From: Chromatiaceae bacterium
GTDB taxonomy: Bacteria; Pseudomonadota; Gammaproteobacteria; Chromatiales; Chromatiaceae
Assembly (NCBI GenBank): GCA_028277905.1
Contig: JANQFI010000034.1
Coordinates: forward strand, 1-53,463
Direction: 5' to 3'
Length of the DNA stretch: 53,463 bases
Of the stretch, positions 1 to 53,463 are shown piece after piece. The position numbers and the translations under genes are program-made. The notes under the pieces are model-generated. The model did not search any database, was not told where the DNA came from, and saw only the letters and a list, made by a program, of their open reading frames with translations. Within the stretch, counting starts at the first letter, position 1. Every line of letters starts with the position of its first letter.

Positions 1-387
1 GCGCTGAACAGCGACGGCAGCGGCCCGTGCGGGCCGGGATTCAACTGCACCGACAGCGAGCTGGGGCATCTCTTCTACATAGAGGGCGGGCTCAGTGCCC
101 TTGACGCCATTAACGACAGCCCCGCCCTGACCAACGTCTTTACGAACATGCAGGACTTCACGTACTCGTCCGGTACGGAGCGCTCGGCGTCTGACGTGTG
201 GATCTTCCTCACCGCCACTGGCTTCCAGGTCAACGTCGATAAGCGCAACACGAGCTTCGGTTGGGCGGTTCGCCCCGGACGAGTCGCCGCCGCCCCGCTG
301 CCTGGCACGGCGGTGCTGATGGCACTGGGCTTGCTGGGACTCGGGGCTTGCCGGTTGCGGCGGCAGGCGCCTGTGGCGCTTCGGTGA
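1..387 (+). CDS. 5'-partial DUF1566/Lcl-like exported protein with PEP-CTERM/VPLPA-CTERM-type sorting tail
   Basis: Frame 1 is open from base 1: FNCTDSELGHLFY..FTNMQDFTYSSGT..FGWAVRPG, then APLPGT, a hydrophobic helix and basic RLRR. Confidence 0.75.
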   Translation, partial: ALNSDGSGPCGPGFNCTDSELGHLFYIEGGLSALDAINDSPALTNVFTNMQDFTYSSGTERSASDVWIFLTATGFQVNVDKRNTSFGWAVRPGRVAAAPLPGTAVLMALGLLGLGACRLRRQAPVALR

Positions 388-666
388 TTGGGTTAGGCGA
401 TTGCCGGAAACAAACATACCGAATGGCACAGGATTTTCGCTCGCCTTCAAGGAGCCGCAGCGGGCGCATAGTCGAGCTCTGTGCCCGCTGCCGCGACGCA
501 GAAGGCGGGCGAAAAGACAAGCCAGGCGGTCTGTTTGTTGACAGAAATCGCCTAAGTACCATCATCGCCGCCGCGCGCCTCTGCCCTTGATCAGGCGCTG
601 CGGCACAAAGCCTCCATGCCGTCGACGCGCCCGGTGTGCGCCCGGTGTGCGCCGGGTGAGTCTGGC

Positions 667-3129
667 TCAGCCTTTGCCCTTGGTCGAATCGTCCGTGCCC
701 GGCTCATTGTCCATGAACATCTGGAATACCAGGTCCAGGTCTTCCTCTGTGGCGGTGCTGCCCTCGCTGGCGGGCTCGCGCGGCGCCGGCGCTCGTGCAT
801 TGCGGCCCGCATCCACGCCCTCGGCCTGCTCCGGCGCGCCGGCCGCTGGCGCCCCCACCGCCACCGCAGGCGCCACCAGTGTTGCCGGGGCTGGTGCCGA
901 GCCGGCGGGATCCGCTGTAACCTCCGCCGGGACCGCCTCGCGCGGTGTCACCCGTGCGGTTCCGTAGCCGGGGGTGCCTGGGGCCTCGGCAAAGCCGGCG
1001 CCGGCAGCGCCCGCCCGGGCAGCAGCAGGGCGCTCGCGGGTCGCAGAATGTCCGGTTCCGGTTGCAATACCCTCGGCGGTCCGATAGCGCGCGGTGCCAG
1101 CGCCGGTCGGGGTGCTGCCCGCGGCAGGCGCCGTGCTCCGCCGCATCGGCCGCGGCGCCTGCGAGCCGAACAGGCGGAAGCCGCCGCCCACGTGGATGGT
1201 CGGCCCATCCGTGCTCGCTGCCGCCGGGCGCCCGAAGCTGGGCTGTGCCGCGGCCGGGGCCTGCGACCCCATCTGCTGCAGCCGCACCAACTGGTCTTCG
1301 AGTTGTTGGATGGCCCCGTGGCGTAGAAAGTACACGTCCGGGTCGTTCGAGGGCTTGACCAGCCCACTCGCCGCGTTGCGCACCAACAGCTGATCCACCA
1401 GCTCGCGGGCGCGCGCAGTCGGGATGTCATTCAGATCGATCCGTCCTTCATAGCGCGTGCCTTGGATCTTCTCGTCATGGGCGTCCAGGTGCTTGATCAG
1501 CGACTTGATGGCGACAACGTCGGCCGCATCGCGCCGGTCGACCTCGAGCACCCGGGTGTTGAAGCTCGCCTTGGCGCTCTTGGCGCCGATGAGACCCGTG
1601 AAGAGCACCAGCAAGTCCATCGATATGGCGATGACCAGCGCGAACATTGCATCCTTCTCCCACGCGAACAGGGCGTTGGTGGTGCGAGTGAATTCCGACG
1701 CGTTGGGGCCTTCCTCCCGCTGCAAGCGGTCCAGCTTGTCGCGCAGATCACGCACCCGCTTGAACGGCAGGCGGGTCAGGTCCAGACACTCGCGGGCGCG
1801 GTCCAGAGCCGGTACCAGCGCCAGCTCGTGCAGGCTTTGTGCGTCGGCGCCGGTGCAGTGCGCGTCTACGGCGGCGAGCGCCTGGCCGCTCGCCACGACC
1901 GCCGCTACCTTGGCCTGGATCGGGCCGCGATCGCAGGACAGGCGATACAAGTCCTCCGGCGGCTCGGGGAGCGTGCGCATATTGTCCGCCAGCTGGTTGC
2001 ACAGCGTCTCCGCCTGCTCCAGATTCGCCGGGTCGGCGGTGGTCTCGAAGCGGCTCGGATAGTCGCGCAGAGACTGCACCGTCTCCTCTACCGTGCCGCC
2101 CGCGCCGAAGCCTTCCAAGCGCAGCCGGGACTCCCTCTCGCGGTTCTTGGCCCTGTCGATCTCCTGTTCGACGCTGGCGAGTCGCAGCTCCGCGGCGCTC
2201 AGTTGTCCGGCCAGATCGCGCCCTAGACCCTCCTTGCCAGCCAACTCGTCCTGCATGATTTGCAGCTCTGCCGCGAGCCGATCGCGCTGCTGCTTCAGAC
2301 CGGTCCAGACCGGTCCTCGGCCGGACTTGCCGGTTTCGCCGACACCGCCCTCTTCGTTCTTCATCTCCGCTTCCTTGCGCTTGACCGCCAGCTTCAGCCG
2401 ATTGACCTCGGCACGCAGCTCCGTCAGTTCTTCCATGGAGCCACGGGTCTGCTCCGCCGCGGCCAACCTCTCTCGCAGCCGTCGCATCTCGTCATCGAGC
2501 GCGCTCTTCTCCGCCACAATCGCTACGGTTTGCTGCTGCCGTTGCTCGAGATCCTGCTGCGCCTGGGCGCGTTGCTCCTCCAACAGCAAGCGCAGATCCG
2601 GGCCCGTCTGCAGCGCCAGTTCTGCGGCCCGGTTGATCTGCTCCCGCCAGCGCAGGTAGGGGTTGGCGGCGGCATTGCCTTTCTGTATCGCGCGCAGCTC
2701 TTGGTCGAGTTGCGATTTGAGCCGCTGCTCGGCGTCGTTGACCACCTCCACCGCGCCGTCGCGCGCCCGCCCCAGGCTGGCCTCCTGCTGCCGCTCCTCA
2801 CCGAACATGACGTTGAACAGGCTGTTGAAGGAGAAGAACACCGACAGCGTGAAGCAGACGACGAACACGCCGACGTCGATCTTGGCCACGCTCTCCTTGT
2901 CGGCCAGCATGAAGCCGAGCCGCCAGGACACGACGAACAGGAGCGACTGGATCGCCGCGGTGATGAAGAAGGCGAAGATCCAATGGGCGACGAAGGGAGT
3001 AAGGCCGACGAAGGTCGTGTAGAAGGACGCGATCGATAGCAGCACGCTCGCGATGAAGAGCAGCAGCAGGTACGGCGAGCCCTTGGCCCGGTCGAGCAGG
3101 TCCTTCCAGAAACCGCTTTTCATCATCAT
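667..3129 (-). CDS. Membrane-anchored coiled-coil protein (DUF4407-like architecture) with low-complexity Ala/Pro-rich C-terminal tail
   Basis: 820 aa; three N-terminal hydrophobic helices, long heptad-rich region with EEGGVGETGKSGRGP loop, another TM (FALVIAISMDLLVLFTGLI); AGGTAGG-like RBS upstream. Confidence 0.75.
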   Translation of the reverse strand: MMMKSGFWKDLLDRAKGSPYLLLLFIASVLLSIASFYTTFVGLTPFVAHWIFAFFITAAIQSLLFVVSWRLGFMLADKESVAKIDVGVFVVCFTLSVFFSFNSLFNVMFGEERQQEASLGRARDGAVEVVNDAEQRLKSQLDQELRAIQKGNAAANPYLRWREQINRAAELALQTGPDLRLLLEEQRAQAQQDLEQRQQQTVAIVAEKSALDDEMRRLRERLAAAEQTRGSMEELTELRAEVNRLKLAVKRKEAEMKNEEGGVGETGKSGRGPVWTGLKQQRDRLAAELQIMQDELAGKEGLGRDLAGQLSAAELRLASVEQEIDRAKNRERESRLRLEGFGAGGTVEETVQSLRDYPSRFETTADPANLEQAETLCNQLADNMRTLPEPPEDLYRLSCDRGPIQAKVAAVVASGQALAAVDAHCTGADAQSLHELALVPALDRARECLDLTRLPFKRVRDLRDKLDRLQREEGPNASEFTRTTNALFAWEKDAMFALVIAISMDLLVLFTGLIGAKSAKASFNTRVLEVDRRDAADVVAIKSLIKHLDAHDEKIQGTRYEGRIDLNDIPTARARELVDQLLVRNAASGLVKPSNDPDVYFLRHGAIQQLEDQLVRLQQMGSQAPAAAQPSFGRPAAASTDGPTIHVGGGFRLFGSQAPRPMRRSTAPAAGSTPTGAGTARYRTAEGIATGTGHSATRERPAAARAGAAGAGFAEAPGTPGYGTARVTPREAVPAEVTADPAGSAPAPATLVAPAVAVGAPAAGAPEQAEGVDAGRNARAPAPREPASEGSTATEEDLDLVFQMFMDNEPGTDDSTKGKG

Positions 3130-3187
3130 CGCCTACCTTAGTTCCGGTTTGCAGTCTAGCAGGGCAGGAATTCCAGGACCCTTTCCC

Positions 3188-3216
3188 GTCGTTGTCGTTG
3201 TCGTAATCGTAATCGA
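3188..3216. repeat. Partial copy of hexamer-array repeat element (GTCGTT)n(GTAATC)n
   Basis: 29-bp exact match gtcgttgtcgttgtcgtaatcgtaatcga to 21597-21625; intergenic. Confidence 0.8.
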
Positions 3217-3329
3217 CTCCTGCGAGGTTTGGTTACCAGCTCTAACACCGCAGATGGGTCGACGACTTCTTCCAGCGCACACTAGTGCCGGGCGGCGCGC
3301 TTGCGCGGCGTGCCGGCGGGGATCAGGTG

Positions 3330-6300
3330 CTATTTGGTCACCGGCGCATGGGGCGCCGCGTGCTTCTCCAGCTCGGCGGCCAGCGCATCCCACTCGGCTG
3401 GCGGTCTTGTGGACAATTTCCGCAGCAGCTCGGCAGCAGCGTCGCCCGTGCTGGCCTGCGCCCGCTCCTGCACCTCCACTTTAACCGCGTCCGCTGCGAT
3501 CTGTGCCCGTGCCTTGTCGATGCGGTCGATTACAGCATGCAGCGTGGCTGCTGCATCCCTTGCCTCCACACGAGGATTCTCGAGCTGGCGCCGTGCCTGC
3601 GCGCAGGCATGCCCGAGTGCGGCGGTGATGCCGTCCGCGCGCGCGGCACGCCATCCGGTCCAGGCGGGCGGGTCGTCGCCGTCGTCTCCGTCCAGCCCCC
3701 AGGTGTCTTCGATATCCAGCAGGGCCGCATCGACCTTGTGACCGAGATCCTGGGCATGAGCGCCGGTATCGGCCTCGGTCGGGGCAAAGTCGAACCCCTT
3801 GTGCGCCATCACGCGCAGCGCCCAGTCCAATACCAAGGGCGCGGGATCGACCGCGGCGTCCATGTTCAGCGGGGCCTGGGTCTGCGTTTCCCCCCGGTGC
3901 GCTGCCTCGCCTGCGAAGGGGGCATCGGTGGATGGAGCCTGCGGCGGCTCGACTGGCTCAGCAGCCGCATCCGCCTCCGCCTGAGCCGTCCGGTCCGCGC
4001 CGGCGGTGGTTCTGTCGTCATCGTCCAAGACTTCGGCTTTTCCGCTGCCGGCGTTGAGCTTATCTGCGGGTGCCGTCGCCGCTGGCGGCGCCGCGGCGCT
4101 GTCCGTCGATTGGTCGGCCCGTCTGTGCGGATCCTCGACGGCGGGCTCCTCCCGCCTCGGCACCCCGCCAGTGGGGGCCTGCTTCGGCTCGTGCCTATCG
4201 GGTGCAACACCGAAACCGGGCGCCTGCGCCGGCCGCGCCTCTGCAGGCGTTTCGTCATCAACCGGCCCGCGGTCCGCATGAGATGCCTGCTCGGCCTCGC
4301 CACCGCCGTGATCCACGCGCACGGATGGGGTCTCCGCCCTCGCCCGGACCCTCGCCTGTTCCGGTCCAACTCCTTTGGATTTGGGCTTGGCGGATGGGAT
4401 TTCGGCCTGCCTGGGCTCGCCCACCTCGGTGTCCCCGGGCTCTTGCCGGCCGGCTGGCATTTGGTCGGGCGGGGTCGCGTGGCTGGGTCTGGCGAGCTCG
4501 CTGACGTACTGCTGCAAGCCCCAGAGCGCGAACCGCGTCTGCAGCTCGACGGTTTGCGCCATCAGCTCCGCCGCGCCGGCGCCGAGCCGGCCCAGGGCGG
4601 CCATCAGACCTTGGCGCAGGTGCGCTGCATCGGTGCGCTCGCCGCGCCGCAGCGCAGCCGAGAAGTCGCCCGCCAACTCGGCAAGCGCCAGCCGCCCGCG
4701 CCAGGGGCAGCGCGCCAGTGCGTCGTTGACGGCGTCCAGCTCCGCATCCAGTCTCGCCTCCGTCTCCTGCAACCTGGCCAGCCGGTGCTGCACCTCGCCG
4801 AAGCTCTTCGGGGGGTCGCTCCAGTTCGCGATGTCCGTGCCCAGGTCCTCGAGCGTCGCCTCCAGGTAGTCCGGCAGGGAGGCCGCGGTGGCGATGCGCA
4901 GCCCTTCGACGAGCGCATCCGGATCATCGCGCACGGCCCTGGCGGGGATGCCCAGGTCGCGCCATTGGGTCGCGCGCCCGCCGGCCAGCATGAATCGCCA
5001 GAGGTCGCGCTGCACGGCGGGGGACTCGCCCTCGATCCAGGCTCCCAGCTCGGCGTCATGCGGCTCCAGCGCAGTCGCCAGGGCCGCAGCGGGGGCGAAG
5101 TGCTCCGTGTCGGCGGGCTTGGCACCCCATGACGCCTTGGCCTCGGCGAGTAGGTGCGCAAGCCGCATGTCCGCGCGGCAGCCGAAGGCTAGGTCCGGGC
5201 GGCGTGCGAAGCCACCAAAGCTGCCGAGCGCCGCGACCATGCCGCGGCTGGTGAAGTGGCGGTCGTGCGCCGGCGCCGCGGGCGGCGCCTCGTCGAGCGG
5301 GCCGCTCAGGTCGGCGAACGCGAGCAAGGTGAAGGCCTCGGCATCCTCGGCGCCGCGCCAGTCCAGACAGCGCCTGTGATCGTCCACGCGCACCCAGTCG
5401 CCGTGCAGCTCCATGTCGATCTCGGTCAGGTCAAACGGCGGGCATCGCGGCGCCAGCCTGTGCTCGTAGTGGCGAGCTTCCTCCGTGAGCAGCAGGTAGT
5501 CGCGTCCGTAGAACAGGCCCACCAGGCAGCTCGCCTCGCCCCCGTCGTCCCCGTGCACCCCAACGCCGGTGTGTGGGTCCGCCGCCGGTGCCAGCGACGC
5601 CTCACCGCTGAAGTAGACACCCAGGTGGTCCAGGTGGCAGGCGGTGTCGCAGGGCCAGACCAGCAGCAGGCGATGGTCCGCGGTGGCGATCAGCTCCAGT
5701 TTGGCGCCGGACACGTAGCGGAATTCTTCGTCGCCGTAGGGACGATGGAAGAAGCAGAAGCCGGCGCGCACGCGCTCGGCCAAGTCACCGAATGGGCTTA
5801 GGTCGACGACGAGCGTCGGCACCTCCAGCGCATCGAACCCCTCGATATTCACCGCATCTGTGGGCAGGGCCTTGGAATCCTCGGCAACCGTGAACAGCAC
5901 CTGGAGCGTCCGGCGCTCTCGCCCCAGCGGATTGACGGTCGGCCCGCGCGGGGCATCCGCCGCCTGCCCGCTGACGCGCATCAGCGCGAGTGCAGCCGGC
6001 GCCTCGTGCTCCTCCCAGGGAGGGTGCGCCAGCGCATCCTCCAGCCGCGCGCCCTCGGCCAACTCGATGGGCTCGAGGTGCAGCCCCTCGAGACCTGCAG
6101 CATCGTCCGCGACACGGAACAGCCAGCCGCGGATGCGATGGTTCCGGGCGGCAGCCCACTGGGCATGCGGGCGCAGGTCGGCATCGAAGGGGATGATCGC
6201 GACCGGCGAGGCATCCAGCGCGTCGATTCCATCGGTGCCGCCGGCCAGCGCGTACAGATACAGCTCGAAGCGCCCGGCGGTGGGAACCTTGATGGCCCAC

Positions 6301-6479
6301 AAGGGCGCGGCGGCAGAGAAGTCGCCGGCGTAGTAGGCACCGGCCCCGTCGGCCACTCGAACCTCTAGCGCGAAGCCGCGGGCGGACCCAGGGCCAGACT
6401 GCGTACCGGCCCGGAACAGGACCAGCACGCCGTGCTGTGCGTCCCATGCGCACTCCGGCAGTGCTTCCATCGCTTCCAT
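3330..6479 (-). CDS. Large hypothetical protein (beta-rich N-terminus, helical middle, Pro/Ala linker, helical C-terminus)
   Basis: 1049-aa ORF with host-like codon pattern, co-oriented with 667-3129; no motif recognised. Confidence 0.75.
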   Translation of the reverse strand: MEAMEALPECAWDAQHGVLVLFRAGTQSGPGSARGFALEVRVADGAGAYYAGDFSAAAPLWAIKVPTAGRFELYLYALAGGTDGIDALDASPVAIIPFDADLRPHAQWAAARNHRIRGWLFRVADDAAGLEGLHLEPIELAEGARLEDALAHPPWEEHEAPAALALMRVSGQAADAPRGPTVNPLGRERRTLQVLFTVAEDSKALPTDAVNIEGFDALEVPTLVVDLSPFGDLAERVRAGFCFFHRPYGDEEFRYVSGAKLELIATADHRLLLVWPCDTACHLDHLGVYFSGEASLAPAADPHTGVGVHGDDGGEASCLVGLFYGRDYLLLTEEARHYEHRLAPRCPPFDLTEIDMELHGDWVRVDDHRRCLDWRGAEDAEAFTLLAFADLSGPLDEAPPAAPAHDRHFTSRGMVAALGSFGGFARRPDLAFGCRADMRLAHLLAEAKASWGAKPADTEHFAPAAALATALEPHDAELGAWIEGESPAVQRDLWRFMLAGGRATQWRDLGIPARAVRDDPDALVEGLRIATAASLPDYLEATLEDLGTDIANWSDPPKSFGEVQHRLARLQETEARLDAELDAVNDALARCPWRGRLALAELAGDFSAALRRGERTDAAHLRQGLMAALGRLGAGAAELMAQTVELQTRFALWGLQQYVSELARPSHATPPDQMPAGRQEPGDTEVGEPRQAEIPSAKPKSKGVGPEQARVRARAETPSVRVDHGGGEAEQASHADRGPVDDETPAEARPAQAPGFGVAPDRHEPKQAPTGGVPRREEPAVEDPHRRADQSTDSAAAPPAATAPADKLNAGSGKAEVLDDDDRTTAGADRTAQAEADAAAEPVEPPQAPSTDAPFAGEAAHRGETQTQAPLNMDAAVDPAPLVLDWALRVMAHKGFDFAPTEADTGAHAQDLGHKVDAALLDIEDTWGLDGDDGDDPPAWTGWRAARADGITAALGHACAQARRQLENPRVEARDAAATLHAVIDRIDKARAQIAADAVKVEVQERAQASTGDAAAELLRKLSTRPPAEWDALAAELEKHAAPHAPVTK

Positions 6480-6623
6480 CGGTATACCGCGTTCTTGCTG
6501 AGCTGCGTCGTGCTGCGCGACCGGCCCGGAGCCGAACCCGTCGGCGTATCTTGTCGGCCCCTGCCGCGACCGTACAATACCAACAAGCGGCGCGGTGACT
6601 CAATCGACAAGGCGAGGCCAAGC

Positions 6624-7760
6624 ATGGCGACCAGCGACGACGACTCGGAATTCCACGACGAGGACAGCACGGAGCCCGATGCAGGGTCCGAGGCTGCCAG
6701 GCGGGACGCTGCCGGGCCTGGCCTGCAGGAAGCTGCCAAGAAGCGCGGTCGGTTCTTCTCCTTACGCAAGCGCGGCGAGGAGCAGCCGCCCGGCTCGAAG
6801 AGATGCACGGTGATCGGGCCTACGCGTTCCGGCAAGACCGCGCTGATGCTGTCGCTAAGGCGCTGCGTCGACGCGCGCAGCCATTCATACGGTGCCCGCT
6901 ATGTGACGACCATCGGTCATACAAACGAGGAATACGACAGGCTGCAGCAGTGGCTGGATACCTATTTCCCGCGAGGCCTGCGGCTCGACGCCTCGGATCT
7001 CGGCACCTGCTTCGTGCCGGAGTTCACTCTCCGGGTGAGACAGCGTCACAGGCGCGGTGATGCGGGACTCCTCCACAGCCGGCACAAGACGCGCTTTCGC
7101 ACCTTTGACGGCGCCGGGGAGCTGCTGGAGAAGGCCAAGGTTGCTGCCGACCCGAGGTTTCGGGAGTGCCGCGAACGCCTCAACCAGGAACTGGCGGACT
7201 GCGATACCGTCCTCTTGTGCCTGCCCATCGGCCTGCGGATCAACCGCGATCAGGAAAGCGAGCTGAAGAACCTCCTAGAGGGTTTCATCGACAGCCGGCA
7301 GGTCCGGAGCCTGGTGGTCTGCTTCACTATGTACGAGACCCTGGGCATTGAGTACGGCCGCCTCGCCTATCGCGAGCTCGCGAACCGACTAGCCGCAAGG
7401 CGTGCGATACGCGAGGCATTGGAGCACCGGCTGTTAGGGTTGGACAATCACCTCGAACAGTTTCACCTGGCGAGCGGAAAGCGGGGCGTCTGGTGCGCGC
7501 CGGTCTCTGCTTACGGGTTCATTGCACGGAACGGCGGAGCGAATGTCGCCGTGTTCGGCAAGACCGAGCATTGTCTGCGTACGACCCCAGCCGATAAGGA
7601 TGGCAAGGCGGCGCCGACGGGCGCGCACTCGCCCTATGAACATGACGTGGCCTTGACGGACTGGTGGCGGCCCTTTTTGACCATCGACCCCTTCGTGTTC
7701 ATCACCACCGGCGATCGCCGGGGCACCCTGATCCACGCGTACGACGAGATCTTTGCGTGA
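6624..7760 (+). CDS. P-loop GTPase (TRAFAC-like, DO-GTPase-type) with atypical G4
   Basis: G1 VIGPTRSGKT, G3 FRTFDGAGE, G4-like VCFTMYE, G5-like PVSAYG, C-terminal PFLTIDPFVFI; ATG 6624 preceded by GGCGAGG (ORF track starts at 6432). Confidence 0.8.
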   Translation: MATSDDDSEFHDEDSTEPDAGSEAARRDAAGPGLQEAAKKRGRFFSLRKRGEEQPPGSKRCTVIGPTRSGKTALMLSLRRCVDARSHSYGARYVTTIGHTNEEYDRLQQWLDTYFPRGLRLDASDLGTCFVPEFTLRVRQRHRRGDAGLLHSRHKTRFRTFDGAGELLEKAKVAADPRFRECRERLNQELADCDTVLLCLPIGLRINRDQESELKNLLEGFIDSRQVRSLVVCFTMYETLGIEYGRLAYRELANRLAARRAIREALEHRLLGLDNHLEQFHLASGKRGVWCAPVSAYGFIARNGGANVAVFGKTEHCLRTTPADKDGKAAPTGAHSPYEHDVALTDWWRPFLTIDPFVFITTGDRRGTLIHAYDEIFA

Positions 7761-10700
7761 CCGAGAGCGACGCGGTCCGGGCGTACCGCTACGCGTACGG
7801 CAAGGCCGTCACCGAGCCCGGCGGCCCCATTCCCCTGGGCGATGGCTATCGTGTCACCAGCATCTCCGGCGGGATGCCCGAGTGCCTGAAGCTCCACTGC
7901 CGCCCGGGGGATCTGCTGGACAATCGCTCTACCCAGGCGCTCGTGCACCCGAAGCGAGAGCGCGACGGCGCGCTATTCTTCAGGCCCGCGTGTTGCGAAG
8001 GGCAGCGCTGGATGATTGCGAGCTGCGCGCGGGCGCGGCCCGAAGGGGGCGAAGTTGCAATGAGCCGCACCTTCACGCTGCTCGTGGCCTATGTCTTTGC
8101 CGCGGACGACTGGGCGCGCTGGGCGCCGCGGCTGTTGGCAAACACACCGCGCTGGCTCAAGGCCGAGCCGGACAGCCTCGACTTCGTCGAGCGCGGTGAC
8201 TTCCCGCAGGTGCGGATCGCTTCTGAGCAGTTGCCCCTAGACCCGGAGCAGAACCCAGGAGACACCGCCAAGCCCCTACCGCTGACCAAGAACCCGCTCT
8301 TCTGGCGCATCGCCGACGCGCTGGAGAACCCCGTCGGTCTCAAGGAGTCCAGGGCGAACCTGCTTGTCGGCACCGCCGATCGCATCGGCTCGCTGCCGGT
8401 GTTCATGCAAGCGCTGGGCTTCGCGGCGGCGCTCTTGCCGCGGGAGGCGCGGATCTACCTCACCGCGGCAGCGGGCTTCGCCGAGACCGAGCGGGCCTTC
8501 GCCGTCCAATACCACCCGGATGCACCGCCGGTGGTCGCCGAGCCCGGGTTTTTCGCCTACTACGCCGGCGTGCAGCGAAACCTCAACCCCGACATCGACC
8601 TCGCCACCTGGCAAGAGTATTGGCAGAGCAAGCACCCCGACGACCCGCTGCTCGACGAGGTCTGGCCGCGGCTCGAACAGATCGACGCCTGGGAGAGCGC
8701 GGCCGATGCGCGGCGCTGGCTCGCGCGCTGTATGGACGACCTAGTTGCCGAGCGCTCGGTGAGCGAACTGCGCGCCTGGCTGAACGGGAAGCGTCCGGAG
8801 CCACCGAAGCGCCCGCGGCGCCACCAGCCGGGCACGGCCACGGAATGGGTCGGCGTGCTCACCGAGTGCATGAACGGATGCGTCGCCGATCCCGGCGGCG
8901 GTCGGGCGGCGGCAGCCGCCCGGGCGGCGCAACTGCTCGCAACGCTGGTGCAGCCCAGCCTCCCGGAGCGCGACCGAGAACAGCAGTCGAAATTCTGGGC
9001 AGAGGCCTGGTGCAGCGTGGCCGAGCACGCCGCCGTGCCGCCGGGCGACACCGGTGCGGAGGCGGGCGTCGCGCGCACCATGCGGCAGAGGAAGGTTCTG
9101 CGCTGGTCGGTGCTCAGCGCCGTGCCCTTTCCGAGCGCTGCCGACCGCAAGCTGCCCCGTGACGGTCTCGGCATGATCCAGGACTTCACCGAGCTCCGGG
9201 TCGTCCACGAGACCCTCGATCGCGCGCGGGCCGCCTCACCCGAGGCGGCCGAGCAGATCAAGACCGCCGTCAGCAGCAAGGCGTTCAACGACCGGCTCGC
9301 GGACCTGCGCAAGCGCGCCGAGCCGATCCTGGTGCACAACCCCTACTGCCTGATTCATCTCGTGCATTTCCCGGCGCTGCTGGCGCCGCGTGCCGATGAG
9401 AGCTTTGGCGAGGACAAGGCGCTGCGGAGCGCCGTGCGCGCGATTCACCTGGCGTGCCTGCTGTATCACTGGGTCGATGTGTCCCCGCCGGCTTGGCACG
9501 CCGAGCTGCTGCGGTCGGCCCAGGCCGTCGATACGGTGGTTTCCGAACCGCGCGAACAGTTGGACGAGGCGCGCCTGCGTCACGAGCTCGAGAAACAACT
9601 GGCGGGGCACTTCAACGACTTTCTGGCGCGCTTCTTCCGCTCGGCCTATGCGCTTGAGGCCAAGGGCACGAACCGCGAGTCAACACTGTGGCAAGACGCC
9701 GTTGCCATGACGTTGCGGATAGGAATACAGCAATCCGATTGGGTCCGATACCTATCAGTGTTGCTGACCGAGCTGGACGACATAGCGAGCACTGCCAGAT
9801 CGCGAGAAGCCGGTCCCGTGGGCCCGCTGGTCCGGGTCGACCTGTTCGATCAGGCCATCGGTGATTGGATCGAGCGCAGTATCCAGATGCTGGATCAAGC
9901 CTGCGGCGATGGCGTGGACGTCGCGGTGATCGTCCTTACAGGACCGGAATCCTTGTCCGAGCTGTTGCCGCGTCCGGCTCGCGCACCCTTAGCTGCCCGC
10001 TTTGCCGACGCCTTGCACGAATGGCTGCTGCACGCGCTAGGTGCCCGCAAGCTCAGATCCGAAACACTGGCGAAGCGGGTCTTGGAGCCCTTCGTCGCAC
10101 GCCTCGAAGAGCTCGTAGAAGCCCACAGCGGTTTGAACGCCCGGCCGCCGCCGCTTCCACTCCGCCATCGCTTGCTGGAGAGTGCGAGTGCGTTGATCCG
10201 GGCGATGATCGCGTCTCCGGGGCGGCTCTCTAGGCAGCGCATCAGCGATCTCTTCGATCAGCTGGACTGGCTCTGTGGATTTACTGACCCCCAAGGGTCC
10301 GAGACCAAAGAAGTGTCCTCCGTCCAACAATACACGTCTGAATTGAGTACCCTGCTGGCCCTTTGCCTGATGCGCTGGGCGGCTGCCGAGGAGCCCCGGC
10401 CTTACTTGCCCAAATACCGGGATATTCTGACCAGATCGCCCATTCGCCATGCGCTGGCTTGGCGGCTTGGCTACCCCGGTAGCCTATATTTCGGGCGCCT
10501 GACCCCTGCGTCCGAGAACGCACAGCCAAACCGGGATCTGCCTCGCACCGCTCACGGGCAATCGATCACAGACCGGCTTCGGGTGTCTATCCTGAAGGAT
10601 GCGATGCCGTGGTCAAACGACCAGGCCAAGGTCTTAATAGGCCGCGTGGTTGCGGTGGGGGCGCTGCGCGCTTGGCGTGAGCTCTTCGGCACCGGTCCGG

Positions 10701-11428
10701 CCGAAAAGGCCGCGCTTGGACGCTTGATGGTCAGTCCGGTTACCGAAGAGGCGGTTACCGCGGCAATGCAGGTCGTACAAGAAAATCCGCCTGGCTATCG
10801 GGCACTGTTCGATAAGATTAATGAACATTGCTGGTACATTTTCGCGTGCTTTTCTGCGCTGCATGGCAGCCATGAGCCCTATTGCTCTACACCCACGCCC
10901 AAGCCGCTCAAGGAGGCGTTGCTGAGCAACGGCAGCCGGCATTCGGGTAACTACGCCATCATGCTGGTGCGCCGCTTGCTCGGCAGCCCAGCGGCGCGGA
11001 TGACCGGGCTCGCCGATTTACTGACGCACCGCGAGTCTCACAGCCACTTCACCAGCTGGATCATCGGCTGGCAAAATGGCTGGGCGGATTTCGCCAGGGC
11101 AGACGACCGGCATCGAAAGCATGCCATCCTCCGGCTCCTGTTTTTGTTGGCGCTGGTCCGCAACGCCGATGTCAAGCCCGGCGAGCAACAGTATCGGTTT
11201 GCGGTGGCTCAACCCGATTTAGAGAAGACGCTGCGGCTGAACCCGAAAACAGCCGAGCTGAAGGGGAGCGTGGCCGCATTCTTCGATGAGAACCAAGAAT
11301 GGGCGGATGCGCTAGGCTATGCGATCCGCCATGCTGGCCTCGCCGAGCTACCAGGCTGGCCGGACAGCGTACAGCCCAAGGCCCCGCCGACGCTGCGTTC
11401 GATGGTCGGTATCGGCAAGAAGGGCTGA
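7757..11428 (+). CDS. Large GTPase-associated protein, copy 1 (GAP1-like N-terminus, long helical body)
   Basis: GTG overlaps GTPase stop (GTGA); N-terminus AYRYAYGK..GDGYRVTSISGG; paralogous to 11732-15364 over its full length; GAP1 assignment is inferred from context. Confidence 0.8.
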   Translation: MTESDAVRAYRYAYGKAVTEPGGPIPLGDGYRVTSISGGMPECLKLHCRPGDLLDNRSTQALVHPKRERDGALFFRPACCEGQRWMIASCARARPEGGEVAMSRTFTLLVAYVFAADDWARWAPRLLANTPRWLKAEPDSLDFVERGDFPQVRIASEQLPLDPEQNPGDTAKPLPLTKNPLFWRIADALENPVGLKESRANLLVGTADRIGSLPVFMQALGFAAALLPREARIYLTAAAGFAETERAFAVQYHPDAPPVVAEPGFFAYYAGVQRNLNPDIDLATWQEYWQSKHPDDPLLDEVWPRLEQIDAWESAADARRWLARCMDDLVAERSVSELRAWLNGKRPEPPKRPRRHQPGTATEWVGVLTECMNGCVADPGGGRAAAAARAAQLLATLVQPSLPERDREQQSKFWAEAWCSVAEHAAVPPGDTGAEAGVARTMRQRKVLRWSVLSAVPFPSAADRKLPRDGLGMIQDFTELRVVHETLDRARAASPEAAEQIKTAVSSKAFNDRLADLRKRAEPILVHNPYCLIHLVHFPALLAPRADESFGEDKALRSAVRAIHLACLLYHWVDVSPPAWHAELLRSAQAVDTVVSEPREQLDEARLRHELEKQLAGHFNDFLARFFRSAYALEAKGTNRESTLWQDAVAMTLRIGIQQSDWVRYLSVLLTELDDIASTARSREAGPVGPLVRVDLFDQAIGDWIERSIQMLDQACGDGVDVAVIVLTGPESLSELLPRPARAPLAARFADALHEWLLHALGARKLRSETLAKRVLEPFVARLEELVEAHSGLNARPPPLPLRHRLLESASALIRAMIASPGRLSRQRISDLFDQLDWLCGFTDPQGSETKEVSSVQQYTSELSTLLALCLMRWAAAEEPRPYLPKYRDILTRSPIRHALAWRLGYPGSLYFGRLTPASENAQPNRDLPRTAHGQSITDRLRVSILKDAMPWSNDQAKVLIGRVVAVGALRAWRELFGTGPAEKAALGRLMVSPVTEEAVTAAMQVVQENPPGYRALFDKINEHCWYIFACFSALHGSHEPYCSTPTPKPLKEALLSNGSRHSGNYAIMLVRRLLGSPAARMTGLADLLTHRESHSHFTSWIIGWQNGWADFARADDRHRKHAILRLLFLLALVRNADVKPGEQQYRFAVAQPDLEKTLRLNPKTAELKGSVAAFFDENQEWADALGYAIRHAGLAELPGWPDSVQPKAPPTLRSMVGIGKKG

Positions 11429-11473
11429 TGGATCCTAGCCCAGCCCCGCAGCGCACAGGACGCGGCCAGAACC

Positions 11474-11598
11474 ATGGAATCGCTCAGTATCTCTGCTTAC
11501 CGCTACTGCGATGGCAAGGTCGTCGAGCAGACCCGGGGACCGGTGGCTTCGCGCAGACCGAGCAGGCGTTCGCCATCCAATACCCGACGGATGCATAA
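11474..11598 (+). pseudogene. Collapsed remnant of the GAP1-like gene
   Basis: AYRYCDGKVVEQTRGP matches AYRYAYGKAVTEPGGP; in another frame GFAQTEQAFAIQYPTDA matches GFAETERAFAVQYHPDA. Confidence 0.7.
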
Positions 11599-11639
11599 GC
11601 ACTACCGGTTATTCTCCTGCTTTGAGCGCGGTGATGGGC

Positions 11640-11735
11640 AACCTCTGGGTTCAAGCTATCGATCCCTTCGTCTTCATCACGACTGGTGATGACGAAGCTA
11701 CGCTGATTGACACCACCGACGAGCTGTGCAAGTGA
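11640..11735 (+). pseudogene. Duplicated 3' end of the 6624-7760 GTPase gene
   Basis: IDPFVFITTGDDEATLIDTTDELCK* versus IDPFVFITTGDRRGTLIHAYDEIFA*; same GTGA overlap into the next gene. Confidence 0.8.
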
Positions 11736-14700
11736 TCGACGGTGTTCTCGCCTATCGCTACGTCTATGGCAAGGTCGTCAGCGAGGCCGGCGGCCCCGTC
11801 CGCTTGGGCGATGGTTATCGAATCACGAGCGTTTCCCGAGACATGCCGGCGTGTCTGAGATTGCTCTGCCGGCCGGGCGATCTGCTCGACAATCGATCCA
11901 CGCAGGCGCTCGTGCATCCAGAGCGCGAGCGTGACGGTGCCCTCTTCTTCCACCCTGCGTGCTGCGACGGCCAGCGCTGGATGATTGCGAGCTGTGTGCG
12001 CCCGCGCCCGGAAGCCGGCGAAGGCACGATGAGCCGCACCTTTACGCTGCTCGTCGCCTTTGTGTTCGCAGCAGACGACTGGGCGCGCTGGGCGCCGCGG
12101 TTGCTTGCCAACGCACCGCGCTGGCTCAAGGCCGAGCCGGACACGCTCGACTTCGTCGAGCGTGGCGACTTCCCGCAGGTGCGCATCACTTCCGAGCAGT
12201 TGCCCCTAGATCCGGAGCAGAGACCAGGAGACCCCGCAAGGCCACTGCCGCTGACCAGGAACCCGCTCTTCTGGCACATCGCAGACGCCCTGGAGAATCC
12301 CGAAGGCTTGAAGCAAGCTTCGGCAAACGTGCTAGTCGGCGCCGCTGATCGCATAGGGTCGCTTCCGGCGTTCATGCAGGCGCTGGGCTTCTCGGCGGCG
12401 CTGTTGCCGCCGGAGGTACGGATTTACGTCACCGCGGCGGCGGGCTTGGCGGCCGCAGAGCGGGTGTTCGCAGTCCAATACCAGCCGAATGCACCGCACA
12501 TAGCCAACAAGCCCGGCTTCTTCGCCTACACCGCGGGCGTGCGGCGATCGCAGCGTCCCGATATCGACCTCGCCGGTTGGCAGGCGTACTGGCAGCGCAA
12601 GCACCCCGACGACCCGCGCCTGGACGAGGTCTGGCCACGGCTGACTGACAGGGACGCCTGGGAGAGTGCGACTGAGGCGCGGCGCTTGATTGCGAAGTGC
12701 ATAGACCAGCTGGTCGCCGAGCGCTCGGTAACGGAACTACACGCATGGCTCCGCGGGCAACGGCCGGAGCGGCCGGAGCCGCCGCAGCGGTACCAAGGGG
12801 TCACGGCGGTCGGTTGCGTCCGTGTACTCGTCGAGTGCCTGAACAACTGCGCGGCCGGTGCTGACGGAGGGCGGGCGGCAGCAGCCGCCCGCGCGGTGGA
12901 CCTGTTTACCACGCTGGTGCAGCAGGGCGGGGCGGACCACCAGCGAGGGCGTCCGTCCTGGTTCTGGGCCGAGGCCTGGCGCAACGCCGCCGAGCGTGCG
13001 GCAGAGCACCGGGATGTGCTGCGCTGGTCGGTACTGAGCGCCGCGCCCTTTCCGAGCGAAAAGGATGCCACGCCAAAGCGCGATCAGCTCGGCGTGCTTC
13101 AGGACTTCTCCGAGCTGCGGGTCATTTGCGAGACCCTGGAGCGGGCGCGGGCCGTTTCGCCCGAGGCTGCGGAGCAGGTGAAGGCGGCCACGAGCACCCG
13201 GGCGTTCAATAATCGGCTCGCGGCGCTGCGCTCGCGCGCGGAGCCGATCCTGGTGCACAATCCCTTCAGCCTGATCGATCTGGCGTCCTCCAAATGGTTG
13301 TTGGCGCCAGTGCTGGGCAGGGATCTCGGCGAGGACGAAACGCTCCGGACCGCGGTGCAGGCCATCCACCTCGCATGCCTGTTATATCGCTGGACCGACA
13401 AGCCCGAGCCAGCCCGGCACGCCGAATTGCTGCAGGCCGCCGAGGTTGTTGACAAGGTACTTGCAGAGCCGAGCCAGTCCTTGGACGAGGAACAACTGCG
13501 CCAGGAATTCGAAGAAGGCACACGAGAGTGCTTGAATGACTTCCTCTTGCGCTTTTTCCGTTGGGCGCTGAACCTGGAGGCTGGCGGCAGCGACGGTGCA
13601 CCGACGCTGTGGCGCGACGCAGTGTCTATGACCATGCTAAGGGTCAAGCGACAGAGCGGTTGCGTCGAGTGCGTCTGGCTGTTGTTGACCGAGCTGGACG
13701 ACAGAGCCCGCACGGCGAAGTCGCTTCAGGCGAGCGTCGCGGCTTCGCCGGAACAGGGCGCTCGATTCCGTAAGGAAGCCAAGAAACTGCTGGGAGCCTG
13801 TTTCGACTCCCTGGTCCAGGGCTTGCCAGATAACGCAGAGGTTGCGGTTTTTCTGCTGGAAAGTCCACGGGCGGTGAGAGCGCTGGCACCCCAGGCGGAT
13901 TGCAACCCAATAGCCGACCAGAGCGCGGAGGAATGGCATCGTCGGGTCGTCGCTGCGCTGGCATCCGAGGAATATGATCCCGAGCAGCTCGCTGACGGGG
14001 TGTTGCCGGCGCTGGAGCGGCGGATCGATGAGCTGAGGACGAACGGTGGCCAGGGGGGTCAAGGTTGGGCTCCGCCGCCGGCGCTTGCGCTCCGGCTGCT
14101 GCGTATTGGCCATGCTCTGCTGAGCGCTTTGCTTAGGATGTCCGTCCAGATGCCCGAGGAGCCGACTATTCGGTTGTTCGAGCGACTGGAATGGTTGAAT
14201 CAGGCAACGAAAGGCCAAGGTCAATCGGACCAGCGCCAATTGGACCAGCGCAAATTACGAGACATGCTTGAGCAGTTGAGCGTCGACCTGGCGTGTTGCC
14301 TGATGCGCTGGCCCGGGGATACCCCGCCGCGGCCGTGGCTGTTGGAAAACCCAGGCGAGGTTACCAAGGCGTCGATCCGTGGCTTGCTGGCCGAGCGGCT
14401 CGCCTATCCGCGCTGCCTCTACTTTGGCTCTGTGACGCCAGCCGCGTACGCCCTGCTGCCGTGCGAGGGCGCGCTGAGCCAACGGCGTTCGGCCGAGGGA
14501 ATCGCAAGAGATCCGCTTGCCGCAGGGCGGTTGCTATCGGAACAGATGCGTGCGACCGGTTCCTGGTCCAACGCCGAGGCGCAGGATCGGATTGGGCGCG
14601 TCGTTGCCGTCGGCGCGCTGCGCACCTGGCGCGCGCTGTTCGGCAAAGGCCCCGGCGGGGCGGTGGGCCTCGCGCGACTGATGGAAGATCAATCTGCGGT

Positions 14701-15364
14701 CGAGGTCGTCGAGGCCATGCTCCGGCTGGTCCGCGAGGAGCCGCTAGGCTACCAAGAGCTGTTCGACGAAGAGGCCTGGTACACCTTTGCTTTCCTCAAT
14801 GGCGGGCATGGCGAGGGGAGCCCCCACCTGTCGCTGCCCATGCCAGAGTCGCTGCACGACGCGCTGCTCGCCAGCGGCGACCGGGAGGTGGACAGCTTCG
14901 CAATCACGCTCGCAGGGGGCCTGTTGGCCGGCCCTGCGGCCGATTCCACTGGGGTGCTCAAGCTTATGGGACACAAGACGCCACATAGCCGTTTCACCGG
15001 CGATGTGCTGGGCTTGCGCAGTGGCTGGGACGACTTCGCCAGCCTCGGCGATGCCGAGCAGCAGGCCTGTATTGCGCGCCTGTTGTTCATGCTGGCAATG
15101 GTGCGCAGCGCGGGCGCGAGGCGCGACGCGCGCCGCCAGCGCTTCTGGTTCCAGCCGTCCCAGCTGACCGGCATGTTGCGCCTGGCAACCAACACGGCGG
15201 CTGGGCAGAGCCTCGCCCGGTTCTTCGACCAGCAGTCGCGAGAGGCCGCTGCGCTGCGCCAGGCCCTCGGAGATGCCGGTCTCATCGCGTTGCCGGGCTG
15301 GCCGGACGCCGTGCAGCCGCGGCCGGGTTCGGCGGGCATCTCCCGGCGTAACGTCAAGCGCTGA
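11732..15364 (+). CDS. Large GTPase-associated protein, copy 2
   Basis: N-terminal ~300 aa highly similar to copy 1 at protein and DNA level (e.g. CRPGDLLDNRSTQALVHP, DDWARWAPRLLAN); C-terminal half divergent; GTG at 11732 (alternative 11726). Confidence 0.8.
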   Translation: MIDGVLAYRYVYGKVVSEAGGPVRLGDGYRITSVSRDMPACLRLLCRPGDLLDNRSTQALVHPERERDGALFFHPACCDGQRWMIASCVRPRPEAGEGTMSRTFTLLVAFVFAADDWARWAPRLLANAPRWLKAEPDTLDFVERGDFPQVRITSEQLPLDPEQRPGDPARPLPLTRNPLFWHIADALENPEGLKQASANVLVGAADRIGSLPAFMQALGFSAALLPPEVRIYVTAAAGLAAAERVFAVQYQPNAPHIANKPGFFAYTAGVRRSQRPDIDLAGWQAYWQRKHPDDPRLDEVWPRLTDRDAWESATEARRLIAKCIDQLVAERSVTELHAWLRGQRPERPEPPQRYQGVTAVGCVRVLVECLNNCAAGADGGRAAAAARAVDLFTTLVQQGGADHQRGRPSWFWAEAWRNAAERAAEHRDVLRWSVLSAAPFPSEKDATPKRDQLGVLQDFSELRVICETLERARAVSPEAAEQVKAATSTRAFNNRLAALRSRAEPILVHNPFSLIDLASSKWLLAPVLGRDLGEDETLRTAVQAIHLACLLYRWTDKPEPARHAELLQAAEVVDKVLAEPSQSLDEEQLRQEFEEGTRECLNDFLLRFFRWALNLEAGGSDGAPTLWRDAVSMTMLRVKRQSGCVECVWLLLTELDDRARTAKSLQASVAASPEQGARFRKEAKKLLGACFDSLVQGLPDNAEVAVFLLESPRAVRALAPQADCNPIADQSAEEWHRRVVAALASEEYDPEQLADGVLPALERRIDELRTNGGQGGQGWAPPPALALRLLRIGHALLSALLRMSVQMPEEPTIRLFERLEWLNQATKGQGQSDQRQLDQRKLRDMLEQLSVDLACCLMRWPGDTPPRPWLLENPGEVTKASIRGLLAERLAYPRCLYFGSVTPAAYALLPCEGALSQRRSAEGIARDPLAAGRLLSEQMRATGSWSNAEAQDRIGRVVAVGALRTWRALFGKGPGGAVGLARLMEDQSAVEVVEAMLRLVREEPLGYQELFDEEAWYTFAFLNGGHGEGSPHLSLPMPESLHDALLASGDREVDSFAITLAGGLLAGPAADSTGVLKLMGHKTPHSRFTGDVLGLRSGWDDFASLGDAEQQACIARLLFMLAMVRSAGARRDARRQRFWFQPSQLTGMLRLATNTAAGQSLARFFDQQSREAAALRQALGDAGLIALPGWPDAVQPRPGSAGISRRNVKR

Positions 15365-15401
15365 GCGTACCCCAGGCAGCCAGGGGCATTGGACCAGGAT
15401 C

Positions 15402-15895
15402 ATGCAGCCGCAAGGAATAACCGCACTTCGCGACTGCTATGGTAAGGCCCTGACCGAGCCGGGCGTGCCGGCGGTAACGGGCTTCCAGATGCAGGTCACC
15501 AGCGTGAGCCGCGGCCTGCCGGCGGGGCTCCCGGATGCCTGTGCGGCGTCCGATCTCTCAGGCTCGGTGCACGAGCTGCGCGGCAAGATCGCTGCCGAGA
15601 ATGGCAGGGCCTATTGCGGGTGCTGTTTCTGCTGAGCCTGGTCTGCGACGCGAGCGCCCGCCGCGGCAGGACGCAAGGGCGCGTGGCACTGCCCCGAGAG
15701 GAGCTGTTGCGCACGCTCAACCTTCCCGCCGAGGCGGGCCCAGCGCGGGAACGGCTCGGTGACTACCTGCATAGCCATGTCGAGGTGAATACGGCGTTGC
15801 GCGCGGCGCTGCGCCTGGCGGAGCTGGACGAGCTACCGGGTTGCCCGCGGCGGGCGCGGCCCAAAGGCGATTCTTGCCGAAGAACATACCTCTGA
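15402..15895 (+). pseudogene. Internally deleted, frameshifted copy of the GAP1-like gene
   Basis: CYGKALTEPGVP..QVTSVSRGLP matches the N-terminus; RVLFLLSLVCDASARR..LRLAELDELPGCP matches the C-terminus RLLFMLAMVRSAGARR..LGDAGLIALPGWP. Confidence 0.7.
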
Positions 15896-16027
15896 CTCCC
15901 TCTCTCTCGCTGCGACGGTGTATGATCCAGCGCTAGCGGCGGTTATTATTCGCCCGACTCGCGCTGTGATACCGCCAGCGTTGCAGCCGCCAATGGATCT
16001 CCCGACGGACGCCGTGCCCGGCACAGG

Positions 16028-18313
16028 ATGGGGAGCATGACGATAACGGCAATCTGGACGTACTCGATGCGCCGCGCGAGCGGGGCGGCGCCTGCCCGGC
16101 GGCGCATCCGTGTGTGCGCCGATCGCCTGGTCCGCGGGGCCCACGCCGGCGGCCTGCTGCTCCGGCTCGTGATCTCGATGATCATCGGCTTGGGGGGCTG
16201 TTGGGCCGCCCCGCCCGTCGCTGCCGCCTACGATCCCGCGACCCCCGACGTCGCAGTCATCGTCGATACCTCGAAGAGCATGCGCCGGCCGGGTATGGAC
16301 CCGGAGCGCTCCTCGCTACTGGTCTCCAAGCTGCTCGCCGACATCCTGCCCGGTAACCTCTCGGTCATTCGGCTGCTGGACCGCGGCGACGACGCAGAGC
16401 TGCTGCCGCGCATCCGCACCGGCGAGCGTGGCGCCTGCAAAGAGGACAGCAGCGAGCCTTGCTGGACGGTCGAGCCCACGACGGACTGGGGCGAGCTGGC
16501 CCGCGAGGGACGCTACGGCGTGCTGCGGCGCGTGCGGCGCGGGGACGCGGCCTTCAAGCAGCAACTCGATGAGCACTTGGCGCAGACCCGCGGCGACAGC
16601 CTGTTCTATCTGTCGTTCCGGGCTGCCGAGGGGGTTTTCGCCGCGAACGCCGCCGCGGGCGAGGCCAGCGAGAATCGCACCATCATCTGGCTCTCGGACG
16701 GCAAGGACGAGGCCGAGGGGAAGCTGCTGCAGGTAGTCGAGGACCTGCGCGACGGCGGCGTGCGCATCGACACCATCCTGTTCGGCCGCGGCGACCCGAC
16801 CATCCCCGAGCGGTTGGATCTGGAGCCCGTGCAGGTGGACAGCCCGCTGGCGCTGATGGGTGCCTTCGCGCAGGCGTTCCGCCGCATCATGCGTGCCCCT
16901 TACCGCATCGATCATCTGGTCGCCGAGCAGCCGAGCTTCGACGTGCGGGCGAACGTCGACACCGTCTGGGTGGTGGTCTACGGCGACCCCAGCCTGGACC
17001 AGGTGACCCTGTACGACGCCGATGGGCGCGCCTACCCGGCAGATTTCGCGGCCGACCGCTGGGACACCGCGGGCGCCTATCGGGTAGCACGCGTCGAGCG
17101 CCCGCCGGCCGGCACCTGGCGGGTGGAGACCGACGGCGGCGGGCCGGACGCGGCCTATGCCGTCGTACAGCGCTCGTCGCTTAGGCCCCTGTTCATCGGA
17201 CCTGAGCGCGTGCAGGCGAATGTCGAGACGCGGCTGTTGGCGGGCATCGCTGCAGGCAATGATTCGACGCCGGTCGCCGACCCCGAGGTGACGGCCGACG
17301 CGACGCTCAGGATAACCATTGACGACACCGCGCTTCAGCTGCGCGACGACGGTACTGGCGGCGATGAGGTCGCGGGCGATGGTCGCTTCACGACCCTGTA
17401 CCGGTTTACTGAGTCCGGCCCGCAGGAGCTGACGCTCGAGCTGCAGAGTCCGCTGGCGCGGGCCAAGACCGAGGCGACGGTCGAGGTGGAGGGGGTGTTC
17501 CGCTACGGCGGCGCCGATGTGGCCTTGCGATTCGATCTGCTCCGCGTCTCCGATGAGCCGCCGCCGCGCTGCGTAGCTGTGCCGCTCGCGGGTTTGGAGC
17601 ATCGCGGCACGGTCCCTGTGGAGCTGGTACGCGACGGGCCGCTGCCGGCTGGGCATCGGCTTTTTCTTCACATCGGCGGCGAGCGTCTGGACGCCGGCGC
17701 CGGGCCAGGTGACTGGCCGCAGGGCGCGGGGTTGGAGGCATGTCTGGAGGTCCGGCGATCCGCTCCCGACTGGCGCGCGGCGGGGACGCCGGTGCTTAGC
17801 TTGCGTCGCGCCGGTAGCACCGACCCCGCGGAGCGCCTGCGGCTGCTGCCGCACTGGCAGGTCCAGGGCCTCGGCTTCTGGGAACGTTGGGGCTGGCTGA
17901 TCCTGAGCCTGCTCGCGGTGCTGACAACGCTGCTCGTGGCCCTGGGCTACATCCTGCCGGTGCGCTTCCAGGCGACGCTGGCCATCGCCTTCGGCCCCGA
18001 GCGCGACGACGTGGACGAGTACCCGCCACAGCCGGTGCGCAACTGGCGCGGCGTGGGCATCGGCTTCTACCGCAACGCGCGCGCCTTCCTGCAACGCGAC
18101 TTCCGCCTGAGCGGGCGTGCCCATGGCGCCTTGGCCGTGCTGTTCGCCGACGGCCCGGCGACCCGTGTGCAGGGGCGTGGCGGCTTCACGCTGTTCCGCG
18201 AGGACAGCCTCGGCGACTGGGTGCAGCTGCCGCAGGACGGCGAGCTGGCCCGCCCCGGCGAGGTCTATCGCATCGGCGAGGCCGGCCCGTACTTCAGGCT
18301 CTCGGCGCGCTGA
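16028..18313 (+). CDS. Exported single-pass vWA protein with choice-of-anchor-X-like motif and conserved cytoplasmic tail
   Basis: Signal-like hydrophobic segment, MIDAS DVAVIVDTSKSM, IIWLSDG, LRDDGTGGDEVAGDGRFT, C-terminal TM; start uncertain (16028-16178). Confidence 0.85.
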   Translation: MGSMTITAIWTYSMRRASGAAPARRRIRVCADRLVRGAHAGGLLLRLVISMIIGLGGCWAAPPVAAAYDPATPDVAVIVDTSKSMRRPGMDPERSSLLVSKLLADILPGNLSVIRLLDRGDDAELLPRIRTGERGACKEDSSEPCWTVEPTTDWGELAREGRYGVLRRVRRGDAAFKQQLDEHLAQTRGDSLFYLSFRAAEGVFAANAAAGEASENRTIIWLSDGKDEAEGKLLQVVEDLRDGGVRIDTILFGRGDPTIPERLDLEPVQVDSPLALMGAFAQAFRRIMRAPYRIDHLVAEQPSFDVRANVDTVWVVVYGDPSLDQVTLYDADGRAYPADFAADRWDTAGAYRVARVERPPAGTWRVETDGGGPDAAYAVVQRSSLRPLFIGPERVQANVETRLLAGIAAGNDSTPVADPEVTADATLRITIDDTALQLRDDGTGGDEVAGDGRFTTLYRFTESGPQELTLELQSPLARAKTEATVEVEGVFRYGGADVALRFDLLRVSDEPPPRCVAVPLAGLEHRGTVPVELVRDGPLPAGHRLFLHIGGERLDAGAGPGDWPQGAGLEACLEVRRSAPDWRAAGTPVLSLRRAGSTDPAERLRLLPHWQVQGLGFWERWGWLILSLLAVLTTLLVALGYILPVRFQATLAIAFGPERDDVDEYPPQPVRNWRGVGIGFYRNARAFLQRDFRLSGRAHGALAVLFADGPATRVQGRGGFTLFREDSLGDWVQLPQDGELARPGEVYRIGEAGPYFRLSAR

Positions 18314-18321
18314 AGCCGGCT

Positions 18322-20874
18322 ATGCATCGCCTTCGGATCATCCCGCTGCGGCTGGGCGTCCGGCGCGACCGAGTGGGGCGTCTTGTCGCGCGATCGAATG
18401 CTCCGCAGAGCGGACCCTACGCGCTCACGTCTGGCGCGAGGTCCGCTGTGCGGACCAGTCGCAGTGGCCGAGGTTGTGGCGCATGGCTCTTGCCCGCGCT
18501 GTTGCTGATCCTCTTGCTGCCGACGGCGGCTTTCGGCGTCAGCGGCGGCGACCACGTGCGCGTGGTGCTGGATACCAGCATGTCCATGTCCGGTCCGCCC
18601 GGGCCAAACGACCGCGGCCGGCTCGCGATCCTCGCGACCATGCTGCTCTACGACCTGGTCGACCCGAACCCGCAGGACCCGCGGGAGCCGGACAGCTTCG
18701 TCGTCTTTCCCTTTGCCCACTGGAGCGAGTGGTCCAGTCCGAGTCAGCCGCCGCCCACCGGGACCGGCCAACCCATCGAGGCCCTGGGACAGGATACGGC
18801 GGACCGCGAGGCCTTCCGCGCAAGCCTGCAGGGCCTCGCCTACGATGCGCCCTGGACCTATTTCTACCCTGGGCTCAAGCGCGCCGTCGAAGACGTGCTC
18901 GCCGCATCCGGCGGTCCGGAGGACCGGCGTGTCGTCGTCTTGGTAACCGACGGCCTACCGGAGACGGAGATCAAGGCCCGGGAGGCCGAGCTGCTCAGCG
19001 AGCTGCGCAATCAGATGCTCGCCGCCAAGGTAGGCTTCTACGTGCTCGCCTTCGGCCCGACTGCCGCGAGCGAGCGGGATTTCTTCGATCAGCTGTTTGA
19101 GGGTGCGGGCGGATTGCCCCTCGGGGAGCTGTTCGTGGACCCGGACGGACGCGATCTGGTCCTGAACATGGCGCGCATCTTCTCGCGCAGCTTCGGCTAC
19201 GACGTGGAGCATCTGGGCCCCGGACCGGCCGCACGCATGCTGGACCTGGATGGCGGCATCACCCCGCCGAAGGTGGCCATGGTGGCACTGCGCCGCGGCG
19301 GCGGCGCGTCGCCGGAGCAGGACTTCTCGCCGTCGGTGAACGCCCCGCGCGGTGTCCAAAAGGCGAGGTCCCAAGGCGAGGCCGCGCACAGCGCCGCCTA
19401 TTCCATGCAGATGATCGAGGGCGTCGTACCCAACCTCGAGTACGCGCTGGACACCGGCGTCGCCGGCGTAGACATGGCGCTGCTGCGCAAGGTGGAGCCA
19501 GAGTTGTCCGTTTGGCCTGGCGAGGTAGAGCTGGACGGCGTGCCGCACCCGATGCGCCAAGCCCACCGGGTGATGGCCGAGACGCCCTTCACACTGCGGA
19601 TATTGGCAGCATCCCCCATCGGCACCCCGGGTGGCCAAGCCGAAGACCTGCATGTCAGCGCCCGCCCGCACGGGCCGCGCAAGATCGGCTGCGAGTACGA
19701 CTGGACCGAGGGCTGGATTGGCTACGGCGCGCGCGACAGCTGGGGCGATGGCGTCGCCTTCGACGTGCGCCTGGAGTTTCCGGCCAACGCGAACGACCCG
19801 GCCGCGATCTACGACGGCTTCGTCGACGCGGTCGCAAAATTCAACGAATTCGACGTGGACAAGCTCGACTGCGATGACGCGCATGGGCTCGAGGTCTATC
19901 CAAAGATCGCGATCCGCACCGCTCCGGCGGACGGCTATCTGGACCCGCCCTCCCTGGAGCCCGGCGTCGCCGAGCAGGGCTGCGTCCACTTTCGGCTCGA
20001 AACCGACGAGCCGCAGAAGCTGGCCGTGCTGCAAACCGAGCTTTATCGCCTGCGCGCCTATCTGGAGCCCGGCAGCCCCGACCTCGCCGACGGCGCCCTG
20101 GCCGGGGCCGAGTACCGCCTCGATCGCGAGGCGGTGGCCTTCGAGGACCTCGCTTCGCCCTGGCACACCGGCCGCGGCCTGCTCCTGGCCGAGCTGCTGG
20201 GCGAGCATCGCTTCTGCGTCGACCTGGGCAGCCCGAACCTCACCGACCCAAGCCCCGACCTGACCCTGACGCTGCACCTGGCCCTGGACCACACCCCCTA
20301 CGACGACTTCCGCGTCATCGAGCCCTTTCGCGCCAAGCTGCGGGTCGTGCCCCTGCTCCCGCCGAGCTGGGCCGACTTCCCTTGGGCCGCGCTCTGGGCG
20401 CTGCTCGGCCCGTTGCTTGTCGGATTGGCCGCAATGGCGCTCATCGCGCCACGCTGGGGCCTGCCGGACGACCTGGGCTACAGCTTGACCCGGCTTGACG
20501 ACACGGCCGCGTCGGCCGGTAGCCCAGGGACCGGCGAGGCCGGCGCCGCAGGAGATATTACCCCGGTGCCGGCCCCGTTGCTGCCGCTACCGCCGCTCGC
20601 CTGGTGGCAACGCCTGCCGCTGCCCCTCGGCCGCCGGATGCGACCGCTCCCTGACCCAGGAAGCGACCGCGTCCTCGCATGGGTTCAGCCCCGCTCGCGG
20701 GAGCTGTTTAGCCTGCGTCCTGCGAAGGGGTTGTGGGTGAGTGAGGGGGAAGGGCCGGCGCTGAACTTGGACCGCGGGCGGCTAGAGGTGCAGGTGCATC
20801 GAGATTACAGGATCGTCGGGGACGGCGGTCCTTGGCGTCTACGATTGGACTACTTAGACGCCCGGTCCGAGTGA
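18322..20874 (+). CDS. Second exported single-pass vWA protein
   Basis: Signal peptide LLPALLLILLLPTAAFG, MIDAS VRVVLDTSMSM, VVVLVTDG, C-terminal TM and beta-rich tail; start uncertain (ATG 18322 follows upstream stop). Confidence 0.85.
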   Translation: MHRLRIIPLRLGVRRDRVGRLVARSNAPQSGPYALTSGARSAVRTSRSGRGCGAWLLPALLLILLLPTAAFGVSGGDHVRVVLDTSMSMSGPPGPNDRGRLAILATMLLYDLVDPNPQDPREPDSFVVFPFAHWSEWSSPSQPPPTGTGQPIEALGQDTADREAFRASLQGLAYDAPWTYFYPGLKRAVEDVLAASGGPEDRRVVVLVTDGLPETEIKAREAELLSELRNQMLAAKVGFYVLAFGPTAASERDFFDQLFEGAGGLPLGELFVDPDGRDLVLNMARIFSRSFGYDVEHLGPGPAARMLDLDGGITPPKVAMVALRRGGGASPEQDFSPSVNAPRGVQKARSQGEAAHSAAYSMQMIEGVVPNLEYALDTGVAGVDMALLRKVEPELSVWPGEVELDGVPHPMRQAHRVMAETPFTLRILAASPIGTPGGQAEDLHVSARPHGPRKIGCEYDWTEGWIGYGARDSWGDGVAFDVRLEFPANANDPAAIYDGFVDAVAKFNEFDVDKLDCDDAHGLEVYPKIAIRTAPADGYLDPPSLEPGVAEQGCVHFRLETDEPQKLAVLQTELYRLRAYLEPGSPDLADGALAGAEYRLDREAVAFEDLASPWHTGRGLLLAELLGEHRFCVDLGSPNLTDPSPDLTLTLHLALDHTPYDDFRVIEPFRAKLRVVPLLPPSWADFPWAALWALLGPLLVGLAAMALIAPRWGLPDDLGYSLTRLDDTAASAGSPGTGEAGAAGDITPVPAPLLPLPPLAWWQRLPLPLGRRMRPLPDPGSDRVLAWVQPRSRELFSLRPAKGLWVSEGEGPALNLDRGRLEVQVHRDYRIVGDGGPWRLRLDYLDARSE

Positions 20875-21059
20875 CTTCAGTCAAGCGGTCTAGCACTGCC
20901 TAAATGAACCTTGCCGGCAAGCTTAAGCCGAGCTAATTGTGAGCGCACGTGCCGATGATCCTGGCTTGATGTGCCCAGCCCTGGAAGTGCCTTTCTTGAT
21001 TCTTGCGTGCCCTGACATATCGCAGCAATATTGATCTATAGCCTAGGGGGAAATGGAAA

Positions 21060-21572
21060 ATGGGAGCTGATCAGGAGAAGATTAGTAAACCAAGTGTGCC
21101 ACACAACGACAATCGATAGCTGGCGGATCCAATAGTCTCCTTGGCGGCGGGTATTGTTATAGTCATAGGTGGTCTATTATTGTCCGCCGACGGCAGAGAT
21201 AGCATGTCTGCACAGTGGGAGCGTATCCAATATGCACTTGATCGACCTCCCCGCCGAGTGATGAGCGGATCATTCGCGCATAGCAGTCGCTCGCGATTTA
21301 AATGGATAGCCAATAGGGCTGGCGACTTCAAGCGCCTATGGATTTTCATGTTGGACGTAAGCGGTTCTATTGCCGAGTATGAGAGTATCCCAGGGCCGGC
21401 TTGGTATCTGCCTGCCTACAGGGAGGTCGTTGGTGAAGTTGGGGACGAGCACCTGAGCTCTGCCGAGAGGGAATCAATCCCGCCAAGCTCGGGCCCAATC
21501 CCCGTATTTTACGCTGGAAAGGTCCTTCTCGCAAATAGGAAAGGCGATCCCACGAGTGCTTTGCTGCGGAAG
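21060..21572 (+). pseudogene. Lower-GC membrane vWA-like pseudogene
   Basis: AGGGGG then ATG 21060, in-frame TAG at 21117-21119, TM GIVIVIGGLLL, MIDAS-like WIFMLDVSGS; the frame runs into the repeat element at 21573. Confidence 0.5.
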
Positions 21573-21678
21573 TTCCGAGACCGGGATCCACTCGTTGTCG
21601 TTGTCGTTGTCGTAATCGTAATCGAATATCCGCACGGTGAGACAGCGACAATGACAATGACCTGAGACGGTCTCGGGA
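21573..21678. mobile_element. MITE/REP-like element with short terminal inverted repeats and internal hexamer arrays
   Basis: ccgagaccg (21575-21583) and cggtctcgg (21668-21676) are perfect inverted repeats enclosing (gtcgtt)n(gtaatc)n and roughly complementary (gacaat)n. Confidence 0.55.
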
Positions 21679-21874
21679 CCTTCGCACTGCTGCACTAGCT
21701 GCTTTCACGAAGTTACGGTGTCTTTTCCTTGCCGCTCTCGTTCGGACCACTCAATATCGAAGCTGCAACGGTCAGGCGGCAGAAAAGGTCCGCGCTGGTC
21801 CGGCTAGTGAAGACGGGGCGACGTTTGCGCGGATCCTTGCTGGGTATTGGTGCAGTGCAGACGAAGGCAAGCTG

Positions 21875-22225
21875 ATGGTCTGGTTTGACGAAAGGGGGTC
21901 GTTACGCATGTATGGGGGTGGCTATACAGGCAGTGGCACTTATCGAATAGAGCCTGAGGATGGGGTGTTCTTGGTTAAGGTTCACTGGGAGGGTGGCTCG
22001 CAGGATCACGGGCGTTCCACTACGTACCGCGTTATTCTGCATCAGGTTGACGGCCGCGATTCGTTGAGCGTACTGCCTGTGGACAGAGAACAACAGCGGG
22101 AGATGAGCTTTTGTCGTTGCACGCCGACGAAGATTGAAGAATTCCGCGGAGTTGGAGACGGGACGGAGCCTTCGAGGTCGGGAGACTCTGCGCAGTTGGG
22201 CGAGCATTATACTTCGAGAATTTAG
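21875..22225 (+). CDS. Small hypothetical beta-rich protein, possibly 5'-truncated
   Basis: 116-aa ORF in lower-GC patch; frame stays open upstream to the element boundary (..ILAGYWCSADEGKL-MVWF) with no ATG/GTG/TTG. Confidence 0.45.
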   Translation: MVWFDERGSLRMYGGGYTGSGTYRIEPEDGVFLVKVHWEGGSQDHGRSTTYRVILHQVDGRDSLSVLPVDREQQREMSFCRCTPTKIEEFRGVGDGTEPSRSGDSAQLGEHYTSRI

Positions 22226-22315
22226 AGTGGTATCTTAGCCTGGGAATGGGGTTCCGAGTGTGTTGAACGCTTTAGATACTCGACGAAATTAGACAAGATC
22301 GTTGGTGGCTGAATC

Positions 22316-25300
22316 ATGAGTGAATACATTGCCGCCCAAGGCAGCATCATCCCCACGCTCTTCGTCGGCCTCGGGGGCGTCGGCTCACGCATCGTCGACC
22401 GTATCGCGGGGCGGGCGGTGCAGTTGCCAAACTGGGGCTCGCAGCTCGAGGGGCTGAACGCCTTCCTGTCCATCGACACCAACGAGCTGGATCAGCACAA
22501 GCTGCAGCAAATTCCGCCGGGCAACCGCATCAACATCGCCGCCTTCGACAAGGCGCGGGTGGTGGAGTACCTGCGAAAGTCGAAGGACGCGCAGACCCGC
22601 GAGTGGCTGGACGATAGCTATCAGCCCAGGGCGGGGTACAAGCCAGGGGCGGGGCAGATCCGGCTGGAGTCGCGGTTGGGGTTCTTCTACCACTCCGCGG
22701 AGATCCGCCGGCGCTTCGAGGAGCTGATCGCGGCCCTGCTTCGGCCCGGGAACACCTGGCGGCAGTCCAGCCCGCCGAAGATGAACATCTATCTCTTCTG
22801 TACGCTCGCGGGCGGCACCGGCTCGGGGAGCTTCCTGTCGGCGGCCTATCTGCTGGATGCGGTGGTGCGCGAGCGGCATTGGCAGCCGCGCGTGATCGCG
22901 AACCTGTTGCTGTCGACGCTGCTGACCGACAAGGTGGGCCCGGAGCTGCACTCGGACATCCATGCCAACACCTATGCGGCGCTGAAGGAGCTGGAGCACC
23001 TGACAAAGCTCGACTACGACCAGGTCAAGCAGGCCGGGCGCACCTCCGACACCTTCGTCTACGTGCGCGACGAGAACAGCGACGAGATCCCGCGGGTGTC
23101 GCAGCGGCCCTTCTTCATGTCCTTCATCATGGATCAGCCGCCGCACTTGGGCCTGCCGCGAGCCGAGGCGGCCATCGCCGACGCCGCCTTCCTGCAGGTG
23201 TTCACGCCGATCATCGATAACCTCTCAGGGGAGCTGGACAACTACGAGAAGAACCTGGAGGGCCTGACCCGCTACCCAGGCGACCTGTCCGACGTCGGCG
23301 AGGGCTACAGCAAGAACTTTGGCGCCTATGGCGCGGCGGCCATGGTGCTGCCGGGTGCCGACCTGCTGGCGTATGGCGCGCACCGCTTCGCGGCGCAGGC
23401 GATCCGCAGCCAGATCACCTTCGGCGCGGATCGCTCCAATCCGAGCGACGAGCGCGTGCGGGCGCTGGCCAAGCATGCCGTGGACTACTCGGACCCGAGG
23501 TTCCAGAAGATGGCGGAGCAGGGCCGCGAGGACGCCATCAACGACTCTTTCGTGCGCTCGGTGCGGGAGCTGCGGCGCCAGGACGCCGCCGAGGAACTGA
23601 CCGACGGCTATTGGTATCGGTTGGTGGAGGCGGTGGACGAGGGTGCGGTCACCGGCACCGACGACAAGGGCGAAGAGCAGCGCGGCGAGACGCTGATGCG
23701 GGCGGTGGAGCGGCGCCTGAGCGAGCAGCGCACCCAGCTGATCACCAAGATCAGCATCAAGGACAGGTCCATGTTCTTCCCGAAGGAGAGCGTCAACGTC
23801 TATATCGACTCCATCGCGAAGCTGGAGGAAGAGGTCCGCATCGGCCACCAGCTGGTCGCCGGCGAGACACCGCAGCTGGTCAGCGCCGCCGAGGAGGGGG
23901 ATGCCATCGCGGAGCTTGCGCTCGACCCCATCGCCGAGCGCTACCTGGTGGTGCGGCTGCTGGCGCAGTGCGCAGGGGAGTGGCTGCCCCAGGCAGAGGA
24001 GCAGTTCCGCAAGGCGGAGAAGGCGGACCTGATCGCCAATCCAGCCGTGCGCAAACGCCTGCGCGAGGAGATCTACGAGTCCTTGCAGCGGGCGGCGGGC
24101 TCGCGGCGGCTGTTCAACCGCGACCGGGACTTCGAGCAGGTGCGCCAGGAGGCGCAGAACGAGTACAGCAAGACGCGCAATGCGGCCATCAAGCTACTGG
24201 ATGCGAAGGTGCGGCTGCAGCAGTTTCGCGGCCTGCACGACTACCTGAAGCGCCGCTCGCGCCAGTTCGTGCGCCTGGCGACGCGCATGGACGCGCTGGT
24301 TCGCGAGCTGGACGCCGACGCCGAGCGGCTGCGCGCCGGCGAGACCGGCATCACGACGCCGCTGGCGTTGCGCGTAGAGGTCTTCGAGACCCTGCGCGAG
24401 CCACGCGAGCGCATCTGGGACCGGGTCTACGATGCGATGTTCATCGCCGGCGGGCGCTTCCTCGCCACCTTCGACCGGCAGGTGCTGTCGCGCACCATCA
24501 CCGATCAGCTGAAGCCCGTAGTGGATGACCAGGGCCGCGTCACCGAGAAGACGGTGGAGCAGACCGTCGCCGACCTGCGTCGCGCGCTCTTGGGCCTGGG
24601 GCACGAGCGTCTCGGCCCGGCCATTCTCGGGAATAGCGAGCAGGACGGGCTCGACCTGGTGCGCGGCCTGCAACTGGAGGCGGAGCTGTTGTCCAGCCCC
24701 GCGGGCGGCGGCACGGCCGACCCGGCCGCGGTGACCGAGTACAAGCGGATGAAGTTCCGCGCCCTGGCGCAGATCGCGGGCGTGCTGGCAAGGGTGAGCT
24801 CGGCAGATACCAAGGCGCTCGACGACGGTGTGGTAGTCAACCGCACGCGCCAGCTGATCCTGGGCGTCGATACGCAGGCCGGCGGCCAGGGCGCCGAGGC
24901 CTTCGAGCGCGAGCTGACGAGCATCCTGTCGGAGGCCGGCCGCCAGGTGAAGACCGACCGCTGGTACGACCCGCGGTTGATGATCGTGCACGACGTGGAG
25001 ATGCCGATTCCGCTCTACTACTTTCCGCCGGTGGTGGGTGACGTGGAGGAGGCCTATCTGCGCGTCGCCGGCAACGAGCAGCGCGGCTATCACCTGCATA
25101 CGGACTTCCGCTGGGAGCGCTCGCTGCCGAACCTCAATCCGCGCCGCTCGGAGCTGGGCGTGAGCTGGGCCTTGCAGACCCTGACCAGCGCGCTTGCCGC
25201 GGGCGTCATCCAGCCGCAGGCCGACCACTGGGTGTGGCTCGATGCGAGCGGCAAGCCGGAGATGAGGCTGCATCCGCTGCTCTCCGGGACGCTATACAAG

Positions 25301-25594
25301 CTGGGCGAGATCTACAGCCGCGAGCGCCTGCGGGCGAGCCTGGAGACGCAAATCGAATCCGCCGAGACCGAGCAGGGCGCCGAGGCCATGGCGCGCCGGC
25401 GCGGCCGGCTGGACGAGCTGCTGGAGGATCGCCTCAAGGCCACCGAGAAGCGCGAGCTGGACGGCAGCGTGCGCAAGACCGATTACCTGGATCGGCCCGT
25501 GATCCGGGCCGTGCAGTTGCTCCTGCGCGAGCACACCGAGAAGCAGGCACCGGACACCGGCGGCTACACGCCACAGGACTGGGACCTTGGCTGA
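22316..25594 (+). CDS. Tubulin/FtsZ-like GTPase domain protein (Tubulin_2 / FtsZl1-type) with long helical C-terminal region
   Basis: PTLFVGLGGVGSRI, FLSIDT, GAGQIRLESRL, tubulin signature LAGGTGSGSF, ANTYAALKELEH; 1092 aa. Confidence 0.92.
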   Translation: MSEYIAAQGSIIPTLFVGLGGVGSRIVDRIAGRAVQLPNWGSQLEGLNAFLSIDTNELDQHKLQQIPPGNRINIAAFDKARVVEYLRKSKDAQTREWLDDSYQPRAGYKPGAGQIRLESRLGFFYHSAEIRRRFEELIAALLRPGNTWRQSSPPKMNIYLFCTLAGGTGSGSFLSAAYLLDAVVRERHWQPRVIANLLLSTLLTDKVGPELHSDIHANTYAALKELEHLTKLDYDQVKQAGRTSDTFVYVRDENSDEIPRVSQRPFFMSFIMDQPPHLGLPRAEAAIADAAFLQVFTPIIDNLSGELDNYEKNLEGLTRYPGDLSDVGEGYSKNFGAYGAAAMVLPGADLLAYGAHRFAAQAIRSQITFGADRSNPSDERVRALAKHAVDYSDPRFQKMAEQGREDAINDSFVRSVRELRRQDAAEELTDGYWYRLVEAVDEGAVTGTDDKGEEQRGETLMRAVERRLSEQRTQLITKISIKDRSMFFPKESVNVYIDSIAKLEEEVRIGHQLVAGETPQLVSAAEEGDAIAELALDPIAERYLVVRLLAQCAGEWLPQAEEQFRKAEKADLIANPAVRKRLREEIYESLQRAAGSRRLFNRDRDFEQVRQEAQNEYSKTRNAAIKLLDAKVRLQQFRGLHDYLKRRSRQFVRLATRMDALVRELDADAERLRAGETGITTPLALRVEVFETLREPRERIWDRVYDAMFIAGGRFLATFDRQVLSRTITDQLKPVVDDQGRVTEKTVEQTVADLRRALLGLGHERLGPAILGNSEQDGLDLVRGLQLEAELLSSPAGGGTADPAAVTEYKRMKFRALAQIAGVLARVSSADTKALDDGVVVNRTRQLILGVDTQAGGQGAEAFERELTSILSEAGRQVKTDRWYDPRLMIVHDVEMPIPLYYFPPVVGDVEEAYLRVAGNEQRGYHLHTDFRWERSLPNLNPRRSELGVSWALQTLTSALAAGVIQPQADHWVWLDASGKPEMRLHPLLSGTLYKLGEIYSRERLRASLETQIESAETEQGAEAMARRRGRLDELLEDRLKATEKRELDGSVRKTDYLDRPVIRAVQLLLREHTEKQAPDTGGYTPQDWDLG

Positions 25595-28169
25595 GGACGC
25601 CCTGGCCGAGCTGGAGGCCGCAGCGGATGCCGATGTGATGCCGGCGCCCGCCGGTGCGATGAAGCCGAGCATCCTCATCGGCTATGGCGACTTCGGCAAG
25701 GAGGTGCTGCAGCGGCTGCTCGCGAGCACGGCGCCGCGCGGCATTCTGCACTGGGGCCGCGCCGCGCAGGCGCGGGGCGGCGCCGGCGAGCAGCGGCTGC
25801 GTGACATTGCCATGCTGTGGCTGCCGGGCCGCGAGCGTGCCGGCACCGCCGACGATTTGGCCCAGAGGCTGCGAGACGCCGGCACCAAGGCGGACTTCAT
25901 TACCGATCTGCAGCGTCAGATCCAGCTCGTGGACTCCAGCCCCGGCGCGGCCGAGCAGGCCCTGGGCGATACCGCCACCGCCGCGGTGGAATGGCTGTTG
26001 CTGCCCGAGAACGCGGCCGGACGTGGCAGCAGCGCCGGACTGGACATCATGCTGGTCGCGCACATCGACAAGAAGGAGCGCGTCGGCGAGCTGGACAAGC
26101 TGATCCGCGGCCTGCTCAGGCGGCTCGTGCGCGACAAGCCCGGCTGGGCGGCGGCGCAAACCAGCGACCGCAAGCTGAACTGCATCGCGGTCCTCGATTT
26201 CGATAACTTCCGCCGCCCGGACCAGGAAGGCACCAGCATGCGGGCTGCATTGCGGCGCTCGATGGTCTACTGGAAGAGCGAGCTGGATGCCAAGCGGCCG
26301 GCGCTGGACCGCTGCTGGCTCGTGGACGGCAGCGCCCGCGACGATCACCGCAGCGTCAAGAGCCGGTTGGACGAGGTGACGCTGTTCCTGGAGCTGTTGT
26401 TGTTCGCCGGCCTGCGCAACGACGAGCAGCTGCGCGAGCTCTACCAGCAGGTCGGCCAGGACCAGCAGATCGCGGCCGCCTTCGGCCTGCGGGCGGTGGA
26501 GCGCAGCCCGCTGTTGCTGAGCCGCATCGCGGCGGCGCGCTTCGGCGTCGGCTGGCTGCCCTATCTGCGCGGCGATCCGGCCGCCGGTCTGAGCCGCCCG
26601 GCGCGCAAGCTGGAGGCCGCGCTCAAGCCATTGCGCGCGGCGATACTGCCCAAGCAGGCGCCTGCGGCAACGGCCGGGGCGGCTGGTGCTCTCGATGCGG
26701 ACGAGCTGGCGACCGGCGGCGATGCCCTGGATAGGCAATGGCGCGCGGATACGGATGGGCTCGCCGCGGAGCTGCTGGGGCTGCGCGACTACGACACCGA
26801 GGGCTGGGCGGAACAGGCCGAGCAACGCTTCGCCAGTGGCGCGCGCAGCATCGAGCTGGCCCTGCAGCGCGCCGGCCTCGAGCGTATCCGCAGCCTGCGA
26901 GCACGCTACCTCCAGGACGGTGGCCAGGCGCTGGCGGATGCCCTGACGGCCGACCTGAACGACAGCATGGAGCCGGTGCCACTGGCCGATGTGCTGGCCA
27001 CAGTGAAGGCTGCCATCGCGGCCCTGGAGGAGCAGGCGAGCGGTGGCGGCGCGGTGGGGCAGGTCGGTGCCGGGCTTGCGCGGGCCCGCGCGGCACATCG
27101 CGACTATCTGGCGGCGCGGGACGAGTGGATTGCGGGCTACGGCCGCGGGCTCGACGCATTCTGGCCCCTGCTGGCGCTGTTGGCGGCGCTTGGCGCGGCG
27201 CCCTTCGCGGGCGATCTGCTGCGTCTGCTGCCCTGGCTCGCGGGGGCGGGCACCGAGTGGCAAGAGCGCCTGCAGACGGCCGTCGACTGGATCGACCGGC
27301 CGCTGTTCCTGGCGGCGCTGCTGTTCGCCCTCGCCTGGGGCTCGCTCAGGCTGCTCGTGCACCCGCACCTGGTGCATGGCATCCGGCGCGCCCGGGGCTT
27401 CTTCGTGGACCCGGCGCGCGGGCGCCTGCGCGATGCCATCCTCGCCGACTGCGCGGCGCTGCACGCCTTGCTGGAGCAAGCGGAGACCAACGTCCGCGCG
27501 ACCCTGGCCGCGGATCTATTGCGCACGCTGCGTCGCATCCGCCGGCGGCTGCGCGACCGCGACCGGGAGATGGATTGGCTGCGCGTGCAGCTGCGCGAGT
27601 TCCTGCGCATGCAAGGGGTACACCCGGATGAGGTGCACCCGGACCGGGATGCTATCCAGCCTCCACCTAACAGCGCCCATCAGCTCATCGTGGCGCGCGA
27701 TGACCTCAGGCGCATCATGAGCAAGAAGCCGGCCGACCCGGAGCGGTTTCGGGCGCGGCAGCGCGACCTGCTGGAGCAGCCCTTCGGTGCCTGGCAGCAG
27801 CGCTACGCCGATGCCTTCTTGGACCTGTTCGGCTTTGTGCGCAAGCTGAGCCGCTTCTATCGGCGCCAGGCGGAGAGCGGCGATGGCGCCGGCGAGCGGG
27901 AGCGGCGTGTGCGGCAGGCCGCGCTCAAGCGGCTGGCCGAGCAACCGGGCTTCGCCTTGGCCTTCCGGGTGCCGGTGGATCGCTCCGAGTCCGCCGCCGA
28001 GACCTTCTGCGTGCTACCCCAGACTTGGCGCGATCAGGCCGCCCGCGACCAGCTCGGCAAGATCGGCGTGGAGGACACGCGCCTGCGCAGCGGCGCCGAC
28101 CCGGCGCGGGCCTATCTGCTCCAGCGCCACCTGAATATCGCCCCCGAGGCCCTGGAGGCCGGCGAATGA
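25587..28169 (+). CDS. Degenerate tubulin-like protein lacking the GGGTGSG signature, with two TM helices
   Basis: PSILIGYGDFGKEVL aligns with PTLFVGLGGVGSRIV; LDIMLVAHI-DKKERVG replaces MNIYLFCTL-AGGTGSG; AAAFGLRAV ~ GAYGAAAMV; overlaps upstream stop. Confidence 0.7.
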   Translation: MAEDALAELEAAADADVMPAPAGAMKPSILIGYGDFGKEVLQRLLASTAPRGILHWGRAAQARGGAGEQRLRDIAMLWLPGRERAGTADDLAQRLRDAGTKADFITDLQRQIQLVDSSPGAAEQALGDTATAAVEWLLLPENAAGRGSSAGLDIMLVAHIDKKERVGELDKLIRGLLRRLVRDKPGWAAAQTSDRKLNCIAVLDFDNFRRPDQEGTSMRAALRRSMVYWKSELDAKRPALDRCWLVDGSARDDHRSVKSRLDEVTLFLELLLFAGLRNDEQLRELYQQVGQDQQIAAAFGLRAVERSPLLLSRIAAARFGVGWLPYLRGDPAAGLSRPARKLEAALKPLRAAILPKQAPAATAGAAGALDADELATGGDALDRQWRADTDGLAAELLGLRDYDTEGWAEQAEQRFASGARSIELALQRAGLERIRSLRARYLQDGGQALADALTADLNDSMEPVPLADVLATVKAAIAALEEQASGGGAVGQVGAGLARARAAHRDYLAARDEWIAGYGRGLDAFWPLLALLAALGAAPFAGDLLRLLPWLAGAGTEWQERLQTAVDWIDRPLFLAALLFALAWGSLRLLVHPHLVHGIRRARGFFVDPARGRLRDAILADCAALHALLEQAETNVRATLAADLLRTLRRIRRRLRDRDREMDWLRVQLREFLRMQGVHPDEVHPDRDAIQPPPNSAHQLIVARDDLRRIMSKKPADPERFRARQRDLLEQPFGAWQQRYADAFLDLFGFVRKLSRFYRRQAESGDGAGERERRVRQAALKRLAEQPGFALAFRVPVDRSESAAETFCVLPQTWRDQAARDQLGKIGVEDTRLRSGADPARAYLLQRHLNIAPEALEAGE

Positions 28170-31060
28170 GCGATTGGCTGCCCCTGGTGTGCGTCGCGGT
28201 GCTGTTGCCGCTGTCGGCCTTGCTGGCGGACCGGGTGGCCGCCGGGCGGGCGCCCGACCGGGGCACCTACTGGGCGCGGGTGACCTGGCTCGCGCTCTTG
28301 CCGATCGGTCTGGGCCTGGCGCTGAGCTGGGGGCTTAAGGCGCTGGACGCCGAGCTGTGGCACCGCGGCCTGCACCTCATGCCGGACCTGGCGATGCCGG
28401 ATTCGTCGCCGGCCTATTGGCTCGCCCTGGCGCTGCCGGGGCTGGTGTGGCTGCTCATGCTGGGCGCAGCGCTGTTCACCGGGCTGGACGAGCCGCGCAC
28501 CGGGCGCTGGCTGGCGGGGGCGGTCGGCCTACGCAGCTCGCGGCGCTGGCTGCTGCTGTTCCCGGTGCTGTCGCTGCTGCTGTTGGCAGCGCTGGCGACC
28601 CAGCGCCTGCTTGACGCGCGGCCCCGCGGCTACCCGGCCGGCGTCTGGACCCTGCTGCTGATCGCGGCAACGACGCTCGCCGGCGTTGCATTGAGCCGCG
28701 GGCGACCCCGGCCGGGGCAGAGCGCGCAGGCTTCGGGGGCATCAGCGGCGACTGTCGAGGCCTGGCCCGAGGCGCTCCGGGCTGCCGGCGTCGCAGTGGA
28801 CACCTTGGCGTTCTACCCTGCCGCCGGGGAGTCCACGGATGCTCAGGGCCAGCCGGTTGCCGACGACTGCAACCGGCCGGACCTCGCGGTGCGCCGCCTG
28901 CCCGCGCGGCTCTGGGACGCGCTCACGAGCATGCCCGGCGGCGAGACCGGGAATCGCCTCGTGGCCGCACCGGAGCACAGCGGACAGGTCGAATGCCTCG
29001 CCTTACTTGCGGAGCGCCAGCTCGCCCACGCCAACACCCTGTTGCTGGTGATCGTGCCGGACGATATCGACGGCTTGAAGCGCGCCCTGCTGCGGTGGCT
29101 GCCCGATGCGGCGTCCGCGGAGCCCCTGCACAAGGGGCTGCGCGCGGACAGCCCGGCGCTGGTCTGGATTGCCGACGCCAAGGGCCTGTCCGACCTCTGG
29201 ATCCCGTTGCTACAGGAGAAGCCCGACCTGTTGAACCGCATCGGTGCCGTCGTGTGGTGGGACCTGCATCGCTACTCGGGCGTTTTGGCGGCCAACTTCT
29301 GGGCCATCTCGCATCGCTTTCAGCGGCTCCTGGCCGCCGCGGACCGCGTCGACCTCAGGCATCTGACCTTCGTGCGCGGCGCACCCACCGCCGACACCCA
29401 GTTCCAGGCGTTCATCAACCTCTGCCTGCCGAGCGAGTTTCAGGCGTCGCCAGCGGAGGAGGCGGAGATCGACGCCGCGTTCGCCGGCGCGGCCGAGATG
29501 CATCTGCTCGGCCTCGACGCCGCCGGGCAAACTGGCGCGGTGCAGTCGGCGCTGGCCGCGATCCGCCAGCTGGACCCGGCGCTGGCCGCCGCAAAGGCCT
29601 CGGTGGCCGCGGGCTGGCCGACCTGCCTGCGCCCGCCCGCACATCTGAGTGCGCAGGAGCTGGCCCAATTCGGCCGCCTGCCTCAGGGCGGTGCGGTCCT
29701 GGACGAGCTGCTCCACCCGGACCCCGCCGAGGCCGGCGCCTATGTGCTCGAGATCGACGCCGCCGAGGTCTTGGCGTTGCTCGACATCGTGGCCCAGACC
29801 GGGCGCATCCCCGCGACCCTGCCCCTGCGCCACATCGGCATCGTGCCGGCCTTCGGAAACCCTTACGTGGCCTGGCTGCTGGGGCGCCTGCGGGCGGAGC
29901 CGGACCTGCTGCGGCGCCTGAGCCGGCGCCTGGTGGCGGCCAAGCCGCAGTCGGGCGTCATCACCCGGCACCTGTTGCTGGCACTGAACGAGCTGCCGGC
30001 CACGCTGCGCGGGTTGAACCGCACCTTCCGCTTCGAGGCCGCGGATATCACCCGGACCCTGCACCGGCTCGCCGAGCAGAACCGCGTGGCCGGCCGCGAC
30101 GTGCGCTTCCTGTCGGGCGGCGCCGACGACCCGCGGCTCCGCGTGGAGCTGGAGTACAGATCGACGCTCTCGCGGGACCCGGCACCGCCGCTTTCCGCCA
30201 TCGGGACGCGCCTGGTGGATGTCTTCGACCCTGCCCGCGGGTCGCTGCTGCAGCTTGACCCGGAGCGCTTGACCATCGATGCCTATCCATTGCGGGTCTT
30301 CCTGCACCAGGGCAGGCGTTATCGCATTGCGGACTGGAGCTCGGTGGAAGCCATCGCGGGCGATGGCGGCAGCCTACGCGTGGAGTGCCAGGCCGAGGGG
30401 CGTGTGACCAAGACCTGGCGGGTATTTGCGCCGCGCCTGAGCGACACCCAGGTCATACCGGAGCGCCGCGACATCCAGATCGCCGGTCGCAACCTCACCC
30501 TGGTCCGGGTCGCGACCAGTTACGAGGAGCGCATCAGCGGCCGGCTGGAGTTTGCGCAGGACGGCGCGACCGGCCGCTGGACCTCGGGCGCGCACCTGCG
30601 CTTCCCGGCGATGCTCACGAGTCGGCGCCTGCGCACCTCGGGGCTGTTCGTGCGCTGGCCGGAGCAGGCGGTGAAGGGGTTGCCCCTGGGACTGCACTCC
30701 CTGGCCCAGGCGTTGCGGCACGTCTTTCCGGTGCATGTCGGCGTCGACGAGGATGCCGTGGCCATCCTCGCGCTACACGACAAGCGGATCGACGAGCGGC
30801 CACTCTGGGGCATCATGATCGTGGACCTGTACCCGGGAAGCATCGGGTTGATCCAGTCCATGGAAGAGGATCCGAACCTGGTGGTGCAGTTGCTGCAGCT
30901 GACGCGCGACTGGCTTGCCGCCTGCACCTGCGATGAGGACTGGGGCTGCGAGGCCTGCCTCAAGTCGCCGCTCGCCCGCGCCGCCATCGCGGACAACATC
31001 ACCATGCGCTTGAGCCGGCGTGAGGCGCTGGCGCTGCTTGCGCAGGTGCTCGGCGCGTGA
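28166..31060 (+). CDS. Membrane-anchored, predicted inactive MrfA/YprA-type SF2 helicase with DUF1998 Zn-binding C-terminus
   Basis: ~5 N-terminal TM helices; decayed motifs APEHSGQV (I) and WWDLHRYSGVLAAN (II); FLHQGRRYRI, GLHSLAQAL, IVDLYPGSIG, CTCDEDWGCEACLKSP; ATGA overlap. Confidence 0.8.
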   Translation: MSDWLPLVCVAVLLPLSALLADRVAAGRAPDRGTYWARVTWLALLPIGLGLALSWGLKALDAELWHRGLHLMPDLAMPDSSPAYWLALALPGLVWLLMLGAALFTGLDEPRTGRWLAGAVGLRSSRRWLLLFPVLSLLLLAALATQRLLDARPRGYPAGVWTLLLIAATTLAGVALSRGRPRPGQSAQASGASAATVEAWPEALRAAGVAVDTLAFYPAAGESTDAQGQPVADDCNRPDLAVRRLPARLWDALTSMPGGETGNRLVAAPEHSGQVECLALLAERQLAHANTLLLVIVPDDIDGLKRALLRWLPDAASAEPLHKGLRADSPALVWIADAKGLSDLWIPLLQEKPDLLNRIGAVVWWDLHRYSGVLAANFWAISHRFQRLLAAADRVDLRHLTFVRGAPTADTQFQAFINLCLPSEFQASPAEEAEIDAAFAGAAEMHLLGLDAAGQTGAVQSALAAIRQLDPALAAAKASVAAGWPTCLRPPAHLSAQELAQFGRLPQGGAVLDELLHPDPAEAGAYVLEIDAAEVLALLDIVAQTGRIPATLPLRHIGIVPAFGNPYVAWLLGRLRAEPDLLRRLSRRLVAAKPQSGVITRHLLLALNELPATLRGLNRTFRFEAADITRTLHRLAEQNRVAGRDVRFLSGGADDPRLRVELEYRSTLSRDPAPPLSAIGTRLVDVFDPARGSLLQLDPERLTIDAYPLRVFLHQGRRYRIADWSSVEAIAGDGGSLRVECQAEGRVTKTWRVFAPRLSDTQVIPERRDIQIAGRNLTLVRVATSYEERISGRLEFAQDGATGRWTSGAHLRFPAMLTSRRLRTSGLFVRWPEQAVKGLPLGLHSLAQALRHVFPVHVGVDEDAVAILALHDKRIDERPLWGIMIVDLYPGSIGLIQSMEEDPNLVVQLLQLTRDWLAACTCDEDWGCEACLKSPLARAAIADNITMRLSRREALALLAQVLGA

Positions 31061-31313
31061 GGGCCCAGACGATTTCTGTCGGTTTTCGTCCCAGCTTGCT
31101 TGTCTTTGCGCCCGCCCGCCTGCTGCGTCGCGCCAAGAGCTGCAGAGTGCGACTCTGCGCCTGTTGGCACTCCTTGCAGGCAGCGGAAAACCCCGCGCGA
31201 TCTAGTATGAAGATCTCCGGCAATCGCCAAAGCGCACGCGGCGGTGCACTCGGCGACGCGACCGAGCTCGGGTGCGACACCACAGCGAGCCTTTAATATG
31301 GGATGGGATCCTG

Positions 31314-33689
31314 ATGTTTGGCCTCAATGACCGCAGGAAACAGATCGACGCCCTGCGCACGCGGGTGGAGATGATTGTCGCCCGTGCCCCGGCGGCTGCC
31401 GGCGGCCTGCTGCGCTCGGCCGAGGCGTTGCGTGAGCGCATCGGTCGCCTGGGCGCGGGTTTCGGCTTCTCAGTGCGCGCGGAGCAGGTGCAGGCGCTTG
31501 CGGACGAGGTGCACGAGCTGTCGGAGCTCGCAGCGCTAGTGCGCGAAATCGACGCCGGGGTACAGCGCCTGCGCGCCGCCGAGACGGCCCTGCTGCGCGA
31601 TATCGCACAGTTGAGCGCCGATCCGGCGGTGCGCGACTGGCTCGCCGAGCGCAGCCGGGGGCGCGATCGCCTGCTGGCGGCGGCGCTTGAAGTCCCGGAC
31701 GCGCCCGCGGCGCGGCAGATGCAGGAGGACTTGGTCAGGCTCGACAAGCACCGGCGCAACGCCCGTGCCTTGCTCGACAAGTGGGGCGAGGCACTCAAGA
31801 AGCTCAACACCATTCGTGCCAAAGGTGTCACCCGCGAGCTCGCCGGGGCACTGCCTGGCCTGCGGTCCGAGCTCCTTGAGGGTGGACCGGACAAGCAGGG
31901 ACCGACTTCGGACTGGGTGCAACGCTTGCAGGCGCTGTTGACCCCGCTGCGAGAGTTCCAGACGAGGGACAAGCCGCCGGTGATCGCCGATGCCTTTCTG
32001 TTGGTACAACGCTTGGACGAATGGATCCGTGCCTTGGACGAGACCCGGGTCCCATCCGCCGCCGGATTGACCGATGCGATGCTCAAGCAGCACAGGCGCG
32101 AGCTGGAGGCGATGACGGGTGAATACTGGGCGCTGTCCGAGGAATGGGAGCAACACGAGGATGACGCCTTTCACCGCATCATGGAGCGCGCCCGCGCGCT
32201 GGAAGCGCGCCTGTTGCAGCTGGCGGGGAGCATCCGCGGCGACGCCATCGAGGAGCTGGAGCGCAACCGGGATGCATACACTCAGTTCGGCAGCGAGGCC
32301 TTCAGTCCGGATCTGGCCGCCCTCTTCGCACGGCTGCTGGACGGGAATCCCGACGAGCCGGAGGCCTTTCGCCGGTGGCTGGCCGATTGCCTGCGCGCGA
32401 ACGACGAGTTTGCCGAGGCCTTGGAAGGCGACCGCCCCGGGCTGGAGGAGATGTGCAAGGAGCATCTGAGCAAGACGTCCGAGGCGCTGGCCGCGACACG
32501 GACGCTGCGGCTACGAGAGGATCACAGAGCGCGGCTCTTGGAGCTCGCGGACGAGGTCCAGCACGCCAACGCGACGCGCTGGCCGGACGCGACCCTGAAT
32601 GAGCTGATCGACGCGCTGGATTCCTTGCGTGAGCTCGCGCGCAGGGCGGCGTCGCTGCTCGCGGACGCGCGAGAGCGCGAGGCGGGCGTCGCAGCGCTTT
32701 GGCAAGCGCTGCGGCAGCGTGCCGAGCGCTTGCTCAGCCTCGCCGAATCGACGCGCGTGGCGATCGCCGACGGCGATGTCCTGCAGGTCAGGGCGATTGC
32801 CGAGCAGGATCCACCCGACGCGGCGGGCCTCGCCGAGCTGGAGGCGGCTTGCGAGGAGCAGGCCGAGACCCTGCATGCGCTGGAGGCCGGGGTGTTGGCG
32901 CAGATTCGCGCAGCAGTCATGGCGCGGTTGGCGGCGATTCGCGAGCTCGGCAAGGAGCTCGACGCGGATCTGTCCGCGGGCATGCTGGCGCCGCCCGCAG
33001 GGTTTGCGTCGCTGGAGCAGCTCGAGGCGACCGCCGCGGCCTTGCCGGAGCAGGAGCAGGGTTTGCGCGAGCGTTTGCGTACACAGGTGCAGCGTTGGCT
33101 CGGGCGGCGCCCGGACCTAGTTTCTCGCCTGCAAGCGATCGCCGCAGAGGGGCTCGGCGTCGCCGAGCGCGACACCGTTCAGGGCGTCATCCGGCGGCTG
33201 ACCGGAGCACGACAGCCCGGCGAAGCTGAGGTGCTCGCGGTTGAGCCGATCCGCCGCCTCGGCGCTGGGGTCCGCGATGCCGACCAGCAGATCGCGCGCA
33301 TTGATCATGAGAACAGGCTGCTCGATCAGCGTCTGGCAGCACTGCAACAGCGACTCCTGAGGTTCAAGGAGGCGTTTCATGATCTCAACGAATATGACAT
33401 CGATGCTCTGTATGAGCGCATTTGGGAGCTGACCCAGCCGGTTCCGGGCGTCAGCCTGAAGCGCAAGGCCCGCGCCGATCAGCTCGAGCACGCCGAGACG
33501 CTGTTGGACCGGCTCGAGCTCCATGCCGTGCGCTTGGCGACCGCAGGCTTCGCCGAGCATTGGCAGCGGGTGGCGAACAGCGACCATGAGGCCGTCGTCG
33601 AGCTGCGCGAGCAGCTGCGAGACCCGACCTTTCTGCCCGACGTGGAGCAGCGCAAGCGGCTGCGCGCGCTTGCGGAGCAAAAGCGGTGA
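31314..33689 (+). CDS. Long alpha-helical/coiled-coil protein
   Basis: ~790 aa, L/E/R/A-rich heptads, no TM, no NTPase motif seen; stop overlaps next GTG. Confidence 0.8.
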   Translation: MFGLNDRRKQIDALRTRVEMIVARAPAAAGGLLRSAEALRERIGRLGAGFGFSVRAEQVQALADEVHELSELAALVREIDAGVQRLRAAETALLRDIAQLSADPAVRDWLAERSRGRDRLLAAALEVPDAPAARQMQEDLVRLDKHRRNARALLDKWGEALKKLNTIRAKGVTRELAGALPGLRSELLEGGPDKQGPTSDWVQRLQALLTPLREFQTRDKPPVIADAFLLVQRLDEWIRALDETRVPSAAGLTDAMLKQHRRELEAMTGEYWALSEEWEQHEDDAFHRIMERARALEARLLQLAGSIRGDAIEELERNRDAYTQFGSEAFSPDLAALFARLLDGNPDEPEAFRRWLADCLRANDEFAEALEGDRPGLEEMCKEHLSKTSEALAATRTLRLREDHRARLLELADEVQHANATRWPDATLNELIDALDSLRELARRAASLLADAREREAGVAALWQALRQRAERLLSLAESTRVAIADGDVLQVRAIAEQDPPDAAGLAELEAACEEQAETLHALEAGVLAQIRAAVMARLAAIRELGKELDADLSAGMLAPPAGFASLEQLEATAAALPEQEQGLRERLRTQVQRWLGRRPDLVSRLQAIAAEGLGVAERDTVQGVIRRLTGARQPGEAEVLAVEPIRRLGAGVRDADQQIARIDHENRLLDQRLAALQQRLLRFKEAFHDLNEYDIDALYERIWELTQPVPGVSLKRKARADQLEHAETLLDRLELHAVRLATAGFAEHWQRVANSDHEAVVELREQLRDPTFLPDVEQRKRLRALAEQKR

Positions 33690-35449
33690 GGTTGGCGGCG
33701 ATGGCGGGGGAAAGCACATGGCGCAGCTGGCCGGCCTTCGACGGGCTGGGCGGTGGCAAGCGTTGGAAGCTCAGATGCGGTGTCGGTGTCTGGTGTAGCG
33801 GTCCCGGCGAGGGCTCGGCGCGCTGGGTTGCGGCCAGTCCCGGCTTTGACTCCGAGGCCCGCGCCTCTGCCGAGGCCATCTATCTCGGGCGCGAAGACCG
33901 GCCGCGGCGATCCCTGGCGCTGCGGCTGTCCGCCCAATGCTGCCAGGTACTGCGGGCAGACCCGGACGATTGGGAAGCCAGGCACGGCAACAGGGTGCTC
34001 GACCGTGTGGTCCTGGACTGGCGGAACCCCCGGGGGCTGCCGGGCTGCCTCGCGGCCCTGGCACTGCTACCCGAGGTCGCGCGTCTGCATGCCGACGCAC
34101 TGGGCAAGACGGCGCAGCCCGGGGCGGACGGGATCGGATCGCTGCGCGACCAGGATGTCTACATCGATGAGCTGGCGGTGTCGGAGGGGGTTGCGGCCGG
34201 ATGCACCGCGCTTGCCGCAGCGATCGACCTCGACGCACTCACGACGGTCTATGCCGATCTCGTCGCCGGGAATCGCTTCGTGTTGCTGCCGCCCGCGACT
34301 GAGGTGCTGTCGCCGGAGGCGCTGGCTTGCCTCCTGCTCCCCGTGCCGCGAGCGCTCGCCGATGGGTGTACGTTGCTGTCCGCGCTGCCGTCTAGCGGTG
34401 TGGATACTTCGGGGCTGTTGCGCGACGGTGCCCTGGGCGGGCGCGGCTGGCATCTCCTCGGCCCCGGCGCGGTGGCGCCGTCGGCGCTGCCGTCTCCGGA
34501 GCGTGCCCCCGACGCCGCGCAGCGGAAGCTCGCTGCCTCTATGGCAGGGGCCGTGCTGGCCGGGGAGCCCGACCTGCTGAGCGAGTCGGCGGACACGGGC
34601 GCCGGCACGGGGGCGGGGGCTTCGCCGGAGACCTCACCGGCAGCGGCATCGGTCGAGCCCAGGTCCGCGGCCGGGCGTGCCGGTACACGAGAGCTGCGGC
34701 TGTGGGGTGCGACCTCGACCGGAAAGACCGTCTACCTGGCGCAGCTCTATCTGAACCACCGGGAGTACCGTTGCGGCGAGGATGAAGCCTGGTCGGTGCG
34801 CCTTCCGCCGGGTACGGATCCGAAGCTGTATGCGAATCATCTCGAGGACTTCTTGAGCCACAACCGTTTTCCCGATCGAACGGCTCCTGGGCTAAGGCTT
34901 CCTGCCGAGTACCACTTGGTGGAGCGCCATAGCGGTAGAAGCACGGTAATCGCGATGGAGGATCGCTCCGGCGAGGATTACCAGGCCTTTGGTCCGGAAG
35001 TTGCCGAAGCCCTCGCCGCTGCGGATGGACTGATGCTGTTGCTTGATCCACTCCGGGATCGCGCCGTGCAGGATGAAGAGGTCTTGCGCGGACTGTTCGC
35101 CTTGCAGCAGGCTCGCGGGAGCATTGGCAGCGATCCCAGACCGCTCGCCGTCTGCGTGTCCAAGTGCGATGACTTTGTTCATGATGTGTCGAGCTACCGC
35201 AGGGTCTCGACAGATGCCGAGGACCTGCTCCGCAACCGCATCGGCAAGCCGATTTGCGAGGCTCTCCGGCACCACTTCGATAACTACAAGGTATTTGCCA
35301 TATCGGCCGCCGGCCTTCGGTTGCGTCACGGCGCCGTGGAGCCTGGCGTCTTCTACGACGAGTCTTTGAGCTTGCGGATCAACTTCGAGGCAGAGCCCAT
35401 CAATCTCCTCGAGCCTCTGCTCTGGCTCCTGAAACAGCTGCCGGAATGA
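33686..35449 (+). CDS. GAP1-like N-terminal domain fused to a P-loop GTPase (DO-GTPase2-like)
   Basis: G1 LRLWGATSTGKT, G2 PDRT, G3 MEDRSGE, LLLDP, G4 VCVSKCD, G5 ISAAG, C-terminal PINLLEPLLWLL; N-terminal half paralogous to 35446-36813. Confidence 0.85.
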   Translation: MRLAAMAGESTWRSWPAFDGLGGGKRWKLRCGVGVWCSGPGEGSARWVAASPGFDSEARASAEAIYLGREDRPRRSLALRLSAQCCQVLRADPDDWEARHGNRVLDRVVLDWRNPRGLPGCLAALALLPEVARLHADALGKTAQPGADGIGSLRDQDVYIDELAVSEGVAAGCTALAAAIDLDALTTVYADLVAGNRFVLLPPATEVLSPEALACLLLPVPRALADGCTLLSALPSSGVDTSGLLRDGALGGRGWHLLGPGAVAPSALPSPERAPDAAQRKLAASMAGAVLAGEPDLLSESADTGAGTGAGASPETSPAAASVEPRSAAGRAGTRELRLWGATSTGKTVYLAQLYLNHREYRCGEDEAWSVRLPPGTDPKLYANHLEDFLSHNRFPDRTAPGLRLPAEYHLVERHSGRSTVIAMEDRSGEDYQAFGPEVAEALAAADGLMLLLDPLRDRAVQDEEVLRGLFALQQARGSIGSDPRPLAVCVSKCDDFVHDVSSYRRVSTDAEDLLRNRIGKPICEALRHHFDNYKVFAISAAGLRLRHGAVEPGVFYDESLSLRINFEAEPINLLEPLLWLLKQLPE

Positions 35450-36813
35450 CCGATTACACTGCATGGCCGGCGCTGGCACGCTGGGACGCAGACCGGCCGG
35501 CATCTCTGGCGATACGGCGTGGCATCTGGGGCAAGGTCCATGGTGCCTCCTCCGGTTACCGCTGGATCGCGCGCAGCTACGGATTCGCCACGGATTGCCC
35601 GGACCTCGCGGGCGCCTTGCGCATTGGTGCCGAGGATCTTGCGTTCTCGGCGCCGCTATGGCGCCGGCTCCCGGGCCGCTACCTGGCGTTGTGGGTCTAT
35701 CCCAGCCGCGCGCGGGACAGCACGGGTCGCCAGGCCATCCTGGAGAAGCAGGTGGCGGAGTGGTTGCCGGTTGGCGGGATGCCGTCCGCTGTTGCCGCGC
35801 TCGTACTGCTGCCGGCGTTGGCGTCGCGTACGGATGCGGACTGGTGGCAGGACAGCGGCGACGGCGATTGGGGCAATCCGGGTTTCGCGGTGCCTCTGGA
35901 GCCGGCGCTCAATGGCCCGATCCGCATCGACCCCGACACGCTGTCCTCGGCCATCGACGGCGCCCTGGACGCCTTGGCGCGCTGTGTGGACGCAGCGTCC
36001 CTCTCCGCCTTCTATGCGGCGCTGTTCGCAAGCCGGTTGCCAGCCCGGCTCCAGCTCACACAACCGCTACCGCCCGCCGCACTCGCCGCGCTGCTGCTGC
36101 CGTTGCCCCGCGACTGGGCCGACGGCCTTTCGCTCGCCGGCGGCTTGGCTGCCAGGGCTCTGGACTTGCATGATCTCGTGCTCAACTGGGACGGCATCGC
36201 GATGTCCACTGAGGGTGACGGCGGGTCGCAGAGGTGGGAGCTTGCCGACCTGGTAGCCCAGGGAGTGCAGCCGGACCCACAACAATTCGACTTGGCGGCT
36301 GCGATGGCGGAGGCCCTGCTGACCAAGCATCCAATCGCGCTTCCGGCGACCCTAGCGGCGAATGCCGGGACCTTCGTTGAACAGCCGGAGCTGAGGACGC
36401 CGGGCGCCTCACAGGGGACCGGTACCCCTATTGCGGCGACGGACTCCACCGACTCCGGCACCGATCCGAATGCGGAAGGGGTTACCGAACCGGCTTTGGC
36501 CGGATTGGGCCCTAAGGTCCTGCACCTGGATGGACTCACGCGGCTCCCGTCCGATTCGGTGCCGGTGTTGAGGTTGCTGTATGACTTTGCCACGGACGTC
36601 GATGTTGACCGCCTGGATCTGCATGCATTCGCCAAGGCGTTGCTGGCCACTGAGCGGCTGGACGAATGGCCAGTGGATCAGGTCCGAGTGCTGAGCCTTT
36701 GGCCCGATGAAGTGGCTGCCAGACTGCCGGCCTGCATCGACGGCGAGCGTTGCCGGCGCAAAGTCGATCAGCTGCGGGCGATCGCAGCGCTGCTGGCCGC
36801 CGGCGCGGAATGA
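35446..36813 (+). CDS. GTPase-associated (GAP1-like) protein
   Basis: GIWGKVHGASSGYRWIARSYGF and LPPAALAALLLPLPRDWADG mirror GVWCSGPGEGSARWVAASPGF and LSPEALACLLLPVPRALADG; ATGA overlap. Confidence 0.75.
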   Translation: MTDYTAWPALARWDADRPASLAIRRGIWGKVHGASSGYRWIARSYGFATDCPDLAGALRIGAEDLAFSAPLWRRLPGRYLALWVYPSRARDSTGRQAILEKQVAEWLPVGGMPSAVAALVLLPALASRTDADWWQDSGDGDWGNPGFAVPLEPALNGPIRIDPDTLSSAIDGALDALARCVDAASLSAFYAALFASRLPARLQLTQPLPPAALAALLLPLPRDWADGLSLAGGLAARALDLHDLVLNWDGIAMSTEGDGGSQRWELADLVAQGVQPDPQQFDLAAAMAEALLTKHPIALPATLAANAGTFVEQPELRTPGASQGTGTPIAATDSTDSGTDPNAEGVTEPALAGLGPKVLHLDGLTRLPSDSVPVLRLLYDFATDVDVDRLDLHAFAKALLATERLDEWPVDQVRVLSLWPDEVAARLPACIDGERCRRKVDQLRAIAALLAAGAE

Positions 36814-36989
36814 GTAGGTAGCACCACCTTTGCGGCCACCGTCGGTGGTCCGAGCTTGGCTGCGGTTTTCCACGAGGGCGGTGTCATTCTTGACAGTGAT
36901 GCACTGGTCCAACTTCGGATACGACGCCAGGACAACTTGAAAGCCCTAGGGCGGAGAAGCGCATCCACCGCAGCCGTATTGGCCTCTAT

Positions 36990-38135
36990 TCAATCTACCG
37001 GAGTAAACGAGTCCGAGGAGCGATCAGACTCCCCCGTACGCGCCGCGTGCAGGACCAACTCGATTGCCACTGCCCGATTCTCCGGTATATCCCCCGGCGT
37101 GGCGTTCTTAATTCCCCCCGCGGCGTACATTGACTGTTCGATGATATCCCCGAGCCTTTGCCAAAGGAAGTCGGCTGCCGCATGAGCGCGCGCGGCGGAA
37201 AGCTGGCAGTTGTTCTCAATCGTGGAAAGCCGGGTCGCCGAGCCCTCGGGAGACAGCAGGTCCACAAAACTGGTATCGCCGGAGGTCGTGTTCTCAGGGC
37301 AACTCTCGGGCCTGTAGTGGGCCTTTGCTGGCGCCGCTTGCCTCCCCCTGATATCGCGGGCGTCGGCAAACCCGATGACCCGGATCTGCGCGTCCTTCAG
37401 TTCGTGGCCCTGAGCATAAGAACGCACGGCGCCGACGATTAGGTCGAGGTAAGCCCGTAGGCTTGGCGATAGCTCCCACTTTGCGGTGGCGAAGCCGAAC
37501 GGCTCGACCTCGTCGTCAGCTCGTAACAACTCGTACAAGGTCGGGCACGGACTCGGCCCAATGGGCGCGAGCGAGCGGACATGGTCGCTCAACACACCCT
37601 GCTTCATCGCGGCAAAGAGCGCGCCAAGATCGATTGGCGGTACATAGTGACCAACGGGTCGCCTTTGCTCGGCAACGTTGTCATGCAGTGCGTTTGCGAC
37701 CTCCGTGTAGATCAGCTCGATGACGGGTAAGCACGCGTCGGAGGAACAGTCCGGCGCGGGTACGATGCGCACGGTCTGGTTGATGAGTCTGTTGAACGGC
37801 AGAAGGGCATAGCGTCCCGTGAAATGGACGGTCGCGTCTTGCCGACGGCAACGGATATCAGCCGGAACCAGAGATACCGAGCGCAGTCGCCATTCGTCTA
37901 GCAGGAACCACCCGGGAACTCCTTCCGGGTTAGCGAGGGGTTCCAGACGCAGGTAGGGTGCGAGAATCGGCGCGACGGCGAGATTCGCCATGTCCATGCT
38001 ACCCGGTGCGCGTAGTGTCAGACCGCCAACAAGCTCGGCCCAAGTCGTTGTAACCACGGCACGTTCTTCGCCGACCGCGGGCGACGAGGCGACGAGAGCG
38101 ACGGCCGGCAACAATGCCAAGATCGCTCGGCGCAT
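36990..38135 (-). CDS. Exported protein with C-terminal OmpA-like peptidoglycan-binding domain
   Basis: Signal MRRAILALLPAVALVA; FATAKWEL, IRVIGFAD, NCQLSAARAHAAADFL, ENRAVAIEL; TGATG coupling with upstream gene. Confidence 0.8.
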   Translation of the reverse strand: MRRAILALLPAVALVASSPAVGEERAVVTTTWAELVGGLTLRAPGSMDMANLAVAPILAPYLRLEPLANPEGVPGWFLLDEWRLRSVSLVPADIRCRRQDATVHFTGRYALLPFNRLINQTVRIVPAPDCSSDACLPVIELIYTEVANALHDNVAEQRRPVGHYVPPIDLGALFAAMKQGVLSDHVRSLAPIGPSPCPTLYELLRADDEVEPFGFATAKWELSPSLRAYLDLIVGAVRSYAQGHELKDAQIRVIGFADARDIRGRQAAPAKAHYRPESCPENTTSGDTSFVDLLSPEGSATRLSTIENNCQLSAARAHAAADFLWQRLGDIIEQSMYAAGGIKNATPGDIPENRAVAIELVLHAARTGESDRSSDSFTPVD

Positions 38136-38536
38136 CAGCCGACCATACGATAGGCCAGGAGGTCCCAAAGCGTGATGAGCATCGCGATGGCCAGCAGTCC
38201 GAACAGCAGGATGGCCAGGATCTTGCCGGTTTGGTGGCATCGGCAATCCCGGTACTCTGCTATGACCTTGTCGCGAGCACCATATTCGTTCTTGCGTATT
38301 TGATTCCATGCTCGGAGCAACTCTGTTAGGAAGACGACCAGGAGCACCGTAACCAGCAGGTTGACCATGTCGAGCCCCACTCTGGCACCGACGACGAATA
38401 CGATCGCAAGTGCGGCGAGGGAGTAACGTATGGCGAAGATGGAAAGTAGGAAGTTGGACATCGGGCCGGACAAGTTGTGAGATGACACGGCGGTCGAATC
38501 GAAGATCAAGCCTGTGCCGTTGCGCTCGGGTGCCAT
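38135..38536 (-). CDS. Small integral membrane protein (about three TM helices)
   Basis: Hydrophobic segments LAALAIVFVVGA, LLVTVLLVVFL, ILAILLFGLLAIAMLITL; start 38536 or 38461. Confidence 0.6.
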   Translation of the reverse strand: MAPERNGTGLIFDSTAVSSHNLSGPMSNFLLSIFAIRYSLAALAIVFVVGARVGLDMVNLLVTVLLVVFLTELLRAWNQIRKNEYGARDKVIAEYRDCRCHQTGKILAILLFGLLAIAMLITLWDLLAYRMVG

Positions 38537-38561
38537 GCCCTGCCCCCGTTGGCGGGCGGGC

Positions 38562-39752
38562 TTACTGCTCGTCGGCCGAGGAGAGCAGGTAGCCCAAAGC
38601 GGTACCCCGAGCCAGGGGTCCACGCCGTCGCACGAGCCGAGTTGCTAGCGCGGTCGCGTCGCACACGGCCGTATCCACGAAGTGCTCGGACGTACTGGCG
38701 AGACGTTCGTATTGTTGCTTCGTGTTCACAATGAGCTTCCGGGCGCGGGAGTCTGAGGCCGGTCCACAGATCTCGGCTGGCGGGCTGTTGTAGATGCAGA
38801 GGATTTCAACCTGGTGGCGATGCAGTGCGTCGGCGTGAAGGTCGACATCGTGGCGGCGTGTAATGGCATCGCCGCCAGGGGCGATGGGGTGGAGCAGCGA
38901 ATATCCGGGGGAATCGCCGAACAGGACCAGGAGGCGTCGTGCGTCTGCGGCCCAGTCCAGGTCCAGACACCGATGCAGGGCGTCGCCCAGCGCATCGACG
39001 AAGTCACCACCTGGGGTCGGCTTCAGGCCGGCGAGTGCCGAGCGCAGCGCGTCCTTGTCGAAGGGGCGCAGGCGCAACTCGCCGTCCGGAGTCGGGACTT
39101 GGAGATCGTAATCCGGCCTGAGAGACAGCGCGTTGATGCCGGGGATATGGTGATCCCCGAAGGCCAATACGGCGAAGCGCAGCGGGGCGCCACCGCTCTC
39201 GGACTGGAGTGCTTCAGCGAAGGCCAGCAGCAACGACTCCAGGTGAGCTCGACGCTTCGGGTCTGCGAGCAGGAGGCCGGATACCGCCTCGATGCCGATG
39301 GTTGCGCCAGGCTGTGGATCCTTCCTTGGCTCATACCAGCGCGCGGTGCCATCGATCAGTAGGACGACATCCCAAGGCGTTTGCGATCCAGGGACGGGTA
39401 AGGGTAGGAGCGCTTGCTCGTTCCGTGCGCGCTCGACCGGGCGCAGAAGCCGGATGCGCCGGCTGCCGCCGTCGAGCTGCAAACCGCCGTTGCCGTCAGG
39501 GCGGATTACGAGCTGTACTCGGTCGCTGTCGCACTCGAGTATCTCGCAGCGGCACAAGGGTTGTCCGCGGCGATAGATGGGGACCTGGACGACATCCGCG
39601 CCCGGTAGGCGCTTCAGCGTCAGCCGCCGCCAGCCACGAGCATCGGCGCAAAGGTCGACCAAGCGGGTCGTGCGGGCGTCTGATTCCAGTACCAGCGCTT
39701 GTAGGTCTTCGCCTGGGTCGCTGCTGTCATGGGAGTGCGCGTCAGGCTCCAT
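38562..39752 (-). CDS. Cytoplasmic vWA-domain protein with divergent MIDAS
   Basis: DVVLLIDGTA, RFAVLAFGDH, GGDFVDALGDAL, LDWAADARRLLVLFGDSP; no signal peptide. Confidence 0.8.
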   Translation of the reverse strand: MEPDAHSHDSSDPGEDLQALVLESDARTTRLVDLCADARGWRRLTLKRLPGADVVQVPIYRRGQPLCRCEILECDSDRVQLVIRPDGNGGLQLDGGSRRIRLLRPVERARNEQALLPLPVPGSQTPWDVVLLIDGTARWYEPRKDPQPGATIGIEAVSGLLLADPKRRAHLESLLLAFAEALQSESGGAPLRFAVLAFGDHHIPGINALSLRPDYDLQVPTPDGELRLRPFDKDALRSALAGLKPTPGGDFVDALGDALHRCLDLDWAADARRLLVLFGDSPGYSLLHPIAPGGDAITRRHDVDLHADALHRHQVEILCIYNSPPAEICGPASDSRARKLIVNTKQQYERLASTSEHFVDTAVCDATALATRLVRRRGPLARGTALGYLLSSADEQ

Positions 39753-39779
39753 GTGGCCTTGCTCCGTCCAGCGTCGCGT

Positions 39780-42700
39780 CTATGCCTGGTGGGTGGCGTT
39801 TTCGATCAGCGCCGCACAAGCGTGCCGCGCCGCTTGCTCATGGGCCGACAGTGTACCCGTGCCTCGCCGGAACGTCGATGCAGCCGCGGCGCGCCACTTG
39901 GCGCCTTTTAGGAATGTTTGCACGACGGGGACGTCGAGCAATTCCCGGGTCGCGGTCTCCAGCGGCGCGCCGGAACGCAGTACCGGTAACACTTCAAGTA
40001 TCGGCAAGGATTGCTCAGCCATGAACGGGGCCGGTGTCAATAGTGCCGGGTAGTCTGCGAGTATCTGCTTGAGCAGGCCGAAGCCGCGGTCGTTCTCGGC
40101 CCAAGCAGGTTGCTCGGGGGCGGCGAGGGCTTCTTCGAGCACGCCCGCGAGCTGGAGCAGCGGATGGTCGTCCTGAATCCACCCTGATGGCCCCGAAGCG
40201 CTGGACTCCGCGCATCTCTGGGCCAACTCCTTCCAGCCCTGGTCATCCGGGTCGTTGGCCTCGAGGGCTTGCAGAACCCCCGTGAACCGCTCCCGCCGCG
40301 CTGCCAGTGCTGGAGCGTCGTTGTGGAACAGGCGCGCGATTCCTTGGAGCTTGCGCTGGCACAAGGCCACGGCGACCCATCTGCTGGCGGCGTCGCAGGG
40401 TTGCTCCGGATCGGGCAAGTCTCGCGCGAGGTCGCCAATGACTTGCTCTAGGGCGACGAGCCAGTCGGACGTCGATGTGTCGCGCATCGATGCGTCTACA
40501 TGATGGCGTAGAGCACGCACCAGGTATCCTTGTGTCCACCAGGGCCAGTTCTCCAACGCCCGGACCCCGTCGCAGGGTGCTCTTGCGAGCAGGTTCGCGA
40601 CGGCCTTGCCGTGTGCGGCGAGGGCATGGGGCCGGCGTATGCCTGCATGTTGCAGCAGTGTGGCCGAGTCGGTGAGGCTCGGCGGCTCGTTGTGCTCACT
40701 TGCCTCGCCGCCCTTGGCGAGCAGCCAGTCGAAAGCGGCCGGGTTCGAGAGTTGCTCGGCGAAGCGCGATGCTGCAACAAGCTCTGTCGTCGTGGGGGCC
40801 GCGGGCGCTGCCCTGTCAATGACGCATTCCGCGAGCAGGGCGAGTGTGCCGAGGTCATCGCAACGCGCGGCTAGGTCTTTCAGGGCCTGCGGCGCGGTCG
40901 ATGCATCCCATGGCCAGCGACCTTGCGGCCCCGGACAGATCGCCCGGATGTCATCGGCGCTCAGGGTGGGCGGCAGGTCCTGATCGACCAGTTGCCAGAG
41001 CTCGCGGGTGCAGCTCGCCGGGCCGGTCGAAGCATTTCCGGTCGTCGCTTCCGCCGCCCGTGCCTGCGGGTTGCCGGCCTCGGGCGGTGATTGCCAGGCT
41101 GGGCTCGAAAGCCAGGTCAGTGCGCTCTGCCGGCGTTCCTCGTCATTGAGCTTCGTGTACCTGCGCCATTGCTCCCAGCGGCCGGTGCTAATCAGGCAGC
41201 GCGTGAGCGGCTCCGGTTGGCGGCGCATCTGCTCGTCGATCAGCGCATGGATGCGTTGCGCCGCCTGTTCCTCCGTGGTGCGGGCCGTTAGGCACCGCAC
41301 TAGCGTTGCGGGCGCAATACGCGCTGCGACGCCCTTGCGCTCGGCCAGCGCGGCCAGGTGCACGCAACCCGCCCAGGGCAGAGTCAGGCTCCCGTCGTCA
41401 TCGATGAGCGCTGAAAGCAGTGGCTCATCGTCTTCGCCGGCCGCAATGCGCTCGACGACGAGCTCCTGCTGCGCCGGTTCGGTCAATGCGGCGAGCTTCG
41501 GCCACAGGTGCTCGAGCACACTCGGCAGGCTGCTGTGTCGCGCCTTACCGATCAGTTGCACCAGAACCAGCGCCAAGTCGAGATGTGCTTGCGGATCGAG
41601 CATCCTAAGTGCCGCGGACGCCGTTTCTGCGATGTCGGCGGAAGGCTCGGTGAGCTCCCGTGCGGCACGCTCGATGACCGCTGTCAGGTCTGCGTGCCAG
41701 GGCGGCTTCAGCGGGAGGACGGCCAGCAGCGCGGGCGTCGCCTCGGTCGCCGAGCAGACTTCGCCGGTGACGAGCGTCCGCCACCAGGCAGGTTCAAGCA
41801 AGCCTTGATCGGTGGCTTGCAGCAGGATCGACAGGACGCCGGGCGCGCATGCCGCCAGAGCCAGGGCCCGATTCTGGAAGCGCCGGCGCCACAGCGTGCG
41901 CTCTTCCAGCTCTGCTGCCAATAGGGGTGCGAGCACTTCGGGAGGGATCTCAGCGAGCGGCAGGGATCGCCCTAGGTCTGCCAGCAACGATGATGGCAGA
42001 GTCTCCGGGGTCTCCACGAGCAGTTCCTGGAGTCGCTCCCGATCCGCGCGTGCGACGGAACGCCGCCAGCTGGGCCCTCGCAGCGCGAGCCGTTTCCCTG
42101 AGGCCATCAGGTGAGCCTGGGCGGCGGCCCGCAGCGCTACAGTCCCAGGTCCAAGTCGCTCGCTAGGCATCAGGATGAATGCCGCCAGCTCATTGGGATC
42201 GACGGCGGTCCAGTCCACGGCGTCGAGCAGCCGTTGCCAGGGTAGTGGGTCCCGCGCTAAGGGCATCAGGGCTTGCCGCAGCAGCCCCGTCGTGCCGGGA
42301 ACGGCCGCTGCGAGCGACGCCTCGAGCCGAAACAGCGTCGGAATCAGCCGGATCGCATCGTTGCTTGGCCGCGCATGCGCTTCCAGTAGGCGCGCAACGC
42401 GGCGGGCGGCACCTGCGAGCCACTCCGGTGCGGTGCGAGCCTCGGCGAGCATCGCTTCTGCGTAGTCAACGAAGCAAGCCTCGATTGGCGCGCTGGCGAG
42501 TGGTTCACCTTCGGCGTCTACCACGAGGGTGTTCGGTTCGGGGTCGTGGGTTGCGCCAGGCGGCTGAGAGACGCTCTGGACGTCGCTGACTGCCGGCGTC
42601 ACCCGTTGCTCCGCGGCCGCAGGTCCGGGTGAGCTGTCTTCGGGGCGTCGTGCTGGGGCCACCGGCAACGCCGCATGTGCCAGCTCGATGAGCTGGCCGA

Positions 42701-42845
42701 GCTCGGCACCATTGCTCGGCGCGGTCGGGTCGAGCGCAATCAGCAGGCGGCGATTGTAGACGCGGGCCTGGTAGAGGGCGGCCGCGAGCTGAGCGGCGAT
42801 CGCTCGGGTCCGCGCGGAGCTGAGCAGGTCGGTGGGAATGGGCAT
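39780..42845 (-). CDS. Large helical hypothetical protein, possibly GAP1-related and N-terminally truncated
   Basis: ~1020-aa Ala/Leu/Trp-rich ORF co-oriented with neighbours; ATG 42845 (track start 42908). Confidence 0.65.
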   Translation of the reverse strand: MPIPTDLLSSARTRAIAAQLAAALYQARVYNRRLLIALDPTAPSNGAELGQLIELAHAALPVAPARRPEDSSPGPAAAEQRVTPAVSDVQSVSQPPGATHDPEPNTLVVDAEGEPLASAPIEACFVDYAEAMLAEARTAPEWLAGAARRVARLLEAHARPSNDAIRLIPTLFRLEASLAAAVPGTTGLLRQALMPLARDPLPWQRLLDAVDWTAVDPNELAAFILMPSERLGPGTVALRAAAQAHLMASGKRLALRGPSWRRSVARADRERLQELLVETPETLPSSLLADLGRSLPLAEIPPEVLAPLLAAELEERTLWRRRFQNRALALAACAPGVLSILLQATDQGLLEPAWWRTLVTGEVCSATEATPALLAVLPLKPPWHADLTAVIERAARELTEPSADIAETASAALRMLDPQAHLDLALVLVQLIGKARHSSLPSVLEHLWPKLAALTEPAQQELVVERIAAGEDDEPLLSALIDDDGSLTLPWAGCVHLAALAERKGVAARIAPATLVRCLTARTTEEQAAQRIHALIDEQMRRQPEPLTRCLISTGRWEQWRRYTKLNDEERRQSALTWLSSPAWQSPPEAGNPQARAAEATTGNASTGPASCTRELWQLVDQDLPPTLSADDIRAICPGPQGRWPWDASTAPQALKDLAARCDDLGTLALLAECVIDRAAPAAPTTTELVAASRFAEQLSNPAAFDWLLAKGGEASEHNEPPSLTDSATLLQHAGIRRPHALAAHGKAVANLLARAPCDGVRALENWPWWTQGYLVRALRHHVDASMRDTSTSDWLVALEQVIGDLARDLPDPEQPCDAASRWVAVALCQRKLQGIARLFHNDAPALAARRERFTGVLQALEANDPDDQGWKELAQRCAESSASGPSGWIQDDHPLLQLAGVLEEALAAPEQPAWAENDRGFGLLKQILADYPALLTPAPFMAEQSLPILEVLPVLRSGAPLETATRELLDVPVVQTFLKGAKWRAAAASTFRRGTGTLSAHEQAARHACAALIENATHQA

Positions 42846-42873
42846 GAAACGCAAGCGCTTCCAGCGAGAGCTG

Positions 42874-45021
42874 TCAGCGATTCCGCAGCTCGAAATAGAC
42901 GGTGCCACGCTCGTTGCGATAGGGCGTGCCCGTCCGTGCGATGAGCTCGGTCGCGGATAGCGGCGTCCATGCGTCCTCCTCGTTGTGGCTCAAGATCAGG
43001 CTGCCGTGCATCGGGCGCAACATGACCCGACCGCGATCCGCGCGTAAGCACGCGATTGCCGCGGATGCGTTGCCGTTGACGCGGTAGTCCTCACGAATGT
43101 ACGCCCGCGCGTGGCGGTAGAAGCCGCCGCCGGTCCCGCGCTGTGCCCGCAGCAGCAGAAATATGCCTTCATCGAGGTCTTCTTCGTTCGCGATGAGCAC
43201 GCCGAGCTGTCGATGGAAGCGAGCCGGCCAGATGAAGCCGTAGATGATTACCGCGGCGACCAGTAGGGCCACGGCTGCGAGCGCGAAGGGCAGTGCGCAG
43301 CGCCACCAGGGCGTCGAGTTGGTTTCGAGCAACAACGGGATCTCGCTACTGCCCAGACTGCCGTCGGCGGTTGGCGCCTGAATGATGAGCTTGTGCTGTC
43401 TGGGCGTGACGGTACCAATGCAGTGCCCGGTGCGCACCCGCAGGGTCCAGGGACGGTCGTCATCCGGCAAAGGGAGCTGCACGGGGCGGCGACCGAGCCG
43501 CCGAATACGCTCGCCGTCGTCCAGCAGGAGCCTGATGCCTGGCTTGTCGAGGTCCGTTGTCACCGATACAAGGGGTCTTCCTTCCCGAGAGACGATACGC
43601 AACGGGAGCGGTCTCGACTGGTCGTCGCCCTCGGTCATCGCGGCCAGTGCCAGCGCGTCCTGGTCGCCGAGGCTCGCTGAGCCTGGCGGCTCGTCGGCTG
43701 CGTCTTCGGTGACGCTGAGATTGATATGGGAGAACGCCATGCCGCCCAGGTAGCCGTAGGAGTCGGCGGAATCGAAGCCGTAAACGGTGATGCCGAAGGG
43801 CTCGTCGGCGCGCAGTCGATGTACCCCAGGCCGCAGCGGGAGGGCGCCGCCGCTCAGATTGGAGCCGGCAATGGGGCTGAGCTCGCTCCTGTCCACGGGC
43901 TGGCCGTCCAGTCGCAATGAGCCGAGCGCCGCCGTCGGGATGATGACGTTGACGTAGTTGATGCTGAAGCCCGACTGCGGAGTGGCGAATACGTAGCCAT
44001 CGAGAAATTGCTCTGTCGGGGGCAAGATCACGAAAAACGGATCGGACGTTACGCCATCGTACGCCGTGCCGAGCGAGAACTGGCCCATGAGCACGGGCTT
44101 GGTCGCCTCGATGACGGCGGGTCGGGCGATGATCTCTTCCAGCACCTCGCCTGCCGCGAGGCTCACTTTGCGTCGGCCGTCGATGCGGATCTCGGTATTA
44201 TCCTCGCTCGCCAGGATGCGGATCATATCGCCCCGCTGCCGCGTGGCGATGGGTAGGGTCACAATACGATTACCCCAGGTCGACAGTGGCGGCATCATCT
44301 GGACGAGATGATCACAGGCCGGGACCCCGGTCGGGACTTGTGCGCAGTCGGCCCCGGCGAGCACGCCGACCGGTGCCGTCGCCGTCACGGAGGTGCCGGT
44401 GAGGTCTCCATCGGGGGCAGCGCCGACCAAGGCGTAGACCTCGCCTCGATCCAGGTGAACGTCGAACGATGCCGGGGCGCCCCGGCCTTCCACGGGCTTT
44501 GTGGTCTCGATGTGCACGTCCGTGTCGTCGGCGGTGGCGACGATGGCCACTTGGCTCGAGCCGTCGATGGAGGGGTAGGTCAGCACGCGATAGTACCGGC
44601 CGAGCGCATCAACGGGCAGGACCAGGAAGGCGTCGGTAGAGTGCTTGACGCGATTCAGAGCGTAGACAGTGACATCACGGTCGGTTCCGATCCGCACCGA
44701 GTTGGCGGAGACCTGGTCAGGTTCCAGTCGGCGCACGCTGATTGGGAGCGCAACCTCCTTCAGGCTGCCCGCGGACACCGAGAAGCTCTCCGTCACATCG
44801 CCCACAGGTGCCGAAATCGTCCCGCTGGCGCCCTTCTGTGAGGCGATATACAGGTGTAGATCCTTCTGAAAGAACCGCGCCAACCACTCACCTGATGCAT
44901 TGGGCTGAAACGCGAACAGGAACTCGCGGCCGGCGCTGTCCGTGCCGGCTGCGAATGCTTGTGCACAGACGGCGAGCGCGAGCATCCCCAAGCCTAGGCC
45001 TGCGGCTGATCTGGCGGACAT
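42874..45021 (-). CDS. IgGFc-binding (FCGBP N-terminal-like) domain single-pass membrane protein with conserved cytoplasmic tail
   Basis: Signal peptide; DSAGREFLFAF, STDAFLVLPVDALG, CDHLVQMMPPLSTWG, DPFFVILPPTEQF, YGFDSADSYGYLGG; TM; tail homologous to that of 16028-18313. Confidence 0.85.
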   Translation of the reverse strand: MSARSAAGLGLGMLALAVCAQAFAAGTDSAGREFLFAFQPNASGEWLARFFQKDLHLYIASQKGASGTISAPVGDVTESFSVSAGSLKEVALPISVRRLEPDQVSANSVRIGTDRDVTVYALNRVKHSTDAFLVLPVDALGRYYRVLTYPSIDGSSQVAIVATADDTDVHIETTKPVEGRGAPASFDVHLDRGEVYALVGAAPDGDLTGTSVTATAPVGVLAGADCAQVPTGVPACDHLVQMMPPLSTWGNRIVTLPIATRQRGDMIRILASEDNTEIRIDGRRKVSLAAGEVLEEIIARPAVIEATKPVLMGQFSLGTAYDGVTSDPFFVILPPTEQFLDGYVFATPQSGFSINYVNVIIPTAALGSLRLDGQPVDRSELSPIAGSNLSGGALPLRPGVHRLRADEPFGITVYGFDSADSYGYLGGMAFSHINLSVTEDAADEPPGSASLGDQDALALAAMTEGDDQSRPLPLRIVSREGRPLVSVTTDLDKPGIRLLLDDGERIRRLGRRPVQLPLPDDDRPWTLRVRTGHCIGTVTPRQHKLIIQAPTADGSLGSSEIPLLLETNSTPWWRCALPFALAAVALLVAAVIIYGFIWPARFHRQLGVLIANEEDLDEGIFLLLRAQRGTGGGFYRHARAYIREDYRVNGNASAAIACLRADRGRVMLRPMHGSLILSHNEEDAWTPLSATELIARTGTPYRNERGTVYFELRNR

Positions 45022-45397
45022 CGGAAGTCGCTCGAGTGGTCGGCCCTTGGTCCAAACAACGCGGTTATGCTGTCCCCGAACCCGTGGCCGTCGCTGGCTC
45101 GCGGTGAGATCGAGGCCAGCCGTGTCAGGGTCTTTTTCGGCCTGGATTGAGCAGCGGGCGATTGCACGCACGGCAACATCAGTGCATATCCTACTCGCCG
45201 CGGGTAGGGCGTATCGGCCTCATCTTCTTGCAGGCTTGACCTAGCCATGTTGTAGCCTCTTCGCCCCTCGCTGTAGGGATGAAGCATGAGCGCGAGCGCT
45301 GCGGTGTTGATCCACTGCGCCGAGCCGTCGGGTGTCCAGGGCAGAATGCGCTTGCGTCGGTTCTTCAAGCCCCCCGGGTGTCGATGAGGCACTGTAC

Positions 45398-46360
45398 ATG
45401 ATCAGACGGCCCAAGCTTGTGTCCCGATTGGTGCAACGCGGCATCGCCCTGGTCCTCGTCCTCTGGGTCATCGCCCTGCTGACGGTGATGGCGCTGGGGT
45501 TGACGACGACGCAGCGGACGGAGAACGCGCTGACGCGCAATCAGATCGATGCGGCACGGTTTCGGGCGGCTGCCGATGCGGCCTTGGCGCTGACGGCGCT
45601 GAACCTGTTGACGACGCCCTTGGAGACGGTGCCCGTGGAGGAGGTTTGGGTGCCGAACGGGGTGCCGCGGTCGCTGGTGTTGGACGGCGTGGAGTTGACG
45701 GTGACGCTCGGGAACGAGGGCTCGCGGCTGGATCTGAATCGGGCGACGCGGGAGCAGCTGGCGGCGCTGATCGAGTTGGCGCAGGGGGAGGCCGGATACG
45801 ACGAGGCGCAGCGGGATGCACTGGCGGATGCGATCCTGGATTGGCGGGACGAGGATGATCTGACGCAGTTGAACGGCGCAGAGGACGGCGACTATGAGGC
45901 CGCGGGGCTGCCTTATGGTGCAGCTGACGGACCCTTCCGCAGTGTGGAGGAGCTGCGCGAGGTGTTGGGGATGACCCGTGAGCTGTATCGGCGCCTGGCG
46001 CCGGACCTGACCGTCGATAACGACACGGGGCGGGTGGAGCAGCGGTTTGCTTCTGCGCCGGTGCTGGCGGTCTTGCAGGGGATCTCGCTGGAGGATGCGC
46101 AGCAGATGGTGGTGGAGCGCGATCAGCCGCTGCTGCCGGATGGGCAGCAGGCCCGTACGGTCAACCGCGGCGGGCCGCTGTATCGGGTGCGGGTGGCCGA
46201 GGCGGGGGCCGCTGTGGGTGCTGGGCGCGGCGGCCGGCAGATGGAGGTGCTGGCCTTGGTGCAGCAGGGGGAGCAGCCGCCCTTCGAGGTGCTTTGGCGG
46301 CGCTATGGACTCTTGGCCAGGACGGCCGGCGCGGTGGGAGAGGTTATTGCGGACGAGTGA
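45398..46360 (+). CDS. gspK: Type II secretion minor pseudopilin GspK
   Basis: Prepilin motif QRG-IALVLVLWVIALL, RLDLN, LADAILDWRDEDD, GAEDGDY, FRSVEEL. Confidence 0.92.
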   Translation: MIRRPKLVSRLVQRGIALVLVLWVIALLTVMALGLTTTQRTENALTRNQIDAARFRAAADAALALTALNLLTTPLETVPVEEVWVPNGVPRSLVLDGVELTVTLGNEGSRLDLNRATREQLAALIELAQGEAGYDEAQRDALADAILDWRDEDDLTQLNGAEDGDYEAAGLPYGAADGPFRSVEELREVLGMTRELYRRLAPDLTVDNDTGRVEQRFASAPVLAVLQGISLEDAQQMVVERDQPLLPDGQQARTVNRGGPLYRVRVAEAGAAVGAGRGGRQMEVLALVQQGEQPPFEVLWRRYGLLARTAGAVGEVIADE

Positions 46361-46471
46361 TGACTTGGCGCGTTATGCTCTTGGCTTTGGCGGGCGCGGG
46401 GCAATTGAGGTGATTCTGACTGGGCTTCTGCCGGGGCCTGCCCGACCTGGTCATGTGGCGGAGGTGCTGGG

Positions 46472-47578
46472 TTGACGGCGTTGAGTCGGTCCGCGGCTCG
46501 TGCTGGGCTGCGGCTGCCCAGGGTGGCTGCCTGGCCGGGCGTCGGGCTGTTGCGGCGCTGGGGGGACACATTGCTGCGCTGCATGCCGCAGGGGCTGCGG
46601 CGCTGGATTGCGCTGCGCAACCCGCGACTGGTGGTGCAGCCACAGGGGGACGATGCGCAGCTGTTGTTGCAGATCGGCGGGGAGCGCGAGCCCATCGGCG
46701 GGGTCGACCTGCGCACCGGCGGGACCCTGGTGTCGGCGCTGGCGCGGTCGCCGAAGCGGGGTTGGCGCGAGACCTGGCTGGAGCTGCCCGCCGAGCGGGT
46801 GCTGCTGCGCCGGGCGACCCTGCCGGCGCAGGTGGAGGACAACCTGCGCCAGGTGCTGACCTTCGAGATCGACCGGCTCACGCCCTTTGTGGCGCGTGAC
46901 GTCTATTTCGACGCCCGGGTGCTGGGCCGGGTCGCCCGTGGCGCCAAGCTGGACGTCGAGCTGGCGGTGGCGCGTCGTGACGCCGCGGCGGACTGGCTGG
47001 AGCGGCTGCGGGAGGGGCGCTCGCCCGCGGCACGGCTCGCCTGGCCGGGGGCTTGGCCCGGCGCCAACCTGCTGCCGCGCGAGGAGCGCCCGAAGCCGCG
47101 CCGTCTTGGCTCGCTGTTGACGCATGGGCTGGTGATTCTGGTGGTCGGCCTGGTGGTGGCGGCGCTGTTGTCGCCGCTGGTGCAGCAGCAGCGCACGCAA
47201 GCGCTGCTGGACGCCGAGCTCAAGCGGGCGCGCAGCACGGCGGTGGAGGTGGAAGGGGTGCGCGAGGCGTTGGAGCGCGCACGGCTCGGCAGCGTCGAGG
47301 TGCTGAACCGCAAGCGCGAGCACCCGCGCATGATCGACCTGCTGCGCGAGCTGACGGACCTGCTGCCGGACGGCACCTGGGTGCAGACGCTGAACTTCCG
47401 CGACGGCGAGGTGGACATCCGCGGCGAGTCGGACCAGGCCACGGCGCTCATTGGCATGCTCGAGCGTGGCCCCGGCATCAGTGCGGTGAGCTTCCGCTCG
47501 CCCGTGATGCAGGTGGCCAGCACCGGGCAGGAGCGCTTCCACATCTCCTTCCAATACGGACGGCCAAAGACGGATTGA
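46472..47578 (+). CDS. gspL: Type II secretion protein GspL (XpsL/PilN-like)
   Basis: LPAQVEDNLRQVLTFEIDRLTPF, NLLP, TM, LLRELTDLLPDGTW, ERFHI; follows gspK. Confidence 0.88.
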   Translation: MTALSRSAARAGLRLPRVAAWPGVGLLRRWGDTLLRCMPQGLRRWIALRNPRLVVQPQGDDAQLLLQIGGEREPIGGVDLRTGGTLVSALARSPKRGWRETWLELPAERVLLRRATLPAQVEDNLRQVLTFEIDRLTPFVARDVYFDARVLGRVARGAKLDVELAVARRDAAADWLERLREGRSPAARLAWPGAWPGANLLPREERPKPRRLGSLLTHGLVILVVGLVVAALLSPLVQQQRTQALLDAELKRARSTAVEVEGVREALERARLGSVEVLNRKREHPRMIDLLRELTDLLPDGTWVQTLNFRDGEVDIRGESDQATALIGMLERGPGISAVSFRSPVMQVASTGQERFHISFQYGRPKTD

Positions 47579-47588
47579 GCTGGCCGAC

Positions 47589-48341
47589 ATGGACCGATCC
47601 CAGGTCTCAGAAGCGCAGCCCCCCGGGGCGATGCCACCGTCCGGCCAGGCGCCCGGCGGATGGCCCGCCATGCGTGCCGCCGCGCCTGCCGCGGCTGCGG
47701 CGGAGCTTGCCGCGCCGTCACGCCGGCGGAGCACGCGGCCGAGCTGGGCCTGCATCGCCGCCTGGTCCGCCGCGCTCTTGTGGCCGGCGCTCTTGGTGCT
47801 GGCTGTCGCCCTGCCCTGGTGGCAGCAGCATCAGGCGCTGGAGGCGGACTATGAGCGCGGCGCCGACCAGCTCTTCCGCTACCAGCGGCTGGTGGCGACC
47901 CTGCCGGGTCTGCGTGCGGAGCTGGCGCGGGAGCAGGCCAACGACGACTTCAAGGCCTTCTATTTCGATGCCGAGACGCCGGCGCTGGCCGGTGCGCGGC
48001 TGCAGAGCGAGGTGCAGGAGATGGTTCGCACCGCCGGCGCGCAGCCGATCAGCACCCAGATCCTGCCGGTGAGCGCCGAGGAGCAGCCGCCGCGGGTGCG
48101 CATCCGTACCCAGCTGCAGGGGGCCACGGATGAGCTGCTGGAGGTGCTGCATCGTATCGAGAGCGCCCGGCCCTTCCTGTTCGTGGACCAGATGTCCATT
48201 CGCTCGACCATGCCGCGGGCCCGCAACATTGCGCGGCGCAATGTCCGCCGCCCGGTGCGCCCGTCGGCGACACAGCAGCGGGTGGGCCAGCTGACGGTAC
48301 GCCTCGACATCTTCGGCTATATCCTCGGGGGCGGCGCGTGA
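47589..48341 (+). CDS. gspM: Type II secretion protein GspM (XpsM-type)
   Basis: TM then ALAGARLQ, LLEVLHRIESARPFLFVDQMSI, LTVRLDIFGY; gene order. Confidence 0.85.
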   Translation: MDRSQVSEAQPPGAMPPSGQAPGGWPAMRAAAPAAAAAELAAPSRRRSTRPSWACIAAWSAALLWPALLVLAVALPWWQQHQALEADYERGADQLFRYQRLVATLPGLRAELAREQANDDFKAFYFDAETPALAGARLQSEVQEMVRTAGAQPISTQILPVSAEEQPPRVRIRTQLQGATDELLEVLHRIESARPFLFVDQMSIRSTMPRARNIARRNVRRPVRPSATQQRVGQLTVRLDIFGYILGGGA

Positions 48342-49108
48342 AGCCGCTCTTGCTTGTCTTCTCGGTGCTGCTCGGTGGCGTTCTGCTGCTGCAGTGGCAT
48401 GGCTGGTCCGCAGACGAGGCACTGCCGGCGCCACCGGCCGCCCAGGCGCAGGCGACCGCGCGCGCGCAGGCAGCCGACAGGGGCCTGGATGGGGTCCCCT
48501 TGGAGCCGCCGCCCAAGGAGGACTACGCCACGGTCGTCGAGCGGCCGCTGTTCCTGCCCGAGCGCCGGCCGCCTCCCGAAGAGGCCGAGGAGCCCGTCGT
48601 CGAGGAAGAACCCTTGACGGAGCTGGACGGCGTGGATCTGACCGCCGTGGTCATCACGCCGGCGGTGGTCTCTGCCTGGGTGCGCAGCCCTGGTGTCAGC
48701 GAGCTCAAGCGCCTGCGGCTCGGCGACGACTTCGAGGGCTGGACGGTGAAGACCATCGCGCCCGACGAGTTGGTGCTGGAGCGACAGGGGGAGACCAATC
48801 GACTATCATTGCACGACTACGAGAATGCCCCGCCGCCGATACCGCCCACCCGCCTGCCGGCCCAGCCGCGGCGGGGCACGCCGCCCGCGCGCCAGCGTCG
48901 AGGCGAGCAGGAGGACGCCGATGGCGGTGCGGCCGGGCAGGCGCCGGAGATCGGCGAATGGCCCACTGACGACTGGCCCGAAGACGACTGGCCGACGGCT
49001 CGCCGGCAGTCCCCCGATCGGAGCGCCAGGCCCGCACCCGTCCGGTCACCCTCCCGGCAAGTTCCAAGACGCCCGCCGACGCGCCAACGCAATGCAACCG
49101 GCCAGTAG
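48338..49108 (+). CDS. gspN: Type II secretion protein XpsN/GspN (GspC-like)
   Basis: N-terminal TM, ERPLFLPERRP, LTAVVITP, GDDFEGWTVKTI; between gspM and gspD. Confidence 0.7.
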   Translation: MKPLLLVFSVLLGGVLLLQWHGWSADEALPAPPAAQAQATARAQAADRGLDGVPLEPPPKEDYATVVERPLFLPERRPPPEEAEEPVVEEEPLTELDGVDLTAVVITPAVVSAWVRSPGVSELKRLRLGDDFEGWTVKTIAPDELVLERQGETNRLSLHDYENAPPPIPPTRLPAQPRRGTPPARQRRGEQEDADGGAAGQAPEIGEWPTDDWPEDDWPTARRQSPDRSARPAPVRSPSRQVPRRPPTRQRNATGQ

Positions 49109-51515
49109 ACAAGCGCAGCATGGCTGGGGCCGGCGCTCTGCCCCGTCCGTGCTCCGGCCCCCGTCCCGACACCTGGCACGCCTGCGCCGAGCACCCGCGA
49201 CCGGCGGCTGCCGAGCCATCGGGATCGGGACAGCGCTCGATTTGGATCCCGATTGCGATTGCGATCCGGATACGGCTCGATTGGGGTATTTCGGCGCGGC
49301 ACTACGAGCCCGGACGCTGGCCCGGCCCTTGTGCGTGCTGGGCCCCATACCGGGCCGCTTCGCGATGGCCCTGCTGCTGGCGCTCGCCATTGCGCTGACC
49401 GGCGGCTGCGGGGGCCTGGTCTTCGACCCCAGCAGGCGCGTCGGGGACACCAGCGGACACATCACCGACACCAACCGCCGGCCGGTTCCCACGGGCACAG
49501 GTGTGCAGCAGCCGGCCAGCATCGCCATCGGCGACGAGCTGCCGCAGCAGGGCGACTCGGTGCGGCGCGGCACCGGCGCCTTCGTGCGCCAAGTCGGGCC
49601 CGCCGGCGTGGACACCACCCCCGGCGACGTCACGCTCAACTTCGACGGCACAGATATTCGCGAGGTGGTCAAGGTCATCCTGGGGGATCTGTTGGGCGTC
49701 AACTATGTGTTGAACCCACAGGTTTCGGGCTCGGTGTCCTTGCAGACGGGCCGGCCGCTGCGGCGCGACATGCTGATCCCGACCCTGGAGACGCTGTTGC
49801 GCATGAACAACGCGGCACTGGTGGACAACGCCGGCACCTACGAGGTGGTGCCGCTGAACAACGCCGTGCAGGGACGCATCGTCCCGCAGCTCGGGCAGTC
49901 GTCGCGGGCGCTGCCCGAAGGCTATAGCGTGCAGGTCGTGCCGCTGCGCTACATCGGCGCTGAGGAGATGGCCAGCATCCTGGAACCGCTGGCGCCCGAG
50001 GGCAGCCTGGTACGCACGGATACCCTGCGCAATCTGATCCTCGTCGCCGGCACCAGCCCGGAGATGAGCAATCTGCTGGATACCATTCAGGTGTTCGACG
50101 TGGACTGGATGTCCGGCCTGTCGGTGGGCTTCTTCGTGCTGGAGTACGCCAAGGCGACGGATGTCGTGACGCAGATGGAGACGCTGCTCGCCGGCGGCGA
50201 CGGCCCCAACCCCCTGAGCGGGATCTTCCGCTTCATCCCGGTGGAGAGCGCCAATGCCGTGCTGGTCGTGTCGCCGCAGCAGAATTACCTGGCGCAGATG
50301 GAAGACTGGATCAACCGCCTCGACCGCGCCGAGGCCAGCGGCAGCACGGCGCAGCGGCTTTTCGTCTATCGGGTGCGCCACGGCGATGCGGAGAACTTGG
50401 CCGACGTGCTCTCCAAGCTCTTCGCCGCCGACGGCGAGGGTCGGGGCACCAGCCGCAGCGTCGGCGGCGTCGCCCCCGGCCTGGGACAGGCGAGCATCGG
50501 TGGCGAGGATGGCGGCGAAGCCGGTGGCGGCACGACCCAGCGCCGCGCCACGGCCAGCACGCTGGAGTTGTCGTCGCAGGTGAGCATCGTCGCCGACCCG
50601 GTGAACAACTCGCTGCTGGTGCGCTCCAGCCCGCGCGACTACAAGAAGATTCTAGACGCGCTCAAGCAGCTCGACATCGTGCCGCTGCAGGTGCTGGTGG
50701 AGGCGACCATCGTCGAGATCCGGCTCACCGGGAGCCTCGAGTACGGCGTCCAGTGGCGCTTCTTCGGGCTGGCCGCCGGCGGTGAGTGGGACGCCGAGAA
50801 TGGCCGCAACGTCGGCGGTTATCGCAGCGATATCTCGTTGCGAGGCGATACCGAAGGCCCGGCGCAGACCTTTTCGGCCACCGGCTCGCCGTCCACCTTC
50901 AACTGGTCCGTGGTGCTGCGCCCGGAGACCATTCGCGCGACTCTGACCGCGCTGGCCGAGGACGACCTGGTCAATGTGCTGTCGTCGCCGTCGGTAATGG
51001 TGCGCGACAACCAGACCGCGGAGATCCAGGTGGGCGAGGACGTGCCCATCGCCACGACGCAGCAGCAGGGCACCACCACCACGGACCGGATCATCAACCA
51101 GATCGAGTACCGCAAGACCGGTGTGAAGCTGTCCGTGAAGCCCAGGGTCACGCCCGGCGGCATGGTGCAGATGGAGATCGAGCAGGAGGTCAGCGACGTC
51201 GCGCAGGAGAGCGGCACGCTCAACTCGCCCACCTTCCGCACCCGCAACATCACCAGCAATGTCGCCGTGCGCTCCAACCAGGCGGTGGTGCTGGGCGGCC
51301 TGATCCAGGACGCGAGGGAAGACGGCAAGTCCGGCATCCCTGGGCTGTACCGGGCGCCGCTCATCGGCCCCCTGTTCGGCGAGACCTCGCGCCGCGCCCT
51401 GCGCACCGAGCTGGTGGTGGTGCTCACCCCGCGCGTCATCGCCAGCGACGGCGATATCGAGACCGTGACCCGGGACTTCCGCGAAAAGGTCCGCAACCTG
51501 GACACGCGCTTCTGA
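49092..51515 (+). CDS. gspD: Type II secretion secretin GspD (lipoprotein type)
   Basis: Lipobox LTGGC, VTLNFDGTDIREVV, QVLVEATIVEI, VLSSPSVMVRDNQTAEIQVG, IPGLYRAPLIGPLFG, RTELVVVLTP; start uncertain (49092-49365). Confidence 0.93.
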   Translation: MQPASRQAQHGWGRRSAPSVLRPPSRHLARLRRAPATGGCRAIGIGTALDLDPDCDCDPDTARLGYFGAALRARTLARPLCVLGPIPGRFAMALLLALAIALTGGCGGLVFDPSRRVGDTSGHITDTNRRPVPTGTGVQQPASIAIGDELPQQGDSVRRGTGAFVRQVGPAGVDTTPGDVTLNFDGTDIREVVKVILGDLLGVNYVLNPQVSGSVSLQTGRPLRRDMLIPTLETLLRMNNAALVDNAGTYEVVPLNNAVQGRIVPQLGQSSRALPEGYSVQVVPLRYIGAEEMASILEPLAPEGSLVRTDTLRNLILVAGTSPEMSNLLDTIQVFDVDWMSGLSVGFFVLEYAKATDVVTQMETLLAGGDGPNPLSGIFRFIPVESANAVLVVSPQQNYLAQMEDWINRLDRAEASGSTAQRLFVYRVRHGDAENLADVLSKLFAADGEGRGTSRSVGGVAPGLGQASIGGEDGGEAGGGTTQRRATASTLELSSQVSIVADPVNNSLLVRSSPRDYKKILDALKQLDIVPLQVLVEATIVEIRLTGSLEYGVQWRFFGLAAGGEWDAENGRNVGGYRSDISLRGDTEGPAQTFSATGSPSTFNWSVVLRPETIRATLTALAEDDLVNVLSSPSVMVRDNQTAEIQVGEDVPIATTQQQGTTTTDRIINQIEYRKTGVKLSVKPRVTPGGMVQMEIEQEVSDVAQESGTLNSPTFRTRNITSNVAVRSNQAVVLGGLIQDAREDGKSGIPGLYRAPLIGPLFGETSRRALRTELVVVLTPRVIASDGDIETVTRDFREKVRNLDTRF
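49212..49279. repeat. Degenerate palindromic hexamer repeat (atcggg..cccgat, gattgc) in the gspD 5' region
   Basis: cgagccatcgggatc ... gatcccgattgcgattgcgatccggatacggctcg forms an imperfect inverted repeat. Confidence 0.5.
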
Positions 51516-52636
51516 TGGAGCTCATCGATCTGAAGGCACAGCAGGCGCGTCTCGAGGCGCAGATTCAGGCCCGCATCCAGGCGGTGCTGGCCCACGGCCG
51601 CTACATCATGGGGCCCGAGGTGGCGGAGCTGGAGGGGCGGCTCGCCGACTACCTGGGCGTGCGCCACTGCATCGGCGTCTCCAGTGGCACGGACGCGCTG
51701 CTGGTCGCGCTGATGGCCTTGGACATCGGCCCGGGGGATGAGGTCATCACCACGCCCTTTACCTTCGTCGCCACCGCCGAGGTCATCGCGTTGCTGGGCG
51801 CCGTGCCCAGGTTCGTCGACATCGATCCCGTCACCTACAACCTGGACCCCGGCCTCATCGAGCCCGCCGTCGGCCCCCGGACCCGCGCCATCATGCCCGT
51901 GTCCCTGTACGGCCAGTGCGCGGACATGGACGCCATCAACGCCATCGCCGAGCGCCACGGCCTGCCGGTCATCGAGGACGCGGCGCAGAGCTTCGGTGCC
52001 ACCTATAGGGGCCGGCGCTCCTGTGGGCTCTCGACCATCGGCTGCACCTCGTTCTTCCCGTCCAAGCCGCTCGGCTGCTATGGCGACGGCGGCGCCTGCT
52101 GCACCGACGACGATCGGTTGGCGACCCGGATGCGCCAAGTCATGAATCACGGCCAGGACAGGCGCTACAGCCATCCGCGGCTCGGCATCAACGGCCGGCT
52201 GGACTCGCTGCAGGCCGCGGTGCTGCTGGCCAAGCTGGATATCTTCCCGGATGAGGTGGAGCGCCGCGCCGCCGCCGGCGCCCGCTATAGCGAGCTGTTC
52301 CGGGCGCGCGGCGCCCGCAGCACCGCCGAGGCCCGCGATGGCCTGCTGACCCCGGCCATCGCGCCCCATAACACCAGCGTCTACGCCCAGTACACGCTCC
52401 AGGTGGACGACCGCGACGCCGTCATCGCCCGCCTCGCCGCCGCGGAAATCCCCACCGCGGTCCACTATCCCATCCCGCTCAACCGCCAGGGTGCCTACGC
52501 GCGCTTCCGCTGTGCGGACTGCACCCCCAACGCGGACCTTGCCGCGGCGCGGGTACTGAGCCTGCCGATGCACCCCTATCTCACCGCCGCTGACGCCGAG
52601 CGGGTGGCAGATGTGCTGGCCGGCGCCGCGCCCTGA
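51515..52636 (+). CDS. DegT/DnrJ/EryC1/StrS sugar aminotransferase (WbpE-like)
   Basis: MELIDLKAQ, YIMGPEV, SSGTDAL, IEDAAQSFGA, SFFPSKPLGCYGDGG, NGRLDSLQAA, LSLPMHPYL; TGATG coupling to gspD. Confidence 0.93.
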   Translation: MELIDLKAQQARLEAQIQARIQAVLAHGRYIMGPEVAELEGRLADYLGVRHCIGVSSGTDALLVALMALDIGPGDEVITTPFTFVATAEVIALLGAVPRFVDIDPVTYNLDPGLIEPAVGPRTRAIMPVSLYGQCADMDAINAIAERHGLPVIEDAAQSFGATYRGRRSCGLSTIGCTSFFPSKPLGCYGDGGACCTDDDRLATRMRQVMNHGQDRRYSHPRLGINGRLDSLQAAVLLAKLDIFPDEVERRAAAGARYSELFRARGARSTAEARDGLLTPAIAPHNTSVYAQYTLQVDDRDAVIARLAAAEIPTAVHYPIPLNRQGAYARFRCADCTPNADLAAARVLSLPMHPYLTAADAERVADVLAGAAP

Positions 52637-52693
52637 CCTCCCGCCTGATCCCTGCCCGTGACTGCAATAACAACTGACACACAAGAGGCGTCT

Positions 52694-52768
52694 GGTGGAT
52701 GAGCCCAGGGCGGTCCACCAACGGGCCTGTGGCATTCGGTGGACTTCGCTGCCGCTCGTCCACCCCAC
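52694..52768. repeat. REP/REPIN-like inverted doublet
   Basis: ggtggatgagc pairs with gctcgtccacc (10/11); inner gtccacc pairs with ggtggac; intergenic. Confidence 0.6.
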
Positions 52769-52824
52769 CGGCCGTGCCCATGATCAGGGCCGCCCTAGAC
52801 TGTCTGCCCATTCCTGAACCGACC

Positions 52825-53463
52825 ATGGCCAAGTACCTCAACCCCTACACCGACTTCGGCTTCAAGAAGCTGTTCGGGGAAGAGGCCAACAAGGACCTCT
52901 TGATCGATTTCCTCGATCAGCTGCTGCCGCCGGAGCACCAGATCGCCGAGCTTGCCTTTCGCAACGCCGAGCAGCTGCCGGACCTGTCCCCGGAGCGCCG
53001 CGCCATCTTCGACATCAACTGCATCAGCACCTCGGGCGAGCGCTTCATCGTCGAGATGCAGAAGGCGAAGATCCACGTCTTCAAGGACCGCGCCCTGTTC
53101 TACACGACCTTCCCGATCCGCGAGCAGGCGCAGCAGGGCCCCTAGAGCTTTCGCCTCGAGCCGATCTACTTCATCGCCATCCTGGATTTCGAGTACGACG
53201 AGGCCGAAGAGCGGCGGCTGTTCCGCCGCGATGTCGCCCTGCGCGACCAGACCGGTGCCGTCTTCTTCGAGCGGCTGCACTTCAGGTTCCTGCAGATGCC
53301 GCTGTTCGACAAGCAGGAGCACGAATTGGAGACGCGCTTCGACAAGTGGTGCTATTTCCTCAAGCACCTGGAAGACTTCGAGCACATGCCGGCCATCCTC
53401 GAGGAGCCGATCTTCCAGAAGGCCTTCTCGGTCGCCGAGCTGGCCAACCTCAGCCGCGAGCAG
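52825..53463 (+). pseudogene. Rpn family recombination-promoting nuclease / PD-(D/E)XK transposase-like gene with in-frame amber stop (3'-partial)
   Basis: YLNPYTDFGFKKLFG, RRAIFDINC, FIVEMQ; TAG 53143-53145 then same frame continues PIYFIAILDF..DKWCYFLK..FQKAFSVAE. Confidence 0.85.

What the first reader, a model, noticed from the sequence alone, without database searches (positions are those of the whole stretch)
667..45021. ~44 kb tubulin-GTPase-vWA-receptor cluster: candidate envelope-spanning conflict or membrane-remodelling system
Seen: about 17 mostly large genes, many translationally coupled, in three arms that share domains across arms (vWA, receptor tail). They include active and degenerate tubulin-like proteins, two P-loop GTPases, GAP1-like paralogues, surface receptors, coiled-coils, an OmpA domain and a dead helicase. 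Known (from recall): FtsZl1-type operons (Makarova and Koonin) and GTPase/GAP1 conflict systems (Kaur, Aravind and colleagues) combine tubulin-like, GTPase and vWA genes and are largely untested experimentally. Inference: surface receptors signal across the inner membrane to a GTP-driven polymer or scaffold used in anti-phage/antagonism or cell-cell recognition. The helicase, IgGFc receptor and paralogue array would make this a distinct subtype.
Basis: partly seen in the sequence, partly recalled or inferred. Interest (0 to 1): 0.9.

Follow-up and report, generated by a model that had tools for sequence, protein, structure and literature searches.

The report
Tubulin-pair membrane defence-like gene cluster
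Seventeen clustered genes, conserved in order across distant bacteria, encode surface receptors, two switch GTPases, a membrane-anchored helicase look-alike without its ATP site and a predicted pair of tubulin relatives (one GTP-binding, one membrane-anchored without the GTP motif), likely a defence machine of a kind proposed by computer in 2010 and 2020 and, as far as my searches show, still untested.

Summary
The cluster is real: 17 genes at 667-45021 in a Chromatiaceae-like genome. The core (receptors, tubulin-like g10, g11, dead helicase g12, helical g13, GTPase g14, g15) keeps its order in most related loci from Gammaproteobacteria and Acidobacteriota. All three arms lie together in Lamprocystis purpurea. 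g10 is an FtsZl1/Tubulin_2 protein. g11 has no sequence match but folds like tubulin (Z 17) and lacks the GTP motif. In both models a roughly 480-residue helical insert splits the tubulin C-terminal domain; in g11 it carries a predicted membrane hairpin. g12 is an ATP-dead MrfA-like helicase. g03 is a second DO-GTPase-like protein that tracks the tubulin across genomes. 'GAP1-like' rests on a language-model lead only; Pfam misses it. The OmpA-like gene is not conserved. Receptors swap ectodomains, g04/g05 duplicated independently twice, and relatives carry defence genes inside the operon, which points to a conflict role. It is a Gram-negative variant of FtsZl1 / DO-GTPase systems (Makarova and Koonin 2010; Kaur et al. 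2020). This scan noted the tubulin pair and the dead helicase before on other DNA. Function is untested.

The parts
667..3129 (-). g01: membrane protein, 3+1 predicted TM segments with a long coiled-coil between them; DUF4407-like (under cut-off); left arm
   Evidence: in 3 of 200 genomes of the order sample; beside g02 in L118, L119, L128
3330..6479 (-). g02: soluble protein of no known family with a low-complexity C-terminal part; left arm, divergent from g03
   Evidence: no Pfam hit; 29-36% identical orthologues head-to-head with g03 in L117, L119, L128; one other cluster found
6624..7760 (+). g03: second DO-GTPase-like P-loop protein; Walker A intact, G4 degenerate (TMYE)
   Evidence: profile match to g14 GTPase domain P 77.9, E 1.9e-5; alignment; co-occurrence
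7757..11428 (+). g04: large protein, conserved N-terminal domain (GAP1-like by lead only), variable helical C-terminal half
   Evidence: 53% identical to g05
11726..15364 (+). g05: tandem paralogue of g04
   Evidence: Atlas 0.94 to GAP1-N2/GAP1-M clusters for residues 1-330; first 300 residues 73-86% identical to g04, last 600 31-43%
15400..15892 (+). relic of a third, internally deleted g04/g05 copy (N-terminal and C-terminal scraps in different frames)
   Evidence: tblastn E 2e-6 and 4e-6; family HMM E 2e-12 and 5e-8
16067..18313 (+). g06: predicted single-pass receptor: signal segment, vWA with DxSxS, choice-of-anchor X, TM, conserved cytoplasmic tail of about 120 residues
18322..20874 (+). 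g07: second predicted single-pass vWA receptor with a more divergent tail
20875..22315 (.). low-GC insert (0.54 against 0.69 in the core) with two small orphan frames, in the slot where relatives carry defence genes
22316..25594 (+). g10: FtsZl1/Tubulin_2 protein with intact GGTGSG; about 480-residue helical insert inside the tubulin C-terminal domain
25638..28169 (+). g11: predicted pseudo-tubulin; no GTP signature; helical insert with a predicted two-helix membrane hairpin; conserved GxR at the T7-loop position
28166..31060 (+). g12: five predicted TM segments fused to an ATP-dead MrfA/YprA-type helicase body with Zn-binding (MZB) domain
31314..33689 (+). g13: long helical (coiled-coil-like) protein, fast-evolving
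   Evidence: 23-33% identical orthologues in the same slot; helical nature read from sequence, not modelled
33686..35449 (+). g14: GAP1-like N-terminal domain fused to a DO-GTPase with intact G1, G3 and G4 motifs
   Evidence: Pfam DO-GTPase2 over cut-off; P-loop in 14 of 14
35446..36813 (+). g15: paralogue of the g14 N-terminal domain
   Evidence: profile P 100 to g14; Atlas 0.94 to GAP1-N2 clusters
36990..38135 (-). g16: exported protein with a weak OmpA-like C-terminal domain; not conserved, probably an insert
   Evidence: Pfam under cut-off; GC3 0.66; 0 of 34 genomes
38562..39752 (-). g17: soluble vWA-like protein with variant DGT motif; conserved, convergent with g15
   Evidence: its family HMM hits a Pfam-VWA protein of this genome at E 2e-5
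39780..42845 (-). g18: large helical protein; most relatives carry about 130 more N-terminal residues
   Evidence: match in 19 of 50 tubulin-carrying genomes
42874..45021 (-). g19: receptor with an IgGFc-binding ectodomain on the same TM and tail as g06; most relatives have a vWA ectodomain on this tail

Best explanation
The cluster likely encodes one envelope-spanning conflict (immune-type) machine in which variable receptors and a membrane-tethered dead helicase would sense a threat, two GTPases would gate the response, and a predicted tubulin/pseudo-tubulin pair would assemble on the inner membrane and remodel it. Shown by sequence or model: the parts, their order and their motifs. Inferred steps: (1) g06, g07 and g19 expose swappable vWA or IgGFc domains and pass a signal through a constant cytoplasmic tail; g12 may bind incoming single-stranded DNA without unwinding it. 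(2) g14 (intact GTPase) and g03 (degenerate G4) with their GAP1-like partners g04, g05, g15 and g18 keep the machine off until triggered. (3) Soluble, GTP-binding g10 docks on membrane-anchored, GTP-dead g11; both have a tubulin head and a long helical stalk, as dynamin-like proteins have a GTPase head, stalk and membrane paddle, so GTP-driven co-assembly would bend, seal or breach the membrane and limit spread of the invader among neighbouring cells.
For: Conserved order: among 39 close loci, g11 follows g10 in 28 of 33 with enough flank, g12 in 25 of 32, g13 in 21 of 28, g14/g15 in 20 of 27, and a tail receptor precedes it in 28 of 33 (profiles were built from these loci, and two misses, L042 and L066, carry the gene). 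Patchy spread: full-length g10 in 5 of 200 family genomes and 0 of 4 of the same genus. Strong hits of the second GTPase fall in the same 5 of 200 (two of them are in the query alignment, three are of one genus). Constant core, variable periphery: against Ca. Thiosymbion g10 is 75% identical, g11 and g12 48%, g13 28%, g04/g05 32%. g04/g05 duplicated independently in two lineages, with a conserved N-terminus and variable C-terminus here, plus a relic third copy. Ectodomain swap on a constant tail, and an orphan receptor with that tail elsewhere in the genome. Between receptors and tubulin, relatives carry GmrSD, UvrD plus ADP-ribosylglycohydrolase, SIR2-TPR or Mrr genes; flanks include TIR-phosphoesterase, caspase-WD40, CHAT-TPR and one true GAP1-N2 gene. 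Folds. Kaur et al. 2020 (PMC7159879, sections 27, 28, 35 part 1 and passages of 29 read) predict this role for DO-GTPase systems. DynA shows that a membrane-remodelling GTPase can delay phage lysis (PMC8844932, abstract read).
Against: No function is tested. No PADLOC model matches meaningfully (only weak coiled-coil and DruE hits), and no toxic enzymatic effector is recognisable among the 17 genes. The defence-neighbour list comes from 57 hand-picked proteins with no background control; many of those neighbours are ordinary (transporters, nif, kinases, PBP-OmpA, Ig-repeat proteins). GAP1 identity fails Pfam and a profile test against 6 GAP1-N2 proteins (best P 7). The Foldseek hits of g11 to Drp1, BDLP and Mgm1 have TM-scores of 0.14-0.19 and rmsd over 26, so they show only a long helical shape. 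g10 is 53-60% identical between Gammaproteobacteria and Acidobacteriota, more conserved than many defence proteins. The Myxococcota form keeps receptors, both tubulins and the helicase but showed no g13 (0 of 21 loci), g14/g15 (0 of 7) or second GTPase (0 of 11 genomes), so the GTPase switch is not obligatory. TM segments come from hydropathy alone.
Confidence: 0.45

Rival explanations
1. A constitutive adhesion or cell-contact organelle: integrin-like vWA/Ig receptors are tied through the inner membrane to a tubulin-like scaffold that shapes the envelope for aggregation, kin recognition or host attachment (Makarova and Koonin's membrane-remodelling reading).
For: Two to four surface vWA receptors per locus with intact DxSxS; profile hits to integrin I-domains, collagen VI and TRAP; IgGFc ectodomain in this genome and in Ca. 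Thiosymbion; L. purpurea is scored multicellular in Kaur's table; no toxic effector in the core.
Against: Absent from 4 of 4 same-genus genomes searched; defence genes inserted inside the operon in several relatives; a dead DNA helicase has no obvious place in adhesion.
Confidence: 0.28
2. A gate for DNA or protein traffic across the envelope: g12 is a DNA-binding membrane receptor and the tubulin pair builds a conduit or vesicle.
Against: No secretin, outer-membrane channel, relaxase or translocase is conserved with the core; I saw type II secretion genes next to the cluster only in this window.
Confidence: 0.12
3. Only the central operon and the g18-g17 arm are one system; the left arm (g01-g05) is a separate module that landed next to it.
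For: In G018 the left arm lies about 54-68 kb inside another contig, and in Ca. Thiosymbion also on another contig; most relatives lack g01, g02, g04.
Against: Left arm directly upstream of g06-g07 in L. purpurea and one more lineage; when apart it has its own tail receptor (L118, L119, L149); g01 was found in 3 of 200 genomes, all of them tubulin carriers; g03 is the homologue of the GTPase that other relatives keep in the right arm.
Confidence: 0.1

Closest known systems
FtsZl1 (Pfam Tubulin_2, PF13809) operons, Makarova and Koonin 2010, PMC2875224 (parts 1-2 of 5 of the text, supplement 6, part 2 of supplement 5 and term searches read)
   Same: Large FtsZ-like protein with GTP signature and long helical region, next to vWA genes, a distinct GTPase, membrane proteins and sometimes OmpA; predicted membrane-remodelling complex.
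   Different: The paper could not align T6-H7 or any tubulin C-terminal domain; the models here complete that domain after a long insert. No pseudo-tubulin is named there; 'helicase' and 'DUF1998' were not found in the supplements searched, though family B12 is listed as a membrane zincin fused to a Zn finger. Its family list has no bacterial entry described like g01, g02, g13 or g18; I did not compare sequences with B1-B12.
DO-GTPase (GTPase-centric) conflict systems, GAP1-N2 tubulin theme, Kaur, Burroughs, Iyer and Aravind 2020, PMC7159879 (sections 27, 28, 35 part 1, passages of 29 read)
   Same: Two GTPases, one matching Pfam DO-GTPase2; GAP1-like partners, one fused to the GTPase; two tubulin genes and two vWA genes as in the firmicute version; membrane components.
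   Different: The paper restricts the tubulin theme to firmicutes and actinobacteria, with Zn-ribbon GTPases and FNIII proteins. Here the hosts are Gammaproteobacteria and Acidobacteriota, no Zn ribbon precedes either GTPase, no FNIII or GASH hit was seen, GAP1 Pfam models miss, and a dead helicase and several tail receptors are added. The paper's Figure 1 source data could not be read (too large) and may list such neighbourhoods.
MrfA/YprA (DUF1998) helicases, Roske et al., PMC7797055 (passages read); DISARM DUF1998 protein and Druantia DruE
   Same: g12 matches 6znp over both the RecA and C-terminal regions (E 3.7e-21) and keeps the MZB domain (24 of 27 members).
   Different: Walker A lysine and DExH are replaced, and five predicted TM segments are added at the N-terminus.
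Bacterial dynamin-like proteins (DynA, BDLP); DynA phage role in PMC8844932 (abstract read)
   Same: Works-like comparison only: GTPase head, long helical stalk and membrane-inserting tip; that such proteins often act in pairs is recalled, not from a call.
   Different: The head is tubulin-fold, not P-loop; structural overlap with dynamins is low (TM-score 0.14-0.19). Not a member.

Membership tests
FtsZl1 / Tubulin_2 operon | N-terminal FtsZ-like domain with GGGTG(S/T)G-type loop | tested here: met
   Pfam E 1.6e-41; GGTGSG in 30 of 30; Z 24.2 to CetZ
FtsZl1 / Tubulin_2 operon | Extended coiled-coil/helical region after the GTPase domain | tested here: met
   helices from residue 347 to about 834 in the model
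FtsZl1 / Tubulin_2 operon | Adjacent vWA gene(s) with intact MIDAS | tested here: met
FtsZl1 / Tubulin_2 operon | Diverged P-loop GTPase in the operon | tested here: met
   g14, g03
FtsZl1 / Tubulin_2 operon | OmpA-family gene (frequent, not obligatory) | tested here: inconclusive
   g16 under Pfam cut-off and in 0 of 34 other genomes
DO-GTPase conflict system (Kaur 2020) | DO-GTPase with conserved Walker B glutamate | tested here: met
   DO-GTPase2 30.7 bits over cut-off 27, 40 bits in Ca. Thiosymbion; E425 invariant in 14 of 14
DO-GTPase conflict system (Kaur 2020) | Second paralogous GTPase (38% of systems) | tested here: met
   g03 profile match P 77.9, E 1.9e-5; no Pfam hit of its own
DO-GTPase conflict system (Kaur 2020) | GAP1 protein (GAP1-N, M, C domains) | tested here: inconclusive
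   no PF20012, PF20013 or PF20014 match in this genome; Atlas 0.94 with 193-199 shared features for g15 and g05 N-termini; profile test against 6 GAP1-N2 proteins not significant; no fold was made for these domains
GAP1-N2 tubulin theme (Kaur 2020) | FNIII-repeat protein as third component | tested here: inconclusive
   no FNIII or GASH Pfam hit among the window proteins; the repeats are described as fast-evolving
GAP1-N2 tubulin theme (Kaur 2020) | GTPase with N-terminal zinc ribbons (usual) | tested here: not met
   g14 begins with the GAP1-like domain, g03 with an acidic low-complexity stretch
GAP1-N2 tubulin theme (Kaur 2020) | Two tubulin-domain genes and two vWA genes (firmicute version) | tested here: met
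   g10, g11; g06, g07
GAP1-N2 tubulin theme (Kaur 2020) | Restricted to firmicutes and actinobacteria | tested here: not met
   record titles of relatives name Chromatiaceae, Methylococcaceae, Competibacteraceae, Thermoanaerobaculia, Terriglobia, Myxococcota
Active MrfA/YprA helicase | Walker A lysine and DExH | tested here: not met
   GK[ST] in 0 of 27; no DExH at motif II
Characterised anti-phage system (PADLOC 2.0) | Significant matches to the system's models | tested here: not met
   2 of 19 proteins had weak hits only, E 9e-5 or worse
Anti-phage or conflict function | Protection or toxicity on expression | not testable with these tools
   needs experiment

The most novel reading that the evidence does not exclude
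g10 and g11 form an obligate active/pseudo heterodimer, a tubulin-headed analogue of dynamin. The GTP-dead subunit anchors the polymer through a hairpin at the end of a long stalk and lends a conserved arginine at the T7 position (38 of 39) to the partner's GTP site. A membrane-tethered dead helicase that detects incoming DNA and swappable surface receptors trigger it. This would be a tubulin-family membrane-remodelling engine used for immunity.
Probability: 0.22. Interest if true: 0.85.

Novelty: new variant of a known kind. Interest (0 to 1): 0.55.

Why it matters
FtsZl1 proteins were flagged in 2010 as among the most diverged tubulin relatives, and my literature searches turned up no experimental study of them or of DO-GTPase systems. 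This locus gives a full parts list for a Gram-negative subtype and a cultured carrier with all three arms (Lamprocystis purpurea DSM 4197). It adds two testable structural points: the tubulin C-terminal domain thought missing is predicted to be present after a long insert, and the neighbour gene is a predicted membrane-anchored pseudo-tubulin. If the immune reading holds, it would add a tubulin-based membrane response to bacterial defence.

Tried and rejected
Complex prediction of g10 with g11 was not available, so binding is untested. The representative-protein search with the g11 alignment was still queued when I stopped; family size for g11 is not given. Sequence alone did not show g11 to be a tubulin: no Pfam or PDB sequence hit, profile to g10 at best P 49; only the fold did. 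The receptor tail looked FHA-like by eye, but its 51-row profile matched nothing in PDB or Pfam: rejected as unshown. A TagF-like reading of g14/g15 (recalled) got no PDB hit. g04/g05, g14/g15 and g18 N-termini did not match each other by profile, so calling them one family rests on the Atlas lead. g11 as a dynamin: rejected. The single-protein scan of genome contigs found nothing; the alignment scan worked. No relative in viral contigs. No RNA holder listed; the only DNA holder may be the source sample. No tRNA in the window. Link to the adjacent type II secretion genes: not seen in relatives examined, rejected. The frames at 21120-21665 and 21641-22225 have no Pfam hit and may not be genes.
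Full report
Observation. The window is a whole contig (C689) of a 5.1 Mb, 86% complete genome. The closest named relatives of g10 are Chromatiaceae (Ca. Thiosymbion 75%). Seventeen large genes fill 667-45021: g02 and g01 on the minus strand, g03-g07 and g10-g15 on the plus strand, and g19-g16 converging from the right. Four of 14 same-strand junctions overlap by 4 bases and 8 of 14 are 43 bases or less. Type II secretion genes follow from 45332.

The tubulin pair. g10 matches Pfam Tubulin_2 (E 1.6e-41) and keeps GGTGSG in 30 of 30 aligned relatives. Its model (mean pLDDT 75) aligns to CetZ at Z 24.2, rmsd 6.2 over 317 residues, and to CetZ2 at Z 20.8, rmsd 4.0 over 297 residues spanning 12-906; unrelated folds start at Z 8. 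g11 has no useful Pfam or PDB sequence hit. Its model (mean pLDDT 86) aligns to CetZ and BtubA at Z 17.2, rmsd 4.4, over 276 and 307 residues spanning 7-842; the first 16 rows are all tubulin-family and the next is Z 10.3. In both models the matched range runs from the N-terminus to strands near the far end, with about 480 mostly helical residues between, so the insert sits inside the tubulin C-terminal domain. Makarova and Koonin could not find that domain. g11 lacks the GGTG motif in 39 of 39 relatives, has two hydrophobic segments in the insert and keeps G and R at the loop after the core helix (36 and 38 of 39). Calling that loop T7 is my reading of the secondary-structure order. g10 has invariant E306, D308, N309, Y310, E311 at the corresponding place. 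Foldseek also lists dynamin-like proteins for g11, with TM-scores of 0.14-0.19; this is a likeness of shape only.

Helicase and GTPases. The g12 profile hits MrfA/YprA (6znp) at E 3.7e-21 in two stretches; 24 of 27 members carry MZB, 19 of 27 four Zn cysteines. None has the Walker A lysine motif and none has DExH at motif II. Five N-terminal TM segments are predicted. g14 carries a DO-GTPase2 domain over cut-off, with the P-loop in 14 of 14 and a K-x-D G4 in 13 of 14. g03 matches it by profile (P 77.9, E 1.9e-5) and also matches (P 49, E 1.7e-4) a GTPase that other relatives keep in the right arm; both have a degenerate G4.

GAP1. The N-terminal domains of g15 and g05 score 0.94 to GAP1-N2/GAP1-M clusters in the Atlas. 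Against this, Pfam GAP1-N1, N2 and M find nothing in this genome, and profile tests against 6 GAP1-N2 proteins are not significant. One relative (L059) has a true GAP1-N2 plus M gene directly upstream of g06. I leave membership open.

Receptors. g06 and g07 have DxSxS (26 of 26 aligned receptors), and their profile hits vWA structures (best E 1e-10). g06 and g19 share TM and tail; a tail profile finds 100 of 126 receptor-family proteins in the loci, but not g07. g19 has an IgGFc-binding ectodomain here and in Ca. Thiosymbion, whereas 10 of the 30 other receptors scanned show a vWA hit and none IgGFc. An unlinked receptor with the same tail and a vWA-type motif lies on contig C294.

Conservation. 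The alignment scan found 220 relatives in the species collection and kept the best 80. In the 39 closest loci, counting only those with enough flank, g11 follows in 28 of 33, g12 in 25 of 32, g13 in 21 of 28 and g14/g15 in 20 of 27; a tail receptor precedes in 28 of 33 (L082 left out as a second copy; profiles built from the same loci). Most misses are Lamprocystis/Thiodictyon loci where g10 stands apart. In 40 more distant loci, mostly Myxococcota, g11-like and g12-like genes persist (26 of 28, 18 of 24) but g13 and g14/g15 were not found (0 of 21, 0 of 7), and FHA and kinase genes appear. g18 matched in 19 of 50 tubulin carriers, with g17 convergent on g15 in 8 of the 9 right-flank stretches fetched for (the ninth, L136, held only g18). 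The left arm was found in 3 of 200 order-level genomes. It lies directly upstream of g06-g07 in L. purpurea, which thus has all three arms on one contig, and in a second lineage 86% identical in DNA (three other contigs are near-copies of L. purpurea). In G018 and Ca. Thiosymbion it is on other contigs with its own tail receptor. In the 200-genome family sample, full-length g10 and strong second-GTPase hits fall in the same 5 genomes; kin are not independent. g16 was found in 0 of 34 genomes.

Signs of conflict. Presence is patchy (0 of 4 same-genus genomes). g04/g05 duplicated separately here and in L155 (tree); here the first 300 residues are 73-86% identical and the last 600 only 31-43%, and a third copy has decayed. 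Inside the operon, relatives carry GmrSD, UvrD with ADP-ribosylglycohydrolase, SIR2-TPR or Mrr genes; this window has a low-GC insert in the same slot. Flanks include TIR-phosphoesterase, caspase and CHAT proteins. These came from 57 hand-picked neighbours (191 candidates listed) without a background, and the same slot also holds a transglutaminase-like, an NMT1-like or a sulfate-transporter gene in other loci. PADLOC gives no meaningful match.

Mechanism. I put 0.45 on a triggered, envelope-spanning immune machine whose output is co-assembly of g10 and g11 on the inner membrane, 0.28 on an adhesion or contact organelle, 0.12 on a traffic gate and 0.10 on the left arm being separate. Parts and order are shown; sensing, switching, binding and outcome are inferred.

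What is known. It is a member of the FtsZl1 operons (PMC2875224) and works like the tubulin theme of the DO-GTPase systems (PMC7159879), but differs in host range, lack of zinc ribbons and the added helicase and receptors, so I do not file it under that theme. Searches for FtsZl1, DO-GTPase, GAP1-N2 and related terms returned these two papers and passing mentions only; a 2026 preprint cites DO-GTPases as immune without new data on them (passages). Kaur's source-data file could not be read. Earlier notes of this scan describe the same tubulin pair and dead helicase in other genomes; I had submitted the g11 fold and the g12 search before reading them. What this locus adds is the three-arm layout, the second GTPase link, receptor swapping and repeated g04/g05 duplication. 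Verdict: real, new variant of a known kind, interest 0.55.

Noticed in passing
G000:C294:10223-12901 (L137), minus strand, at the contig end: Unlinked receptor with a vWA-type motif, stalk, TM and the same cytoplasmic tail as g06/g19 (39% to g19); suggests a dispersed receptor repertoire.
   Followed up: partly
window 11503-11726: Scraps of g04 and of the g03 C-terminus (70% over 23 residues) precede g05, so the duplicated unit included the end of g03.
   Followed up: partly
window 21590-21665: Short GTCGTT/GTAATC-type repeat run inside the low-GC insert; resembles a small repeated element of Chromatiaceae (recalled, not tested).
   Followed up: no
window 45332-51515: Type II secretion genes gspK, L, M, C-like and D (secretin), followed by a DegT-family aminotransferase; ordinary.
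   Followed up: no
window 1-387: C-terminal end of a gene with a weak PEP-CTERM motif, cut by the contig start.
   Followed up: no
L121:3473-11705, L124, L129, L133: In many relatives the right arm holds two more conserved membrane genes of no known family (about 580-650 and 410-480 residues) and the second GTPase; these are absent where the g01-g05 arm is present.
   Followed up: partly
L123, L126, L132, L134: Thermoanaerobaculia loci have arrays of CHAT-TPR and caspase genes directly upstream of the receptors.
   Followed up: partly
L043:577-9722 (Lamprocystis purpurea): UvrD-like plus ADP-ribosylglycohydrolase pair and a GmrSD gene inserted between the receptor and tubulin genes.
   Followed up: partly
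L073-L113: A Myxococcota/Bradymonadales form keeps receptors, tubulin, pseudo-tubulin and (Myxococcota) the dead helicase, with FHA, PP2C and Ser/Thr kinase genes in place of the GTPases.
   Followed up: partly
G147:C1 (three loci near 0.10, 2.35 and 4.14 Mb, second GTPase near 6.0 Mb): One near-complete genome carries two full-length copies of this tubulin operon and a distant third tubulin-like gene, with the second GTPase and a g18 copy far away.
   Followed up: partly
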